Positions 1 to 64,000 of a DNA stretch of 64,000 bases are shown here, piece by piece. The stretch is from Salinispira sp. (GTDB taxonomy: Bacteria; Spirochaetota; Spirochaetia; DSM-27196; Salinispiraceae). The notes under the pieces are model-generated. The model saw only the letters and a program-made list of their open reading frames with translations, was not told the DNA's origin and did not search any database. Location of the stretch: contig CBDDDG010000010.1 of NCBI GenBank assembly GCA_965226555.1, forward strand, positions 96,001-160,000, written 5' to 3'. Both the position numbers and the translations under genes were made by a program. Numbering within the stretch: position 1 is the stretch's first letter; each line of letters opens with the position of its first letter.

Positions 1-459
1 ATTGAGGGTAATGAATTTGGAAGCAGTGTTGCCTTCGATGGAACAACAATAATTGTCGGAGCTCAGGGAAATTTTGATAATGGACCTACTACCGGCGCCG
101 CGTACATTTTTACCAAGATGACAGAATGGAGGCAGCAGACGAAACTCACTGCAACTGACGCGGCTACGGGCGATCAATTTGGAGCCAGTGTCGCTATTTC
201 TGGAAACACCGCAATTGTCGGAGCACATAAGAATAATGCTGCCGGAGAAAGCTCCGGCAGCGCCTACGTTTTTACCCGAGGAAGCGATGGACTGTGGCGC
301 CGGCATGATAAGATGCTTGCTCCCGACGCGGCTGCAGGTGATACCTTTGGAACCAGTGTTGCCTTCAATGGAGAGACGGCAATTGTCGGAGCGCCGTTGA
401 CTGATGATGTTGGGAGCAAGTCCGGCAGCGCCTATCTCTTTTCCCAGCGCGAGCAGTAG
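1..459 (+). CDS. FG-GAP repeat (integrin-like beta-propeller) surface protein, 3' part; the frame is open from base 1
   Basis: Three repeats of the type DxFGxSVAxxGxTxxVGA...SGSAYxF; frame 1 reads without a stop from base 1 into the 118..459 ORF. Confidence 0.85.
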   Translation: MEGNEFGSSVAFDGTTIIVGAQGNFDNGPTTGAAYIFTKMTEWRQQTKLTATDAATGDQFGASVAISGNTAIVGAHKNNAAGESSGSAYVFTRGSDGLWRRHDKMLAPDAAAGDTFGTSVAFNGETAIVGAPLTDDVGSKSGSAYLFSQREQ

Positions 460-468
460 GAGTAGTAG

Positions 469-545
469 GCGAATTCAATGGTGATATCTCCGGCTGGGAT
501 GTCAGTTCGGTAACGAATATGTTTACGAGTTCCGGCGTGGCAGCC
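469..545 (+). pseudogene. Remnant of a DUF285/BspA-like repeat gene
   Basis: Reads EFNGDISGWDVSSVTNMFTSSGV, matching repeat units and the terminal MFxxSGV motif of the genes at 31396 and 44079; no start codon. Confidence 0.75.
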
Positions 546-585
546 TGGAAATTGTGCTTGCACAATTTTCCAATGCAAAACTTTG
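545..585. repeat. Dispersed palindromic repeat, long form (partial)
   Basis: ctggaaattgtgcttgcacaattttccaatgcaaaactttg; abuts the queA stop codon. Confidence 0.85.
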
Positions 586-1713
586 TTACAGAAACAGGCA
601 GGCATCACCATAGCTGAAAAAACGATAGCCCTCTTTTATCGCTTTTTCATACAGCGATAAAATGGTTTCCCTTCCGGCGAAGGCGCTGACAAGCATAAGA
701 AGTGTCGATTCCGGTGTATGAAAATTGGTGAGGAGGGCATCGACTGCCCCAAAGGTGTAGCCGGGATAGATAAAAAGATCGGTTCTGCTCCTGCCCGGAA
801 CTATGCGCCTTCCATTCCATGCCGCTTCGAGGGTGCGCAGGGATGTTGTTCCTACCGCGAGTATCGCCTTGCCTGAATGTTTATGCTCTGTAATAAGATC
901 TGCGGTGTCTTCATCAATTTCATATTCTTCACTATGCATTGTGTGTTCCCGCAGATCATCGCTGCGGATCGGCAGGAAGGTTCCCAAACCGACATGCAGG
1001 GTTATTTCACAATGACGGATACCCCGTTCCCTCAGTTTCTCAAGCACAGAATGGCTGAGATGGAGGCCTGCCGTTGGAGCTGCTACTGATCCTGTTTTCG
1101 ATGCGAAAATTGTCTGATAATCCTGCTCATCGCTGGAATGAGCTTCACGGCGGATATACGGAGGAAGAGGAACGCTTCCGTGGGCTGCAAAGTAATCTGC
1201 CCCGACAGGGCGGCTGAGCAGGAGAACCTTCAGAGCGGGATGCCCCGCACTGCTGTTTTCCACAATTTCAGCCCGCAAATTATCAGGTAAGGTATAGGAA
1301 GTGCCCGGAACCTGACTCCGTGCCTTGCGTGCCATGACCTGCCAGTATCTACTGGACTGTCCCTGATCTAACACCGCAAAGCCTTCGGTAAGCGGTTGGA
1401 GAAATATGAATTCAACTCGGTCGCCTTGCGGGTCGTTTTGACGGGCGCCTTGCGGGGCGCTTTGCTGGTCGTTTTGACGGGCGCCGCTTCCCTTTCTTTG
1501 CCGATCCGCATATATTCTGGCTTTGCGCACAAAACTATTGTTCACAACAATGAGTGTTTCAGAACTGAGAATTTCCGGTAAATGTGAAATATGCCGATGC
1601 TGCACGGCACCCGAACTTCGCGAATATACCAACAAGCGGGAATGCCCCCTGTTCAGCGGTTTCTGGGCAATGAGTTCGGGAGGCAGATCAAAATAGTAGT
1701 CTTTGGTCTTCAT
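586..1713 (-). CDS. queA: S-adenosylmethionine:tRNA ribosyltransferase-isomerase
   Basis: [50 protein letters not shown] motifs; start at MKTKDY with a GGGAG SD. Confidence 0.97.
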
Positions 1714-2773
1714 TATCTCCCGCCTTTCCGTTTTTTTCATCTGCTTCCGCGCTTCGCGGCGCATGCCCGGCCTGTCCGCGTTCAGGATGTTCAAGTCCAA
1801 GTTGTGCGTATGCTCTTTCGGTTACCGTACGGCCCCGCGGAGTTCTCATAAGAAAGCCCTGCTGAATGAGGTACGGTTCATGAAAATCTTCGAGGGTATC
1901 AATTGATTCGCCAATGGAGATGGCCAGCGTTTCTCCTCCGACAGGTCCGCCGGAATAATTGGTGATAATATTATTCAAAATATCTCTGTCCTGTTTTGTA
2001 AGCCCATCTTCATCAATGTCCAGACGATTGAGCCCCTCATTGATTATCTCATCATCAATTTTTCCCTGTCCGAGAATATCCGCAAAGTCCCGCATACGCC
2101 GGAGAAGCCGGTTGGCAATACGCGGAGTTCCCCTGCTGCAGCGAGCCAGATGCTCAATAGATTCATGCGTTATGGAAACATCCAGTATCTCGGCCGATCT
2201 TTGAATAACATCCGCAAGCTCAGCATTGTTGTAGAGCTCAATACGAACATCAATACCAAAGCGGCTGTACAAGGGGCTTGCTACCTTCCCCGATTTCGTT
2301 GTTGCGCCAATAAGGGTAAAGGAAGGCAGGGGAATGCGCACATTTCGGGCGCCAGGCCCCTGACCGATAACCCAGTCGAGTTCCCGGTCTTCCATGGCGA
2401 TGTAGAGCATTTCTTCGATAATCGGTTTCAACCGGTGAATTTCATCAATAAAAAACACTGAACCGTTCTCAAGAGTGGTCAGCATTCCTGCCAAATCTTT
2501 CGGCTTATCGAGAACCGGGGCGGCTGTTACTCTGAAATCGACTCTGAGTTCCTGCGCGACAATACCCGCAAGAGTGGTTTTACCAAGTCCCGGGGGACCA
2601 GACAGGAATAGGTGATCAAGAGTTTCTCCCCGCTTTCGTGTTGCCTCAATGAATATCTTCAGGTTCTCTTTTATGCTCTGCTGCCCCTGAAAATCGGCAA
2701 GACGGCGGGGGCGCAAGTGGTTCTCGAAAATCTTTTCATCGCCCGCCTTATCGGCATCATAGGAAAAATCCAT
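1688..2773 (-). CDS. ruvB: Holliday junction branch migration helicase RuvB
   Basis: [45 protein letters not shown]. Confidence 0.98.
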
Positions 2774-2788
2774 ATCACCTTAACTCAC

Positions 2789-3403
2789 TCAACTCAGCTC
2801 AACTATGGCTTGGCGAAGTATTTCACCTTCATTGGATGTTTCTGCTGCGGAAAGTACCTGCGCAAGAGCTCTGGCTGCGGCCTTCCGTTCGAAACCCATG
2901 GCAACAAGCGCCTGAACGAGGTGTTCCCCGCCGCGCTCCCTGCCTTCTCCTGCCGCAGGCGATTCTGCGGATGACAATGGAGAATCGCTCAGAATAGCAT
3001 CGATACTGTCTTTGAGCGAAAGAATAATTTTCTTTGCGCCCTTTGCCCCAATTCCCGGAAGACTGGTAAGAAAGCCCTCATCTTCCCGGGCAATTGCCGA
3101 AAACAGTTCCGGCGGTCTGCTCATACCCAGTATCTTCATGCTCTGTTTCGGGCCAATACCGTTTACCTTGTTCAAAAGCAGAAAGCACCTGCGTTCATCA
3201 AGTCCCGAAAAGGCATAGAGACACATGATATCTTCCCGATGATGGAGCCAAGTATAGACCCGGCAGCTTTCGGTTTTTCTGGATTCAATATCCCTGAATG
3301 TATGCAGGGATATTTCCATTTCCCATGCCACACCGGATGAATCTTCGATTACCACCGAGTGCTCTGAAAGATAGATCATCTGCCCACGAATTGAATATAT
3401 CAT
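2789..3403 (-). CDS. ruvA: Holliday junction branch migration protein RuvA
   Basis: HREDxxxLY, VNGIGPK, LPGIGAKGA, ALVAMGF; lies between ruvC and ruvB. Confidence 0.96.
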   Translation of the reverse strand: MIYSIRGQMIYLSEHSVVIEDSSGVAWEMEISLHTFRDIESRKTESCRVYTWLHHREDIMCLYAFSGLDERRCFLLLNKVNGIGPKQSMKILGMSRPPELFSAIAREDEGFLTSLPGIGAKGAKKIILSLKDSIDAILSDSPLSSAESPAAGEGRERGGEHLVQALVAMGFERKAAARALAQVLSAAETSNEGEILRQAIVELS

Positions 3404-3909
3404 GATACTATTATTTCAGAAAAATGCCCTTCCTGCCAGACGCAGTAGGCCGCTGCAAGGGCATCTGCGGCATGATCGCTTTCAGGAGGAGCCGCCAGAC
3501 CGAGAAGAAACTTCACCATCTGCTGAATTTGTTGCTTTTCCGCATTGCCCACACCGGTAATGCGTTGCTTGATCTGGGGCGGAGAAAAGGAATGTACAGG
3601 AATTCCCCGTTCTCCGCAGGCAAGAAGAATTACCCCCCTCGCCTGAGCAACGGGAATAGCAGAGCGCACGTTCTTCGAAAAGAAAATACTTTCAATGCCG
3701 GCTGCTGCCGGATTCTGTTCCGCAAGGATTGTACTTACCGATTGATACAGGGACAGGAGCCGTTTTTCTTCCGGTTCTTCGGCAGAGCTTCGTATAATTC
3801 CATGAGTCCGATGCTTCACCCGAGAACCAGAGATGGAAATAACTCCGTAGCCGCTCACGGCAAGTCCGGGATCAAAGCCGATGATGAACTTCTCAAACTT
3901 CTCATCCAT
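3400..3909 (-). CDS. ruvC: Crossover junction endodeoxyribonuclease RuvC
   Basis: IGFDPGL, IESIFF, QARGV, TGVGNAEKQQ, DHAADALA. Confidence 0.97.
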   Translation of the reverse strand: MDEKFEKFIIGFDPGLAVSGYGVISISGSRVKHRTHGIIRSSAEEPEEKRLLSLYQSVSTILAEQNPAAAGIESIFFSKNVRSAIPVAQARGVILLACGERGIPVHSFSPPQIKQRITGVGNAEKQQIQQMVKFLLGLAAPPESDHAADALAAAYCVWQEGHFSEIIVS

Positions 3910-4019
3910 TCAGGGAGTTCCGAGGGCGCAGGCAACGTAGGCGGTGCAGGGGGTGCGGGCAACGCAGGCGGTTTCGGGAAGGAATTTTCAGGGGGTGCGG
4001 TTCGGTAATGGGAGCAGTT

Positions 4020-4757
4020 TTATCCATCAAAATTTTCCGGAATGCTCAGATTTGTGCTCACACTCTGTACGTCATCATTATCATCGAGCGTTTCAAGAAG
4101 CTTGATTGCCTTACGGGTTCCGTCATCATTCAGGGTGATGTAAGTATCCGGAATGCGGGTAATATCGGACGAGACAGGTGTAAAGCCCCCAGACTTCAGA
4201 CCATCGAGTACCGCCTCATATTGCTCCGGCTCCGTTATAATTTCCAGCGCATTTTCATCACTCAAAACATCATCTGCTCCAAGCTCCATGGCCTTTTCCA
4301 AGAGATTGTCTTCATTGGTATTGTCAGCTTCGAAGGTAATAATGCCTCGGCGTTTGAAGAGATAGGCAACGCAGCCGTTCTCACCGAGGTTACCGCCGGC
4401 CTTGTTGAAAATTGAGCGTACATCTGCCGCGGTGCGGTTCTTATTATCGGTGAGTGTTTCAACCATAACGGCAACACCGCCGGGTCCATAGCCCTCGTAC
4501 ATATTTTCAAAAAAATCGGCGGCATCCAATTCGCCAATACCCTTTTTAATTGCCCGTTCAATGTTATCCTTCGGCATATTAGCGGAGCGAGCCTTGAGTA
4601 CGGCAGCGCGTAATCGGGGGTTTACATCCATATCGCCACCTCCAAGCTTCGCTGCAACCGATATTTCTTTTATGATTTTCGCAAACACTTTGCCGCGCTT
4701 TGCATCGGCGGCGCCTTTCTTATGTTTGATAGTTGACCATTTGCTGTGACCTGACAT
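4020..4757 (-). CDS. yebC: YebC/PmpR family protein
   Basis: MSGHSKWSTIKHKK, YEGYGPGG, LTDNKNRT. Confidence 0.97.
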   Translation of the reverse strand: MSGHSKWSTIKHKKGAADAKRGKVFAKIIKEISVAAKLGGGDMDVNPRLRAAVLKARSANMPKDNIERAIKKGIGELDAADFFENMYEGYGPGGVAVMVETLTDNKNRTAADVRSIFNKAGGNLGENGCVAYLFKRRGIITFEADNTNEDNLLEKAMELGADDVLSDENALEIITEPEQYEAVLDGLKSGGFTPVSSDITRIPDTYITLNDDGTRKAIKLLETLDDNDDVQSVSTNLSIPENFDG

Positions 4758-4758
4758 A

Positions 4759-5373
4759 TTAATTCCCCTTCACTATATCCTGTATTCCCTGAAAACTGAA
4801 AGACTGAGACGGAACGGCATAGAGGAGATCAAGCCAGGCATCGGCAAGCACACCAACACCAATTGGCGCAATACCCAATACCATGTCCGCAACAGAATAC
4901 AGCGACACCCCATCCGGGAATTCAGGGAACATTCCACGTATCGGAAGAGTCGCATCCCGCTCAAGGCGTATTATCGGCTCTGCTGTTCCGCCAAAGAAAT
5001 TAGCAGATGAGTTGCCAGAGGAGTTAGCAGAGTCCCCGGGCGTATTTTTCGGGCGGAACACTGCCAGTATGTTCTGAAAAGGATTACTATTGCCGACAGC
5101 AGAATTATCGGCTTCAAGCACGGCCTCATCGGCAGGAGAAGTTCCCGTATCATTCCCGAGGGCATCTGTTTCATCTGCCGTCTGTTCTGTTATGTGGTTT
5201 GTTTTTTGGTTTGTTATTGGGTCTGCTGTCTGGTCGGGCGGCTGCTCGGCTGTCTGGTCTGCTGTCTGGTCGGGCGGCTGCTCGGGCGGCTGCTCGGTTT
5301 CGGCGATTGTCTCACATCCTCCCAGTATCGTAAGACATAACACACAAAGAAAACTGTACACATATTTCATCAT
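4759..5373 (-). CDS. Hypothetical lipoprotein with an EQPPDQTA low-complexity linker
   Basis: Signal peptide with lipobox ILGGC; ends 1 nt before the yebC start. Confidence 0.7.
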   Translation of the reverse strand: MMKYVYSFLCVLCLTILGGCETIAETEQPPEQPPDQTADQTAEQPPDQTADPITNQKTNHITEQTADETDALGNDTGTSPADEAVLEADNSAVGNSNPFQNILAVFRPKNTPGDSANSSGNSSANFFGGTAEPIIRLERDATLPIRGMFPEFPDGVSLYSVADMVLGIAPIGVGVLADAWLDLLYAVPSQSFSFQGIQDIVKGN

Positions 5374-5446
5374 ACCTCTATTCTAGCACAAAAAAACACA
5401 TTTTGTGAAATAATATAGAAGATTGATATTGACCGAAATTTGCGGG
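5368..5446 (-). repeat. Promoter/start region, copy 1 of a direct repeat (50 bp identical to 8041-8090; 21 bp identical to 8115-8135)
   Basis: Minus strand TTCACA-N18-TAGAAT-agaggt-ATGATG. Confidence 0.85.
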
Positions 5447-5502
5447 AATTTCAAAAATTGGATGACGACCCCGATTGCCCGGTAGCAGTCACCTGCTCCT
5501 GC

Positions 5503-6043
5503 TTATTCCGGTATTGAAAAATCATCATGATAAACCACTGACGCCAGCTTCACTGCCCCATTGGGGCATTCCCAGTAGTGAATATGAAGTTCCCTGTCGA
5601 TGTCCCTACGCCACGCCTTATAGGAACAGCGCTTACGTTGCGGACTATTCGCCCCACGGCTTTTTCGCAGGGCGTGCGTTGCCGAAAGATCAATACCCTT
5701 AACGGTTTTCACAATTGCCCGGAGTATTTTTCCCGGTACATTGCTTCCCCCGTCGGCGCAAATCTTCTGGCATAATTCCCTGAAATGAGACTCGATATCC
5801 GGAGGGCTTACCTCGCTCCAGTCGGGGGGATTGTCGGTCATAAGGTCGTGTTTGAACAGCGCGATACGGATGGCAAGTTCAATTCCGTGGTCATCGGAGG
5901 CTTTGGCAAGAATAGCCGATTCATCAAGACAATTAATAAGCCCCTGAAAATTATTGCAGACCAACGCATCGCCCTCAAAAAATTCCGGCGGGGGGAACAA
6001 CAAGCAGGCCCGCATCAATGGTAACGCCGGGCACATTACTCAT
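5503..6043 (-). pseudogene. Hypothetical partner of the AAA ATPase (defence-effector-like), apparently frameshifted or internally deleted
   Basis: An ATG overlapping the ATPase stop (SD GGAG) reads MSNVPGVTIDAGLLVVPP and then stops; the long ORF (5503..6036) is in another frame and ends ELHIHYW...ASVVYHDDF. Confidence 0.55.
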
Positions 6044-7986
6044 TGGGTTTTCTCCTGCCGATTCCGATTGGCCTTTCGCTTCTTTGTTGCCGCCATGAGG
6101 ATTTTTTCGGACTGCTCCTGCGACTGATCGAAAAATCCCTTCGGCCATTCCGAGATAGCACCATATTCGTTAATGCGCACCTCTCGAAAGGTCGAGCTTT
6201 CTGACGATTTTTCAACGAAATACATTTTGGTTTGATTGTTCAGCTCCTGTCCGGGAGGCGCCGCGGCAATGCGAAAGCGGAGGCGGTCAATGAGATATTC
6301 ACTATGAGTCTCAACAATGCACTGCTTGCCGCACAGAGCCATGGAAAGGAAAAAATCGCCCAGAAGTGTCTGAACCCGCGGGTGCAAATGCAGTTCCGGC
6401 TGCTCAAAAATGAGCGTGGCATCCGAATCTGCCAGCAGACACATTACAAGTATGGGTAAAACCTGACTGACCCCAACCCCAACATGAACGAGGTCGTGCA
6501 TGATATGTGAATGATCAAGCCCGACCTTTAATTCATACCCGTAATTCTCCCGCTTCCTGCTTTGTACCGAGTCGGCTAAGCCAAAATAGCGCAGCCAGTC
6601 AACAACCGCCTCTTCAAGAGTTTGTGTAATAGGTATCCGTTCCACCACCGTATCTGTAAAATTTGCTGACGGCATATATTGAATCATTTTGCCCTTATGC
6701 AGAGCGAGAATGGATGCGGTATGTTCACCGCGTATTCCGACATCGTAAGGAGAAAGAGATGGCGCCAATGGATACAAAAGCTTCGGAGCATCCCTCAAGG
6801 GCCCAAGGTATTTTAACGATGATGTGAAAAAATCGTCCAGATACCATGCGGATCTATTCAATAATTGAGGAGGCTTATCATGGAAGTATTCCAGCTTTTC
6901 TGAATCTTTACCTGCGGATTCCTTCATGGCAGCATAAATGCGATCATAAAGGTTCTGCTGTTCTCCTATTGCTTGCCGAATTTCCGACTGCTGTTTGGGA
7001 GTTAAGGAAGCTAACCGGTTATATAAACCTCGAAGTGTGATATTCGCAGAACCGGAAGCGCCGCGCCAGAGTTTATTCTCCGATTCCTTGTCCAAATTAC
7101 TATTACCTTTCAAAATTTCCCGCAGAACCGTAATGACTTCTTTAGAAAGAATAATGTTTCCATGACTTCGATGAAGGTTGCTGCGATATTCGCGATATTG
7201 TAATGCACCTGTGATGTATTTTGCCCGTTCTTCAATGGAATTGATGATGTATAGAATTTCTTCGGGCAGAAAATGCCTCAGCAGGCATCCGATGGGTTCT
7301 GCCGAGTGATGATCTTCCATGACATCCAGCATGGAGAATTCGTCCAATTCGACATTATAAGATAGAATGGTTGGAGGATTCTTAAGAAATTCTATCATTT
7401 CATCGTCATTAGTTTCTGCGCTATATTTGCTGAGATGATTGATGGAAATATCCGCACGGAAAATGTCCTTGTCTGGATCATCAAAATCAATATTCTCGTC
7501 TCCATGCACACAGGACAGCAGGGTAGCCAGAAGACGGGGCTGAACCTGAAGTTGATCGCGCTGGGGGCTTGAGGGATCGGCATCGAATGATATTTCGCAT
7601 GCAATTTCGTAGATATGGTTGGCAGATGGTCCATAATCCGTTGCGTTTTCATTTACCATAATGGAGGGTGAGCTCGCGCCATTCTGACTGGACAAGGAAT
7701 TATTCTGATTAGACGGACGACATGTCCACTTAATTGAAATGTGATCGACCTCGCTGCCGTTCGATTTCAGATCATCAAATTGCCCCAAATTGGTAATGTT
7801 TCCATTTAACACGATGGGAGGGGAACTCCCCTTGTGAGCCAATGTCTGCGCCACAAGCAGAATGGATTGTATGAAGCTACTTTTGCCGCTGTTGTTTGCT
7901 CCGGCAAAAATGGTCAGGGGACCGAGCATCAAGTGCGTTTCCTCACGAATGGATTTGAAATTACCGACTGTCCAATGTGTGATCAT
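6040..7986 (-). CDS. AAA_15/AAA_21-type ABC ATPase with a DUF3696-like C-terminus (defence-associated)
   Basis: NFKS, GANNSGKSS Walker A, YLGPLR, VGVGVSQVLPIL, EQPELHLHP, ETHSEY, WPKGFFDQ. Confidence 0.9.
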   Translation of the reverse strand: MITHWTVGNFKSIREETHLMLGPLTIFAGANNSGKSSFIQSILLVAQTLAHKGSSPPIVLNGNITNLGQFDDLKSNGSEVDHISIKWTCRPSNQNNSLSSQNGASSPSIMVNENATDYGPSANHIYEIACEISFDADPSSPQRDQLQVQPRLLATLLSCVHGDENIDFDDPDKDIFRADISINHLSKYSAETNDDEMIEFLKNPPTILSYNVELDEFSMLDVMEDHHSAEPIGCLLRHFLPEEILYIINSIEERAKYITGALQYREYRSNLHRSHGNIILSKEVITVLREILKGNSNLDKESENKLWRGASGSANITLRGLYNRLASLTPKQQSEIRQAIGEQQNLYDRIYAAMKESAGKDSEKLEYFHDKPPQLLNRSAWYLDDFFTSSLKYLGPLRDAPKLLYPLAPSLSPYDVGIRGEHTASILALHKGKMIQYMPSANFTDTVVERIPITQTLEEAVVDWLRYFGLADSVQSRKRENYGYELKVGLDHSHIMHDLVHVGVGVSQVLPILVMCLLADSDATLIFEQPELHLHPRVQTLLGDFFLSMALCGKQCIVETHSEYLIDRLRFRIAAAPPGQELNNQTKMYFVEKSSESSTFREVRINEYGAISEWPKGFFDQSQEQSEKILMAATKKRKANRNRQEKTQ

Positions 7987-8040
7987 AATTGCACTCCCAT
8001 GTATTGTAGATTATCGTAGATGTAGTCGCAAGCTCCACCG

Positions 8041-8135
8041 CATCATACCTCTATTCTAGCACAAAAAAACACATTTTGTGAAATAATATAATGGGATGAT
8101 ATTATGGGATATTAATATTGACCGAAATTTGCGGG
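8041..8135 (-). repeat. Copy 2 of the duplicated promoter/start region
   Basis: catcatacctctattctagcacaaaaaaacacattttgtgaaataatata is identical to 5368-5417. Confidence 0.85.
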
Positions 8136-8143
8136 GATCGTGG

Positions 8144-8168
8144 GTGGTGCACTTATGGTTGAATTCGC
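8144..8168 (+). repeat. Dispersed ~22-bp motif GCRCTTATGGTTGAATT(CGC)
   Basis: Also at 31177-31197, 50698-50723 and inverted at 58801-58827. Confidence 0.75.
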
Positions 8169-8279
8169 AAGGAATTTATCGGCGTGGTAGATTCGATGTT
8201 CGGAATTGTTATAGACTTTGACACGCTAATGAACCAGTTACAAAGAACAAAAGAACCGAGAGGTAAGGAGGTAGCAAAA

Positions 8280-8624
8280 ATGTTCAGAATGAATGCGGAA
8301 ACATTCAAAGCGCGCATTGCGGAGATGGGACGACAGGAAGGACTTCAGACAGGACGACAGGAAGGATTGCAGACAGGACGACAGGAAGGATTGCAGACAG
8401 GACGACAGGAAGGATTGCAAGAAGGACTTCAGACAGGTCGGCAGGAAGGATTGCAGACAGGACTTCAGACAGGTCGGCAGGAAGGCCGCGCTGAGGGGCA
8501 TATTGAGGAGCGGAGAAAAAACGCCCGCAGTATGTTTTCCAAAGGATTTTCAGCCCATGACATTCAGGATGTTACCGGGCTGAGCGATGAGGAAATGCGG
8601 ACAGTGCGGAACGGATCGCATTAA
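8280..8624 (+). CDS. Stand-alone Rpn C-terminal module (RpnS-like small protein) from a 5'-truncated Rpn gene (homology starts at 8169)
   Basis: Near-identical to 15915-16346; SD AAGGAGGT before ATG 8280; GRQEGLQT repeats; ends TGLSDEEMRTVRNGSH. Confidence 0.75.
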   Translation: MFRMNAETFKARIAEMGRQEGLQTGRQEGLQTGRQEGLQTGRQEGLQEGLQTGRQEGLQTGLQTGRQEGRAEGHIEERRKNARSMFSKGFSAHDIQDVTGLSDEEMRTVRNGSH

Positions 8625-8702
8625 TTGACGTTGCTCGGCCTGCTCGCCCAAGCAACCGGCTCGCCCATGCGTCTGGATCAGGTCAATATCTCAAAATAAT
8701 AA

Positions 8703-8760
8703 AACAAAGTTTTGCTACTGAAAATTGCCCAAGGCACAACTTTATCAATGCGAAAGTTTA
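8703..8760. repeat. Dispersed palindromic repeat, degenerate long form, upstream of murA
   Basis: aaagttttgctactgaaaattg...cacaactttatcaatgcgaaagttt. Confidence 0.6.
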
Positions 8761-8799
8761 GATATTGAAAAAAAACGAAGAACTGGATACTATCCGCCT

Positions 8800-10089
8800 A
8801 TGAGTCAATACATTATACGCGGCGGAAAAAAACTCCATGGGAATGTGAAAATCAGCGGAAACAAAAATGCCGCTCTTCCCTGTATCGCAGCCGCGATTCT
8901 CAGCGATGAACCAGTTATCCTGCGGAATGTTCCCCACATTGAAGATGTATTCGTTCTTACGGAAATACTCAGAAGCCTTGGCGGAAGGGTTCACAGCGAA
9001 CCTTCCCGCGGGGAAATGCATATTCACATGCCTACAATCAAAAAACACGAGATTGACCGAAATCTCTCTGAAAAAATCCGGGCCTCCGTACTCCTTGCTG
9101 GCCCCATGCTGGCCCGCAGCGGGAAAATTATTCTCCCTCCGCCCGGAGGCGACATTATCGGCCGCCGCCGGCTCGATTCACACTTCCAAGCCCTCCGCGG
9201 ACTTGGCGCAGATGTAACAATAGACGAAAATGATGAGCACTTCATATTTCAAACCGATGATCTCCATGGCGAAGATATTTTTCTGGATGAGGCATCGGTA
9301 ACCGCAACAGAAAATGCCATTATGGCAGCAGCTCTGGCAGAAGGAAGCACCATACTGAGAAATGCGGCATCCGAACCCCATGTGCAGGACCTCTGTACCA
9401 TGATCAATAGTATGGGGGGAGATATCAGCGGAATCGGAAGTAACATTCTCACTATCAGAGGTGTGAAAAAACTTCACGGAACAGAATTTACTATTGGTTC
9501 CGATTATATGGAGATCGGCTCCTACATTGGTCTTGCGGCAGTAACCGGAAGCGCGCTGCGTATCAATAACATTGAACCCCGGCATTTACGCATGATATCG
9601 ATGGGTTTTGCAAAGCTCGGCATTGGCTGGGAAACCGATCATAGCAGTATGTATGTACCCGACACGCAACTCATGAAGGTACAGCCCGACTCCGGCGGCG
9701 CAGTCTCAAAAATTGATGACGCCCCCTGGCCGGGATTTCCGCCAGATCTGCTCAGTATCATCCTTACCGTTGCCACTCAGGTCAGCGGAACTATTCTGAT
9801 CCATGAAAAAATGTATGAAAGCCGAATGTTCTTTGTGGATAAGCTCATACATATGGGCGCTCACATTGTTCTCTGCGACCCGCATCGGGCTGTTGTGAGC
9901 GGAGCGAGTCCGCTGCAGGGAACCCGCTTAGTCAGTCCCGATGTACGCGCGGGGATGGCCCTTGTTATTGCAGCCTTAGCGGCACGGGGAGAAAGCCGTA
10001 TCCAGAACATCTATCAAATTGAACGGGGCTATGAGAACCCCGTCGAAAAGCTCAGAAACATTGGAGCAGATATTCAGAAAACGGATTGA
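8800..10089 (+). CDS. murA: UDP-N-acetylglucosamine 1-carboxyvinyltransferase
   Basis: ISGNKNAALP, RASVL, PGGDIIGRR, SVTATEN, AASEPHV, WPGFPPDL, DVRAG, IERGYE. Confidence 0.97.
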   Translation: MSQYIIRGGKKLHGNVKISGNKNAALPCIAAAILSDEPVILRNVPHIEDVFVLTEILRSLGGRVHSEPSRGEMHIHMPTIKKHEIDRNLSEKIRASVLLAGPMLARSGKIILPPPGGDIIGRRRLDSHFQALRGLGADVTIDENDEHFIFQTDDLHGEDIFLDEASVTATENAIMAAALAEGSTILRNAASEPHVQDLCTMINSMGGDISGIGSNILTIRGVKKLHGTEFTIGSDYMEIGSYIGLAAVTGSALRINNIEPRHLRMISMGFAKLGIGWETDHSSMYVPDTQLMKVQPDSGGAVSKIDDAPWPGFPPDLLSIILTVATQVSGTILIHEKMYESRMFFVDKLIHMGAHIVLCDPHRAVVSGASPLQGTRLVSPDVRAGMALVIAALAARGESRIQNIYQIERGYENPVEKLRNIGADIQKTD

Positions 10090-10139
10090 CCAGCAAAAAA
10101 TCTGAAAAAAAACCGGCGCCGATTACTGCATTAGCAGCA

Positions 10140-11111
10140 TTAGCAGCTATGGAAAATGCGATCCACCTCTTCGGCTGGAGGAATACTGGCAGTAGCCCCC
10201 GAGCGAGTAACCGCAATGGCACCGGCAATGCAGGCCCGTCGTAACCCTTCCCGGGCCGACAGTCCGCGTACTTCACCAGCCAGCCAGTAACCCATGAAGC
10301 TGTCACCTGCTCCGGTCGTATCCACTACGTCCTCAAGAGCGGGAAAACACGAGCGTACCATGCCTGAGTCATCGGCTCGAATGGCGCCGCGTTCGCCAAG
10401 GGTCATAATTACAACAACCCCAGGATATCGCAAGCGAAGCTCAGCGACAACCTCCTCATCACCCCTTTGGTCGACCTCAGGGTCGGCAGCGCCTGTGGGC
10501 TTATGGTCGGCAGCGCCTGCCGTGCGCAGAGGAATTCCCGCCAGCTCATGTCCTTCGATCTCATTTACCACAAGCCAGGAAAGTTTTTCGAGGGGACAGT
10601 TCACAATTTCGGGCGTCATAGGGGCGGGATTCATGGCCAGACGCAGACCGGCATCGGCTGCATCGCTCATGAGTTCAGGCAGGAGATTAATCTCATTCTG
10701 CAACAGGAGAATATCTCCAGCCCGGGCAACCGCAAGCAAACGGTCAATATCTGCCCGCCCCCAGGTTCTGTTGGCTCCACCGAAGAGAACAATGGCATTT
10801 TCCCCGTCATCTGCCACCTGAATAATGGCATGTCCGGTTGGCTCATCTGCCACGACAATGCCTGAAACATCGACTCCATCTGCCTCCAAGCCCTGTTTGA
10901 GAAACATGCCATCTTCACCAATGCGGCCGAAATGGCACACCCTCACCCCGGCGCGGGTCAGCGCAGTCGTCTGATTAAGCCCCTTCCCGCCAGCATAGCG
11001 GACAAGGGATCGGCTGGGAAGGGTTTCTCCCGCACGGACAATATGACTGGTACGGAACACATCGTCAATATTCAGGGAACCGGCATTATAAATGGTCGGC
11101 ATTCGAGACAT
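10140..11111 (-). CDS. rbsK: Ribokinase (PfkB family)
   Basis: GSLNID, GGKGLNQ, NEIE, DTTGAGDSF; SD GAGGAG; last gene of the rbs operon. Confidence 0.9.
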   Translation of the reverse strand: MSRMPTIYNAGSLNIDDVFRTSHIVRAGETLPSRSLVRYAGGKGLNQTTALTRAGVRVCHFGRIGEDGMFLKQGLEADGVDVSGIVVADEPTGHAIIQVADDGENAIVLFGGANRTWGRADIDRLLAVARAGDILLLQNEINLLPELMSDAADAGLRLAMNPAPMTPEIVNCPLEKLSWLVVNEIEGHELAGIPLRTAGAADHKPTGAADPEVDQRGDEEVVAELRLRYPGVVVIMTLGERGAIRADDSGMVRSCFPALEDVVDTTGAGDSFMGYWLAGEVRGLSAREGLRRACIAGAIAVTRSGATASIPPAEEVDRIFHSC

Positions 11112-12141
11112 CGTGTTTCTCCTCACGGGCAATTGATACCTCAGCAGCAGTTCGAGCGTCAGCAGTTCGAGATCGGCGTGAATTGATATCTATCATAACA
11201 GCAATTATCAGAATGAGACCGTTTATTACCTGCTGCAGGTACGATTGAATTTTCAGATAGTTCAATGCGTTACCAATAACTCCCACAATCAGAGCGCCGA
11301 CAAGAGGCGCCCCGGCATGCCCGGACCCTCCCATAAGGGAAACCCTGCCCAAAACGACGGCAGCAATGGCATCCAGTTCCAGACCCACCCCCGCAGTCGG
11401 CTGAGCCGACCAGAGTCTGGCAGTGAGCAAAATACCGGCAAAGGCTGCCGTAATGCCGCTTATGACATAGACCATAACGGTAACTTTTCCCACTGAAATG
11501 CCAGCGAGGCGGGCAGTGTCCGCATTTCCCCCCACGGCATACACATTATGTCCGAAGCGCGTCTGTGTAAGGAGGAAGTGCATGAAACAGGCAATCACAA
11601 TCAGAAACACAATTGGGAGGGGGATGGCTGTTCCTCCACCGAGTATGCGATAACCCTCGGGCAATCCGGATATCGCCCTCCCCTCAGTATAGACAAGGGT
11701 CAACCCTCTTCCAACCGCCAGCATTGTAAGCGATGCGACAAAGGGCGGCAATTTCCCCCCCACCACGAGTAATCCAATTACCAGACCAACTCCTGCGCCA
11801 ATGAGTAATGCAGCCGCAACTGCCGCCCCGCTTGTCCAGCCTCCCCGCGCAATAAGCCCCGCAGAAACAGTTCCCGCAAGCGCCGCAGTGGATCCCACCG
11901 AAAGGTCAATTCCTCCCGTCAAAATGGGCAGAGTCAGACCCAGCGCAACAATAGCAGTAATAGATGACTGCAGCACAATGTTTGTTACATTCCGCATGGT
12001 AAAAAAACGGGGCGCCCTCAGCCCGAGAACAATGAGAAACAGCAGAATAACCAAAACAAGGACACAAATTCGCAGCCAGTCATACCCGCGCCTGCTCGGC
12101 TTGCTACGCGTATCAAGTCCGCTGTGCCTGCCCGGCTTCAC
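11086..12141 (-). CDS. rbsC: Ribose ABC transporter permease
   Basis: GGIDLSVGS, LPPFVASL, YAVGGN, ELDAIAAVVLG; GTG start overlaps the rbsA stop. Confidence 0.88.
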   Translation of the reverse strand: MKPGRHSGLDTRSKPSRRGYDWLRICVLVLVILLFLIVLGLRAPRFFTMRNVTNIVLQSSITAIVALGLTLPILTGGIDLSVGSTAALAGTVSAGLIARGGWTSGAAVAAALLIGAGVGLVIGLLVVGGKLPPFVASLTMLAVGRGLTLVYTEGRAISGLPEGYRILGGGTAIPLPIVFLIVIACFMHFLLTQTRFGHNVYAVGGNADTARLAGISVGKVTVMVYVISGITAAFAGILLTARLWSAQPTAGVGLELDAIAAVVLGRVSLMGGSGHAGAPLVGALIVGVIGNALNYLKIQSYLQQVINGLILIIAVMIDINSRRSRTADARTAAEVSIAREEKHDVSNADHL

Positions 12142-13649
12142 AATGCCTCCCCCGCGCCCGCTGCACACTGCATAATTTTATCCTGAGTCGCATGTTCGCG
12201 GTCAAACTCCCCGACTAATGCCCCATCGCGAATAACCAGAATCCTGTCACTCATACCCAGAACCTCGGGCAATTCCGAAGAAATAACAATTATCCCAACC
12301 CCCCGCGCTGCCAACTGATCAATGAGGGAATAAATTTCCGCCTTCGCCCCAACATCAATACCCCGGGTCGGCTCATCAAGAACAAGAATCCGGGGGTCGA
12401 GCGAAAGACATTTTGCAATGACCACCTTCTGCTGATTTCCGCCAGAGAGGTTTCGGATTTTGCGGAATCCATCCGGCGGTTTAACATTCAAACGCCTAAT
12501 GAGCTCACCTGCCGCATCTTTTACCCTGCGAAAATTAATAAAACCCCACCGGCTGAGCTGCCGGAGAACATTCACCACAACATTTGCCCGCACCGAAATA
12601 TCAAGAAATAAACCCTGCTCCTTCCGATCTTCAGGAACATACACCAGCCCCATGGCCATAGCCCTGCGAACATTCCATGTACGATGCCCCGAACTGCGAA
12701 CACGCGTACCATCAATAACAATCCCGCCGCCTGCAATCGGTTCCAAACCACAGAGAGCCTGAGCAAACTCCGTACGTCCTGCTCCCACCAGCCCGGAAAT
12801 GCCTAACACCTCCCCCGCATTCAGAGTCAGCGACACATTCCTGAAGCCCTGCCCCGACAGCCCTGCCGCCTCCAGGAGTACTGCCTCCGAAGGTTCCGCA
12901 TCCTTCACATACATATCGCTGAGCTCCCGCCCAACCATCATCCGCACCACCTCCTTCGGAGTAACTTCGCCCGTCGGGAGGGTGCGAATAAACTTTCCGT
13001 CCCGAAGAACGGTAATGCGGTCTGCAATTTCAAAAACCTCTTCCAATCGGTGCGATATATAAATGAGTGCAATGTTCTGTTTTCGCAGACTGCGCATCAT
13101 GTTCAGGAGAATTCTGCTCTCGGTTTCGGTGAGCGATGATGTCGGCTCATCCAGAATAAGGACTTCAGCCTTGAGTGAAAGCGCCTTGGCAATTTCCACC
13201 ATCTGTCGGAGAGCAATAGGAAGCGATGAAACAAGAAGTGATGGATCAAGAGATATTCCCAGCGTAGTCAGATGACCGCGGGCAATTTCGGTCATGGCTC
13301 TCCGATCGATCAATCCGAACCGGTTCTGCGGTTCCCGCCCCAGAAGAACATTCTGGGCAATACTTCGGTCAGGAAGCAGGGTAAGTTCCTGATAAATCAT
13401 ACCAATGCCGATCTGCTGCGCCCGCCTCGGTGTTCCAAGCCGTTCCGGTTTGCCCCTAACCATGATCTCACCCGCATCTCTCACATAATCGCCGGAGAGA
13501 ATTTTCATTAAGGTAGATTTGCCCGCTCCATTTTCCCCGACAATCGCATGAATATCGCCCGGAAAAAACGACAGACTAATAGTATCCAGAGCCCGGACAT
13601 GAAAAAAACTCTTGCTGATCCCCTTCAGGGAAATAATTGGCTGATCCAT
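12138..13649 (-). CDS. rbsA: Ribose ABC transporter ATP-binding protein (two ABC domains)
   Basis: GENGAGKSTL, LDEPTSSL, LSGGNQQKV, LDEPTRGIDVGAK. Confidence 0.9.
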   Translation of the reverse strand: MDQPIISLKGISKSFFHVRALDTISLSFFPGDIHAIVGENGAGKSTLMKILSGDYVRDAGEIMVRGKPERLGTPRRAQQIGIGMIYQELTLLPDRSIAQNVLLGREPQNRFGLIDRRAMTEIARGHLTTLGISLDPSLLVSSLPIALRQMVEIAKALSLKAEVLILDEPTSSLTETESRILLNMMRSLRKQNIALIYISHRLEEVFEIADRITVLRDGKFIRTLPTGEVTPKEVVRMMVGRELSDMYVKDAEPSEAVLLEAAGLSGQGFRNVSLTLNAGEVLGISGLVGAGRTEFAQALCGLEPIAGGGIVIDGTRVRSSGHRTWNVRRAMAMGLVYVPEDRKEQGLFLDISVRANVVVNVLRQLSRWGFINFRRVKDAAGELIRRLNVKPPDGFRKIRNLSGGNQQKVVIAKCLSLDPRILVLDEPTRGIDVGAKAEIYSLIDQLAARGVGIIVISSELPEVLGMSDRILVIRDGALVGEFDREHATQDKIMQCAAGAGEAL

Positions 13650-13774
13650 TCTGATTATTTTTGACAATTCTGATATCTGATATTTCTGAATTATTAGTAA
13701 GGCGTCAGATGTATAAGCCAACCGAACATAAGCTCAGTTGCCACATATCATCTGACACAGATTAAAGAGTGACT

Positions 13775-14662
13775 CTACTGCACAAGAGCAAGATCGACAG
13801 GGATATTCGCTGAAACAGACTCTCCCATCAGATACTTGTACGCACTTTCAACACCTAGGCTTCCAATAAGAGCCGGCTGCTGGGCAACGGTCGCAGCAAG
13901 AGTACCACTGCTAACGGCAGCAACAGCATCATCAACAGCATCAAAACCGACAAACACAATACCTTCACGCCCTGCAGCCCGCGCTGCCTCAATGGCGCCA
14001 AGGATCATTTCATCGTTATGCGCAAATACGCCATTAATTGTCGGCTGCGCCTGAAGAATGTTCTCAAAAACAGTCAGACCCTCTGCCCTGTTAAAGTTTG
14101 CAGTCTGGCGGGCAACAACTTCAACACCCGATGCAGCACCAACAACCTCATTGAAACCCGCACCACGATCGCGTGCAGCCGAAGTGCCAGCAATACCTTC
14201 AAGTTCTACAACCATACCGGAACCGCCAATGGCATCGAGCAGAAACTCCGCAGCCATTTTCCCGCCGGCAACATTATCCGATGCCACATGGGCAATTACA
14301 TCGCCGCCGTTTGCGCCCCGGTCAATAGTAAACACCGGAATACCAGCAGCATTTGCCTTCTGAATACTGGGGACAATAGCATCGCCATCGGTAGGATTTA
14401 CCAGAATGGCATCGACACCCTGTTGAATAAGATCTTCCATATTCACAGCTTCCTGCGATGGATTATCCTGAGAATCCACAACGATCAGAGTAACTCCGAG
14501 TTCATCGGCCTTCTCCTGAGCGCCATCTTGCAAAGCAACAAAGAATGGATTATTCAAAGTGGAAAGCGACAGTCCATAGACAGCACCATCTTCTCCCCCT
14601 CCGCCAGCAAACAAAGACCCTGTAATCAGGATCACCATCAATAAAATGAATAATTTTCGCAT
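13775..14662 (-). CDS. rbsB: Ribose ABC transporter substrate-binding protein
   Basis: LSTLNNPFF, NPTD, ASDNVAGG, AARDRG, FAHNDEM, GFD. Confidence 0.92.
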   Translation of the reverse strand: MRKLFILLMVILITGSLFAGGGGEDGAVYGLSLSTLNNPFFVALQDGAQEKADELGVTLIVVDSQDNPSQEAVNMEDLIQQGVDAILVNPTDGDAIVPSIQKANAAGIPVFTIDRGANGGDVIAHVASDNVAGGKMAAEFLLDAIGGSGMVVELEGIAGTSAARDRGAGFNEVVGAASGVEVVARQTANFNRAEGLTVFENILQAQPTINGVFAHNDEMILGAIEAARAAGREGIVFVGFDAVDDAVAAVSSGTLAATVAQQPALIGSLGVESAYKYLMGESVSANIPVDLALVQ

Positions 14663-14682
14663 AATACCTCCAAAAATTATTT

Positions 14683-14840
14683 ATGAAACTTTTGCATACA
14701 TAACGTTTTGCCAGAGGCAAAATTTTCAGCAGCAAACGTTTCCGATCGGGAATGCTTTCTATATATTTGCATTCTCAATTTTATAGAAAGTTTTGCTCCT
14801 GGAAATTGCGCACGCACAATTTTCCAATGCAAAACTTTAC
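14683..14840. repeat. Composite palindromic repeat upstream of rbsB
   Basis: Short palindromes, then a gaatgct..gcattc module, then the long palindrome gaaagttttgctcctggaaattgcgcacgcacaattttccaatgcaaaacttt. Confidence 0.8.
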
Positions 14841-14899
14841 CTATTTATCCTACCTTAGCATATTTTGTATTTTCATACAAGAGAAAGATCATATATATT

Positions 14900-14926
14900 T
14901 GGGATATAAACCTTTGGACTGACCCC
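14900..14926 (+). mobile_element. Orphan IS481-like terminal repeat
   Basis: tgggatataaacctttggactgacccc is 26/27 identical to the reverse complement of 31125-31151. Confidence 0.75.
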
Positions 14927-15115
14927 TTCCCGTCCACTAACCCGCATTCCCGAGCCCTCCCCTCCCGTAGCCCTGAAAAAAATTCACACATTTTGCAAAA
15001 TTCTTTCCACATACACAGTCAAAAATGACAGTTTACCCGTCACAGATTATAGAGGGGAGAATTCACCATGGGACCATGTCGCCATGGGAGCTCCCCTATT
15101 CAGAAAAAAACGTTC

Positions 15116-15242
15116 AGAAACTTTTGCATTGGAAAATTGTGCTTGCACAATTTCCAGTAGCAAAAGTTTCAGATTCGGAATGCTTTGTATGTGCTTAGCA
15201 TTCTTCTATTTTATAGAAAGTTTTGCATTTTGCAAAACTTTC
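15116..15242. repeat. Composite palindromic repeat (most complete copy) upstream of the Rpn gene
   Basis: gaaacttttgcattggaaaattgtgcttgcacaatttccagtagcaaaagtttc + gaatgct..agcattc + gaaagttttgcattttgcaaaactttc. Confidence 0.88.
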
Positions 15243-15257
15243 ATTCAGGAGGATTGT

Positions 15258-16346
15258 ATGATCGATTTCAAAGAAAAACCCGCCCCCGTTCCCTACGACC
15301 AAGGATACCGCTCCCTGCTGTTCCAACCCGCAATAATGCTCCAATTTCTTCAACGCTTTGTCGGAGGCGCATGGACGAAAAAATTGCGAACCGAGGACAT
15401 AACCATTGAAAACGGTACCTTTTTCATTGACCATGCGAAAACACGGATGGCCGACATTGTCTGCAAAATCAGGAGTCGGGATCACACGGGAGATGTTGCT
15501 ATCTATGTGCTCCTTGAGCATCAGTCTGGAGTGGACAAAGACATGCCCTTCCGCATGTTGGAGTACACAAACCTTCTCTGCCGGAACATTCGCAGCTCCG
15601 GCACAATTCCCGATGACTGCGAGGTGGTATTTCTGCCCATTGTGTTCTATAATGGTACGCGAAAATGGAAGGTGCCCGGGAACGTCAGAGAGCAACGGAA
15701 TCGGGAATTCCCGCAGTATCTTGCACCTTTTCCCTACGATCTTATTAGCGAGAACGATTATTCTGCGGAGCAGCTGCAGCAGCGGGGAAGAATGTTTGCG
15801 GCTGTTATGTACCTTGATCTGTACTCGAAAAATCTACTGAATACGGATTGGGACATTCAGAAGGTGGAGAAAGCGATAGCAGAAATGCTGAATGAGGAAT
15901 CGCTGGAGCTGATAAAGGAATTTATTGGCGTGGTAGATTCGATGTTTGGAATTGTTATAGACTTTGACACGCTAATGAACCAGTTAGAAAGAACAAAAGA
16001 ACCGAGAGGTAAGGAGGTAGCGAAAATGTTCAGAATGAATGCGGAAACATTCAAAGCGCGCATTGCGGAGATGGGTCGGCAGGAAGGACTGCAGACAGGT
16101 CGGCAGGAAGGACTTCAGACAGGATTGCAAACAGGTCGGCAGGAAGGACTTCAGACAGGATTGCAAACAGGTCGACAGGAAGGTCGGCAGGAAGGACTAC
16201 GGACAGGCCGCGCTGAGGGGCATATTGAGGAGCGGAGAAAAAACGCCCGCAGTATGTTTTTGGAAGGCTTGTCGACAGAGACTGTTCAGAGAATTACCGG
16301 GCTGAGCGATGAGGAAATGCGGACATTGCGGAACGGATCGCATTAA
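15258..16346 (+). CDS. Rpn family recombination-promoting nuclease/putative transposase (YhgA-like PD-(D/E)XK)
   Basis: YDQGYRSL, ADIV, YVLLEHQS, MPFRMLEY, LPIVFYNG..W, C-terminal GRQEGLQT repeats; SD AGGAGG. Confidence 0.92.
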   Translation: MIDFKEKPAPVPYDQGYRSLLFQPAIMLQFLQRFVGGAWTKKLRTEDITIENGTFFIDHAKTRMADIVCKIRSRDHTGDVAIYVLLEHQSGVDKDMPFRMLEYTNLLCRNIRSSGTIPDDCEVVFLPIVFYNGTRKWKVPGNVREQRNREFPQYLAPFPYDLISENDYSAEQLQQRGRMFAAVMYLDLYSKNLLNTDWDIQKVEKAIAEMLNEESLELIKEFIGVVDSMFGIVIDFDTLMNQLERTKEPRGKEVAKMFRMNAETFKARIAEMGRQEGLQTGRQEGLQTGLQTGRQEGLQTGLQTGRQEGRQEGLRTGRAEGHIEERRKNARSMFLEGLSTETVQRITGLSDEEMRTLRNGSH

Positions 16347-16457
16347 GTTGGAACCGCTCGGCCTGCGCGCAGAGCGGATAATATCAACATCTGGATCAAC
16401 CTCACATACCAGTTCCTTCAGGGTATACTTAGACATTCTGGGACTTCATACCTCACC

Positions 16458-17237
16458 TCACCTCACCATAAGTATGACACCCGATAGGATTATGATTGCA
16501 AGAATGGTATAGCGCAGAACATTGCGGGGAACCTTTGTTACGAGGGCAGATCCCAGATATGATCCGAGAATTACACCGGGGAGCAGGGAGAGAAACACCG
16601 TACGATTGTAATTCTGCGCCTGAAAATGGGCAAAACCAGCGAGCAGGAGGGCGAGAAAACCCACAAGCGACGTTGTTCCAACGGCCACTTCACTTTCAAG
16701 CCGAAAAATGAGAAGGAAGGCAATAATTGTGAGGAGGCCGGTTATTCCGGTAACCCCAATTACTGCGCCGAGAATGCCGCCCGCAACGGGAAGAAGATAC
16801 TGCGGTGTTTTTTTATCTGCTTCAGATGCAACGGGCTGTCCGGGCTGTTCAAGCTGTCCGTTCTTTTCCTTATCTAATTTCCGGTATCGATATATCAGCA
16901 GAGGAATGGAAATGAAAATGGCGGCGGCAATAATATACTTGAGCTCAATGATACTGTGAATTGCCAAGGCATGCCGAGCAGTAAAATAGGCCGCGGGGAG
17001 GGCGGTGAGTGAAAAGAGCGCAGCCGATTTCCAGTCGATATTTCCTGCCCGCGCATGCCGTAGTACACTGGTTGCCCTCATGGGAATTGCCGCCAAGCTT
17101 ATTGTACCGACCGCAATAACAGGATCCATGCCAAAAAGAACTATCAGCCCCGGTCCGCCCAGAATGCCTGTTCCAATTGCGGTAAAGCCCACGCATACCC
17201 CAACAATGAAGCCCCATATGAGAACTTCAATTATCAT
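16458..17237 (-). CDS. Sulfite exporter TauE/SafE (TSUP) family membrane protein
   Basis: GFxVGxxxGxxxxGxG, AVGT motif in both halves, about 8 hydrophobic segments. Confidence 0.85.
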   Translation of the reverse strand: MIIEVLIWGFIVGVCVGFTAIGTGILGGPGLIVLFGMDPVIAVGTISLAAIPMRATSVLRHARAGNIDWKSAALFSLTALPAAYFTARHALAIHSIIELKYIIAAAIFISIPLLIYRYRKLDKEKNGQLEQPGQPVASEADKKTPQYLLPVAGGILGAVIGVTGITGLLTIIAFLLIFRLESEVAVGTTSLVGFLALLLAGFAHFQAQNYNRTVFLSLLPGVILGSYLGSALVTKVPRNVLRYTILAIIILSGVILMVR

Positions 17238-17353
17238 ATGCCGTTGGCAAAAATTTCACGCACCCGTTCGCGGGCAGTTTGTTCTTCTGAGGTAACACAG
17301 GAAACCCTAAGAACGAAACCGACAAATAGTACGAAGAGAAAATTGTAGCACAT
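17234..17353 (-). CDS. Small 39-aa ORF with a hydrophobic N-terminus (not in the ORF track)
   Basis: SD GGAGGT; MCYNFLFVLFVGFVLRVSCVTSEEQTARERVREIFANGI; its stop overlaps the TSUP ATG (ATGA). Confidence 0.45.
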   Translation of the reverse strand: MCYNFLFVLFVGFVLRVSCVTSEEQTARERVREIFANGI

Positions 17354-17459
17354 ATGCCTACCTCCGAAAAATATAAGAAATTTTTGCCTTGTAGTATGGA
17401 GTATACGAAATTTTTATCGGGGGGGGCAATGGCTTCTGTATGATTTATCGTGATGATGA

Positions 17460-18062
17460 TTAATTGATCAATGTGAAGGTGTCATCGCCCGGATCGTACT
17501 GATGGATTTCGCCGCTCTCAATGGTATAGTGCCAGCCGTGCAGTGAAAGCCTGTTCTGATCGCAGCGCTGCGCAATTGCAGGATATTCCTGAAGACGTTT
17601 GAGCTGCAGAAGAACGTTGTCCCGTTCGCATTGCTGTTCGCTTGTCGGCTCCGACCTGTTGGATTTTTCGCGGATATCTGAAGAAAGAGCAACCCAAGCT
17701 GATGCGAGGGGCAGGGAATCTGCCCCGCCCTCTCTGAGCAGCTTGCAGCCGCCGCAGTTGCTGTGTCCGCAGACAATGATGTTCTTTACTTCCAAAACCT
17801 CCACCGCGTACTCAATGGCCGAGCTGACCGCCAGAAACTCCCCCGCACGATCCCAAGGCGGTACCATGTTGGCAATGTTGCGTATAACAAAACTCTCACC
17901 GGGGCCGCTTTCGCTTATGCGGGAAGGAAGGATTCGGGAATCGGAACAGGTAATGAACAGGCAGTCCGGGCTCTGCGCTCTGGCAAGGGAGGCATAGCGC
18001 GCGCGGTTTTCAGCGTAGTATGTCGTTCTGAAATGTCTGCTGCCCTTCACAAAATCGCTCAC
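17460..18062 (-). CDS. Beta-class carbonic anhydrase
   Basis: QSP, FITCSDSRI, IRNIAN, IEYAV, CGHSNCGG. Confidence 0.95.
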   Translation of the reverse strand: MSDFVKGSRHFRTTYYAENRARYASLARAQSPDCLFITCSDSRILPSRISESGPGESFVIRNIANMVPPWDRAGEFLAVSSAIEYAVEVLEVKNIIVCGHSNCGGCKLLREGGADSLPLASAWVALSSDIREKSNRSEPTSEQQCERDNVLLQLKRLQEYPAIAQRCDQNRLSLHGWHYTIESGEIHQYDPGDDTFTLIN

Positions 18063-18146
18063 ATCGCCTCCGGCATTTTGCTAACACTCCCCTATGTAAT
18101 ATAACAGATAACTTTGCGCAACCCCACGAATGCAGCCTGCGGGCGC

Positions 18147-19382
18147 TTATTCTGTCGGCGGACGGGCCCCGGCCGCTAAGTCGTAGGCAAGGATTTTTTG
18201 ATCATCATAATTGCCCACCCACATTGTTGTTCCATCCGACCAGATGCCGGCGGGATCAGTATTCCCTGTAAATGTGGAGGCAGCGAATTCTTTTGACTCA
18301 TCGCGTGCCTTAGTCTCCATGTTGTAGGCATAGATTTTTTTATCAGCATTATCCAACACCCACATCGTTGTCCCGTTTGACCATATTCCGCGAGGGGCAT
18401 CATTCCCGGCAGTAGAAAGCACGGATGAAGTGAATTCTTTTGGCCTTGACCCAGATGACCCATCGCGTGCCTTGGTCTCCATGTTGTAGGCATAGATATT
18501 CACTACAAAATCCGACACCCACATTGTTGTTCCATCCGAGTATAAACCAATGGGTTTATAATTCCCGGCAGTTATAAGCGTGTTAAACTCTTTGTCCGTA
18601 TCGGGTGACTTGTCACTTATCTTGTAGGCATAGATTTTTTGCGCAAGACCAGTTGTATCGCCCACCCACATTGTTGTTCCATCCGACCAGATGCTGCTGG
18701 GGTCAGCATTCCCGGCAGCAGTGAGCGTGGTGAAATCGTCTCGGTAAACACCTGCGGCAGTATAGCCATAGGGGTTATAGAACGTGCCGGTTACTCGGTG
18801 AATGCCTTCAGCGTTAAAGCCTGCCGCGTTGTAGCCGTCTTCATCGTAGCCGTTCGGGCCGTCGTACTGTGTGCCATTGCGATGAATGCCCGCAAGGTTA
18901 AAGCCAGCCGCGTTGTAGCCGTCCTTGTCGTAACCGTACTGGTCGTATTCCGTGCCGGTGTCGCGGTGTTTGCCTTCAGCATTAAAGCCGCTCGCATCAT
19001 AGCCCCTTGTGTCATAGCCGTCTTTGTCATAACCGCCCGCATCATAGCCCCTTTTGTCATATCCGTCTGCGTCATAGCCGCCCGGATCATAACCCCTTGC
19101 GTCATATCCGTCTGCGTCATAGCCGCCCGCATCATAACCCCTTGCGTCATAGCCGTCTGCGTTATAGCCGCCCGCATCAAAACCGTTTGCGTCATAGCCG
19201 TCCGGATTGTAGCGCGTGCCGGTGTCTTGATGAATGCCGGCATCATTAAAGCCGTTCGCATCGTACATTTCACAGGCCGTGAGAATTAATATTAGGGTAA
19301 ACATGAAAAAGAGCCCTCTCAGCAGCTGCGGGCTGAGAAAGCGCTTCCTGCTTTCCTTTTGTTTATTATCAGAAATCTGCAT
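18147..19382 (-). CDS. Lipoprotein with GYDxx pentapeptide repeats and IWSDGTTMWV beta-propeller-like repeats
   Basis: Lipobox ILTAC; tandem GYDAG/GYDAD/GYDAR; four xIWSDGTTMWV...KIYAY units. Confidence 0.8.
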   Translation of the reverse strand: MQISDNKQKESRKRFLSPQLLRGLFFMFTLILILTACEMYDANGFNDAGIHQDTGTRYNPDGYDANGFDAGGYNADGYDARGYDAGGYDADGYDARGYDPGGYDADGYDKRGYDAGGYDKDGYDTRGYDASGFNAEGKHRDTGTEYDQYGYDKDGYNAAGFNLAGIHRNGTQYDGPNGYDEDGYNAAGFNAEGIHRVTGTFYNPYGYTAAGVYRDDFTTLTAAGNADPSSIWSDGTTMWVGDTTGLAQKIYAYKISDKSPDTDKEFNTLITAGNYKPIGLYSDGTTMWVSDFVVNIYAYNMETKARDGSSGSRPKEFTSSVLSTAGNDAPRGIWSNGTTMWVLDNADKKIYAYNMETKARDESKEFAASTFTGNTDPAGIWSDGTTMWVGNYDDQKILAYDLAAGARPPTE

Positions 19383-19410
19383 ACACATATCCTCCATACA
19401 GAATTATAGT

Positions 19411-19466
19411 AGAAACTTTTGCATTGGGAAATTGCGCGTGCACAATTTCCAGTAGCAAAACTTTCT
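19411..19466. repeat. Dispersed palindromic repeat, long form
   Basis: agaaacttttgcattgggaaattgcgcgtgcacaatttccagtagcaaaactttct. Confidence 0.88.
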
Positions 19467-19661
19467 GGAACAGTTTAATCAATAATTTTACAAAGCGTCA
19501 ACTATGTAGGAGAAATTTTTTGGGAATATGGCGGGTGTCGGGCATCTGCTTCCGAAACTGGGTTCCAATGATGTTGTTGCAATGATCTGGTGAAACTGTC
19601 ATAATATCAATTCCTCATTGGAAAATTGTGCAGAGTAAAATTTTCAGCAAGTACATGTTAG

Positions 19662-19690
19662 TTGACAGCATTATTGTTTTTTCATACAAT
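19662..19690 (+). promoter_or_regulatory. Sigma70-type promoter of tRNA-Leu, followed by a short palindromic repeat at 19694-19721
   Basis: TTGACA-N17-TACAAT. Confidence 0.75.
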
Positions 19691-19740
19691 CTAAGAAAGT
19701 TTTGCCTGTGGCAAAATTTCTATCGTTACAATTATCTGCT

Positions 19741-19824
19741 GCGGTCGTGGTGGAATTGGTAGACACGCTAGCTTGAGGGGCTAGTGCTGGCAACAGCGTG
19801 CTGGTTCAAGTCCAGTCGACCGCA
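19741..19824 (+). tRNA. tRNA-Leu(GAG)
   Basis: Acceptor stem GCGGTCG/CGACCGC, D-arm tggaattggtagaca, anticodon arm CTAGC-ttGAGgg-GCTAG, long variable arm, GGTTCAAGTCC; no encoded CCA. Confidence 0.97.
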
Positions 19825-19914
19825 GAATTCTTTTATTCCACTCTAATTTTGTCCGGCGCGTCCCGATCTCGACCGGTCTGAGAGATTTTTGTGCCCCCGC
19901 ATGGGGAGTTCTGC

Positions 19915-21168
19915 TTAACGCTCTGTCCAGCGCTCAATAATGTTCAGCATGACCTTTGATGCCCGTACCATGGAGCGTAAGCCGATCCATTCCATGGGGC
20001 CGTGAAAATTATGACCGCCGGTGAAGATGTTGGGGGTCGGGAAGCCCATTTCCGATAACCTGGCTCCATCGGTACCTCCGCGGATACTCTCCTGAAAGGG
20101 TTCAATGCCGGTTGCGCGAATGGCATCTTCAAGAATTGAGATAAGCTCAGGGTTTTCCTCAAGAAAATTCATGAGGTTGCGGTACTGTTGGTTCATGACG
20201 ATATCGACCTTTCCGCCGGGAAAGGAGAGTTCGGTTATCCGGGCAAGCTGCCTGAGATATTCAAGCCGGCGTTCCATTCCGCTGTTCTCAAAATCGCGGA
20301 CGAGAATAGCGAGCGTACACTGCTCCATGCTGCCGCCAATTTCCCGGGCAGCATAATACCCAAACCCAGCATCGGTACTCTCGGGGCTTTCACTTCGGGG
20401 AAGCATGCCCGCATACTGCGCTGCCATGCTTACCGCATTCACAAAACGGCCGCGGGCGCGGCCGGGGTGAATCATAAGCCCGGTGAAGGTGAGTTCAGCC
20501 TCGTAGGCATTGAAACAGCGCGCATTGTAGCTTCCTTCGGCTTCACCATCGAGGGTGAAACCGCAGCGCGCATGAACACGGTCGGCGGGGAAATGAAGAG
20601 TTCCCCGCGCAATCTCCTCATCCGGCGTGAATATAATTTCAACTTCGCCTCGGCGAATGTCAGGATGCTCAAGAAGATACTGAACTGCCGTCATAATTTC
20701 GGCAATGCCGGCCTTATCATCCGCCCCGAGCAAACTGCTCCCGTCTGCGGTGATGACAGTATCATCAATATGATTTTTGAGCGCGGGGTTTTCATCGGGA
20801 TCAAGGATGAGGTTTTTCCCGATGCGGATACTATCACCATTGTATTTTTCATGTACCTGCGGCCGTACATTATTGCCATTAAAGTCCGGCGCGGTGTCCA
20901 TATGAGCAAGAAACATAACAGGGGCACAGGCTGTTTCACCATTGGCAGGCAGGCGGGCAAGAATGTTACAATGCTCGGTGAGTTCAACATGGGGAACTCC
21001 CGCATTCCGTAATTCCTGTTCAAGCAGGCGGGCAAGATTCCACTGCCCTTCGGTACTGGGCGCTGCGGTACTATGCGGATCACTGGTCGTATGAATTTGT
21101 ACATAGCGCAGAAAGCGTTCGAGAATATTATTTTCAAACCATGCGCGCTCCCTGTTCACATCCTGCAT
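19915..21168 (-). CDS. pepT: Peptidase T (M20 tripeptidase)
   Basis: ERFLRYV, AHMDTA, LLGADDKAG, FTPDEEI, IRGGTDG, PNIFTGG. Confidence 0.96.
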   Translation of the reverse strand: MQDVNRERAWFENNILERFLRYVQIHTTSDPHSTAAPSTEGQWNLARLLEQELRNAGVPHVELTEHCNILARLPANGETACAPVMFLAHMDTAPDFNGNNVRPQVHEKYNGDSIRIGKNLILDPDENPALKNHIDDTVITADGSSLLGADDKAGIAEIMTAVQYLLEHPDIRRGEVEIIFTPDEEIARGTLHFPADRVHARCGFTLDGEAEGSYNARCFNAYEAELTFTGLMIHPGRARGRFVNAVSMAAQYAGMLPRSESPESTDAGFGYYAAREIGGSMEQCTLAILVRDFENSGMERRLEYLRQLARITELSFPGGKVDIVMNQQYRNLMNFLEENPELISILEDAIRATGIEPFQESIRGGTDGARLSEMGFPTPNIFTGGHNFHGPMEWIGLRSMVRASKVMLNIIERWTER

Positions 21169-21261
21169 GCCGCATCCTCCTCAAGAAACTTTCAGGAGAA
21201 ACTTTCCCGCAATGAAATAGTATACAGAGAGAATAGATATTGCAATATTGCCGGAAGGATA

Positions 21262-21362
21262 ATAGAAACTTTTGCATTTTGCAAAAGTTTCACATTTTGA
21301 ATGACTCTATGTGCTGAGCATTCTCGCATTTTGTAGAAAGTTTTGCATTCTGCAAAACTTTG
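21262..21362. repeat. Composite palindromic repeat between the divergent pepT and ADH genes
   Basis: gaaacttttgcattttgcaaaagtttc + gaatga..agcattc + gaaagttttgcattctgcaaaacttt. Confidence 0.85.
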
Positions 21363-21379
21363 TATTACTCTATTCTCAT

Positions 21380-22588
21380 ATGATTTTTTCCATGCCCAGA
21401 CAGCCTGAGCTTATTGTCGATACCGTACTGAGCCTTCCTCTGCTGCTTTCCCGCAGGGGATTTCATGCGGTCGCCATTGTAAGCGGCGGCAGATCGGTTC
21501 GGGGACGCCGGGAATGGCCTCTTCTCGTTGATACTATGCTGAAGGAGAATCTGCGTCTTATCGATTTTACCCTGCGCGGAGAACCATCGCCGCAAACAGT
21601 CGATCATTTTTACAGAGAACTGCGGGCGGAACTTCCTGACTGTGACGCTGTTGTCGGTATTGGGGGAGGAAGTGTGCTCGATTGCGCCAAGGCTCTTGCG
21701 GCAATGGCGGGTATGGGCAGGACGGAGGAGGTCGGCTCAATTAAAGATTTTCTGGAGGGTGTGGGAACCCGTCAGGCAACAGGTGAAACCCTTCCCCTGT
21801 TTGCGGTACCGACCACTGCCGGTACCGGAAGTGAGGCAACAAAGAATGCCGTGCTCAGCGAGATCGGCCCGGGGGGATACAAGCGTTCCATCCGCCATAA
21901 TGCCTTTATTCCCCGGCTTGCCCTCCTTGACCCCGCGCTTGGCATTAGTTGCCCGCCCGAGGTTACCCGCGCAAGCGGACTCGATGCCATTACTCAGCTT
22001 ATTGAGGTATATCTTTCGGTTGATGCAAACCCCCTCAGCGATACGCTTGCGCTGGAGGGGCTCCGGCAGGCGGGGCGCAGTTTTCCGGCGCTCATTGCGG
22101 GGGGCGATGGTGCGGAACATCGGCTGAGCATGTCGCTGGCAGCCTATGTGAGCGGTGTTGGGCTTGCATCGGCGGGGCTCGGCCTTGTTCATGGAATTGC
22201 ATCGGCGCTCGGGGCGGCGCATAGTATTCCCCACGGGGTTATCTGCGGGCTTCTTCTCGCGCCCTCCATTAAAATCGGTGTGGAAAGAGCTGCTGATTCT
22301 GCAATTTCTCAGCACGATTTTTCTGTAATCCGTCAGCGCTATGCGCAGGCAGCGCAGGCACTGGGACTGAGCGGCCGAGATCATTTTGCCGGAAAAAATA
22401 CGGATGAAGAAGGCGCGGAAAAGCTTATAGAGGGCATAGGACGATGGGCTGACGGACTTCCCCGGCTGGGGAGCTTCGGTTTTGAATCCGATGAAATATC
22501 TTCCATTGCCGAAAAATCCTCTGGAAAAAAGGCGCCTGTGCAGTATACTGTGAAAGATATATGCGCTGCGCTGGAAAATTCGCTATGA
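21380..22588 (+). CDS. Iron-containing alcohol dehydrogenase
   Basis: GIGGGSVLDCAK, VPTTAGTGSEAT, GLDAITQLIE, GLVHG, IPHG. Confidence 0.93.
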   Translation: MIFSMPRQPELIVDTVLSLPLLLSRRGFHAVAIVSGGRSVRGRREWPLLVDTMLKENLRLIDFTLRGEPSPQTVDHFYRELRAELPDCDAVVGIGGGSVLDCAKALAAMAGMGRTEEVGSIKDFLEGVGTRQATGETLPLFAVPTTAGTGSEATKNAVLSEIGPGGYKRSIRHNAFIPRLALLDPALGISCPPEVTRASGLDAITQLIEVYLSVDANPLSDTLALEGLRQAGRSFPALIAGGDGAEHRLSMSLAAYVSGVGLASAGLGLVHGIASALGAAHSIPHGVICGLLLAPSIKIGVERAADSAISQHDFSVIRQRYAQAAQALGLSGRDHFAGKNTDEEGAEKLIEGIGRWADGLPRLGSFGFESDEISSIAEKSSGKKAPVQYTVKDICAALENSL

Positions 22589-23607
22589 CCACTATCATCC
22601 CGCCCATTCTCCCGTCCATTCTCCCGGCAATTTTGCCGCCATTTCTCGTTGTCTCTCTCAATCCCACTCTTCAAAAGACCATGGTTTTTGATAATTTCAC
22701 AACAGGCGAGGTCAACCGCGCAGTGAAGATCCGTACAGATGCCTCGGGCAAGGGGGTAAATATCACCCGGGTTCTTCATCAACTTGATCAGGATGTTCTC
22801 CACCTCACCCATGTCGGCGGGCCGGGAACGGAGCAATTTCTCTCCCTCTGCGCGCAGGATACGATCAATCTCCAGACTGTCGCGGGAGGAACAAAAATCC
22901 GCATATGCACAACAATTATTGACAGGGGCAGGAATCAGACTAGCGAACTTATTGAGCCCGGCTGCTCTGTTGAACCCTCATGTGAGCGGGAAGTCCTTGA
23001 GCGCTTTTACCGGCTTCTCCCCTCCTTCGGCACCCTCATTGTTTCAGGAAGTACCGCGCCGGGGTATCATTCCGATCTCTTTGCCAGAATGACAGCAGAT
23101 GCCCGAAGGCATAATCTCTCTGTTCTTCTTGACATTCGGGGACCGATGCTCAAAGAAGTGCTTAAGGGAAGCCGGAAAATGCTCCCCCATATTCTGAAAA
23201 TAAATCTTCAGGAACTTTCCGAAACCTTTTTTCCTGCCAATGAAGGAACATTGCCGGAGCACTCGGCGAATCCTGAAATACTCAGCGCGGCCGCCGAGGT
23301 CATGAAGACCTTGGGCAGCAGGGGAATTGTTCCGATCATTACCCGGGGAAGTATGGCGGTACTCAGCCTTTCGGAAGAGGGAAATGTATGTACGAGTGAG
23401 CCTCAAAAAATTACCGCATACAATACCATTGGCTGCGGAGACGCCTTTACCGCCGGGCTTGTTGCGGGGCTCAGCAAAAAACCGGATCTTGAACAGGCCA
23501 TACATACGGCACATGAAATTGCCGCCCGCAACGCCGCGCAATTAAAACCCGGCACAATTATTCAGAAAGAGCTTGACCAATTGGAATCTTCCGCGTATAT
23601 TCCATAA
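22585..23607 (+). CDS. PfkB family hexose-phosphate kinase (1-phosphofructokinase/tagatose-6-phosphate kinase-like)
   Basis: SLNPTL, SGKGVNI, VSGS, KINLQE, NTIGCGDAF; ATGA overlap with the ADH gene. Confidence 0.88.
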   Translation: MTTIIPPILPSILPAILPPFLVVSLNPTLQKTMVFDNFTTGEVNRAVKIRTDASGKGVNITRVLHQLDQDVLHLTHVGGPGTEQFLSLCAQDTINLQTVAGGTKIRICTTIIDRGRNQTSELIEPGCSVEPSCEREVLERFYRLLPSFGTLIVSGSTAPGYHSDLFARMTADARRHNLSVLLDIRGPMLKEVLKGSRKMLPHILKINLQELSETFFPANEGTLPEHSANPEILSAAAEVMKTLGSRGIVPIITRGSMAVLSLSEEGNVCTSEPQKITAYNTIGCGDAFTAGLVAGLSKKPDLEQAIHTAHEIAARNAAQLKPGTIIQKELDQLESSAYIP

Positions 23608-23621
23608 TATCCTTAAAAATA

Positions 23622-23677
23622 ATAGAAAATTTGCAACTGGAAATTGTGCACGCGCAATTTTCCAATGCAAAATTTTC
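23622..23677. repeat. Dispersed palindromic repeat, long form, in the groES leader
   Basis: gaaaatttgcaactggaaattgtgcacgcgcaattttccaatgcaaaattttc. Confidence 0.85.
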
Positions 23678-23712
23678 ACAAAAATTTTTAATACTAACTC
23701 AGGAGGACGGGT

Positions 23713-23979
23713 ATGAACATACAACCCCTTAGTGATCGGGTACTGCTTAAACCGGATACTGGCGAAGAAAAAACTTCTGGAGGCCTTTTTATCCCGCAGA
23801 CCGCACAGGAAAAAACTCAAACCGCTTCAGTTGTTGCGATAGGCGATGATACTGAAACAATTACCGTAAAAGTTGGTGATCGGGTTATGCATGACAAATA
23901 TGCAGGAACCCAGGTCAAAATTGACGGTGAGGATCATCTCATTGTGAATTTTTCCGATGTTATTGCTGTAATTAAATAA
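23713..23979 (+). CDS. groES: Co-chaperonin GroES (no adjacent groEL)
   Basis: IQPLSDRV, EKTSGGLFIP, VKVGDRV, KYAGT; SD AGGAGG. Confidence 0.97.
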   Translation: MNIQPLSDRVLLKPDTGEEKTSGGLFIPQTAQEKTQTASVVAIGDDTETITVKVGDRVMHDKYAGTQVKIDGEDHLIVNFSDVIAVIK

Positions 23980-24075
23980 CCTGCTGCGCTATTGCGCGCC
24001 GTGCTATGAGCGCTTCCATGCCTATGCGGCACACTGCGCTATTGCGCGGTGCCATTGCGCCCGATCAGACGACAG

Positions 24076-24099
24076 ACCGCCGCTTTCAGCGGCGGTTTT
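24076..24099 (+). terminator. Intrinsic terminator between the convergent groES and dinG genes
   Basis: accgccgct-ttc-agcggcggt followed by ttt. Confidence 0.7.
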
Positions 24100-24167
24100 G
24101 TTATTTCAGGTCAATTATCCGGGGCAGATAAATTATCATCCTCAACGCGCTCGGCGAAGCAACGCGC

Positions 24168-26453
24168 TCACTGAAGAAAGAGTATATTTTCAAGTTCACT
24201 GCCAATTTTCTCTTCGTTGCCCACAACGAGGCGCGCCGGCGGCAGTGAGTTGATGAACTGCCTCCCATAGAACTTTGTAACAATTCTGCAATCGGTAATG
24301 ATCACCGCCCCCCGATCGTTCCGGCTCCGCATAAGCCGACCGAATCCTTGCTTAAGTTTCATGACAGCCTCCGGCAGGCTGAGTTCAAGGAAGGGGTTGC
24401 CGCCCCGGTTCTCCACGGCCTCAGCGCGGGCAAGGAGCACTGGTTCATTCGGTACGCGGAAGGGAAGCCGACAGATAATAAGCAGCTTGAGAGTGTCGCC
24501 CGGGGCATCAATTCCCTCCCAGAAACTGTGGGTCGCAAAGAGCACCGAGCTGCTGTCATTCCTGAACTGTTCCATGAGCCGGTCGCGGTCATCATCACCC
24601 TGACGAAAACACCTGATCTCCCTTCCTGTCAGAATCGGCCTGCAGTATTCATATACATCGCTGAGCATTTTGTGAGAGGTAAACAGTACCAGAGCATGAC
24701 CCTCGGAAACATTCAGCATGCGGATAATAAAATCCTTCAGCCACGGTACGTAATGTGAATGGGATGGATCCGGCGCATTCTCGGGCACCGCAAGAAGGTC
24801 TCTGCCGGGATAATCGAAGGGACTGTCGAGGCTGCGGAAAATTACTCTCTCGTTTTCTTCCAGTCCGATCCGCTGTTTCCAGAAATTGATGATGTGGTTG
24901 ACCGAAAGGGTCGCGCTGGTAAGAACAATTCCCGGAAAGGGATCAAACATAACCTCAGAGAGGAGCGGCCCCACTTCAATGGGCGCAGCCGTAAAACGCG
25001 CAAAACTGTCGCCCGCGACTGTCTCCCGCCGTTCAAGCCAGTACACAAGATCGGGTCGGTTGGGAAATTCCCGAAAATCGCCGCAGATTCCGGCGGCTGC
25101 CTTCACGCGCTGTATGAGAACGTGCAGTTCGGCAAGGCGGGGGTCGGCTGACAGGGGGTCGGCTGCTGTTGGGGGCGCTGCGGTACCGGACGGGACTGGG
25201 GGGGCGGCTGCTGTTGGGCGCGCGGCGGTACCGGACTGCGGGTTTTCATTATTCGGCTGCGCTGATTTTTGCTTCGTTGGAGTATCATGTTCTGAAAGAT
25301 CAACATACAGAGCATGAAGAAATTCTACGCAATTGAGCAGACTCTGTTGAAGCGTCTGCAGGCTGGAAAAGAGGGCATCTCTGAGAGGAATGGAAACAGC
25401 GCCCTGAAAATCCGGCGGCGCAGATTCAGATTCTGCTCGCAGCCGGAGCGGGCGGTTTTTTTCAAGGAAGGGTAAAATGCTGCTGTCGAGTTCCGTAGCC
25501 TGCCTGCGGATTTTCTCCAGATGTTCTTCCATGCCCGCTGCGGGCACTGCGTATTCGTTGCGAAAATGGGCAATTACGCCCTGTTCGCGTCCTCGGGTCT
25601 TTCGGAGAAGCCGGTTTGCGTACCTATAGATATGAAAACGGCTGAGTTCCTCGCTGAAGTAGGCGGTGGCTGCGCCTTCAATGTTGTGGGCCTCATCAAT
25701 AATGAGCCGCTGAAAGGGCGGAAGAATTACCGTGGAATCGAAGTCAAATCCCTCATTGCGAATTGACAGATCGGCAAATAAGAGATGATGATTAGTGATG
25801 ATTATCCGCGCCCCTGCCATATTCCTGCGCGCCTTGTTAATAAAGCAGCCATCACGGCAGCGGGAATCGGGGCAGGAATCTCTGTCGGCGTTTATTTTCG
25901 ACCAGAGAGATTCATTCGGGTTGAAACTCAGATCACTCCGGTCGCCGCTCAATGTCTCATCGGCCCACTGCCGGATGAGGTCTGTCTGCTCTTCGGCAAA
26001 CATACCCTCCTCTTCAATAAGTTCGTTGAGCCGATGACGGCAGAGGTACTGATTCCGCCCCTTGGCAAGAGCAATTTTCACATCCTTACCGCCCATATTG
26101 GCAAAGAGCGAGCGGACAAGCGGAATGTCCTTGCCGATAATCTGATGTTGGAGATTGATTGTTGCCGTTGAAATGACGACACGTTCCGCATTTTTGAGCA
26201 CCCAGGCAAAGGCCGGAATGAGATATGCCAGACTCTTGCCTACTCCGGTTCCGGCTTCGACAGCCACAATGCGGTCATCATTGAAGGCCTTCACGACCTC
26301 TTCCAGCATTTGGAGCTGGGCATCCCGGGGTTCGAAATCGGGCTTCAGACGGGAAAGCCCGCCGCCGGGCAGGAGCATATCTGCCAGAGGCTCAAGTTCA
26401 AGCTGCTGATTTTGTTTCTGATTTTCTTCAGAACGCGCGTCCGGCTCGGACAT
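24168..26453 (-). CDS. dinG: DinG/YoaA family ATP-dependent DNA helicase
   Basis: EAGTGVGKSLAYL, KGRNQYLC, TNHHLL, IDEAHN, TSATL, SFWEGID, QGFGRLMR. Confidence 0.93.
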   Translation of the reverse strand: MSEPDARSEENQKQNQQLELEPLADMLLPGGGLSRLKPDFEPRDAQLQMLEEVVKAFNDDRIVAVEAGTGVGKSLAYLIPAFAWVLKNAERVVISTATINLQHQIIGKDIPLVRSLFANMGGKDVKIALAKGRNQYLCRHRLNELIEEEGMFAEEQTDLIRQWADETLSGDRSDLSFNPNESLWSKINADRDSCPDSRCRDGCFINKARRNMAGARIIITNHHLLFADLSIRNEGFDFDSTVILPPFQRLIIDEAHNIEGAATAYFSEELSRFHIYRYANRLLRKTRGREQGVIAHFRNEYAVPAAGMEEHLEKIRRQATELDSSILPFLEKNRPLRLRAESESAPPDFQGAVSIPLRDALFSSLQTLQQSLLNCVEFLHALYVDLSEHDTPTKQKSAQPNNENPQSGTAARPTAAAPPVPSGTAAPPTAADPLSADPRLAELHVLIQRVKAAAGICGDFREFPNRPDLVYWLERRETVAGDSFARFTAAPIEVGPLLSEVMFDPFPGIVLTSATLSVNHIINFWKQRIGLEENERVIFRSLDSPFDYPGRDLLAVPENAPDPSHSHYVPWLKDFIIRMLNVSEGHALVLFTSHKMLSDVYEYCRPILTGREIRCFRQGDDDRDRLMEQFRNDSSSVLFATHSFWEGIDAPGDTLKLLIICRLPFRVPNEPVLLARAEAVENRGGNPFLELSLPEAVMKLKQGFGRLMRSRNDRGAVIITDCRIVTKFYGRQFINSLPPARLVVGNEEKIGSELENILFLQ

Positions 26454-26500
26454 CCCCTCCCCTCCTGTTCTAAAGCTGCGCTATCATTTTAGCGCCCTAT

Positions 26501-26887
26501 TCAATTCTGTTTGTATTCTCTTATATGCCGATGTATACATTGTAGAATCTTTTTCATAGGAAAATCCCATTCTCCAAACGACCCCTTTGGCATAATAAAA
26601 TCGGAACCGTCTTTCCGTAAGCGCCGCGGAACCTGCTTTTCACAGGTATATGGACTGCTAATGCCATAGGGCGGGTCAGTAAGAAGAAGCCTGCCATCAA
26701 TTTTCAGATCGCCTAAAATAATTGAAGGCTTGTCCTTTACGGATAAACTCACAGACCACAGGTCATGGTTTATTTGTTCAGGAGAAAAATGGGTAATGTG
26801 TGTACGATGCAAAGGGAAATTTTTTGATACCCATTTATTGATTTCCGCCCGAATGGTAATTTTTCGAGTATTATTCACTGGAAACAT
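26501..26887 (-). pseudogene. Deleted remnant of an N4/N6 DNA methyltransferase
   Basis: Catalytic LLLTDPPYG and FGEWD present, but no SAM-binding motif; only 128 aa; AT-rich. Confidence 0.65.
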
Positions 26888-27006
26888 CCTTACCCGCTAG
26901 GAGCGTATACGTATTCAGCAAACTAATCAAGCCAAGAATTTCGCTCGGGGTGGATTAAACCACTCGTTTGTGTATAATTCTCTTATACCCTTTCAGGAGC
27001 GCCCCC

Positions 27007-28047
27007 ATGAGCAAAATTCCTGTCGCAATTCTCGGAGCCACCGGTACCGTTGGACAAAAATTTGTTACCCTGCTTAAGAATCATCCTCAGTTTGAAATGC
27101 GCGAACTCGTTGCATCGCCCCGTTCGGCGGGGAAGATCTATAAGGAGGCGGTTCGCTGGAAACAGGATGAGGATATTCCCGCAGCGGCGGCAGATATGAC
27201 TGTTCTCCCCCTCAATTCGGAATTACAGAGCCGCATCCTTTTCTCGGGGCTCGATAGCTCAGTCGCGGGAGAAGCCGAAAGCCGCTTCGCAGCCGCAGGG
27301 CACATCGTCATATCAAACTCAAAAAACCACCGCATGGATCCCCTCGTCCCTCTGGTCATTCCCGAAATTAACGCAGACCATTTTGCCCTCACCGAGAAGC
27401 AGCCCGGCAGCGGCAGCATTGTTACCAACTCAAACTGCTCAACCATGTTCCTCACCATGGTACTGGCCCCCCTGCATGAGGCCTTCGGCCTTGAAAGCGT
27501 TCAGGTGAGCACCATGCAGGCCATAAGCGGAGCGGGGTATCCGGGAACATCCGGCATGGACATTCTCGGCAACGTCATTCCCCACATCCCCGGGGAGGAA
27601 AACAAGCTCGAAACCGAGCCCCTGAAAATTCTCGGCGCGCTGACAGAGGGCGGCATTCGGCCAGCCGCCTTCACCCTCAGCGCCCAGTGCAACCGGGTGC
27701 CGGTATTTGACGGTCACAGCGAGAACATCTCCATACAATTCCAACGCAGCCCCCGCCCCAGCCCTGCCGATGTGAAGGAAGTGCTTGGCAATTTCACCGG
27801 AGGCATGAAACAGCGGCTCTATTCCTCGCCTGAGTCCTTCATTGTACTGCGCGATAATGATGACCGCCCCCAACCCCTGCTCGACCTCCATGTGAACAAG
27901 GGCATGAGCGCGGTGGTGGGACGCATCCGTCCCTGCCCGGTCATGGATATGAAAATGACCATTCTCGGGCATAATACCATACGCGGCGCGGCGGGCGCTG
28001 CCATCCTCAATGCGGAAGCCATGCTTGCCTTGGGGTATATACGTTGA
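27007..28047 (+). CDS. asd: Aspartate-semialdehyde dehydrogenase
   Basis: ILGATGTVGQ, VPLVIPEIN, NSNCST, QAISGAG, CNRVPVFDGH, HNTIRGAAG. Confidence 0.97.
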   Translation: MSKIPVAILGATGTVGQKFVTLLKNHPQFEMRELVASPRSAGKIYKEAVRWKQDEDIPAAAADMTVLPLNSELQSRILFSGLDSSVAGEAESRFAAAGHIVISNSKNHRMDPLVPLVIPEINADHFALTEKQPGSGSIVTNSNCSTMFLTMVLAPLHEAFGLESVQVSTMQAISGAGYPGTSGMDILGNVIPHIPGEENKLETEPLKILGALTEGGIRPAAFTLSAQCNRVPVFDGHSENISIQFQRSPRPSPADVKEVLGNFTGGMKQRLYSSPESFIVLRDNDDRPQPLLDLHVNKGMSAVVGRIRPCPVMDMKMTILGHNTIRGAAGAAILNAEAMLALGYIR

Positions 28048-28068
28048 TGGAGCGCGGCAGGCGCTGGG

Positions 28069-29535
28069 GTGTGTGAATTGATTGTGCAGAAATTCGGCGG
28101 AACCAGCGTGGGCTCTGCCGATATGATAAACAGGGTTCTCAAAATCGCCCGGGAGCAGCAGGAAAAGCAGCCCGTGGTACTTGTTGCCTCCGCAATGGGC
28201 GGCGCAACTTCAGCGTTGGAGCGCATGGGAGAGCATGCCGCCGCCGGCAGGAGCGCAGCTGCTGCCGATACACTCCGCCAGCTCAAAAATCAACACTATA
28301 CCGCCCTTGTCGATCTTCTTGAAGTTCCCCTCTATGAACAGGGGAAAAAAGCCCTGAGCAGTATTTTTGATGAAATAAAAAAACTGCTGTCCGGCATGGA
28401 ACTCATTCGCGAAGTCAGCGTCAACTCCATGAACACCCTCCTCAGCTTCGGTGAAATCCTCTCTACCACCCTCATCTACTACCGAGCGCTCCAGCTCGGC
28501 ATGAAGGCCGCGCTCCTCGACAGCAGAAAATTCATGAAAACACAACAGGAATATACCAGAAATGTTCTCGCAGTTGAAAAAACATATCGGGCAATTCGGA
28601 AACAGCTGCGGCCGCAGGCAGGACTACTTCTCATTGCCCAGGGGTTTATTGCCTCGGATGAACAGGAGCTGACAACGACCCTCGGCAGAGGCGGCTCCGA
28701 TTACAGCGCCACCATTATTGCCGCCGCGCTCAATGCCGATGAAGTGCAGATATGGACCGATGTAAACGGCATTATGACCTGCGACCCGCGCATCATACAA
28801 CAGGCAGCCACCATTGAGGAACTGAGCTATGAGGAGGCTGCCGAGCTGAGCTACTTCGGCGCCAAAGTTATTCATCCGGCTGCCATCCAGCCTGCCGTGG
28901 AGAAAAACATTCCGGTTCTGGTAAAAAATACCCGCAGGCCGGAAGAGCCGGGCAGCCGCATCCACCGAAGGGGCGGACGGCGGGGAATTCAGGGAATAAT
29001 CGGCAAGAGCGGGGTTACTCTTGTTACCATTCAATCGTCCCGCATGCTCAATGCCTACGGATTTCTCAGAAAAATTTTTGAAATTTTTGAGAAGTACCAG
29101 GCGCCCATCGACATCATTGCCACCTCTGAGGTATCCGTTTCCCTTACCATTGACGATAACCATACAATGACAGTCATGGAAAAGGAGTTGAAAGCCTTCT
29201 CCACCGTGCATATTGAACGGAATATGGCAAGTATCAGTCTTGTCGGACAAAATTTATGGAATAGCTCATTCCTCAGCAACGAAGTGCTTGCTGCTCTTGC
29301 TCATGTTCCTCTGCGGATGATAAGTCTGGGAGGAGCCAATATAAACCTGAGTATTGTCGTTCCGCGCGATGAGCTTGATACTACCCTGCGCCGTCTGCAC
29401 GATACTCTCTTTCCTCAGAATGATATTGATGGCAGGGGCAATGGCGATATTGATGGCGGGGGCGGCGATGATGATATTGATGGTGGGGGTGATAATGGTG
29501 ATATTGATGGCGGCGGCGATGGCGAGCATTTTTAA
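28069..29535 (+). CDS. lysC: Aspartate kinase with a DIDGGG repeat tail
   Basis: KFGGTSV, SFGE, TLGRGGSDYSA, WTDVNG, FGAKVIHP, ACT domains. Confidence 0.95.
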   Translation: MCELIVQKFGGTSVGSADMINRVLKIAREQQEKQPVVLVASAMGGATSALERMGEHAAAGRSAAAADTLRQLKNQHYTALVDLLEVPLYEQGKKALSSIFDEIKKLLSGMELIREVSVNSMNTLLSFGEILSTTLIYYRALQLGMKAALLDSRKFMKTQQEYTRNVLAVEKTYRAIRKQLRPQAGLLLIAQGFIASDEQELTTTLGRGGSDYSATIIAAALNADEVQIWTDVNGIMTCDPRIIQQAATIEELSYEEAAELSYFGAKVIHPAAIQPAVEKNIPVLVKNTRRPEEPGSRIHRRGGRRGIQGIIGKSGVTLVTIQSSRMLNAYGFLRKIFEIFEKYQAPIDIIATSEVSVSLTIDDNHTMTVMEKELKAFSTVHIERNMASISLVGQNLWNSSFLSNEVLAALAHVPLRMISLGGANINLSIVVPRDELDTTLRRLHDTLFPQNDIDGRGNGDIDGGGGDDDIDGGGDNGDIDGGGDGEHF

Positions 29536-29917
29536 GCGTGTGCGGCGTCTGCTGAGATCTGCCATTTCCAATTCTGACGAAAAACCCGGCATCGACTATC
29601 AGCAGGCCTGGGATGAACTCAACGAATTCCTCGAAACCGACAAAACGCAGAAGCCCCGACCGAGCGACCGCAGCCGACAATCAGCGCAATCCGCGCAGCG
29701 CCTCGCCGAAGACTATGCAAATCTGGAACTGTCTCCCTATGCCGACATTGCCGCAATCAGAAAGAACTATATGCGGCTGTTGGCGGCATATCATCCCGAC
29801 AAGTACATTCGGAATCCAGACAAACAGATCATTGCCAACGAAATAACCGTTCGGCTGAATAAATCGTACCAGCGCATTATGGAAGATCGGCAAAAAAAGT
29901 GGGATATTAAGGTTTGA
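29519..29917 (+). CDS. J-domain (DnaJ-like) protein; the last five codons come from the IS481 end
   Basis: YANLEL, IRKNYMRL, YHPDK, LNKSY. Confidence 0.85.
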   Translation: MASIFKRVRRLLRSAISNSDEKPGIDYQQAWDELNEFLETDKTQKPRPSDRSRQSAQSAQRLAEDYANLELSPYADIAAIRKNYMRLLAAYHPDKYIRNPDKQIIANEITVRLNKSYQRIMEDRQKKWDIKV

Positions 29918-31151
29918 ACAGACCCCACTTTGACCTATTATGCGATCATTTCTTCCGAGTGCCAAGCCCTCCATCGCTCAAGCGTCGGCCGTGTGAGCCG
30001 TTGCTCCATTATGATCGGCTTGAGCCGGAGAATATCACTATCCACATCGGTATTCCGCTGCCTCAAAAGATCCAGCGGAGTCCCTTTGCGGTAGGTGTTG
30101 AACCGCCGGTAATTGAAATCTATCTGATACTCCTCGGCTTCCTTAAGAAACTCATTGAGCTTTGGATTCATCACCTGACTGTAGAACTCATCCTCAATGA
30201 GCCGGTGCGAGGACTCGACAGAACTGTTCCATGTGCAATGCCCGGGCGGAATACGCCGATACTCGACACCCGCCTGTATGAGCGCCTGCTCAAACCCCGA
30301 TGTTCGGGTTTTGCTCAGATGCCGAACGGTGAACTCTGCCCCGTTATCGGTCTGAACCGTTATGCCGTTGACAAGGTCTCCGCCGCGATTCCGCAGGTGC
30401 TCCAGCAGGTACTCGGCGAACAAGGTTGTTACCATACTGCTCTTCTCATTGGCAAAGGCGTACCACAGAGCCCCTGTCGCCCGATCCCGGGCAGTTATCT
30501 GGTACTTCGGAACGTCTAAACACTTCTGAGAAAACCGCATAGCGGGAATGTCCGTCAGATACTTGATATCAATCTGAATGCACTCGCCAAACTTCATCCT
30601 GTCGGTTACCTCCCGCAAATCTCTCTTGGGCCGCGCCTTCGGCTTCTTTGTTTTCCGCGCCCCTATCTGCTTTAGCGTCTTGATAATTGTCGGCAGGCTG
30701 TACTCCCCGCCAACTTCCGCCTTCAACTGCTTTTGCACCTGCGTTCCAATGATTTTGTTGTGATTCCGATTCTTGGTCTGGGCAAGACTCTCGAGATGAC
30801 ACCGGTGCCCGAATTTCATCTTCATCGGATGATTGGTCGTGCCCCGCTTTTTGTCTTCAAGCCCCTCGCCGGATTCAAAGCGCCGAACCCACCGCCGCAC
30901 CGTGTTGCGCGACACCTCGAACTCCCGAGCAGCCGCCTTGATCGAATGCTCCTGGGCATACCGAACCATCCGCAACCGCCAATCATACATCGAAGCCGCC
31001 TGATACTTCCGAGACTTGAGATGATACTGAGAATATGTGATACTACTGTTCACTGTTTCCCTCCTTTTATGTTTTATACAACCCCCAGTGTATACGAATA
31101 ACCTTCGTTTTACACTGGGGAGGAGGGGTCTGTCCAAAGGTTTATATCCCA
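29900..31151 (-). mobile_element. IS481-family insertion sequence, complete
   Basis: 27-bp imperfect TIRs (tgggatattaaggtttgaacagacccc / ggggtctgtccaaaggtttatatccca, 23/27 match); 15-bp TSD gatcggcaaaaaaag at 29885-29899 and 31152-31166. Confidence 0.9.
29938..31053 (-). CDS. IS481-family DDE transposase
   Basis: HTH AAREFEVSRNTVRRWVRRF; QIDIKY, QTDNGAEF, NSSVESSHRL; GTG start with SD AGGAGG. Confidence 0.9.
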   Translation of the reverse strand: MNSSITYSQYHLKSRKYQAASMYDWRLRMVRYAQEHSIKAAAREFEVSRNTVRRWVRRFESGEGLEDKKRGTTNHPMKMKFGHRCHLESLAQTKNRNHNKIIGTQVQKQLKAEVGGEYSLPTIIKTLKQIGARKTKKPKARPKRDLREVTDRMKFGECIQIDIKYLTDIPAMRFSQKCLDVPKYQITARDRATGALWYAFANEKSSMVTTLFAEYLLEHLRNRGGDLVNGITVQTDNGAEFTVRHLSKTRTSGFEQALIQAGVEYRRIPPGHCTWNSSVESSHRLIEDEFYSQVMNPKLNEFLKEAEEYQIDFNYRRFNTYRKGTPLDLLRQRNTDVDSDILRLKPIIMEQRLTRPTLERWRAWHSEEMIA

Positions 31152-31395
31152 GATCGGCAAAAAAAGTAACTGCAGAGCACTTATGGTTGAATTCGCACCC
31201 CCGAAATTTTTTTCTTGCACATGTTTTCTAAACCTGATACTATACTGCAACCGCAAAAATAATGGCGGGATCTGTCAGAATTTTTCTGATGGGTGGATTT
31301 TGTTGTTGACAGGTTTTGTGAGCGCAATTATACTGCTCATATACTTATGAGACCGTTGCCATGCAAAGGTTTCTATTACTGTAAGGAGTGAAAGT

Positions 31396-32871
31396 ATGAA
31401 AATTAAATTTATGGGGGGGGGGGTAACCCTTTTCATTCTCTGCTCAATGTTTATTGCATTGATATCGGGATGTCCAATGCCGGAACCCGAGCCAACCGCG
31501 CCGGGTACAATGGCTGCCCCAGACCTTAAAGCGGGGGATGAGGAACTCATTGCTACATGGACTGCGCCGGAAGATAACGGCGGCAGCCCCATTACCGGAT
31601 ATGAGCTGCAATATCGCACAGGCAGCGGAGAATGGACAGGAATGAGCTCTGGCATCGGCACAAATACAAGCCACAGCATTACAGGACTGACAAACGGCGC
31701 TGCCTACGAAGTACAGGTGCGCGCCGTCAATGCAATCGGCGCTGGCGACTGGTCGGAATCTGCCGCTGAAACCCCTGTCACCGTTCCTGACGCGCCGGCT
31801 GCCCCAACCCTTTATGCGGGCACTGGGCGGATCGTTGCGAGATGGACTGCGCCGGAAGATACCGGAGGGAGCGCCATTACCGGGTACGAATTGCAGTATC
31901 TTACAGGCGGCGGAGCATGGACGGAAATTAGCGAAGGCATTACTGGCACAGACCACTGCATTACCGGTCTGACAAACGGCATTGTCTACGGAGTACAGGC
32001 GCGCGCCGTCAATGTAATCGGCAAAGGACCTTGGTCTGCACCCGTAGCGGGAACGCCACTATTTTCTCCGAAACAAACTCCTTCGGGTACGGAAAAATCT
32101 ATAAACCTTCCGGTTGCTCAGAATGCTTTTACTAATGCCATTATTGCCAATGAGAACCTCAACGTTTTGTTGACTCCGGTGAAATCGGGTACCACTCTCA
32201 CGGTTGAAGAAGGAGACCTTAAAGTAACCCCCACAACTGCGCCCGCAGGAGTCACCATTCCGACAGTTGATGCGAATACTGGAATTGTTACGGTTACCGC
32301 AAGTACAACAGCCGGAACATATGTAGTATATGGCGAAACAGAAACTGGAAACATAGTCTTTGCAGAGTATTTCTCTGTTACTGAGAGTCCAACAACTAAC
32401 GCTGAACTGAAAGCAGCGGTAACTTCGGGAATATCAAACTGGGGCAATACTGCCGATTTCAACTACATTATTACCACTGCGGTAACGATTATGGCCCAAA
32501 TATTCAATGAAGCAAGCGAATTCAATGGTGATATCTCACTCTGGGATACCAGCTCGGTAACGAGTATGTTGGGGATGTTCAATGATGCAAGCGCATTCAA
32601 TGGCGATATCTCACTCTGGGATACTGGCGCGGTAACGGATATGAGCTGGATGTTCTATAAAGCAAGCGTATTTAATAGCAATATCTCGAAATGGGATGTT
32701 GGCGCGGTAACGATTATGAGCAATATGTTCAGGGATGCAAGCGCATTCAATCAGAATCTTGAGGAATGGAAGGATCATTGGACGCTTACTAATGGCAAAT
32801 ATACCGGAACGGCCACCCTGATGTTTAATTCTTCCGGCGTGACAACGCCTCCAACATGGTATAATAATTAG
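31396..32871 (+). CDS. Surface lipoprotein: 2 FN3 domains + 4 DUF285/BspA-like repeats; G11 tract in the signal peptide
   Basis: Lipobox LISGC; WTAPEDNGGSPITGYELQY..YEVQVRAVN; FNGDISLWDTxxVTxM repeats. Confidence 0.9.
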   Translation: MKIKFMGGGVTLFILCSMFIALISGCPMPEPEPTAPGTMAAPDLKAGDEELIATWTAPEDNGGSPITGYELQYRTGSGEWTGMSSGIGTNTSHSITGLTNGAAYEVQVRAVNAIGAGDWSESAAETPVTVPDAPAAPTLYAGTGRIVARWTAPEDTGGSAITGYELQYLTGGGAWTEISEGITGTDHCITGLTNGIVYGVQARAVNVIGKGPWSAPVAGTPLFSPKQTPSGTEKSINLPVAQNAFTNAIIANENLNVLLTPVKSGTTLTVEEGDLKVTPTTAPAGVTIPTVDANTGIVTVTASTTAGTYVVYGETETGNIVFAEYFSVTESPTTNAELKAAVTSGISNWGNTADFNYIITTAVTIMAQIFNEASEFNGDISLWDTSSVTSMLGMFNDASAFNGDISLWDTGAVTDMSWMFYKASVFNSNISKWDVGAVTIMSNMFRDASAFNQNLEEWKDHWTLTNGKYTGTATLMFNSSGVTTPPTWYNN

Positions 32872-32881
32872 TAGCGGCCAG

Positions 32882-32911
32882 CCCTGCGCCTCAACTCCGG
32901 CAGGCGCGGGG
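32882..32911 (+). terminator. GC-rich hairpin after the lipoprotein gene
   Basis: ccctgcgcct...aggcgcgggg; no U-tract. Confidence 0.4.
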
Positions 32912-32952
32912 GGAGAGAGTTCTTCCCGCGCAAGCTTATATCATGCTACATT

Positions 32953-33249
32953 ATGTATATGCCAAAACTTCATGATCTCTGTCAGCAGTTCTGGGAAGAA
33001 ATCACCATTACCCGAAATCATCCACAGAGCTATCCGCCGGAATTCATTATTGCGCAGGCGCATCGCTATATGGCAGAATCCGAGCGGGCGCGGGCTGGGC
33101 AGCGTGATGGCGCTGAGCAGCCGGATGGACAGCGTGCCGACATTATTGCACAGCATCTGGCAATCATCGCAGATGAAATGGACATTACACACTGCTCATC
33201 CGCCAATCTTTCTCAGCTAATTGAGAGCTTCTTCGGAAAAAAGACATAA
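32953..33249 (+). CDS. Hypothetical protein
   Basis: 98-aa ORF filling the gap between convergent genes; no motif recognised. Confidence 0.5.
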   Translation: MYMPKLHDLCQQFWEEITITRNHPQSYPPEFIIAQAHRYMAESERARAGQRDGAEQPDGQRADIIAQHLAIIADEMDITHCSSANLSQLIESFFGKKT

Positions 33250-33313
33250 CCCCAAGACATTATTACAGGCATGAAGCTACCGCCCCACCCGGAATGTGCG
33301 CTGGGTTATTGGT

Positions 33314-34672
33314 CTATTGCTCCGCCGGAATGAGGCGGTAGAGGGCGCCGGCGCGTTCATCGGTGAGGAGGTAGATGTAGCCTGCGCTATCTACTCTGAC
33401 ATCCCGAACTCTGCCGATAACAGATGAGAGCATCTGTTCTTCTTCAGCCCGGTCCTTGAGCGGCCATCCTGATGCATTTTCCCAATTTTCCGGCAACTCT
33501 ATTCTTCTCAGATGCCTTCCGGCAAGCGCCCCCACAAAGAGCTGATTACTCCAGCCGCCGCCGTGGTCGCCATCGCTTCTGCCGCCGTGCTCGCCTCCGC
33601 CGACATCGCCGCCCCGGGCAAAAACGCCGGTTTCGGGGTAGACTGCGAAGCCGCTTGGCGCAATGGAGGGCGTCCAGTAAACGACAGGCTCCACAATGCC
33701 CGGCAGGCTTTGGTAGTTACTCACCTTGCTGCCATCGTAATTAATGCCGTAGCTGACCCGCGGCCAGCCGTAGTTGGCATTCGGTATAATGAGGTTGATT
33801 TCATCGCCGCCGCGGGGACCATGCTCATGCGCCATAATTCTGCCCGCTCCGGGGTGGTAGACCATGCCCTGTATGTTGCGATGCCCGTAGCTGTAGTTCT
33901 CCGGCGCGCCTGCGGGCAGACCGGCCGCAGTGAGTGGAATGCGGACAATACCCCCCGCGGCATCTCTGCGATCCTGCGCCCGTTCCCGATCTCCCCGATC
34001 GCCCACACTCACGAAGAGATTCCCCTCGGGGTCAATAACTAGGCGGCTTCCAAAGTGAATGAACTGCTGCGTTGTTTTTTCAAGCGAAAATATGAGCCGG
34101 ACATTGCTCAGGCGCATATTCGCCCGGTCGAAAATGGCAGTGTAGACAGCAGTTCCCGACAGCGCTCTCTCATCAAGAAATGCGGTCGAAAAATACAGAC
34201 GGAAATTCCGGGCAAAATGAGGGGAAAGAACAATATCAAGCAGCCCCCCCTGCCCCGCTGCCGATACCGCAGGAAGTCCGGAAACTCTGCGAACACGCGC
34301 CTCACCCCCCGCGCCCGGCCGGGGAAGATTACTGACAAACAAAAGTTCACCCGATCGGATGCTAACAAAGGCCTCCCGCGGGGTCACATTCTGCACCCAT
34401 CCTCCGGCAGATGGCGCCGAATCAGCCGAATCAACAAAAGCAGAGCCAGAGCCAGAAGCAGCCGAATCAACAAGGGCAAGGCTCCAGGGAAACGTAAGCC
34501 CCGGTACGAGGGTCTCAACGTGGTAATTAACACCGCCCGAACGATGCATCTGTAATGTCTTCTGGGGTGTCGTTTGGGGCGTCGTTTGGGCCTGCGCGCC
34601 GGGCGCGACTATGATCATGAGAAGCAGCGCAAGCAGGAGCGCGCTATGTGGAAATATCTGAAACTTTTGCAT
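33314..34672 (-). CDS. PQQ-dependent sugar dehydrogenase (GSDH/YliI family), secreted
   Basis: PWSLA, GQGGLLDI, HFGSRL, SYGHRNIQG, EHGPRGGDEIN, NYGWP, SIAPSG, GRVRDV; signal peptide follows MQKF. Confidence 0.92.
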   Translation of the reverse strand: MQKFQIFPHSALLLALLLMIIVAPGAQAQTTPQTTPQKTLQMHRSGGVNYHVETLVPGLTFPWSLALVDSAASGSGSAFVDSADSAPSAGGWVQNVTPREAFVSIRSGELLFVSNLPRPGAGGEARVRRVSGLPAVSAAGQGGLLDIVLSPHFARNFRLYFSTAFLDERALSGTAVYTAIFDRANMRLSNVRLIFSLEKTTQQFIHFGSRLVIDPEGNLFVSVGDRGDRERAQDRRDAAGGIVRIPLTAAGLPAGAPENYSYGHRNIQGMVYHPGAGRIMAHEHGPRGGDEINLIIPNANYGWPRVSYGINYDGSKVSNYQSLPGIVEPVVYWTPSIAPSGFAVYPETGVFARGGDVGGGEHGGRSDGDHGGGWSNQLFVGALAGRHLRRIELPENWENASGWPLKDRAEEEQMLSSVIGRVRDVRVDSAGYIYLLTDERAGALYRLIPAEQ

Positions 34673-34697
34673 AATCGTACAGTCCTTTCCGGCACAT

Positions 34698-34856
34698 CTA
34701 GTCCAACAGATCAAAAAATGATTTATCCTGATAGCATATCGGACAGGTCCAGTCCTCGGGGAGTTCTTCAAAGGCAGTGCCTTCTTCAATTCCTCCCTCA
34801 GGGTCTCCCGTCTCAGGGTCATAAATATAACCGCAGTTTGAACAAATATAACGCAT
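34698..34856 (-). CDS. Rubredoxin (52 aa, below the ORF-track cutoff)
   Basis: [52 protein letters not shown]: CxxC and CPxC motifs. Confidence 0.95.
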
Positions 34857-34917
34857 TTTTTCACCACTCCCTGATCTGTTGAAAACCCCGCCCGGGTACC
34901 CGCCGTTGTCGCCATGC

Positions 34918-34976
34918 CCGGAACATCACCCAACATTCCGGAACATCACCCACATTCCGAAACATCACCCAACATT
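34918..34976. repeat. Three tandem 19-20-bp copies of the metH 3' end
   Basis: ccggaacatcacccaacatt x3 with minor variation. Confidence 0.85.
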
Positions 34977-37900
34977 AAAGTACTTTGCCTGCGGATGATG
35001 TGCCACAAAGGCGCTGGTTGTCTGCTCGGGAACCATCTGTTCCTCTTCACTCACGGTAACACCAATGCGGCCGCTTTCCAAGAGCTCGCAGAGCAGGCGG
35101 TTCTGGTCGAGGTCGGGGCAGGCCGGATAGCCGAAGCTGTAACGGCTGCCGCGGTATTTCTGAATAACAAAGTCGCTGATGCCGGTGCCGTCATCCTCGC
35201 GAATGTTCAGCTCCCCCCGCACGCGCCAATGCCAGTACTCCGCCAGCGCCTCGGCAGTTTCCACACTCAGACCATGAAAAAGCAGATAATCCTTGTATGC
35301 CCCCTCCCCGTAGAGCCGCTGGCTGTGCTCGTGGGCGGCCATGCCGACCGTTGCAATTTGGAGCGCAATAACATCGCGGCGCCCGCTGTCCGCGGGCAGA
35401 AAATAATCGGCAATGCACTGCCGGGGCGCCGCCGGCTGCCGCGGGTAGGAGAAGCGGGCGATCTCCCTGCCGCTGTCGGGATGGTACATCACAACATCGT
35501 TCCCCTCGCTGTTACATTGAAAATATCCGTACATAACACGGGGCTGGAGAAGGCCTTCGGTGCGTGAGCGCGCTTTGAGTTCCTCGAACTCGGGGCGGAC
35601 AGTGTCGCGGATGAGCGCCTCATATTCTTCCTTCGAGAGCTTTCCCCGGCGGTATCCCCAGCGTCCTCTGAAAAGCACCTCTTCGGTAAGGAGGGGGTAG
35701 ACATCGTCAAGATCAATGTTCTCTGCCATGCGTATTCCCCAGAAGGGCGGCTCGGGAATTTTAACAGATCGATCGATGTCGATACGTTCCGGCGCATGTT
35801 TTTCCATACGCGGACGGGGCGGAGGACGCTGCGCGCGGCGCTGATGCTCGGCCTGAACATAGTCGGTCAGGGTATTCCCCTTAATAAGATTCATGGTCCT
35901 CAGCCCATCGAAGGCATCGGCGCAATACACAACCGGCCCATCGCTCAGCTTTGAACAAATATCCCATACGTAGGCAGGAGTAAGCGCCGCTCCGCCGAGC
36001 AAAACCGGCAGGCGGCAGTCCCGCCTCTGCAGCTCAGTCAGATTTTCGCGCATAATAACAGTCGATTTAACCAGAAGACCGCTCATCCCAATGGCATCGG
36101 CTCCGACCTCTCTGGCCTTTCTGATGATCGTGTCTATCTCACACTTAATACCAAGATTGTACACCTTGAACCCATTGTTGCTCAGAATGATATCAACCAA
36201 ATTCTTACCAATGTCATGAACATCTCCCCGAACAGTCGCCAAAACAATGCTGAGCTGCTCATCTGCCGATTTTTTCTCCATGTAGGGCTCAAGAATATCG
36301 ACCGAATGTTTCATAACCTCGGCAGATTGGAGCACAAATGGAAGCTGCATGCGCCCGTCCCCAAAGAGATCGCCGACAATTTTCATGGCCGGTATGAGCA
36401 TCTCATTGAGAATCGCAATGGGGTTATATGTCTCCAAAGCTTCATGGAGCATCTCATCCATCTGCATTTTCGATCCCTGAATAACCCGCTTCTGTATTAG
36501 CTCTTCGAGGGGGATATCGGCTGCGTCATCTTCTTCCCGGGCCTCTTCTCCCGATTTCTCATCGAAGTGCGCAATGAACTGGAAAAGCGCATTATCTCCG
36601 GATGGAGCATCTTCCGAAGTATTTTTTGTGTTGGCAATGAGATTCTTTGCAGCCTGAATGTCGGCATCTTCCAGATTGGCAAGAGCGATAATGTGCCGCA
36701 GATTAACGATGGCCATATCCAGCCCCGCCTCAACGGCCTCTGCCAGAAATACCGAGTTCAAAACCCTGCGGCTGGCAGCATTCAGACCAAAGCTGACATT
36801 ACTCAGCCCCAGCACGGTTCGTACGCCGGGTATTTCCGCCTTAATGCGCCGGATGCCTTCGAGGGTCTCAAGGGCAGAGGTCATCATGCTCTCATCGCCC
36901 GATGCGAGGGTAAAGGTGAGCGGATCAAAAATGATATCGCCCGGGCGCAGTCCGTGGCGGTGGACGGCAATGTCGAAAATGCGCTTTGCAACGGCAACCT
37001 TGCGCTCCACGGTTTTCGCCATGCCCTGTTCGTCTATTGTGAGGGCAATGAGAACGGCTCCATAGCGCCGGGCAAGGCGGCAGATGTTGTCTGCCCGTTC
37101 CTCGCCGTCCTCCAAATTGATGGAATTGATAATGGCGCGTCCGCCGTACAGCTGGAGCGCCTGCTCCATAACCGGCAGTTCGGTACTGTCGATGACAAGC
37201 GGAAGCGGAATTTGCGTTACAAAGCGGCTGAGGGTCTCCCGCATATCCCGAACCTCATCTCTGCCGGTATAGGCGACACAAAGATCAAGCGCGTGAACAC
37301 CGCTCTGTACCTGTTCCCGGGCAACATCGACCAGCGCATCCCAATTTTCATTGAGAAGAAATTCACGGAATTTTTTGCTGCCGTTTGTATTGGTTCTCTC
37401 TCCTATAAAAAAGGCTGAAAGTTCCTGACTAAGGTTTGCCGCGCTGAAGATACTGGCAACTGAATCGGGAAATGAGGGATTGCGCTCAGCAGGCGCAAGT
37501 CCCTCCGCTCCGCCTTCTCTGTCTTCTCCGTCTTCAGAGGACTGGCTGATCGCCTGATGAAGCGCCTTAATGAATGGCGGTCTGACTCCGCAGCAGCCCC
37601 CGACAAGGGTAACACCGTCATCTCTGATGAATCCTGTCATCTGCTCAACATAGTCATTGAGCGGCAGTGTATATACCATATTGCCGTCAACATTCTGCGG
37701 CAGGCCTGCATTCGGCTGCACCAAAATGGGGAGTGGACTGATGCGGCTGAGTTGGGAAATGTATGCCTTCATTTCATCGGGGCCGGTCGCGCAGTTCATG
37801 CCGATGGCATCTACCCCAAGCGGCTGAACAGCAGCAAAGGCTGCCGCTACCTCTGTGCCCACTAGGAGCGTTCCGCTCGTCTCAACGGTGAAGGTCACCA

Positions 37901-38468
37901 ACAAAGGAACAAAGCGCTGCTGCGCCTCCATCTCATCCTGGGACGCAAGAACCGCGCACTTTATCTGCAGCGGATCCTGGCAGGTCTCAATAAGAAGGGC
38001 ATCTACCCCGCCCTCAAGCAGACCGCCGGCGTGATCGCGGTAGGCGCTGTACATGGAAGGCCAGTCGGTATGCCCGAGGCTGATGATCTTGGTACCCGGC
38101 CCAATTGAGCCTGCCGCAAAACGGGGTGTGCTGCCGCCCGCTCCATCTCCGCTGCTGTGGGCATCTATTGCGGCTCGGGCAATGTCTGCCGAAAGACGGC
38201 TAATCTCCCGGGCTCGTTCGGCAATGTTATATTCTGCCAGAACAATGGCATTGGAACCAAAGCTGTTCGTTTCAATGACATCGCTGCCCGCAGCAAGATA
38301 CGATTCATGTATGCCCCGAATTTTTTCCGGCGCGCTCACGTTCAGAATTTCACTGCAGCCGAGCAGTCCCAGATACTCTTCCGGCGACGGATCCAGTTCA
38401 TGAATTTCCGTGCCCATGGGGCCGTCAAAGAGGGTAATTCCTGTCTCAATGCGTTTACTGAAGGTCAT
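34965..38468 (-). CDS. metH: Cobalamin-dependent methionine synthase
   Basis: DGPMGT, NCATGP, PNAGLP, GGCCG, IGERTN, GDVHDIGKNLV, SFGYPACP, AKYF. Confidence 0.97.
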   Translation of the reverse strand: MTFSKRIETGITLFDGPMGTEIHELDPSPEEYLGLLGCSEILNVSAPEKIRGIHESYLAAGSDVIETNSFGSNAIVLAEYNIAERAREISRLSADIARAAIDAHSSGDGAGGSTPRFAAGSIGPGTKIISLGHTDWPSMYSAYRDHAGGLLEGGVDALLIETCQDPLQIKCAVLASQDEMEAQQRFVPLLVTFTVETSGTLLVGTEVAAAFAAVQPLGVDAIGMNCATGPDEMKAYISQLSRISPLPILVQPNAGLPQNVDGNMVYTLPLNDYVEQMTGFIRDDGVTLVGGCCGVRPPFIKALHQAISQSSEDGEDREGGAEGLAPAERNPSFPDSVASIFSAANLSQELSAFFIGERTNTNGSKKFREFLLNENWDALVDVAREQVQSGVHALDLCVAYTGRDEVRDMRETLSRFVTQIPLPLVIDSTELPVMEQALQLYGGRAIINSINLEDGEERADNICRLARRYGAVLIALTIDEQGMAKTVERKVAVAKRIFDIAVHRHGLRPGDIIFDPLTFTLASGDESMMTSALETLEGIRRIKAEIPGVRTVLGLSNVSFGLNAASRRVLNSVFLAEAVEAGLDMAIVNLRHIIALANLEDADIQAAKNLIANTKNTSEDAPSGDNALFQFIAHFDEKSGEEAREEDDAADIPLEELIQKRVIQGSKMQMDEMLHEALETYNPIAILNEMLIPAMKIVGDLFGDGRMQLPFVLQSAEVMKHSVDILEPYMEKKSADEQLSIVLATVRGDVHDIGKNLVDIILSNNGFKVYNLGIKCEIDTIIRKAREVGADAIGMSGLLVKSTVIMRENLTELQRRDCRLPVLLGGAALTPAYVWDICSKLSDGPVVYCADAFDGLRTMNLIKGNTLTDYVQAEHQRRAQRPPPRPRMEKHAPERIDIDRSVKIPEPPFWGIRMAENIDLDDVYPLLTEEVLFRGRWGYRRGKLSKEEYEALIRDTVRPEFEELKARSRTEGLLQPRVMYGYFQCNSEGNDVVMYHPDSGREIARFSYPRQPAAPRQCIADYFLPADSGRRDVIALQIATVGMAAHEHSQRLYGEGAYKDYLLFHGLSVETAEALAEYWHWRVRGELNIREDDGTGISDFVIQKYRGSRYSFGYPACPDLDQNRLLCELLESGRIGVTVSEEEQMVPEQTTSAFVAHHPQAKYFNVG

Positions 38469-38489
38469 CCTGCAATTCCTGTTCCGGTA

Positions 38490-38846
38490 TTATTCCCGGA
38501 CATTAGCCCGGATGTCGGGAATATCTGCGGGGTTTTCCTGTTTTTCTGCTTCTGCTTCTGAATTTCCCGGCCCCCGGTAAAAACGGCGATACGCGCCCAC
38601 GAGCTCAGGTATACTGCCGCGCTCCGGCACCGGGTCATCACCCATGGCAAACCAACTCCAGCAACGAAGTATTCTTCCCAATCCAAGAACAATACCCCTG
38701 AGTATGCCATGTGTCAACATTGCCCTCCGGCAATACTCGGAACAGCTCGGATAATAACGGCAGCGCCGGGGAAACAGCGGAGAGATGATCCGCTGATACA
38801 GGATGATCGGAAAGGTTAATATACGGCGGAAAATCGGAAATGCCAT
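38490..38846 (-). CDS. yidD: Membrane protein insertion efficiency factor
   Basis: YQRIISP, CRYYPSCSEY, RILRC, GDDPVP. Confidence 0.92.
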   Translation of the reverse strand: MAFPIFRRILTFPIILYQRIISPLFPRRCRYYPSCSEYCRRAMLTHGILRGIVLGLGRILRCWSWFAMGDDPVPERGSIPELVGAYRRFYRGPGNSEAEAEKQENPADIPDIRANVRE

Positions 38847-40423
38847 TATTTTTCCTTTAAATGAAATATCATTTCTGAATATGCCGATGTATCTTTTTCT
38901 GTTCTGTTTAAAACTGGTCTTTTATATGTATGTACAATTTTCATTCCTCCCTTTTCTGCGATAGTCGGATACATATTGTATTTATCGTTTGCCACCAGAA
39001 AAATATCGTAGTCTTCCTGCAAGTAGCGCTTTGAGTTAAGTAAAACATGCGCGACACCCTCAATATATGAATTGCGGGCTTCTTTACCCTGCCCTTTATA
39101 CAGGGGGCCGACTTCCAATGTATCGTTGCGTTCAAAACCAAATAAATCATATGCATACGCGTGTTGTTCATGATAATTAATTAAACCAACATACGGAGGG
39201 CTTGAAAAAATTCCTTTAATTTTTTGTTGCGTAACTAATTTTGCAAAATGAGGATTCCGCGCTTCCAGATCTGCCAAAATATGAATGTTTCGCGCATCTC
39301 CCTGTAAACAGGTTTGAAAAGTATTCGAACGGAGCTTATCAAATTCATACAGCCGTTTTACCGTGTCCTGACTATATCTTTCCCACCATGAAAATATTGA
39401 AAACAATGGTTTGCATATTTTTCCATGTTTTCTACAATAGTATGTTTGAGTGACCGGCTCTTTCAGAGTAGCGAGATCTGCGTGTGTTGTTGCTCTGCAG
39501 GACCTCATTGTCCGGCTTAATATTATTGTAAGTATTCGTTTTGTAATGGGATTTTCAACTCTCTTAAGGTGCTCGAAAGTAAAATCTATTTCATCTCTTA
39601 CTGATGTGAGATACCATTTTTCAAGAAAATTGCCCGCTTTGTTTTGTGTGAGTGTAAGATTATATTTTTCCCGTAGTTTATTGAAAGTTTGAACAAATAC
39701 TTTTTCCTGCTTCTGAGCATACTCTTTTTCGTTTATGTTCTTTTGTTGTACTTTAATTTTATAATCGGGCGAAGGAAAATAGTTTTTATTGAAAACCTGC
39801 AATTCCGCAACTAACTCATTTTCAAATTGAGCGTTGTTATTATGCGAAATAAAATCTTTTAAAGCGGCGGTAATATTTTTTATTTCGTTTTTGAGATCAT
39901 CAAAATCGACCTTACCTACCTTAACATTTGCAATAAGTACATTAAATGCTGAAATATCAATGCCTATTGCGTGTATTCCCAATTCATTAGCCTGAACCAT
40001 GGTTGTCCCGCTCCCTGAGAATGGGTCTAAAACAATATCGCCCTTTTTGAAAGAGACTTTCTCTTTAAAGTTGTCGGTATGATTGTCTAAAAAATATTCG
40101 ACAAGTTGCGGTATAAACTTCCCCTTGTAGGGGTGCAGTCTATGAATGTGCTTTGTTGTATCTCTTTCTTTAACATGATCGAATGATAATGCCCAATTTA
40201 AATCGTCCCCGAGTTTTTCTCTCCAATGAGCCTCTCTCCGCCCGTTAAAACTTTTGTAATACGCTATGAGGTCATCTTTATTAACAGAGGTACTCCCGTT
40301 TTTGCCATATTTTGTAACTTTCCCGTATTGAATGAGATACGAGATATTCGAAGTGGTAACTTCCTTCTTCAAATAGCGGCTCGCCCATACACTGGCTTCG
40401 CCTATTGTCAATAATTCAGTCAT
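38846..40423 (-). CDS. Site-specific DNA methyltransferase (likely N4-cytosine) with an N-terminal HTH-like segment
   Basis: HPYKGKFIPQL, VLDPFSGSGTT, FSSPPY; AT-rich relative to its flanks. Confidence 0.9.
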   Translation of the reverse strand: MTELLTIGEASVWASRYLKKEVTTSNISYLIQYGKVTKYGKNGSTSVNKDDLIAYYKSFNGRREAHWREKLGDDLNWALSFDHVKERDTTKHIHRLHPYKGKFIPQLVEYFLDNHTDNFKEKVSFKKGDIVLDPFSGSGTTMVQANELGIHAIGIDISAFNVLIANVKVGKVDFDDLKNEIKNITAALKDFISHNNNAQFENELVAELQVFNKNYFPSPDYKIKVQQKNINEKEYAQKQEKVFVQTFNKLREKYNLTLTQNKAGNFLEKWYLTSVRDEIDFTFEHLKRVENPITKRILTIILSRTMRSCRATTHADLATLKEPVTQTYYCRKHGKICKPLFSIFSWWERYSQDTVKRLYEFDKLRSNTFQTCLQGDARNIHILADLEARNPHFAKLVTQQKIKGIFSSPPYVGLINYHEQHAYAYDLFGFERNDTLEVGPLYKGQGKEARNSYIEGVAHVLLNSKRYLQEDYDIFLVANDKYNMYPTIAEKGGMKIVHTYKRPVLNRTEKDTSAYSEMIFHLKEK

Positions 40424-40645
40424 ATGTAATTACCTACTCCTCCGTATTCTATATCTATAACAGAAATTATCTTTTTCGTCATTAAAAAAAATGGAGAATA
40501 AAGTTTTGCAAAAGTTTCGATTGACCTGATCCCGCCGCATGGCGAGCCGGAGGAGCACGCCTCTGACCAGCCCAAGCGTACGCCGATCAGCCGTCTCAGC
40601 AACAGTCGCATGGGCGAGCAACGCCGACCAACCTAGGAGGAGCGG

Positions 40646-40747
40646 CTACGCTTTACCGTTTTTGTTTTTCTGAAATGCTCGAATGTCATCTCCGCTGAGC
40701 TCAGTGTACTTATGAATAAAGTCTATCAACAGACCCTCCCTGAGCAT
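40646..40747 (-). pseudogene. Extra Rpn-type C-terminal module (33 aa)
   Basis: MLREGLLIDFIHKYTELSGDDIRAFQKNKNGKA parallels MFSEGLSTEAVQRITGLSDEEMR. Confidence 0.6.
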
Positions 40748-40823
40748 TCCTGAAGGAACTGGTATGTGAGGTTGATCTGAATGTTGATATTATCCGCTCT
40801 GCGCGCAGGCCGAGCGGCGATAA

Positions 40824-41885
40824 TTAATGCGATCCGTTCCGCACTGTCCGCATTTCCTCATCGCTCAGCCCGGTAATCCTCTGAACAGCCTCGGTCGACA
40901 ACCCTTCCGAAAACATACTGCGGGCCGTTTCTCGAATGCCGTCTTCACGACCTTTCAGAATACCTTTCTCAATGCCTTCAGCCCGGCCCTTTGTGATACC
41001 CTGCTCAAGACCTTCAACCCTGCCTTTCAGAATACCCTTCTCCATTCCTTTCAGAATACCTTTCTCCATTCCTTTCAGAATACCTTTCTCCATGCCTTCC
41101 CTGACGAAGGCGTTGGTAATATTATATGTCCGCATACTGTTTTCTCCTTCAGGATATAGTTCCCTGTTAATTTTCTCAAACTGCTCATACAGTCCCAGAT
41201 CTTTCAGATAGCCTAGCACACTCTCTGCCAGATCAGCAAAGTCTTGTGATGACAGACCGTTTAGGAGCTGCGCAATTTCTTTCAGCCCCTCAGCATCCAT
41301 TTTATTATCTCGCATTATATACCACAACGCAGTTGATGTATATCGTTTTCCATCGAAACGCCATGCCAACTGTTTCTTGTCCATTCTCCTCAGATCACGC
41401 ACAATGTACGACACTTTTACCCTGACATCCACCGTGCCTTCGATCATAGTTTCGGAAGCAGCATTTCCATGTGAACTGTAAAATGTGAGTGGGAGGTTCC
41501 ATTCCTTTTTTCCGTGGTAGAACAGAAGTATATAGATAGCATCATTTTCATTGTACACATTGCTGTTTCTGAGGGCATGCTGATAGTTATCGATTTGAGT
41601 GAGAGCATGTTTGTGCTGGTAGCTTTTATGCTCAGTAATAAACAGAGCTTTTCGGTCGGGGTCTGACAGGAAGGGGGCACTGACAACGAGATCGCAGTGA
41701 AGGTTCTTTTTTCCTGCAATGTAGCTGGGTGTTTCAATGCGGATTTTGTCCAGGTCCAGCTTGGTAAGCGTTGTATCCTCACAGAACAGCCGCAGTAGAT
41801 CGGGAATCAGCTGGGGGGTTCTGTAGTAGGCGATCTTGAAGGCTATGTCGTGGATGTGGCCTGTGCTGTGGGATGATTTTTTCAT
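40824..41885 (-). CDS. Second, divergent Rpn family nuclease/putative transposase
   Basis: HIHDIAFK, HCDLV, FITEHKSY, LLFYHG..W, GMEKGILK repeats, same TGLSDEEMRTVRNGSH end; SD AGGAG. Confidence 0.9.
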   Translation of the reverse strand: MKKSSHSTGHIHDIAFKIAYYRTPQLIPDLLRLFCEDTTLTKLDLDKIRIETPSYIAGKKNLHCDLVVSAPFLSDPDRKALFITEHKSYQHKHALTQIDNYQHALRNSNVYNENDAIYILLFYHGKKEWNLPLTFYSSHGNAASETMIEGTVDVRVKVSYIVRDLRRMDKKQLAWRFDGKRYTSTALWYIMRDNKMDAEGLKEIAQLLNGLSSQDFADLAESVLGYLKDLGLYEQFEKINRELYPEGENSMRTYNITNAFVREGMEKGILKGMEKGILKGMEKGILKGRVEGLEQGITKGRAEGIEKGILKGREDGIRETARSMFSEGLSTEAVQRITGLSDEEMRTVRNGSH

Positions 41886-42265
41886 AAATATCTCCTGCTA
41901 TATCTATAACGGGAGAACTGTCATTTTTGACTGTGTTTTTTGAGAGAATTTGAAAGAATGTTGTGATTTTCAAAGGTGGATTGATATGAATTGCCCGGTA
42001 AGAGAGTATTCGGTGTTTCGGGCATTAAGGCAGAGAACCAGCAGTTTCCGGCGGCGGGTGCGCTCAGGGAGCTCGGGATAGCGCGGCTATGGCGATATCC
42101 GACTGACTGCGTAAGATAGCCCGAAAATTGAGCGCGTGGGTCAGAATAGGCGAGGTACATATGAATGGTGTATGACAAAATGAGAAAGTTTTAGAAAAAT
42201 TTTGCAAAAAACGCAAATTTCTCATGGCATGACCCCGCAGGAGAATGCGGGGCGGGCAGCATCTT

Positions 42266-42438
42266 TACATAAGTCTGGGCTTTTCTCTAAATCGGGTATT
42301 GTGGTGCCATCTGAAATATCAAAATTTTCTCCCGTTTTTTTCTTCGGATGAGCAAGCGTTTCCTAATCGGTCATAACCAAGGCAAGCCCTTCATTGAACC
42401 CTGCGTGTTCACGATAGTCTTCAAGCCGACTCAGATCC
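42266..42438 (-). pseudogene. Degraded copy of the 3' part of the gene at 43253..43882
   Basis: 42303-42438 aligns with 43385-43526 (DLSRLEDY..GLALVMTD*ETLAHPKKKTGE); in-frame stop and indels. Confidence 0.75.
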
Positions 42439-42449
42439 TCATTGTGAAT

Positions 42450-43058
42450 TCAAGCGGATATTGGGATGCATAAATATCGAAAAGGACAGTCCGCATTTTC
42501 ATGCGGTAGATCTTCCCACTTCATTGTGTATGTGTCATGCAAATTGATGGGGGTTTCACGGTTTTTCATTGTGCCGGAACTGGCATTTTTATCCCAACAA
42601 AGACGTCCTTCCATGTTCTTTCCGTCATGAATTCTAAACTGTTCGTCAACGGTAGATTTGTCCTTTGATTGTTCCCAATACAAATGATCATTGGTAAGAA
42701 ATACAGCATAGCCGTGTTTTATGTGCCCCGTCTGTATCCATTTCTCCAGCCGGGAAATATCCTTCAAAAAATCGTATCGGCAACAATCTTGCGCGCCATG
42801 GTTTTTCAAATTAAATACTTCGCCATCTTTCGCTACATGCTTGTGTGTTTTCGTTTTGTATTTCAATTCCACGCCAATTTTCGTGCCGTGAGTAATACAT
42901 ACAATATCACAATACTCGGATTCCCCCAACGGGTATTCAAGTCGTATTTCGCAGCCATGCTTGTGCATGTGCCACGCCAAATGATGTTGGAAATCTGCCT
43001 CGGAATGGAAAATGCAACGGCTTTGCAAAGCTTCGTGCAGAATGTTTTGGAAATTCAT
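42450..43058 (-). CDS. Hypothetical PD-(D/E)XK-type nuclease
   Basis: FHSEADFQ, RLEYP, CDIV, VELKYKT, KDISRLE; TTGACA promoter upstream. Confidence 0.7.
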   Translation of the reverse strand: MNFQNILHEALQSRCIFHSEADFQHHLAWHMHKHGCEIRLEYPLGESEYCDIVCITHGTKIGVELKYKTKTHKHVAKDGEVFNLKNHGAQDCCRYDFLKDISRLEKWIQTGHIKHGYAVFLTNDHLYWEQSKDKSTVDEQFRIHDGKNMEGRLCWDKNASSGTMKNRETPINLHDTYTMKWEDLPHENADCPFRYLCIPISA

Positions 43059-43170
43059 AATTTTCACCTTTGAGAAGCTCTGGAAACACGGGTAATAGCG
43101 TTTTTTCAAGCTTCACGGTACAATAATATCACAAAAAAATATATATGTCAAACACTTTTGTGTGAAATAT

Positions 43171-43197
43171 TGGGAAATAAACCTTTGACCTGACCCC
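43171..43197 (+). mobile_element. Orphan, diverged IS481-like terminal repeat
   Basis: tgggaaataaacctttgacctgacccc versus tgggatataaacctttggacagacccc. Confidence 0.6.
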
Positions 43198-43252
43198 GCA
43201 GGAGAATGCGGGGCGGCCAGAACCAGAGTATGGCGGGCGCAATGCCGATGAT

Positions 43253-43882
43253 CTACTGCCCTTCAAGTTCCATAAACCAAAAATCACCTTTGTGAACCCA
43301 GTTGAATTCATATGATTTTTTGAGTCGGATGTCGCATATGTTATTACCAATCTCTGTTTGTGGCAGATGTATATCACGTACTTTGGTGCCATGTGAAATA
43401 TCAAAATTTTTAAAAATTTCTCCCGTTTTTTTCTTCGGATGCGCAAGCGTTTCCTGATCGGTCATAACCAAGGCAAGCCCTTCATCGAACCCTGCGCCAC
43501 AATAGTCTTCGAGACGACTCAGATCCACATAAACACCTTTCATGAAATTATTTTTTGCCCCAGCCTTTTCTCGAAAAAATTTCATTTCAACGGCAATTTT
43601 GTGACGGCCCCGGGAGTTTTCACCCTCTAATACCAAATCGATTTCACAGGGTTTGTTCGGCAGTTTGACATATGTTTCCAACTCAATTTTTGCGGATTCA
43701 TCTTCACGAAAACAGATAAGAGGAACCACCTCTTGCAAAATACACGCGTAGTGAAGTTGCATTGATGCTTCCTTGTTAAGGGACACCTGTCCTTCCCCCG
43801 TTTTCTCCATGAAAATTTTCCATGCAAACGATATACTATTTCTGAGCCGTTTTTCAAAGCTCCCTGTTAGTAAATTATCCAT
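43253..43882 (-). CDS. Hypothetical PD-(D/E)XK-type nuclease, related to its neighbour
   Basis: NKEASMQ, ELET, EIDLV, AVEMKF, DLSRLE; SD AGGAG. Confidence 0.7.
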   Translation of the reverse strand: MDNLLTGSFEKRLRNSISFAWKIFMEKTGEGQVSLNKEASMQLHYACILQEVVPLICFREDESAKIELETYVKLPNKPCEIDLVLEGENSRGRHKIAVEMKFFREKAGAKNNFMKGVYVDLSRLEDYCGAGFDEGLALVMTDQETLAHPKKKTGEIFKNFDISHGTKVRDIHLPQTEIGNNICDIRLKKSYEFNWVHKGDFWFMELEGQ

Positions 43883-44078
43883 ATTACTACTCCTAATAAA
43901 TAGTTACCATGAGTTATAAAACTCATGTATTGTTGATTATGCAACATCGCATGCTGCTGCCTGCATTTCCATAAAAAATTTTATGCCGTATGTTCGGCCC
44001 CTCCTCGTATAAAAAATTTCCTGCTATATCGAAAATCACAAAAATCTTGCCAATGGACAGTTTGTGAGACGATGCAGG

Positions 44079-47000
44079 TTAATACCATGACGGAATCAGA
44101 CTACCTGTTACGCCGGAATTTGTAAACATCTTAGATTTGTATCCGGTATATTTACCAGCGCTATTGAGCGTCAAATGCTCCTTCCATTCTTCAAGATCGC
44201 CATTGAAGGCGGTTGCCTCATAGAACATCCGGTTCATGATCCATACCGAGCTAACATCCCAGTCCGAAATATCGCCATTGAATGCGGTTGCGTAATAGAA
44301 CATCCCGTTCATTTCCGTTACCGAGCTAACATCCCAGCCCGAAATATCGCCATTGAATGCGTCTGCATTAGAGAACATCTCACGCATATTTGTTACCGAG
44401 CTAACATCCCAGCCCGAAATATCGCCATTGAATGCGGTTGCGTACCTGAACATCTCAATCATATACGTTACCGAGCTAACATCCCAGTCCGAGATATCGC
44501 CATTGAATGCGTCTGCGTTAGAGAACATCCCGACCATACTCGTTACCGAGCTAACATCCCAGTCCGAAATATCGCCATTGAAGGCGGTTGCAACCCAGAA
44601 CATCCAGACCATACTCGTTACCGAGCTAACATCCCAGTCCGAAATATCGCCATTGAAGGCGACTGCGTAATAGAACATCTGGTACATACTCGTTACCGAG
44701 CTAACATCCCAATCCGAGATATCGCCATTGAATGCGGTTGCGTTCCTGAACATTTCCGACATATCCGTTACAGTGCCAGTATCCCAGTCCGAAAGGTCGC
44801 CATTGAAGGCGCGTGCGCCACGGAACATAGAGCTCATATTCGTTACCGAGCTAACATCCCAGTCCGAAATATCGCCATTGAAGGCGTCTGCGTCATAGAA
44901 CATATAGGACATATCCGTTACCGCTCCAGTATCCCAGTCCGATAGATCGCCATTGAATGCGGTTGCATTAGAGAACATATGGCTCATATACGTTACCGAG
45001 CTAACATCCCAGTCCGATATATCGCCATTGAATGCTCGTGCGCCAGAGAACATATAGGACATATCCGTTACTGAGGTGGTAATAATGTAGTTGAGATCGG
45101 CAGTATCGCCCCAGGTTGTTATTCCCGCAGTTGCCGCTGTTTGCAGTTCAGCGTTAGTAGTAGGGCTCACGGTAACATAAAAATGTTTGGAAAACTGTTC
45201 AGTTCCCCCGCCGTCTTCGCCAGATACGAGGTATGTTCCAGCCGTTGTATGTGGGGTAACGGTAATAATTCCAGTACCCGCATTAACTGTCGGCGGGGTA
45301 ACCGTTGATGTCGGGGAAGTAACCGTAGTTAAAGAAACAGTCAAATTCTCAGTGGCAATACGGGTATCAATAGCAGCCGAAAGAATTGCGAGCACTGCCC
45401 TACCAGATGGAACCTGTGTCGCAAAAACCGGCAGCATTGCTGTGCTACTCCCCGACCATGCGCCTGCGCCCTGCGCGTTCACGGCGCGCACCTGCACTTC
45501 GTAGCTGTTGCCGTTTGTCAGTCCGGTAATGGTGTGGCTTGTGTTTGTGCCGATGCCGGAGCTAATAGGCGTCCATGCTCCGCCGCCTCTGCGATACTGC
45601 ACCTCATACCCGGTAATGTCCGTGCCGCCGTTGTCGGTCGGCGCGCTCCATGCCACGCCAAGTTCGGTGTCTCTGGCTGTGAGCGTTGGAGCTGCTGGCG
45701 CGTTGGGAGCAATGTTGGGGGTGGCGATGGCGGAGAGCGACCACGGGCTATTGCCCTGCGCGTTGACGGCGCGTACCTGCACTTCGTAGCTGTTGCCGTT
45801 TGTCAGGCCGGTAATGGTGTGGCTTGTGTTTGTGCCGGAGCTAATAGGCACCCATGCTCCGCTGCCTGTGCGGTATTGCAGCTCATAGCGAGTAATGTCC
45901 GTGCCGCCGTTGTCGGTCGGAGCGCTCCATGCAACAGTGAGCCGAGCGTTCCCCTCTGTAAGTGTTGGTGCTGCTGGCGCGTTGGGAGCAATGTTGGGGG
46001 TTGCTGTGGCGCTCCCCGACCATGCGCCTGCGCCCTGCGCGTTGACGGCGCGTACCTGTACTTTATAGCTATTGCCGTTTGTCAGTCCGGTAATGGTGTG
46101 GGTTGTGCGTGTGCTGGAGCTAATAAGCGTCCATGCTCCGCCGCCTCTGCGATACTGCAACTCATAGCGAGTAATGTCCGTGCCGCCGTTGTCGGTCGGC
46201 GCAGTCCATGCAACAGTGATCTGGGTGTTTCCAACGGTAAGTGTTGGTGCTGCTGGCGCGTTGGGAGCAATGTTGGGGGTTGCTGTGGCGCTCCCCGACC
46301 ACGGGCTATTGCCCTGCGCGTTGACGGCGCGTACCCGTACTTCGTAGCTGTTGCCGTTTGTCAGTCCGGTGATGGTGTGGCTTGTGCGTGTGCTGGAGCT
46401 AATAAGCGTCCATGCTCCGTTGCCTCTGCGATATTGCAACTCATAGCGAGTAATGTCCGTGCCGCCGTTGTCGGTCGGCGCAGTCCATGCTACGCCGAGC
46501 TGGGTGTTTCCAACGATGAGTGTTGGAGCTGCAGGCGCTCTGGGAGCAATGTCGGGGGTTGCTGTGGCGCTCCCCGACCATGGGCCCGCGCCTTTCGCGT
46601 TGACGGCGCGTACCCGTACTTCGTAGCTATTGCCGTTTGTTAGGCCTGTGATGGTGTGGGTTGTGCTTGTGCCGGAGTCAATTATTTTCCTCTGCCAACT
46701 CCTACCGGTTTGGTAATACTGCAGCTCATAGCGAGTAATGTCCGTGCCGCCGTTGTCGGTCGGAGCGCTCCATGCAACAGTGAGCCGAGCGTTCCCCTCT
46801 GTAAGTGTTGGTGCTGCTGGCGCGTTGGGAGCAATGTTGGGGGTTGCTGTGCTACTCCTCGACCATGGGCTATTGCCCTGATCGTTGACGGCGCTCACCT
46901 GTACTTCGTAGCTGTTGCCGTTTGTCAGTCCGGTAATGGTGTGGCTTGTGCGTGTGCCGATGCCGGAGCTAATAAGCGTCCATGCCCCGCCGCCTGTGCG

Positions 47001-48689
47001 GTACTGCAGCTCATACCGGGTAATGGCGCTGCCTCCAGTGTCGGTCGGAGCGCTCCATGCTACAGTGAGTTGGGTGTTTCCAACGGCGAGCGTGGGCGCT
47101 GTCGGCGCCATGGGAACGGCAACAGGGGTTGCCGATGCAGAGGGTGACCATTCGCCCGTGCCCTGTGCGTTGACGGCGCGTACCTGTACTTTATAGCTAT
47201 TGCCGTTTGTCAGTCCGGTAATGGTGTGGCTGGTGTTTGTGCCGATGCCGGAGCTAATAAGCGTCCATGCTCCACTGTTTCCTTTGAGATACTGCAGCTC
47301 ATAGCGGGTAATGGCGCTGCCGCCGGTGTTCGGCGCAGTCCATGTTACGCCGAGCTGGGTGTTTCCGGCGGTGAGCGTGGGCGAATCGGGAGTGCTGGGA
47401 ATGGTAGCGGGGGTTGCGGAGGCGCTCCCCGACCATGGGCCACTGCCCTGATCGTTCACGGCGCGCACTTGTACTTCGTAGCTGTTGCCGTTTGTCAGTC
47501 CCGTAATGGTGTGGCTGGTGCTTGTGCCGATGCCGGAGACAATTAAGGTCCATGCTCTGTCGCCTGCGCGATATTGCAGCTCATACCCGGTAATGGCAGT
47601 GCTTCCGTTGTCGGCGGGAGTGCTCCATGCCGCGGTGAGCTGGGTGTTTCCAACGGTGAGTGTTGGAACTGCAGGGGCGTTGGGAGTAACGTCGGGAGTT
47701 GCTGTAGTACTCCCCGACCATGGGCTATTACCCTGCGCGTTCACGGCGCGCACCTGTACTTCGTAGCTATTGCCGTTTGTCAGTCCCATAATGGTGTGGC
47801 TTGTAGTAGTAATTTCGGAATCGGTAGTTACATCCAGCCACATTCCTTCCGGGTCGGCAACTTCGCGATATTGCAGTTCATACCGAAGAATTTCGCTTCC
47901 GCCGGTGTTCGGCGCGTTCCATGTCGCGGTGAGCCGGTTGTTTCCGTGGGTGAGCGTTGGCGCATTGGGAGCGGAGGGTATGGTAACCGGAATTGCCGTG
48001 AGAATTTCCGACGGGTTACCATTGCCCTTCGCATTAACAGCATATACCCGCACAGCGTACTCGGTGCCGTTTGTCAGTTCCATAATGGTGTAGGTAAAAA
48101 TGCCGGCATCGCCAGCAGCATCGCCATTGGCAATTACAGCGGCAGATTCCCACTCGCCTGCATGAGCTTCGCGATATTGCAGCTCATACCCGGTAATTTC
48201 GCTGCCGCCGTCATCGGTTGGCGCAGCCCATGTCGCGGTAATGTGTGCGTCATCCGCTTCAAGCGTAAACGCAGTCGGCGCCATAGGAACGGCAACAGGG
48301 GTTGCGGCGGCGCTCTCCGACCATGCGCCATTGCCTTTCGCATTCACGGCGCGCACCTGTACTGTGTACTCGGTGCCGTTTGTTAGTTCTGTAATGGTGT
48401 AGGTAAAAATGCCGGCATCGCCAGCAGCATCGCCATTGGCAATTACAGCGGCAGATTCCCACTCGCCTGCATCGGCTTCGCGATATTGCAGCTCATACCC
48501 GGTAATTTCACTGCCGCCGTCATCGGTTGGCGCAGCCCATGCCGCAATGAGTTGCCCGTTGCCCTCTTCAAGGGTTGGGACAAGCATTTCACCCGGTGCG
48601 GTGATATCATCTACCAGATCAGATCCCGGTAGCGGGCATCCGGCAAGCAGCGCGATAAACATTGCGCAGAATATGACATGAAACTTCAT
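44079..48689 (-). CDS. Large surface lipoprotein: 11 FN3 domains + 12 DUF285/BspA-like 25-aa repeats
   Basis: MKFHVIFCAMFIALLAGC lipobox; repeated WxAPTDNGGxxITxYELQY..YEVQVRAVN; 75-bp repeats AFNGDISDWDVSSVTxMxxMF. Confidence 0.9.
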   Translation of the reverse strand: MKFHVIFCAMFIALLAGCPLPGSDLVDDITAPGEMLVPTLEEGNGQLIAAWAAPTDDGGSEITGYELQYREADAGEWESAAVIANGDAAGDAGIFTYTITELTNGTEYTVQVRAVNAKGNGAWSESAAATPVAVPMAPTAFTLEADDAHITATWAAPTDDGGSEITGYELQYREAHAGEWESAAVIANGDAAGDAGIFTYTIMELTNGTEYAVRVYAVNAKGNGNPSEILTAIPVTIPSAPNAPTLTHGNNRLTATWNAPNTGGSEILRYELQYREVADPEGMWLDVTTDSEITTTSHTIMGLTNGNSYEVQVRAVNAQGNSPWSGSTTATPDVTPNAPAVPTLTVGNTQLTAAWSTPADNGSTAITGYELQYRAGDRAWTLIVSGIGTSTSHTITGLTNGNSYEVQVRAVNDQGSGPWSGSASATPATIPSTPDSPTLTAGNTQLGVTWTAPNTGGSAITRYELQYLKGNSGAWTLISSGIGTNTSHTITGLTNGNSYKVQVRAVNAQGTGEWSPSASATPVAVPMAPTAPTLAVGNTQLTVAWSAPTDTGGSAITRYELQYRTGGGAWTLISSGIGTRTSHTITGLTNGNSYEVQVSAVNDQGNSPWSRSSTATPNIAPNAPAAPTLTEGNARLTVAWSAPTDNGGTDITRYELQYYQTGRSWQRKIIDSGTSTTHTITGLTNGNSYEVRVRAVNAKGAGPWSGSATATPDIAPRAPAAPTLIVGNTQLGVAWTAPTDNGGTDITRYELQYRRGNGAWTLISSSTRTSHTITGLTNGNSYEVRVRAVNAQGNSPWSGSATATPNIAPNAPAAPTLTVGNTQITVAWTAPTDNGGTDITRYELQYRRGGGAWTLISSSTRTTHTITGLTNGNSYKVQVRAVNAQGAGAWSGSATATPNIAPNAPAAPTLTEGNARLTVAWSAPTDNGGTDITRYELQYRTGSGAWVPISSGTNTSHTITGLTNGNSYEVQVRAVNAQGNSPWSLSAIATPNIAPNAPAAPTLTARDTELGVAWSAPTDNGGTDITGYEVQYRRGGGAWTPISSGIGTNTSHTITGLTNGNSYEVQVRAVNAQGAGAWSGSSTAMLPVFATQVPSGRAVLAILSAAIDTRIATENLTVSLTTVTSPTSTVTPPTVNAGTGIITVTPHTTAGTYLVSGEDGGGTEQFSKHFYVTVSPTTNAELQTAATAGITTWGDTADLNYIITTSVTDMSYMFSGARAFNGDISDWDVSSVTYMSHMFSNATAFNGDLSDWDTGAVTDMSYMFYDADAFNGDISDWDVSSVTNMSSMFRGARAFNGDLSDWDTGTVTDMSEMFRNATAFNGDISDWDVSSVTSMYQMFYYAVAFNGDISDWDVSSVTSMVWMFWVATAFNGDISDWDVSSVTSMVGMFSNADAFNGDISDWDVSSVTYMIEMFRYATAFNGDISGWDVSSVTNMREMFSNADAFNGDISGWDVSSVTEMNGMFYYATAFNGDISDWDVSSVWIMNRMFYEATAFNGDLEEWKEHLTLNSAGKYTGYKSKMFTNSGVTGSLIPSWY

Positions 48690-48692
48690 TCT

Positions 48693-48899
48693 CAACAAAA
48701 GCATTTTGAATAGCAACAGACCGGGGTAGGCTTCCCTGCCAACCGCGCTGCTTCCTCGGGTATCGTGTTCTGTAACAATATCCTCAATGGGCTTCCAGTC
48801 GATAATCTGGTCAATTTTCCGATAGAAGGTGTTTTTCCGTGTACGTCTTTCCATACTGTCTGCGACAAATGACATAGTGAGCTCCTGAGATTTGATCAT
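48693..48899 (-). mobile_element. IS5-family transposase N-terminal remnant fused in frame to the lipoprotein gene
   Basis: MSFVAD..RRTRKNTFYRKIDQIIDWKPI..GREAYPGLLLFKMLLL matches the IS5 N-terminal pattern; no DDE core follows. Confidence 0.8.
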
Positions 48900-49052
48900 G
48901 GCGAGGATCATAGCATATATATGAGGACGATTACAGCCAGAAAGCGAAAAATCGAAAGAAAAATTCAAAAACGTTCATATGGGATGTTGATACTCCGGAT
49001 ACATGAACGGTACTACCGATGAGACTGTTGCCGTGCAACAATCTCTTTTTAT

Positions 49053-49079
49053 GGAAAATTTGCATTTTGTCAAACTTTC
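49053..49079. repeat. Short palindromic repeat, preceded by a variant palindrome at 49020-49045
   Basis: ggaaaatttgcattttgtcaaactttc; tgagactgttgccgtgcaacaatctc. Confidence 0.65.
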
Positions 49080-49094
49080 AGCAATACTGTTTAT

Positions 49095-50036
49095 ATGCTA
49101 AGTGCGAATTCAAACATCTTACTTGTGCTGCTCGCGATATTTTCAGCAAGCTGCGCAACCGATTGGGACATTCCCGATACCGCAAAATATCCGGCAGAAA
49201 TTGATATTGTCAGTCTGAACATTCATTATCTGGTTCCCGAACGGGACAGCACTAACTGGGATGCGCGAAAATATGCGGTAACAGAAATGCTGAATACCGT
49301 GAATGCCGACATCGTTATTTTTCAGGAAATGGAAACATTCCACCTGCATGGAAGCGACCCTCACACTACCTCTCATGAAAACATTCAGCTGGACTGGATC
49401 ATGCAGATGGTCCCCAATTATACGGCAGGGGCAATTGGGAATGCCGATAAATTCCCCATAACACAACCCATACTGTACCGCAGCGATCGTTTTACCCTCA
49501 TCCGGCAGGGCTTCTTCTACTATTCCCCCACTCCCGATGTCATTTACAGCCGCCCATGGAATGGAGGGTATCCGTCCTTCAGTACCTGGATGCATCTGCG
49601 CGATACACAAACAGAAGAAGAATTTATTGTTCTGAACAGTCATCTGGATGCCTTCAACGGTAAGAATCGGAGCGATACTATTGAGCTCATCATAAAACGG
49701 CTGCCGGAAATATCCCAAGGACTGCCCGTAATTGCCGGAGGCGACTATAACATGCTGACAACCGATCCCATCCTCGCTGAACTGACATCAATCGGCCTGA
49801 AATACATCCCCATGCAGGGAAGTAGTTTCCATTTCGGACGGGGTTTACATCTCTACCCCTCAATTGATCATTTCTACGTATCCCCCGAATGGGAAGTAAA
49901 AGATGGGGGCGTCATGCAGAAGAAATGGCCCAATGAAGAGGGAATGCCCGAGCGCCGAATTACAGCCCGAGGAAGCTGGAACCCCGACTGGCCCTCGGAT
50001 CACCATCCCGTTTTTGCCCGCCTTCTTCTTCAGTAA
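49095..50036 (+). CDS. Endonuclease/exonuclease/phosphatase (EEP) family lipoprotein
   Basis: Lipobox FSASC; SLNI, DIVIFQE, NSHLD, GDYN, IDHF, PSDHHPV. Confidence 0.9.
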   Translation: MLSANSNILLVLLAIFSASCATDWDIPDTAKYPAEIDIVSLNIHYLVPERDSTNWDARKYAVTEMLNTVNADIVIFQEMETFHLHGSDPHTTSHENIQLDWIMQMVPNYTAGAIGNADKFPITQPILYRSDRFTLIRQGFFYYSPTPDVIYSRPWNGGYPSFSTWMHLRDTQTEEEFIVLNSHLDAFNGKNRSDTIELIIKRLPEISQGLPVIAGGDYNMLTTDPILAELTSIGLKYIPMQGSSFHFGRGLHLYPSIDHFYVSPEWEVKDGGVMQKKWPNEEGMPERRITARGSWNPDWPSDHHPVFARLLLQ

Positions 50037-50122
50037 AAAAATTTCTCATTAGATCATGCGCTGCGGGCAATACGGCAGTTCGAACGAGCGCAGCACCAAC
50101 CCGCAATAATGCTCCAATTTCT

Positions 50123-50554
50123 TCAACGCTTTGTCGGAGGATCGGCGACCAAACACATCCATTCCGCTTCGGCAGCAGTCTCATCGCCAACCAGAGCGAC
50201 ACCGCGTTGCCTGATCATACGCGAAGATATGCGGGTATTCTGAATTTCAAACCGCACCTTTTCGTTGGGTCGTACCTGACGGCGAAATTTTACTTTATCA
50301 ATTGTCGCCAGAAAAAACAGTTTGTCATCCGGCAGTTTTCCTGCCTGCCGCACACCGGCGCCTCCGCACTGCGCCATGGTCTCAACCAGAATGACACCAG
50401 GAACAACCGGATATTTGGGGAAATGTCCCTTGAAAAACGCTTCTTCGGAGGTGTATATTCTCGTACCGACAATCTGCTCATCGCTTACATCAACAAGCTC
50501 ATCAACAAAAAGAAAGGGTTCCCTATGCGGTAATAACTCTTTTATATTCTTCAT
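50123..50554 (-). CDS. fabZ: 3-hydroxyacyl-ACP dehydratase
   Basis: LLPHREPFLFVD, FFKGHFP..PVVPGVILVETMAQ, KFRRQVRP. Confidence 0.96.
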   Translation of the reverse strand: MKNIKELLPHREPFLFVDELVDVSDEQIVGTRIYTSEEAFFKGHFPKYPVVPGVILVETMAQCGGAGVRQAGKLPDDKLFFLATIDKVKFRRQVRPNEKVRFEIQNTRISSRMIRQRGVALVGDETAAEAEWMCLVADPPTKR

Positions 50555-50560
50555 AATAAC

Positions 50561-50672
50561 TCCAGTAGCAAAAGATTCAGAATGCTTTCTATGTACATAG
50601 CATTCTCTCATTTCTATAGAAATATAGTGTACCGATAATACTATACGAAAGGTTTGCAAAATGCAAAACTTT
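50561..50672. repeat. Composite palindromic repeat upstream of fabZ; a further copy lies at 50783-50826 upstream of accB
   Basis: ccagtagcaaaag..gaatgctttctatgtacatagcattc..gaaaggtttgcaaaatgcaaaacttt. Confidence 0.75.
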
Positions 50673-50846
50673 GTTATATTCCTGATTCTCTCAAGATGTG
50701 GTGCGCTTATGGTTGAATTCGCCAACTTTTTTATTAGTCTCTTGACAGCTCATTATTCTGCATGGTAGGTTTTTATACTTAAAGAAAATTTTGCATTGGA
50801 AAAGTTTCCAGTAGCAAAACGTTTTCAAAGTTCGAAGGAGGAGATT

Positions 50847-51290
50847 GTGGACACAAAAGAATTGTTCGAACTTATTGATAAGTTTGATAAGAGCGGACTA
50901 TCAGTAATTAAATATCAAACGGATAATGACAGCCTTGTCTTACGAAAGGAGGCTGCCGCCGTTCAGGCAGTATACGCTCCGGCTGAGCAGCAGGCGCCGG
51001 CCGCCGGCACTACCGAAAATAACAGGACTCAGGCACCCGATAATCCCGATACTGAAATTATCACTGCCCCAATTGTGGGAACCTTTTATCGGTCGCCTTC
51101 CCCAGACAGCCCCCCTTTTGCGGAAGAAGGGAGTTCTGTGAAAGCGGGAATGACCCTCTGCATTATTGAGGCAATGAAGGTAATGAATGCGCTTGAGGCC
51201 GACTATGATATGGAAATTGTACACATTCTGGTCGAGGGCGGCAGTATGGTGGAGTACGGCGCCCCTCTGCTTGAGGTAAAACGCCTATGA
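50847..51290 (+). CDS. accB: Acetyl-CoA carboxylase biotin carboxyl carrier protein
   Basis: APIVGTFYRSPSP, IEAMKVMN; GTG start with SD AGGAGG. Confidence 0.96.
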   Translation: MDTKELFELIDKFDKSGLSVIKYQTDNDSLVLRKEAAAVQAVYAPAEQQAPAAGTTENNRTQAPDNPDTEIITAPIVGTFYRSPSPDSPPFAEEGSSVKAGMTLCIIEAMKVMNALEADYDMEIVHILVEGGSMVEYGAPLLEVKRL

Positions 51291-52615
51291 TCAAGTCCAT
51301 ACTCATAGCGAATCGCGGTGAAATCGCAGTTCGGGTAGTGAGGGCTTGTAAAGAACTGGGCATCCGTTCAATCGCAGTGTATTCCGAGGCCGATGCCGAT
51401 TCACTTCCCGTTAAAATTGCCGACCATGCCGTCTGTATCGGCCCCCCCCCGAGCACATTAAGCTATCTGCACATGAATAATCTCATATCTGCGGCCATTC
51501 TCTGTAATGCCGATGCCATACATCCGGGAGTCGGCTTTCTGAGTGAAAACGCAGTTTTCGCGCAGGAAGTACAAAAGGCAGGTCTCATCTGGATTGGTCC
51601 GCAACCGGAAACAATTGCCCGCATGGGCGATAAAATTGAAGCCAAACAAACCGCAAAAAAATACAATGTTCCGGTAATACCGGGCATTGAGGGCTCGGTG
51701 GATGATCCTGAAGCCGCAAAAGCAGCCGCCAATACAATGGACTACCCGGTAATAATAAAAGCTGCATCCGGCGGCGGCGGTAAGGGTATGCGGATAGTCC
51801 GCGAAGCCGAAGAGTTTGAAGACGCACTCAAACTTGCCTCTTCCGAAGCTCTTGCAGCCTTTAATGATGGAACTGTCTATCTTGAAAAATATCTGGAGAA
51901 TCCCCGGCATGTTGAGATACAAATTGTCGGAGACAGTCATGGCAATGTGGTGCACCTTGGAGAACGGGACTGTTCCTGTCAGAAAAATCATCAGAAACTT
52001 GTAGAAGAAAGCCCCTCAACTGTTGTAACACCCGAAATGCGCAGGAAAATGGGAAAAGATACGGTACGGCTATTCAAGGGTCTGAAGTACTGCGGCGCAG
52101 GAACAATTGAATTTCTCGTAACCGGCGGTAAATACTATTTCATGGAAGTAAACGCCCGGGTACAGGTTGAGCATCCTGTTACCGAACTTGTTACGGGAGT
52201 AGATATTATCCGGGAACAAATTCAGGCAGCCAGCGGTAAGGAACTCAGCATTACTCAGGAAGATGTAAACCTTGAGGGCTACGCGGTGGAATGCCGGGTC
52301 AACGCTATGGCTCCGGGCACAATATCCGATTACCTTCCGCCGGGCGGCTACGGAACACGAATTGACAGCTTTCTTTTCAATGGATATACCGTTGTTCCCT
52401 TCTACGATTCCATGATAGCAAAGGTTATTTGTTACGGAAGAACCCGTAATGAAGGACTTGATAGAATGAACCGCGTGCTCGATGAGTTCATCCTCTCAGG
52501 TATTGAAACAAACATTGATCTTCAGAAAAAGATCATTAATTCCCGAACATTCCGAAGTGGCGAATATGGAACCGATGTCCTTACTCACATACTCGCCGAG
52601 GAGGATTACATATGA
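51287..52615 (+). CDS. accC: Acetyl-CoA carboxylase biotin carboxylase
   Basis: IANRGEIA, HPGVGFLSEN, GGGGKGMR, ERDCS, QVEHPVTE, YDSMIAK. Confidence 0.97.
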   Translation: MIKSILIANRGEIAVRVVRACKELGIRSIAVYSEADADSLPVKIADHAVCIGPPPSTLSYLHMNNLISAAILCNADAIHPGVGFLSENAVFAQEVQKAGLIWIGPQPETIARMGDKIEAKQTAKKYNVPVIPGIEGSVDDPEAAKAAANTMDYPVIIKAASGGGGKGMRIVREAEEFEDALKLASSEALAAFNDGTVYLEKYLENPRHVEIQIVGDSHGNVVHLGERDCSCQKNHQKLVEESPSTVVTPEMRRKMGKDTVRLFKGLKYCGAGTIEFLVTGGKYYFMEVNARVQVEHPVTELVTGVDIIREQIQAASGKELSITQEDVNLEGYAVECRVNAMAPGTISDYLPPGGYGTRIDSFLFNGYTVVPFYDSMIAKVICYGRTRNEGLDRMNRVLDEFILSGIETNIDLQKKIINSRTFRSGEYGTDVLTHILAEEDYI

Positions 52616-53493
52616 CAATTGGCATACCAAAAATCCTGCAGAAAGCGCTTAAGCGCAAAAGAATGCGGCGTCCGGTAGGTGAATTCTCTATTGCAGACGA
52701 CAGAGTATTTGTTCAGAAAGAGCATATGTGTCCAAACTGCAGCACCGAGCTGGATTCTGAGACCTTGAAGCGTAATTTATTCGTCTGTTCAACATGTCAG
52801 CATCATTTTCGTATATCGGCCCCCGAACGCCTCCATTTTCTTGCAGACAACGGGGAATATCATGAATTTGCGGCGGATATTACCAGCCTGAATCCGCTGG
52901 ACTTCCCCGAGTACGATACGAAAATCAAAAAGAGTCAGCAAAAAACCGGACTCCCTGAGGCAGTGCAAACTGCCGTCTGTCATATCGAAGGACGGAGGAC
53001 AGTTGTCGGTATTATGAATTTCCAATTTCTCGGGGGAAGTATGGGCTCGGTTGTCGGGGAGAAAATTGCGCGGGCAATGCTCCTCGCAGCAGAGCGGGAA
53101 CTGCCCTGTATACTTTTTACCGCTTCCGGCGGCGCGCGAATGCATGAAGGTATTTTTTCTCTCATGCAGATGGCAAAGACTTCCCATACTGCCGCTCTCC
53201 TTGAACAAAGCGGGCAGCCCCTGTTTATCGTACTTACCGATCCGACGACCGGAGGAGTTACCGCAAGTTTTGCCATGCTGGGAGATGTTACCCTTGCGGA
53301 ACCCGATGCGCTCATCGGCTTCGCGGGGCCTCGGGTCATTGAAGGCATTATGAAGCAAAAACTTCCCGCAGGTTTTCAAAAATCTGAATTTCAGCTTGAA
53401 AAAGGCTTTGTGGACAAAATTGTTCCGCGCCGGGAACTTCGAAAAACGCTTGCATATCTCATTGATACGCACAGGCAGGGAGGAGAACTTTAA
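52612..53493 (+). CDS. accD: Acetyl-CoA carboxylase carboxyltransferase beta subunit
   Basis: CPNC..CSTC zinc finger, GGSMGSVVGEK, SGGARM, PTTGGVTASF, GFAGPRVI. Confidence 0.97.
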   Translation: MTIGIPKILQKALKRKRMRRPVGEFSIADDRVFVQKEHMCPNCSTELDSETLKRNLFVCSTCQHHFRISAPERLHFLADNGEYHEFAADITSLNPLDFPEYDTKIKKSQQKTGLPEAVQTAVCHIEGRRTVVGIMNFQFLGGSMGSVVGEKIARAMLLAAERELPCILFTASGGARMHEGIFSLMQMAKTSHTAALLEQSGQPLFIVLTDPTTGGVTASFAMLGDVTLAEPDALIGFAGPRVIEGIMKQKLPAGFQKSEFQLEKGFVDKIVPRRELRKTLAYLIDTHRQGGEL

Positions 53494-54464
53494 TGAAAGA
53501 TAAGGAACTGCAGGAAAAGGTCAAGGAACTTAAGGTTCTTGCCAATGAAAAGAAAATTGATATTCATGATGATCTGAACAGGATAGACGCAAAACTGAAT
53601 GGTGAACAAACGAAACTCAGCGCATGGCAGCGGGTTGAGCGCGCGCGGAATCAGGATCGTCCAAATGTTCTGGAGTACATTGAAAAAATAAGTGATAATT
53701 TTATTGAATTGCATGGCGACCGCGCATTCGCCGATGACAGTGCTCTTGTCGGCGGCATAAGTACCATTAACGGCGTATACTTTACCTTCATGGGCCATCA
53801 GAAGGGCAGAACCATGAAGGAAAACCTTCGCCGCAATTACGGCTGGGCGCATCCTGAGGGCTACCGCAAGGCCTTCCGCCTTGCCCGGCAGGCTGAAAAA
53901 TTCCATAGACCCATACTTTCCCTCATTGATACTGCGGGAGCATACCCCGGCATTGGGAGCGAGGAACGGGGAATTTCGGAGGCCATTGCCGCTAATCTTA
54001 AAATGTTTTCGGTGCTCAAAACGCCTATTATTGTTATCATCATTGGCGAGGGCGGTTCAGGCGGAGCCCTCGGTATTGGTATAGGCGACCGGGTGTACAT
54101 GATGGAAAATGCGACATACTCGGTCATAAGTCCTGAGGGCTTTGCATCCATCCTTCTCAGAGATGCCTCAAAAAACAAAACTGCTGCCGATCTCATGAAG
54201 ATGACCGCAAAGCACCTCTACAAATTTGGCATTATCGATGGGATTATTGCCGAACCTACCGAGGGCGCGCACGCGAATCCGGATCTTTGCGCCGCAAACA
54301 TAAAGCAGACTATTCTGAGCGCCTGGTCCGAGCTGAAAGAGAAAAAACCAGAGCTCCTTCTCAAGGAACGAAGCCAGAAACTGCTCCAGCTCGGAGTCTT
54401 TGAAGACCCGCGTAACGGCCACGACTCAGGTTTCCTCAAACGCTTACTGAAAAAGCGCCAATAA
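53493..54464 (+). CDS. accA: Acetyl-CoA carboxylase carboxyltransferase alpha subunit
   Basis: ELHGDR, PEGYRKA, GAYPG, GEGGSGGAL, YSVISPEG. Confidence 0.97.
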   Translation: MKDKELQEKVKELKVLANEKKIDIHDDLNRIDAKLNGEQTKLSAWQRVERARNQDRPNVLEYIEKISDNFIELHGDRAFADDSALVGGISTINGVYFTFMGHQKGRTMKENLRRNYGWAHPEGYRKAFRLARQAEKFHRPILSLIDTAGAYPGIGSEERGISEAIAANLKMFSVLKTPIIVIIIGEGGSGGALGIGIGDRVYMMENATYSVISPEGFASILLRDASKNKTAADLMKMTAKHLYKFGIIDGIIAEPTEGAHANPDLCAANIKQTILSAWSELKEKKPELLLKERSQKLLQLGVFEDPRNGHDSGFLKRLLKKRQ

Positions 54465-54574
54465 CAGCCTGTATGGAATATCGCGCCTGCGCAAAGCTCA
54501 GCCAGGGGAGGCTGAGCGGGATTGTCAGAACTCAGTTCGGGTATCACCTCATAAAACTGACAGGGCGCAGGTAA

Positions 54575-55726
54575 TTGAAGAAGCGCCCCGTTGTTGCCGC
54601 GCTTATTTTGCTCATTGCCGGACTCTCTGAAACAGGAAGTCTGCCGCCCGATACCCTGCCATCTCTCACATTATCCTTTGTCGGCGATATTATGGCTCAT
54701 ACGCCGAATTTCACCATGAATGGTTACGACAGAATTTACCGGGCTGTCTCCCGCCCTCTTCTCTCAGATGATCTCAGTTTTGCGAATTTGGAATTTGTGG
54801 TTGATGAACAGCGCCCAATGAGCAGCTACCCCCGCTTCAATGTTCATTCATCCTATGTTGAAGCGGCCGTTCGGGCAGGTTTCGATGTTTTTTCGCTGGC
54901 AAACAATCATAGTAACGACTACGGAGCCGCAGGTATCGAACAGACAATGCGGAGCATCGAAGCAATTTTCGCGGCAGCCGACCGCCCGCTCTTTGCATCG
55001 GGATTACGAAGAAACAGAAATAGCCCAATGCGCGTTGAATCGATACATTATGAAAACTGGCGCATCGGCTTTCTGTCGGTCAGCGGTATGAGTAACACCG
55101 GGGGAAACAGCAGGCTGTATTTTGTTCCTTCGGAAAATGACGATGCGGTTGGTGAGCTGCTCCATTTCATTGAGACATGGAGGCCGCTGTACGATCTCTT
55201 CATTCTTTCATGGCATGGCGGTGTTGAATATCAGCTTACTCCGGCGCAGGAGAAGGTTGAGTTGTTCCATGCTCTCATGGGCGCCGGGGTGGATATTCTC
55301 TGGGGGCACCACCCCCATGTCCTGCAGCCGCTTGAGTTCTCCGTCCGCAACGACATGCGCAGAGGCATTATTATGTACTCGCTCGGAAATTTTATTAGTT
55401 CTCAGCCCACGACGCTTGGGCCGAACGATTGGAACACTACCCGCGCATACACCGGCGACTCAGCCATTGTTCAGCTCAGTATCCGCATGACAAAGACGGG
55501 AGTAAGCATAGCCGATGTTGAACTTCTCCCCATAACTCACTTGCAGCATTTTGCGGAGCCGGCATTCACCGAAGGGCAGGGCTTTGAAACACATTTCAGC
55601 GGCATGGCTGCGCAGGCAGCTTCATTGCCATGGAAAGAATTCTACTACCGAAGAGCTGAGACAATGCGAAAACTGACTCATTCCTTCCTCAGCCCCTACG
55701 AAGGAATTGATGCTTTTGCGCCATAG
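54575..55726 (+). CDS. CapA family (PGA_cap) metallophosphatase-fold protein
   Basis: FVGDIM, ANLE, SLANNHSND, WHGGVEY, GHHPHVLQ, YSLGNF. Confidence 0.9.
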   Translation: MKKRPVVAALILLIAGLSETGSLPPDTLPSLTLSFVGDIMAHTPNFTMNGYDRIYRAVSRPLLSDDLSFANLEFVVDEQRPMSSYPRFNVHSSYVEAAVRAGFDVFSLANNHSNDYGAAGIEQTMRSIEAIFAAADRPLFASGLRRNRNSPMRVESIHYENWRIGFLSVSGMSNTGGNSRLYFVPSENDDAVGELLHFIETWRPLYDLFILSWHGGVEYQLTPAQEKVELFHALMGAGVDILWGHHPHVLQPLEFSVRNDMRRGIIMYSLGNFISSQPTTLGPNDWNTTRAYTGDSAIVQLSIRMTKTGVSIADVELLPITHLQHFAEPAFTEGQGFETHFSGMAAQAASLPWKEFYYRRAETMRKLTHSFLSPYEGIDAFAP

Positions 55727-55833
55727 GCAGCCGGGGCTTGTTGATTTTTGGGCGGATTCTCTGTTGTTTTTTTGGTGATTTTTCTGGTGATTCCCGGGCG
55801 GTTCAGGTCGCGGTTGATTTTTGGGCGGCTATC

Positions 55834-56220
55834 TCATCCATTTTCCGGAAAAAATTCGGGGAATTCGTAGACGACCCGGCCTGAATCTTCCACTTCCATA
55901 AAGATATGAACATGATCTATGAGAGAATTCATCCGCTTTTCAACCTCGGTCATCGATAATCCTGAATCGACAACGATATATGCGGGAGTGAGCCGCCCCT
56001 TCTTTTTTACTGCCAGACGGTATACATATACTTCAAATTCTTCACTACTGACTCGCTTCCCGGGATTCCTTCCGACAGGAAGCAGGTTCAGGAACCCTCT
56101 GGGGCGCAGCGGATGTGCGTTGGAAATGCGCCGATAATTAATTATGCGGAGAAAGCGTATGAGAAGGGAAATGACGAGAAAGGGAATGAGTATGGCAAGG
56201 GGAAAAAAGATAAACCACAT
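55834..56220 (-). CDS. Hypothetical membrane protein
   Basis: N-terminal TM helix followed by a winged-helix-like segment ending GRVVYEFPE. Confidence 0.7.
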   Translation of the reverse strand: MWFIFFPLAILIPFLVISLLIRFLRIINYRRISNAHPLRPRGFLNLLPVGRNPGKRVSSEEFEVYVYRLAVKKKGRLTPAYIVVDSGLSMTEVEKRMNSLIDHVHIFMEVEDSGRVVYEFPEFFPENG

Positions 56221-56296
56221 AAGTTTCTATAAGAATAGTGCATCATCGTGATTGGGACAATACCAATTCAGCCCACGGGAATTGATTGCAGTTTGT

Positions 56297-56878
56297 TTAT
56301 ATTTCAATGACTGATGTTACATTGCCGTCTTCGTCATAATCAAAATAAATTCGGCTTCCGCCTTCATATATGACGCCGTCTATTGTCGTATCCTCGGCAA
56401 GGATTACAATGTTTACATTTCCGTTGTTATAAAAAAATAGTACTGTGTCGGCCGCATATGTTATACCGTCTATGGTCGTATTCTCGGAAAGGATTCTGGA
56501 GAGTATCTGCCCGTTTTCGTAAAACTGGATAGAACCTTTTACATAGGTTATGCCGTCTATGGTCGTATTCTTGGCAAGGGTTCCAGATTCTACATTTCCG
56601 TTTTCATAAAAAAATAGTGATGTTCCGGCCGCATATGTTCTACCGTTTATGGTCGTATTCTTGGCAAGTTCTCCAAACTCTACATTTCCGTTTTCATAAT
56701 ATACAGGGTTGCCTTCATAGGTTATGCTGTCGGTTTCCGTTTCCGGGTTGGTTTCTGTTTTTTCACCACATGCCATGAATAAGCCCGTTAGTAGCAGGCA
56801 AAAAATGATAGAAATTTTTGCATAAAGCAAAAGTTTCCGATCTGGAATGCTTTCTCTGATAGTAAATAATATTTTCAT
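56297..56878 (-). CDS. Lipoprotein with MORN-like FYENGNV...LAxNTTIDGITY repeats
   Basis: Lipobox FMAC; about four 30-aa repeats; codons 8-24 derive from the palindromic repeat. Confidence 0.78.
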   Translation of the reverse strand: MKILFTIRESIPDRKLLLYAKISIIFCLLLTGLFMACGEKTETNPETETDSITYEGNPVYYENGNVEFGELAKNTTINGRTYAAGTSLFFYENGNVESGTLAKNTTIDGITYVKGSIQFYENGQILSRILSENTTIDGITYAADTVLFFYNNGNVNIVILAEDTTIDGVIYEGGSRIYFDYDEDGNVTSVIEI

Positions 56879-57199
56879 GCTTCCTGTATAAAATATTTTG
56901 CAGGGGTCTGTCAAGCCTTTTTGCAAACATTTTGTGGGGTTTTGTGAGAACATTTTGCAAACATAGCAAGGAAAAAATTGCTTTTTTCAAAACGTTTCTA
57001 TTTGAATGAATCTATAACTTCTTCGAGTGTTTCTATATTTTCATGTAATTCAAGTATTTCCCCCACCGCTAGGGTCATATAGTTGTTGGAAAATGAAGAA
57101 TCGTGATAGGGTAAAAAGTTATGTTGAAATTCACACTGATCTTGCTTCGATTTAACGGACACTCTTCTAAGCACGATACTATAGGGAGAGGAGAGTGTT

Positions 57200-57490
57200 A
57201 TGGAAACACGGAAAGTCAGAAAATTCTATGATGAGGATTTTAAGGAACAGGCTGTGGAGCTTGCCAAAGAAATTGGCACGAAGCAGGCGACGGAAAAGCT
57301 GGGTATAGCAAGTTATCATACCCTCGCGAAATGGGTTCGGAACGACCAGAAAGGTCCCGAGTTTCGGGAACTTCAGGAAGCCCTGGCCGAGAACAAACGA
57401 TTGAGAAAGGAACTGCGCGCCGAGAAAAAGGCGGTGGCAATACTCAATGATGCAATGGTTTTTTTTTGCAGAAAGGAGAGCCTGAAATGA
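57200..57490 (+). CDS. IS3 transposase OrfA
   Basis: YDEDFKEQAV HTH, ENKRLRKEL coiled coil. Confidence 0.93.
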   Translation: METRKVRKFYDEDFKEQAVELAKEIGTKQATEKLGIASYHTLAKWVRNDQKGPEFRELQEALAENKRLRKELRAEKKAVAILNDAMVFFCRKESLK

Positions 57491-58371
57491 AGTATCGAGG
57501 AATTGAGCAGCTGAAGCAGACCGGACATGCTGTTGCACCATGCTGCAAACTTCTGAAGGTGTCCAGCTCGGGATTCTATGACTGGCTTAAGAGAGAACCG
57601 TCCAAAAACACCCGCAGGGATGATGAGCTTACGGGTAAAATCCTGCGTGTGTATACTGAAAATAAGGGATGCTACGGTTCGCCCCGAATTCACCGGCTGC
57701 TGCATCTTCATGGTGAAGCAATCGGGAGGAACCGAGTCGCCCGGCTTATGAGGGAATCGGGGCTCAATGCGGGGAGAACGAAGGCATATCGCCCGCGAAC
57801 AACAATGAGCAATCCATCCCAGAAGAAGTCTCCGCGGGTGTTTCGCATTGAAAGCTCCACGGTTACGAAAGCGAATGAGGTCTGGGCATCGGACCTCACG
57901 TACCTGCCCGCCGGCGCAGGATTTGCGTACCTTGTTGTGGTTCTGGACATCTATACCCGGGAAATTACGGGCTGGAATGTCAGTGATTCCATGGAGAGCA
58001 CACAGACGGAAAAGGCTCTGTTACAGGCCGTACGGAGAACTCCCGGGGAGTTGAATAGCTTGGTCTTTCATTCAGATCAGGGAACGCAGTATTGCGCGCA
58101 GAGCATTCGAGACAAACTGGAAATGTTACATATTACCCAGTCGATGTCGAGAAGGGGGAATTGCTACGATAATGCCTTTGTGGAAAGTTTTTTCCACACG
58201 CTGAAGAATGAGCTTGGTAAGCCGAGGTTTCAGAACCTTCAGGAGGCGCGGAAGATAGTTTTTGAATACATCAACTGGTATAACCGAGAGAGGCTTCATT
58301 CTTCTCTTGACTATATGAGTCCGATGAATTATGCTTTGAAAACAGCAGGAGAATCCTGTTGTGTTGCTTAG
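57487..58371 (+). CDS. IS3 transposase OrfB (DDE)
   Basis: YGSPRI, WASDLTY, FHSDQGTQY, SRRGNCYDNAFVESFF, YNRERLHSSL; ATGA overlap with OrfA. Confidence 0.95.
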   Translation: MKYRGIEQLKQTGHAVAPCCKLLKVSSSGFYDWLKREPSKNTRRDDELTGKILRVYTENKGCYGSPRIHRLLHLHGEAIGRNRVARLMRESGLNAGRTKAYRPRTTMSNPSQKKSPRVFRIESSTVTKANEVWASDLTYLPAGAGFAYLVVVLDIYTREITGWNVSDSMESTQTEKALLQAVRRTPGELNSLVFHSDQGTQYCAQSIRDKLEMLHITQSMSRRGNCYDNAFVESFFHTLKNELGKPRFQNLQEARKIVFEYINWYNRERLHSSLDYMSPMNYALKTAGESCCVA

Positions 58372-58870
58372 CGGATTGTCCGAATTTTCGAAGCAAGATC
58401 AACACATTATTCCAAGCAACCGTTCTCTTTTTTCCAACGCCGCTTCATACACAGCTTTTTTATTAAACCATTTGTTAAAAATATGTTGCGGAGGCACCCG
58501 TAACTCAAGCGCCAAACGGCCTTTTTCATTAATAATAGCGTGTATCTCATTTGCGTTCATTTCTGTTGTATCGTATGTTGTATAATTACTGACTCCTACA
58601 CACTCCAAATCAATAATTTCATTAAATGAAAGGTATTGAGAATATACATTTGTTATGCCAAATGATATGAGCAATAACAAAGCAACAATACAGTTTTTCA
58701 TATTCACCTCAGCTTGCGATGTTGCGCGGCAACAGTCTCAGAAATTCTATACTATGTTAACATACTCAGAAAAATACTGTCAATCCCCCACTGTGGGTCA
58801 TGGCCAATTCAACCATAAGCGCACACCTTTCCGCCCTCTGAGATATAGTGAGTATAGAAAAAATATTCAA

Positions 58871-60370
58871 TCAGGGCGCTGCGTGATCGTTCCAAGATTT
58901 CATCCAGTGATGATATTGTTCGGTATATTCCTCATGCTTCAGGGGATTCGGCTCAAAATGTTTCGCAATGGTAACGAGTCCTTCGACTCCTTCGGTAAGT
59001 GAGGCGAAATATCCAAGCCCTATGAAGCCCATTATTGCCGAGCCGGTAAGTTCCGCATCCTCAATGCGGGGAACCTCTATGCGTGTAGAGGAAATATCTG
59101 CCTTCATCTGACACCAGAGATCATTTTTTGCCTGCCCGCCGCAACTGCGCATGGAAGTAATAGCGCATCCGAGGGCATTCATACGCTCAAGGGTCATCCT
59201 TATACCGAAGGCAATGGCATTGATAATGGCCAGACCACATTCGGCGCTGCCGTGGTTCGGCTGCAGTCCGGCAAAAATACCTCCGTTGAACTCCCAGTCA
59301 TCAATGGTATGAACCGAGGGGAAAAATTGCGGAACCGAGCCGGAAACAGCGAGAACCTTTTTCATCATATCGATATATGAAACATCCTGTTGATGCGATA
59401 TCTGCCTGAACCACTCAAATATACGGCCAGTACCCGAGAGGATTCCCGCAATGTTATAGTAGCCCTCCCGCAGGTGGGGAATGAGCTGTACATGCCTGCG
59501 CATACGCGGCTGCGGGAAGCGGGGCGCTTTCCGGCTGCAATAATTTATTCCCTCTGAGGTGCCGGCGCGGTCGCAGCACAGTCCATCTTCAATAACGCCC
59601 GTACCGAGGAGGCTCATGAGAAAATCGGAGGAGCTGCAGATAACAGGCAGCCCTTCCGGAAGCCCTGAAACATCCGCCCCCGTTCTGTCTACCGTTCCGA
59701 TTACCTCTCCCGGACGGCGGTAGGCGGGGAAGAGGGATGATGAAAGGCCGTAGGTCTTCAGCGATTGTTCCGTCCAGATATATTCGCTGAATTCTTCGGT
59801 GGGTGATATTGCGCATTCGCTTCCGCAGAGTACCCAGGTAATGTATTCGGCAGTGGAGAGAAAACGGCAGGTTTTTTTGAAACCGGCAGGGTCATGTTCC
59901 CGCAGATAGTTAATTTTCGGGAGGTACATGCTCTTCCCGCCTTCAATGCTCAGGTTAGCGGAGGTCATCCAGAGAAGTACCGGCCAGTGCGCGCGGCGTT
60001 GGTCGGCGTACTGGCTGCTGAGCATAACAAGCGATGGCCCGTTTCCGCTTATGCTTATTGCATTGGGTATCAGCGGGGCGCGGGAGGCGCGGGCGTTGGG
60101 GGCGCGGGTGCGCGTTCCGGCGCTACTGCGCATTTCAGGGGCGCTGGCGTTGGGGCGGGAGCGCGTTCCGGCAAAGGTTGAAAAATCGCTCAGGAGTTCT
60201 TCCATGGCGAAAAGCCACTGTGACGTATGCCAATTATGGTAATTGGGAACCTGTGGAAAAACTCTGCGCCCGCTCCACAACAGGTTCCCCTCCAGATCAA
60301 TAAGCCCCGCCTTGAGCGATGATGTACCGAAGTCCAGAGCAAAAACTGTGGGCAATTGTTCCCTGCTCAT
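58871..60370 (-). CDS. FGGY family carbohydrate kinase (xylulokinase-like)
   Basis: ALDFGTSSLK, AGTSEG, GGQAKNDLWCQMKADI. Confidence 0.88.
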   Translation of the reverse strand: MSREQLPTVFALDFGTSSLKAGLIDLEGNLLWSGRRVFPQVPNYHNWHTSQWLFAMEELLSDFSTFAGTRSRPNASAPEMRSSAGTRTRAPNARASRAPLIPNAISISGNGPSLVMLSSQYADQRRAHWPVLLWMTSANLSIEGGKSMYLPKINYLREHDPAGFKKTCRFLSTAEYITWVLCGSECAISPTEEFSEYIWTEQSLKTYGLSSSLFPAYRRPGEVIGTVDRTGADVSGLPEGLPVICSSSDFLMSLLGTGVIEDGLCCDRAGTSEGINYCSRKAPRFPQPRMRRHVQLIPHLREGYYNIAGILSGTGRIFEWFRQISHQQDVSYIDMMKKVLAVSGSVPQFFPSVHTIDDWEFNGGIFAGLQPNHGSAECGLAIINAIAFGIRMTLERMNALGCAITSMRSCGGQAKNDLWCQMKADISSTRIEVPRIEDAELTGSAIMGFIGLGYFASLTEGVEGLVTIAKHFEPNPLKHEEYTEQYHHWMKSWNDHAAP

Positions 60371-61779
60371 AATGCGCTTGTGCGCGCCCCATCGCCGAGA
60401 AGACGCGCCCCTTCACCGAGAAGACGCGCCCCTTCACCGAGAAGGTTCTTCAGAGCGGTAAAATGCTGTTCTTCCTGTTTTTTCTGTATTTTGCTGAGTC
60501 GGGAAAGATCACTTTTTGCCTGCTCCAGACCAAGCTGGGCAGGATAGCCCCTGACTGCCCGGCTCTGAAGGGTCTCATCGATATTATATGTTTTCAGTTT
60601 GTCGAGATGGGCGGCAACATGATGATAGGCCTCCCTGAAGGGCATGCCCTCTTCTACAAGCCGTAGTGCTTCGTCTGTTGCAAAAATTTCTGAGCGGTGG
60701 GCAGCGCGAAGTGCATCTTCATGCAGAACAAGCTTATTAAAAACGAGTTCGGCAACCTGTATGGACTGGAGAGTATTTTCAAGGCACGCCAGAAAGGGTT
60801 CCTTAATGTCCTGAAAATCCCGATTATATCCGCTGGGCAGCGCGCGGATAATCAGCTTTATTTCTGCCGAGCGGGACGATATACCTGCAAGGCGCGAACG
60901 AAGCAGTTCCAGCCCATCGGGGTTTTTTTTCTGCGGCATAATGGATGATCCTGTGCACAGTTCAGGCGGAAGCGTAAAATAGGCAAATTCAGGAAGCGAG
61001 AAAAGAATGAGATCCTGCGCCATCTTGCTCAGCACCAGTCCGCTCTGATCCAGCGCATCGCAGATCATCGCCTCAAGACGTCCCCGTGAATTCTGTACAG
61101 CAATGACATTGTTCTGTACAGAAGGAAAGCCCATAATACCGGCGCTGTAGTCTCTATCAATTTTCAAAGGAACCCCATACCCCGCAGCAGTTCCCAGCGG
61201 CGAACGATTGAACAGGCCGCAGGCCGCTTCCAGAAACTGGGCGCCGTCAATGAGCTCTTCGGCAAAGGCCGATGCCCACAGGCCGACACTTGAGGGCATG
61301 GCAAGTTGAAGATGAGTGCGCCCGGGCATGGGAACAGCAGCATGCTTTTCGGCAAAGGCAATAAGTGCCCCAATGAGCGCGCAGAGCGCCGCCTGAATTG
61401 CCAGAACATATTCCCGACCGTAGAGACGCAGCGCAGTAAGCGACTGGTCATTGCGCGAACGCCCGAGATGAATGCGCTTTCCCGCATCGCCCAATTCCTC
61501 CGTCAGTATTTCTTCAATAAAGGTATGGCAATCCTCCTGAGCAATGCTAATTTCAATGCTGCCTTCATGAAAGCGCCGGTATATCTTTTTCAGTACCCCT
61601 TCGAGCGAGCGCAGGTTTTCGGTACTGAGATATCCCTGCTTATGGAGCATCCGCGCATGGGCAATACTTCCGGCGCAATCTGCTGCAGTGAGCTTTCGGT
61701 CAATGAGGTAATCCTGTCCAACGGTGAAACGCTCCATGAGTTCATCTACGCTGTTTATTTTCTGCCAGAGTTTTGCCAT
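60367..61779 (-). CDS. argH: Argininosuccinate lyase
   Basis: KLW, EDCH, GRSRNDQ, MPGRTHLQ, TGSSIMPQKKNPD, GYNRD, PFREAY. Confidence 0.96.
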   Translation of the reverse strand: MAKLWQKINSVDELMERFTVGQDYLIDRKLTAADCAGSIAHARMLHKQGYLSTENLRSLEGVLKKIYRRFHEGSIEISIAQEDCHTFIEEILTEELGDAGKRIHLGRSRNDQSLTALRLYGREYVLAIQAALCALIGALIAFAEKHAAVPMPGRTHLQLAMPSSVGLWASAFAEELIDGAQFLEAACGLFNRSPLGTAAGYGVPLKIDRDYSAGIMGFPSVQNNVIAVQNSRGRLEAMICDALDQSGLVLSKMAQDLILFSLPEFAYFTLPPELCTGSSIMPQKKNPDGLELLRSRLAGISSRSAEIKLIIRALPSGYNRDFQDIKEPFLACLENTLQSIQVAELVFNKLVLHEDALRAAHRSEIFATDEALRLVEEGMPFREAYHHVAAHLDKLKTYNIDETLQSRAVRGYPAQLGLEQAKSDLSRLSKIQKKQEEQHFTALKNLLGEGARLLGEGARLLGDGARTSAL

Positions 61780-61825
61780 GTACGTACACTATCCTATTTC
61801 ATGTACTCTGTATATCATTGAAGAT

Positions 61826-63163
61826 TCAGGGTTTCATTTCCTCATTAAGAATGTTTGCTTCTTCGGTAAGCTCATTGAGGGTTGAGGAGATATCGGCTCC
61901 ATCAATCATTGCATTATATGCTGCGGCAATAAGTCCCCGCACCTGATCATAACTGATAATAGGCGGTTCTGTCTTTATTTCCGAATTCAGCAGAATATCG
62001 AATGCATCGCCATACTGACTGTTGCCTGCGATATAATCGCCCATTCCATCGCGGACAGATGAGCGGACGGGAAAGTATCCGCTTACCTCACTCCACTTCT
62101 TCTGGATTTCAGGAGATGTATAGTGTTTTACAAAAAGCCATGCCGCAAGCTGCTTTTCAGGACCTGTGCGGGGAATGGAAACCGATGCTCCGTACATGTC
62201 CATTACCGGCTCTGCAGTGGTATATGGAAAATACGCAACTGACCAGTTAAAGGTTCCCCGATCGCTTGCGTCAATGGCAGCCTGATAGTAGGGAATACCG
62301 GATGTTGATCCCATGGAAAAGGGTGTGAAACTATTGGCAAAATCTGTCTGATTCCCGTAACGCTCGGAAATTTTTCTGGCTGCGCCTCTGTCATAGAGGT
62401 TTTTCATCCAGACCACCGCATCCCGGAACTCAGGAATGTCGAATTCATACCCTACTCCGCTCGCATCGAGATAGCCATCGCCTCCCCTGCTGATAATTTG
62501 GGCGAAAATGTTAGATGCGTCGGGGCTGATAGGAAGCCCATAGGTACCCTCTTCTTCATCGGTTGCCGCAATGATCATGTCAGCAAATTCTTCCCAGGTT
62601 CGCGGCGGAGCCTCATACCCGAGTTCTCTCAGCCAGTCTATGTTGTAATACAGAACCTCCATGGAGCGGTTCGGCGGAAAGCCCAGACGCTTATTATCAA
62701 ACTGAGCGTTATAATCGCTGTTATAGATACCCTCAATGAAATCGGCCCGATCTTCCTCGTTCAGTCCGTATTCAGGATGATTGATATAGGTCTCTATATC
62801 CACCAACCCATCGGCAAGCATATATGAAGCCGCCTGGCTCTGATACGCAACCACCAGATCAGGAACGAGATTACCGACAATTCCCGTGATCATCTTATTG
62901 TAGATGTCTTCGTAACTACCTGCGTATTCCCCAATGACGGTAATACCCCAGGGATTTGTTTGGTTGAAATCATCAATGATCCTATTCAACTCTTCTTCCC
63001 TGCTTCTGGTATGCTGATGCCAGAAGATCACTTCGACGCCGTCTACATCGATCTCATTGAGTTCGAGCTGCTCAGACGAGGGCTGTTCATTGCCGCCCCG
63101 CGCAAAAATAAGTGCTCCCGACAGTATCAGGATCAAATATATCAAAAAAAATTGCTTACTCAT
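61826..63163 (-). CDS. Carbohydrate ABC transporter substrate-binding protein
   Basis: Signal peptide ending IFARG, FWH, LYYN, PPRTWEE, AAWLFVK, SGYFPVR. Confidence 0.9.
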   Translation of the reverse strand: MSKQFFLIYLILILSGALIFARGGNEQPSSEQLELNEIDVDGVEVIFWHQHTRSREEELNRIIDDFNQTNPWGITVIGEYAGSYEDIYNKMITGIVGNLVPDLVVAYQSQAASYMLADGLVDIETYINHPEYGLNEEDRADFIEGIYNSDYNAQFDNKRLGFPPNRSMEVLYYNIDWLRELGYEAPPRTWEEFADMIIAATDEEEGTYGLPISPDASNIFAQIISRGGDGYLDASGVGYEFDIPEFRDAVVWMKNLYDRGAARKISERYGNQTDFANSFTPFSMGSTSGIPYYQAAIDASDRGTFNWSVAYFPYTTAEPVMDMYGASVSIPRTGPEKQLAAWLFVKHYTSPEIQKKWSEVSGYFPVRSSVRDGMGDYIAGNSQYGDAFDILLNSEIKTEPPIISYDQVRGLIAAAYNAMIDGADISSTLNELTEEANILNEEMKP

Positions 63164-63233
63164 GGTAAGTCCTCCTGTTTTTTCTTTTTTTTCATTCCCC
63201 GTAAACGGGTAATACTCTTTGCAAAACTTTGAC

Positions 63234-64000
63234 CTAGCCCTTTATTCCGCTGTACGTTATTGCCTCGGTAATGTGCCTCTGAGCAACAATATATACAAGA
63301 ATTACCGGAATGAGGGCAATGGAAGATGCGGCCATTCTCAGATGGCTTTCGGCTGCCGCCTCAGAGAGAAATTTGAGTAATCCGACCGTGAGGGGGCGCC
63401 AAGTATCGCTATTCGTAATAACCAGTGGCCATTGCAGCGCATTCCATGCTCCGGTAAAACTGAGGAAGATAGTCGTAAACAGCGGAGCGCGGATGAGCGG
63501 CAGCGCTATGAAAATCATGGTGCGGAACGTTCCTGCGCCATCTATTCTTGCCGATTCCAAGAAGGAATTCGGAAGTTGATTGAAAAATTGCCGCAGAAGA
63601 AAAATGAAAAAAGCACTTCCCATGAAGGGCGCGGTGAGGGCCGGAAGGGTATTGAACCAGCCGAGATTTCTTATTGTCAGAAAATTGGGAATTGTTAATA
63701 CTGTTTCAGGAATCATGAGGGTGGTAAGCAGTACAATGAACAGTACATTCTTTCCCTTAAAAGGAATCTTGCTGAATGCATAGGCAGCGGGAACACTGGT
63801 CAGAAGAACTCCGATGACCGTCACGCTTGAAACAATGCTGCTATTAATGAAGTACCGTCCAATTCCCTCATTCCATGCAATCTGATAGTTCTGAAACTGA
63901 AGAGCATTCAGCGGGGGCCAGAAATTGGGATGAAAGGGAGAAGAGCTTACTCTGGTAATGGTCTGCCCATAGGTTTTCAGACTTGTACTCAGCATGTACA
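63234..64000 (-). CDS. Carbohydrate ABC transporter permease (MalG type), 5' end outside the window
   Basis: AAYAFSK, FLLRQFF, ESARIDGA EAA loop, WNALQWPL. Confidence 0.92.
   Translation of the reverse strand, partial: YMLSTSLKTYGQTITRVSSSPFHPNFWPPLNALQFQNYQIAWNEGIGRYFINSSIVSSVTVIGVLLTSVPAAYAFSKIPFKGKNVLFIVLLTTLMIPETVLTIPNFLTIRNLGWFNTLPALTAPFMGSAFFIFLLRQFFNQLPNSFLESARIDGAGTFRTMIFIALPLIRAPLFTTIFLSFTGAWNALQWPLVITNSDTWRPLTVGLLKFLSEAAAESHLRMAASSIALIPVILVYIVAQRHITEAITYSGIKG

Follow-up and report, generated by a model that had tools for sequence, protein, structure and literature searches.

The closest described systems are the RpnL/RpnS pairs of the Rpn/YhgA-like family (PF04754, COG5464; Zhong et al. 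2023, PMC10327210/PMC10400941), in which E. coli RpnS proteins are specific for their cognate partners and cluster with their own RpnL. The rpn genes described here resemble these pairs in their nuclease motif, in an internal Shine-Dalgarno sequence with ATG, in variable 4-amino acid repeats in the first RpnS helix, in a C-terminal bundle like that of structure 7TH0, in the occurrence of free RpnS genes and of tandem arrays, and in the lack of terminal repeats and target duplications. They differ in number, with some 170 modules and about 76 long genes that are open compared with 26 for the highest count in Zhong et al. (PMC10327210), in being mostly dispersed rather than tandem (85 of 118 clusters contain a single module), in having tails common to nucleases that are only 17 to 48% identical, and in being associated with surface-protein genes rather than with defense genes, near which Rpn genes are reported to cluster. 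A second comparator is the target-recognition domain of Helicobacter pylori restriction-modification systems, for which the portion of Furuta and Kobayashi 2012 drawn on here (PMC3467074) describes a divergent domain that likewise moves between non-orthologous loci of one genome, with recombination at conserved flanks and incongruent module trees as in the rpn genes, although in the latter an entire nuclease moves with its antitoxin head, between a common upstream segment and a common tail, and more than 100 loci are involved. The rpn genes show the hallmark of domain movement: the domain that varies is flanked by conserved DNA, and the module trees are incongruent. Polymorphic toxin systems such as CDI and Rhs, with their orphan toxin-immunity cassettes, also consist of modular toxins that recombine and leave fragments. 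Compared with these, the rpn genes have no evident export signal or delivery part, and their predicted toxin is N-terminal, with the immunity protein in frame within the toxin gene.

The window, meaning the whole 64,000-nucleotide stretch of DNA that was analyzed, belongs to a Salinispira-like spirochaete with a genome of 2.98 Mb. An earlier note had described five Rpn pieces in it, all of which lie where it placed them, among the following features:

8143-8166, strand not given: end of an IS30-like element that cut the A gene, matching the genome's IS end
8169-8624, plus strand: A-gene remnant, 3' portion only (codon ~220 onward), RpnS ORF intact
8280-8624, plus strand: RpnS ORF of the truncated A gene, 114 aa, with an H2-type HTH
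14900-14927, plus strand: remnant like one end of the genome's IS481-like element
14978-15112, plus strand: upstream segment common to A, B, and D genes, taken as the 5' anchor for cassette exchange
15117-15242, strand not given: hairpin MITE just upstream of the RpnL-A ribosome-binding site, with 5-bp flanks GTTCA/ATTCA
15258-16346, plus strand: RpnL of subfamily A, 362 aa, PF04754 E=1.1e-18
16026-16346, plus strand: predicted RpnS-A of 106 aa, starting at an internal ATG preceded by the Shine-Dalgarno sequence AAGGAGG (16011-16017)
40646-40747, minus strand: 33-aa relic directly behind the B gene, with an H5-type HTH and tail
40824-41885, minus strand: RpnL of subfamily B, 353 aa, PF04754 E=1.2e-9, EHKS-type active site
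40824-41135, minus strand: predicted RpnS-B of 103 aa, starting at an internal ATG preceded by the Shine-Dalgarno sequence GAAGGAG (41150-41144)
44079-48968, minus strand: FN3-DUF285 surface-protein gene, given for context
50096-50140, plus strand: 45-bp scrap, an exact match to 15323-15367 of the A gene

The contrast on which the note was built, two full genes with divergent nucleases and nearly the same ends, is confirmed, with nuclease parts that are 17% identical and 93 of the final 99 nt matching. The small pieces also exist, but they are relics, truncated by an IS or overwritten, and not dedicated genes. The same codon-~220 break as in the truncated A gene is found with a whole IS30-like element at positions 71876-74027 of contig C2. 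This truncated gene still has its internal ribosome-binding site, and its ORF at 8280-8624, which has the SKGFSAHDIQDV variant and agrees with the window's A gene in 80 of its final 99 nt, is likely still a free antitoxin gene. The 33-aa module behind the B gene has neither a properly spaced Shine-Dalgarno sequence nor the first helix, and the 45-bp scrap overlaps the final codons of a fabZ-like ORF on the opposite strand. The common upstream segment contains a putative promoter core (15021-15042) followed by an A-specific leader, and the empty site of the hairpin MITE is present in other copies. No matching 15-bp target duplication was found around the window's A gene. The FN3-DUF285 gene and the B gene are separated by two unrelated ORFs.

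Both full genes are Rpn members, as had been proposed, with PF04754 scores of 68 bits (A) and 38.5 bits (B) against a curated cut-off of 21, while for TIGR01784 the A protein is slightly under the cut-off (51.7 versus 52.1) and the B protein under it (37.9). RpnL-A comprises a PD-(D/E)XK-type nuclease, a tetrad-repeat helix, and a C-terminal helical bundle, and its conserved residues are D14, D66, E87-H-Q89-S90, and R99, of which D14, D66, and E87 are invariant in an alignment of six subfamilies. By pattern count, all five catalytic residues (D11, D63, E82, Q84, and R94 in E. coli RpnA) are found in 27-30 of 30 A copies. In subfamilies B and D, which account for 34 of the 79 long ORFs, a lysine is at the position of Q84, and in the part of PMC5350276 concerned the Q84K substitution in E. 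coli RpnA abolished all RpnA phenotypes; one relative also has a natural EHKS form, and the activity of B and D is uncertain. The structure model of RpnL-A has a pLDDT of 86.5 (a single-sequence model was poor, pLDDT 48) and contains a single long helix at residues 250-335. In structural alignment its nuclease part matches NucS (Z 6.3, rmsd 2.9 Å over 101 residues), and residues 311-356 match RpnA-S of E. coli (7TH0) with a middling Z of 7.1 (rmsd 1.4 Å over 46 residues, 28% identity), this being the top structural match among 48,161 chains. Sequence search of the PDB gave nothing meaningful, and Foldseek gave no match at E<=0.001, returning weak PD-(D/E)XK nucleases only, for example, Cap4 and MspJI.

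RpnS is predicted to be made from an internal start within rpnL, as the note states for enterobacterial proteins: a Shine-Dalgarno sequence and ATG are found at the RpnS head in five subfamilies, and M257, the predicted RpnS-A start, is at least 90% conserved in 121 homologs. For RpnS, no convincing sigma-70 site emerged from a promoter scan. The first RpnS helix contains 2-21 tetrad repeats, with lengths differing by multiples of 4 in 104/104 cases. Prediction of the RpnL-RpnS complex gave weak support for binding, with a score of 0.52 versus 0.00 for the best control, with runs agreeing in at least 96% of contacts and partner pLDDT of at least 82. The benchmark mark was reached by 116/157 solved and 2/215 mismatched pairs, but both mismatches and just 18 of the solved pairs did so at scores <=0.60. 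The complex score may owe something to likeness to 7TH0.

The window's "four loci" greatly understate the family, since genome-wide there are 173 Rpn C-terminal modules in 118 clusters. Seven nuclease subfamilies were recognized, and the 79 typed long ORFs divide into B 30, A 31, C 10, D 4, E 2, F 1, and G 1. The rpn share of the DNA is 163 kb, or 5.5% of the genome. A first-look count gave 161 here versus a maximum of 23 among 300 genomes sampled from the phylum, and 30 relatives have 0-6 PF04754 matches per genome. Among 151 RpnS sequences 148 are distinct, and about 150 different RpnS, with six interchangeable HTH types, are distributed over seven nuclease backbones. The nucleases are under purifying selection (pN/pS 0.18 for A, 0.28 for B, and 0.37 for C), and 30-codon windows gave no sign of diversifying selection. 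A nuclease tree with 132 outside homologs has about three long-branched groups (B+D, A+F+G, and C+E), and the long branches mean that separate acquisitions of the subfamilies cannot be inferred. The ~170-module scale and the FN3-DUF285 link described below had both been missed earlier. The literature searched, which covers few subscription journals, contained no comparable Rpn expansion or tail sharing, and a term search of PMC12478362 found neither Rpn nor DUF285. The expansion and reshuffling far exceed the known cases of the Rpn family.

Shuffling between nuclease and terminal module is upheld genome-wide. The nuclease and C-terminal trees, the check suggested with the original proposal, are incongruent, and the types are in linkage equilibrium (for A/B against HTH type, 30:19 and 32:17, p=0.83; for A/B against the last helix, p=0.84; for the last helix against HTH, p=0.71). 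A and B nucleases, at 17% identity, bear 100% identical 90-nt tails, and four such sets span A and B; on the tail tree the A label requires 18 changes, at least 10 of them forced by well-supported branches, and the tails are homogenized rather than diversified. At the 5' side, 103 copies of the promoter core are followed by A (46), B (50), D (6), or none (1), and the junction of an E scrap with the promoter (n=45) leads into B 24, A 17, and D 3 times. Within the A and B nucleases, 57-85% of informative site pairs violate the four-gamete condition. Contrary to the earlier claim, nuclease and linker are not freely exchangeable: the RpnS head fits its nuclease in 135/136 linked loci, the single mismatch being an adjacent locus, and the 5' repeats stay with the nuclease; the movable parts are the tail, the HTH, the last helix, and the 3' repeats only. 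Because RpnS is the same DNA as the RpnL end, toxin and antitoxin change together at every swap, and no new toxin-immunity pairings arise in cis. The proposed combinatorial toxin-immunity repertoire has only partial support. For 56 of 60 intact A/B genes another RpnS with the same head and length is present elsewhere in the genome. RecA, MutS, and MutL are intact, and loss of mismatch repair was rejected as the source of mosaicism on account of the intact MutS and MutL.

The 160 loci with an RpnS head, four rows of which were reclassified by hand, have the long frame open and RpnS intact in 76 cases, broken and intact in 77, both broken in 6, and open with RpnS broken in 1, so that 1/77 open long frames is without an intact RpnS; the loci were found via the RpnS head, and the counts are not independent, as a few MITE alleles explain many broken copies. 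None of 8 distinct MITE sites is in RpnS, which makes up 19-25% of the target weight, a difference that is not significant, and RpnS breakage showed no significant dependence on RpnL state (Fisher p=0.12). Genes of type E persist mostly as 5' scraps, 44/53 of them followed by an A, B, or D gene. The lesion catalogue was made by global alignment and is noisy for truncated loci.

The reading that we consider probable, with appreciable doubt, is an amplified family of self-neutralized, sequence-predicted toxin-antitoxin genes that is reshuffled by ectopic recombination and hitchhikes with surface-protein genes. Each gene would encode a predicted toxic DNA nuclease and a small antidote from a start within the gene, and scattered copies would exchange nuclease cassettes and C-terminal ends, likely via recombination. 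As the in-frame antidote swaps together with the toxin, recombination would be harmless and copies could accumulate. Addiction may retain RpnS while RpnL often decays, and A, B, and D cassettes appear to have replaced older copies of type E. Spread would be mainly as a passenger of the co-expanded FN3-DUF285 genes, and further by local duplication in an IS-rich genome. The FN3-DUF285 family is the usual upstream neighbor of rpn genome-wide: a DUF285 gene precedes 49/118 rpn clusters, where random placement gives 6.4, and 49/86 DUF285 genes have rpn directly downstream (<=1.5 kb). Against hitchhiking, about half of the rpn clusters do not adjoin a DUF285 gene, and a passive process fits poorly with purifying selection in ~60 near-identical nucleases and with A and B having apparently replaced E.

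A self-spreading nuclease is a reading to which we give a minor but real chance: RpnL, occasionally released, would nick DNA, and repair from a paralog would copy the cassette to new or older rpn sites, making rpn an end-less, homing-like selfish gene whose by-product, or domesticated role, is to reshuffle the neighboring surface lipoprotein genes. The nuclease's purifying selection and the E-type 5' scraps (44/53 then A, B, or D) favor it, as does the expansion of both families solely here among 30 relatives. Overproduced E. coli Rpn proteins promote RecA-independent recombination and leave priming ends, according to the part of PMC5350276 at hand, though in the same part deletion of the E. 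coli paralogs left basal recombination unchanged. Sequence sharing with paralogs is higher for DUF285 genes linked to rpn (0.69 versus 0.55, p=0.0006), a homogenization that also fits an active role of rpn, whereas by donor density DUF285 genes without an adjoining rpn are equally mosaic (9.1 versus 8.3 donors/kb with and without rpn, p=0.46). The E-scrap junction is moreover one event that was copied later, and a genome that is 23% repeated with RecA intact may suffice without self-spread. In its fullest form, to which we likewise give a minor chance, Rpn would be an end-less selfish gene drive whose new cassettes overwrite older ones and which the host has coupled to ~50/86 FN3-DUF285 genes as a diversification engine, with the nuclease triggering ectopic recombination and the in-frame antidote keeping every recombinant viable.

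It seems unlikely that the family is an adaptive arsenal against phages whose many insulated toxin-antitoxin specificities arise from shuffling and from variation in repeat number. RpnP2 guards E. coli against T-even phages, with repeat number setting RpnS specificity (PMC10327210), and the 148/151 distinct RpnS, the 2-21 tetrads with phase kept in 104/104, and a genome rich in other defense genes are in keeping with such a role. However, defense genes are not enriched beside rpn (9/101 rpn neighbors versus 21/125 distant genes, p=0.11, a wrong-way trend; PADLOC E<=1e-20 over ~2 Mb of genome), the nucleases are without sign of diversifying selection, the tails are homogenized, RpnL is broken at about half of loci, and the matching RpnS elsewhere for 56/60 A/B genes would damp activation if cross-neutralizing.

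That Rpn is itself a transposase, that it mobilizes the hairpin MITE, or that it travels as cargo in a non-autonomous transposon bounded by IS481-like ends is very improbable, and transposon-type readings are already largely refuted. An inward-facing IS481-like end is within 700 bp downstream of 53/173 modules (outward-facing, 8), and 183/495 hairpin loci are in rpn zones, which make up 9.8% of the genome. Against this, a target duplication was present in 11 of 588 terminus pairs, every one of them an IS copy without rpn inside, and the ends of rpn blocks had no more sequence in common than did shuffled pairs, for which reasons the cargo model was rejected. Genome-wide, rpn blocks have neither defined ends nor target-site duplications, in a search that recovered the 15-bp duplications of the IS481-like element as a positive control. 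An IS5-like element of this genome matches the MITE in its termini and 5-bp duplication, 7/8 two-ended copies of that element having perfect 5-bp duplications, and the mobilizer model was rejected on that account. No HUH/Y1 transposase was found in the genome assembly, which is 93.5% complete. Finally, an assembly or binning artefact as the source of copy number and shared ends is scarcely credible, for despite 6.67% contamination, 23% repeats, and the lack of a contig spanning a whole rpn locus in the sequencing runs examined, 148/151 RpnS are distinct, contig C10 by itself contains 42 modules, several swapped blocks are within ~60-100 bp, summed contig depth of rpn genes is ~80 times that of flanks in the X1/X2 runs (not a copy number) and is raised too in the X4 run of another study, and proteins of other assemblies combine B with H1, H2, H5, and H6 tails and A with H2, so that the shared ends are not the assembly collapse named earlier as a possible refutation. 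The X1/X2 runs are possibly the source sample.

Zhong et al. and the Koonin commentary leave open the basis of RpnS-RpnL specificity, repeat variation, and whether Rpn causes its own duplications. For these questions, this genome is a natural combinatorial library, with ~150 RpnS, fixed heads, 2-21 repeats, and six HTH types, and it predicts that specificity resides in the head and repeat length and not in the HTH. A predicted toxin-antitoxin gene can attain IS-like abundance, 5.5% of the genome, without transposon ends, and the tie between rpn spread and a surface-protein family points to roles beyond phage defense.

The five Rpn pieces that the earlier note had placed in the window were all confirmed there, and they are listed with the repeated features of the window (G000:C10:96001-160000):

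15258-16346 (+), RpnL-A, a long rpn gene for a predicted toxic nuclease of subfamily A
41885-40824 (-), RpnL-B, a long rpn gene of subfamily B
8280, ORF, 3' remnant of an A-type gene that an IS30-like element interrupted at codon ~220
40646, 33-aa module
50096, 45-bp N-terminal piece, identical to codons ~23-37 of A
44079-48968 and 31396-32871, FN3-DUF285 surface-protein genes (about 86-89 in the genome)
15117-15242, 14684-14838 and 21280-21363, hairpin MITEs, short inverted-repeat elements (about 495 loci in the genome)
29900-31151, IS481-like element (1,252 bp, 17 full copies, 15-bp target duplications)

Both long genes match PF04754 above threshold and, as claimed, join very different nucleases to nearly the same ends, the nuclease parts being 17% identical and the last 99 nt matching at 93 of 99 positions. 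The supposed free C-terminal gene at 8280 exists as an ORF but is the remainder of the interrupted A-type gene, and the 33-aa module is present but is a tail of the H5 type that lacks a usable ribosome-binding site. Two ORFs, 42450-43109 and 43253-43882 (-), separate RpnL-B from the FN3-DUF285 gene at 44079-48968 and have no match in Pfam, NCBIfam or PADLOC; the first contains a VELKYK motif and looks like another PD-(D/E)XK nuclease. Rpn relics also adjoin an AAA ATPase gene with DUF3696 (6040-7986 (-); NsnB/HEC-03B/PDC-M55A-like in PADLOC) and a type II methyltransferase gene (38846-40423 (-)).

Across the 2.98-Mb genome (26 contigs), an iterated profile search recovered 173 C-terminal modules, the end region of RpnS, which is the small predicted antitoxin starting inside the RpnL gene. 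This is a lower bound, since the profile missed a sixth, unrelated RpnS tail type on B and D genes (G000:C18:9183, C10:235662, C12:139422), which also occurs in P0050 from another assembly. The modules group into 118 clusters, 85 of them single; 82 long ORFs carry the module, and the 79 typed are B (30), A (31), C (10), D (4), E (2), F (1) and G (1). DNA coding for Rpn amounts to 163 kb, or 5.5% of the genome. Close homologs bear the label Salinispira sp. Counted as PF04754 matches, which are not copy numbers and are lost with repeats in fragmented assemblies, the family scored 70 here versus 0-6 in each of 30 relatives, and at first look 161 versus a largest shown count of 23 among 300 genomes of the phylum (210 without a match, not listed individually). 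Zhong et al. quote Rpn counts of up to 26, and tandem duplication is considered the source of multiple copies (PMC10400984). Known Rpn systems already include free RpnS genes, tandem arrays and repeat variation; literature searches, resting mostly on search listings, found no dispersed amplification to about 170 modules, no tail sharing across 17%-identical nucleases, no cassette exchange and no linkage to a surface-protein family. A second multicopy family, a repeat-rich coiled coil with a PD-(D/E)XK-like C-terminus, is present at G000:C14:256988-257992 and at least eight other loci, with several copies fused to rpn fragments.

The genes run from a shared upstream segment through a subfamily-specific nuclease to a Shine-Dalgarno sequence and ATG. 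Behind the ATG come a head of ~14 residues that is specific to the subfamily, between 2 and 21 tetrad repeats, one of three types of last helix, one of six HTH types and the tail. Residues D14, D66 and E87 are invariant in the six subfamilies aligned, conservation of the internal Met across 121 homologs is 90% or more, and the genes agree with Rpn in every sequence-level feature tested. In the RpnL model (pLDDT 86.5) residues 250 to 335 form one long helix; the C-terminal part of the model aligns best with E. coli RpnA-S 7TH0 (Z 7.1, rmsd 1.4 Å, 46 residues) and the N-terminal part of the model with NucS (Z 6.3). The predicted RpnL-RpnS complex scored 0.52 versus 0.00 for the best control, which is weak support (the mark was reached by 116/157 solved and 2/215 mismatched pairs), scores up to 0.60 being wrong more often than right unless the complex is likely beforehand. 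Anatomy and structure match the RpnL/RpnS design in the excerpt of PMC10327210.

At A and B loci, HTH type (p=0.83) and last-helix type (p=0.84) are each independent of the nuclease and of one another (p=0.71), tail DNA shows much the same similarity between A and B (0.859) as within them (0.862), and four sets of identical 90-nt tails are each common to both. The predicted incongruence of module trees was borne out by 18 changes of the A label on a tail tree of few columns and rough support. One and the same junction of the E-gene scrap (a 5' remnant of an E-type rpn) with the upstream segment leads into B in 24 of 45 cases, into A in 17 and into D in 3, and the 103 copies of the upstream core open into A in 46 cases, B in 50 and D in 6. 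Within A and B, four gametes occur in 57-85% of informative site pairs, and pN/pS is 0.18 in A and 0.28 in B. Proteins of other assemblies carry the same tail combinations, which argues against assembly collapse. The proposed shuffling holds for the nuclease against last helix, HTH and tail, but not for the RpnS head, which matches its own nuclease in 135/136 linked loci (the sole exception being a neighbouring locus), a linkage that may simply reflect an absence of homology at that point.

Among 160 loci with an RpnS head, the long frame and RpnS were open/intact in 76, broken/intact in 77, broken/broken in 6 and open/broken in 1 (74, 76, 6 and 4 before four rows were moved, three whose tail is of the sixth type and intact, and one whose 5' part is in pieces), so that RpnL is broken in 83 and RpnS in 7. 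This bias would be expected if a bare toxin were lethal, but it is suggestive only, because many broken copies trace to a few recurrent MITE alleles and neither a distinct-site test nor a Fisher test was significant. The recurrent alleles lie at codon ~244 of A in 9 loci and at codon ~245 of B in about 15 (e.g. C10:260589-261829, C2:66752-68081), just before the RpnS ribosome-binding site. They leave a near-complete nuclease ORF and a separate gene for RpnS, an arrangement that may be a functional split form.

FN3-DUF285 genes precede 49 of the 118 rpn clusters, versus 6.4 at random, and 49/86 have rpn within 1.5 kb, mostly via a conserved spacer. Among 30 relatives, which have 0-14 Pfam matches, the expansion is confined to this genome. 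A lipobox-like motif is present in 58/89, and 55-69% of each gene lies in exact blocks held in common, with about 9 donors/kb, a pattern like that of an antigenic-variation repertoire; the mosaicism is found whether rpn adjoins or not. RecA, MutS and MutL are intact.

Repeats make up 23% of bases (occurring at least twice). NCBIfam identifies IS3- and IS481-like elements, and on our reading of the sequences IS5-, IS30-, IS1182- and IS982-like elements appear to be carried as well. Carriage of rpn as cargo between IS481-like ends was rejected: 0/588 terminus pairs showed a target duplication around rpn, the 11 positives being IS copies. Ends of rpn blocks did not differ from shuffles. The hairpin MITEs (25-140 bp, the smallest being 27-bp hairpins) split many rpn copies and show exact 5-bp target duplications at 47 of 248 distinct pairs of flanks, against 2.2 after shuffling; their termini match a 1,340-bp IS5-like element, likely their mobiliser.

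The main alternative, that the Rpn nuclease itself drives the recombination, draws on E. coli Rpn, which do so when overproduced (excerpt of PMC5350276), and we regard it as unlikely; the MITE duplications and the IS5-like match make Rpn unnecessary for moving the MITE. An adaptive anti-phage repertoire seems slightly less likely still and finds no support in this genome. PADLOC defence genes were not enriched beside rpn (9/101 neighbours versus 21/125 distant genes; all neighbours, 125/550 controls, about 2 Mb of genome).

We consider it reasonably probable that rpn is a self-neutralised toxin-antitoxin family, which would have multiplied along with the surface-protein genes and by duplication nearby. 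Ectopic recombination at the two flanks that the copies share would keep reshuffling it. Against this reading, half of the rpn clusters have no adjoining DUF285 gene, homogenisation is stronger in DUF285 genes linked to rpn than in those without the link (p=0.0006), and at the RpnA Q84 position B and D have K, the substitution (Q84K) that killed RpnA (excerpt of PMC5350276). That RpnL is toxic, that RpnS is translated and why selection retains the nucleases are our inferences. The nearest analogue of the shuffling is the domain movement of H. pylori R-M genes (excerpt of PMC3467074). Because RpnS lies in frame inside RpnL, swaps leave the predicted toxin and its antidote coupled.
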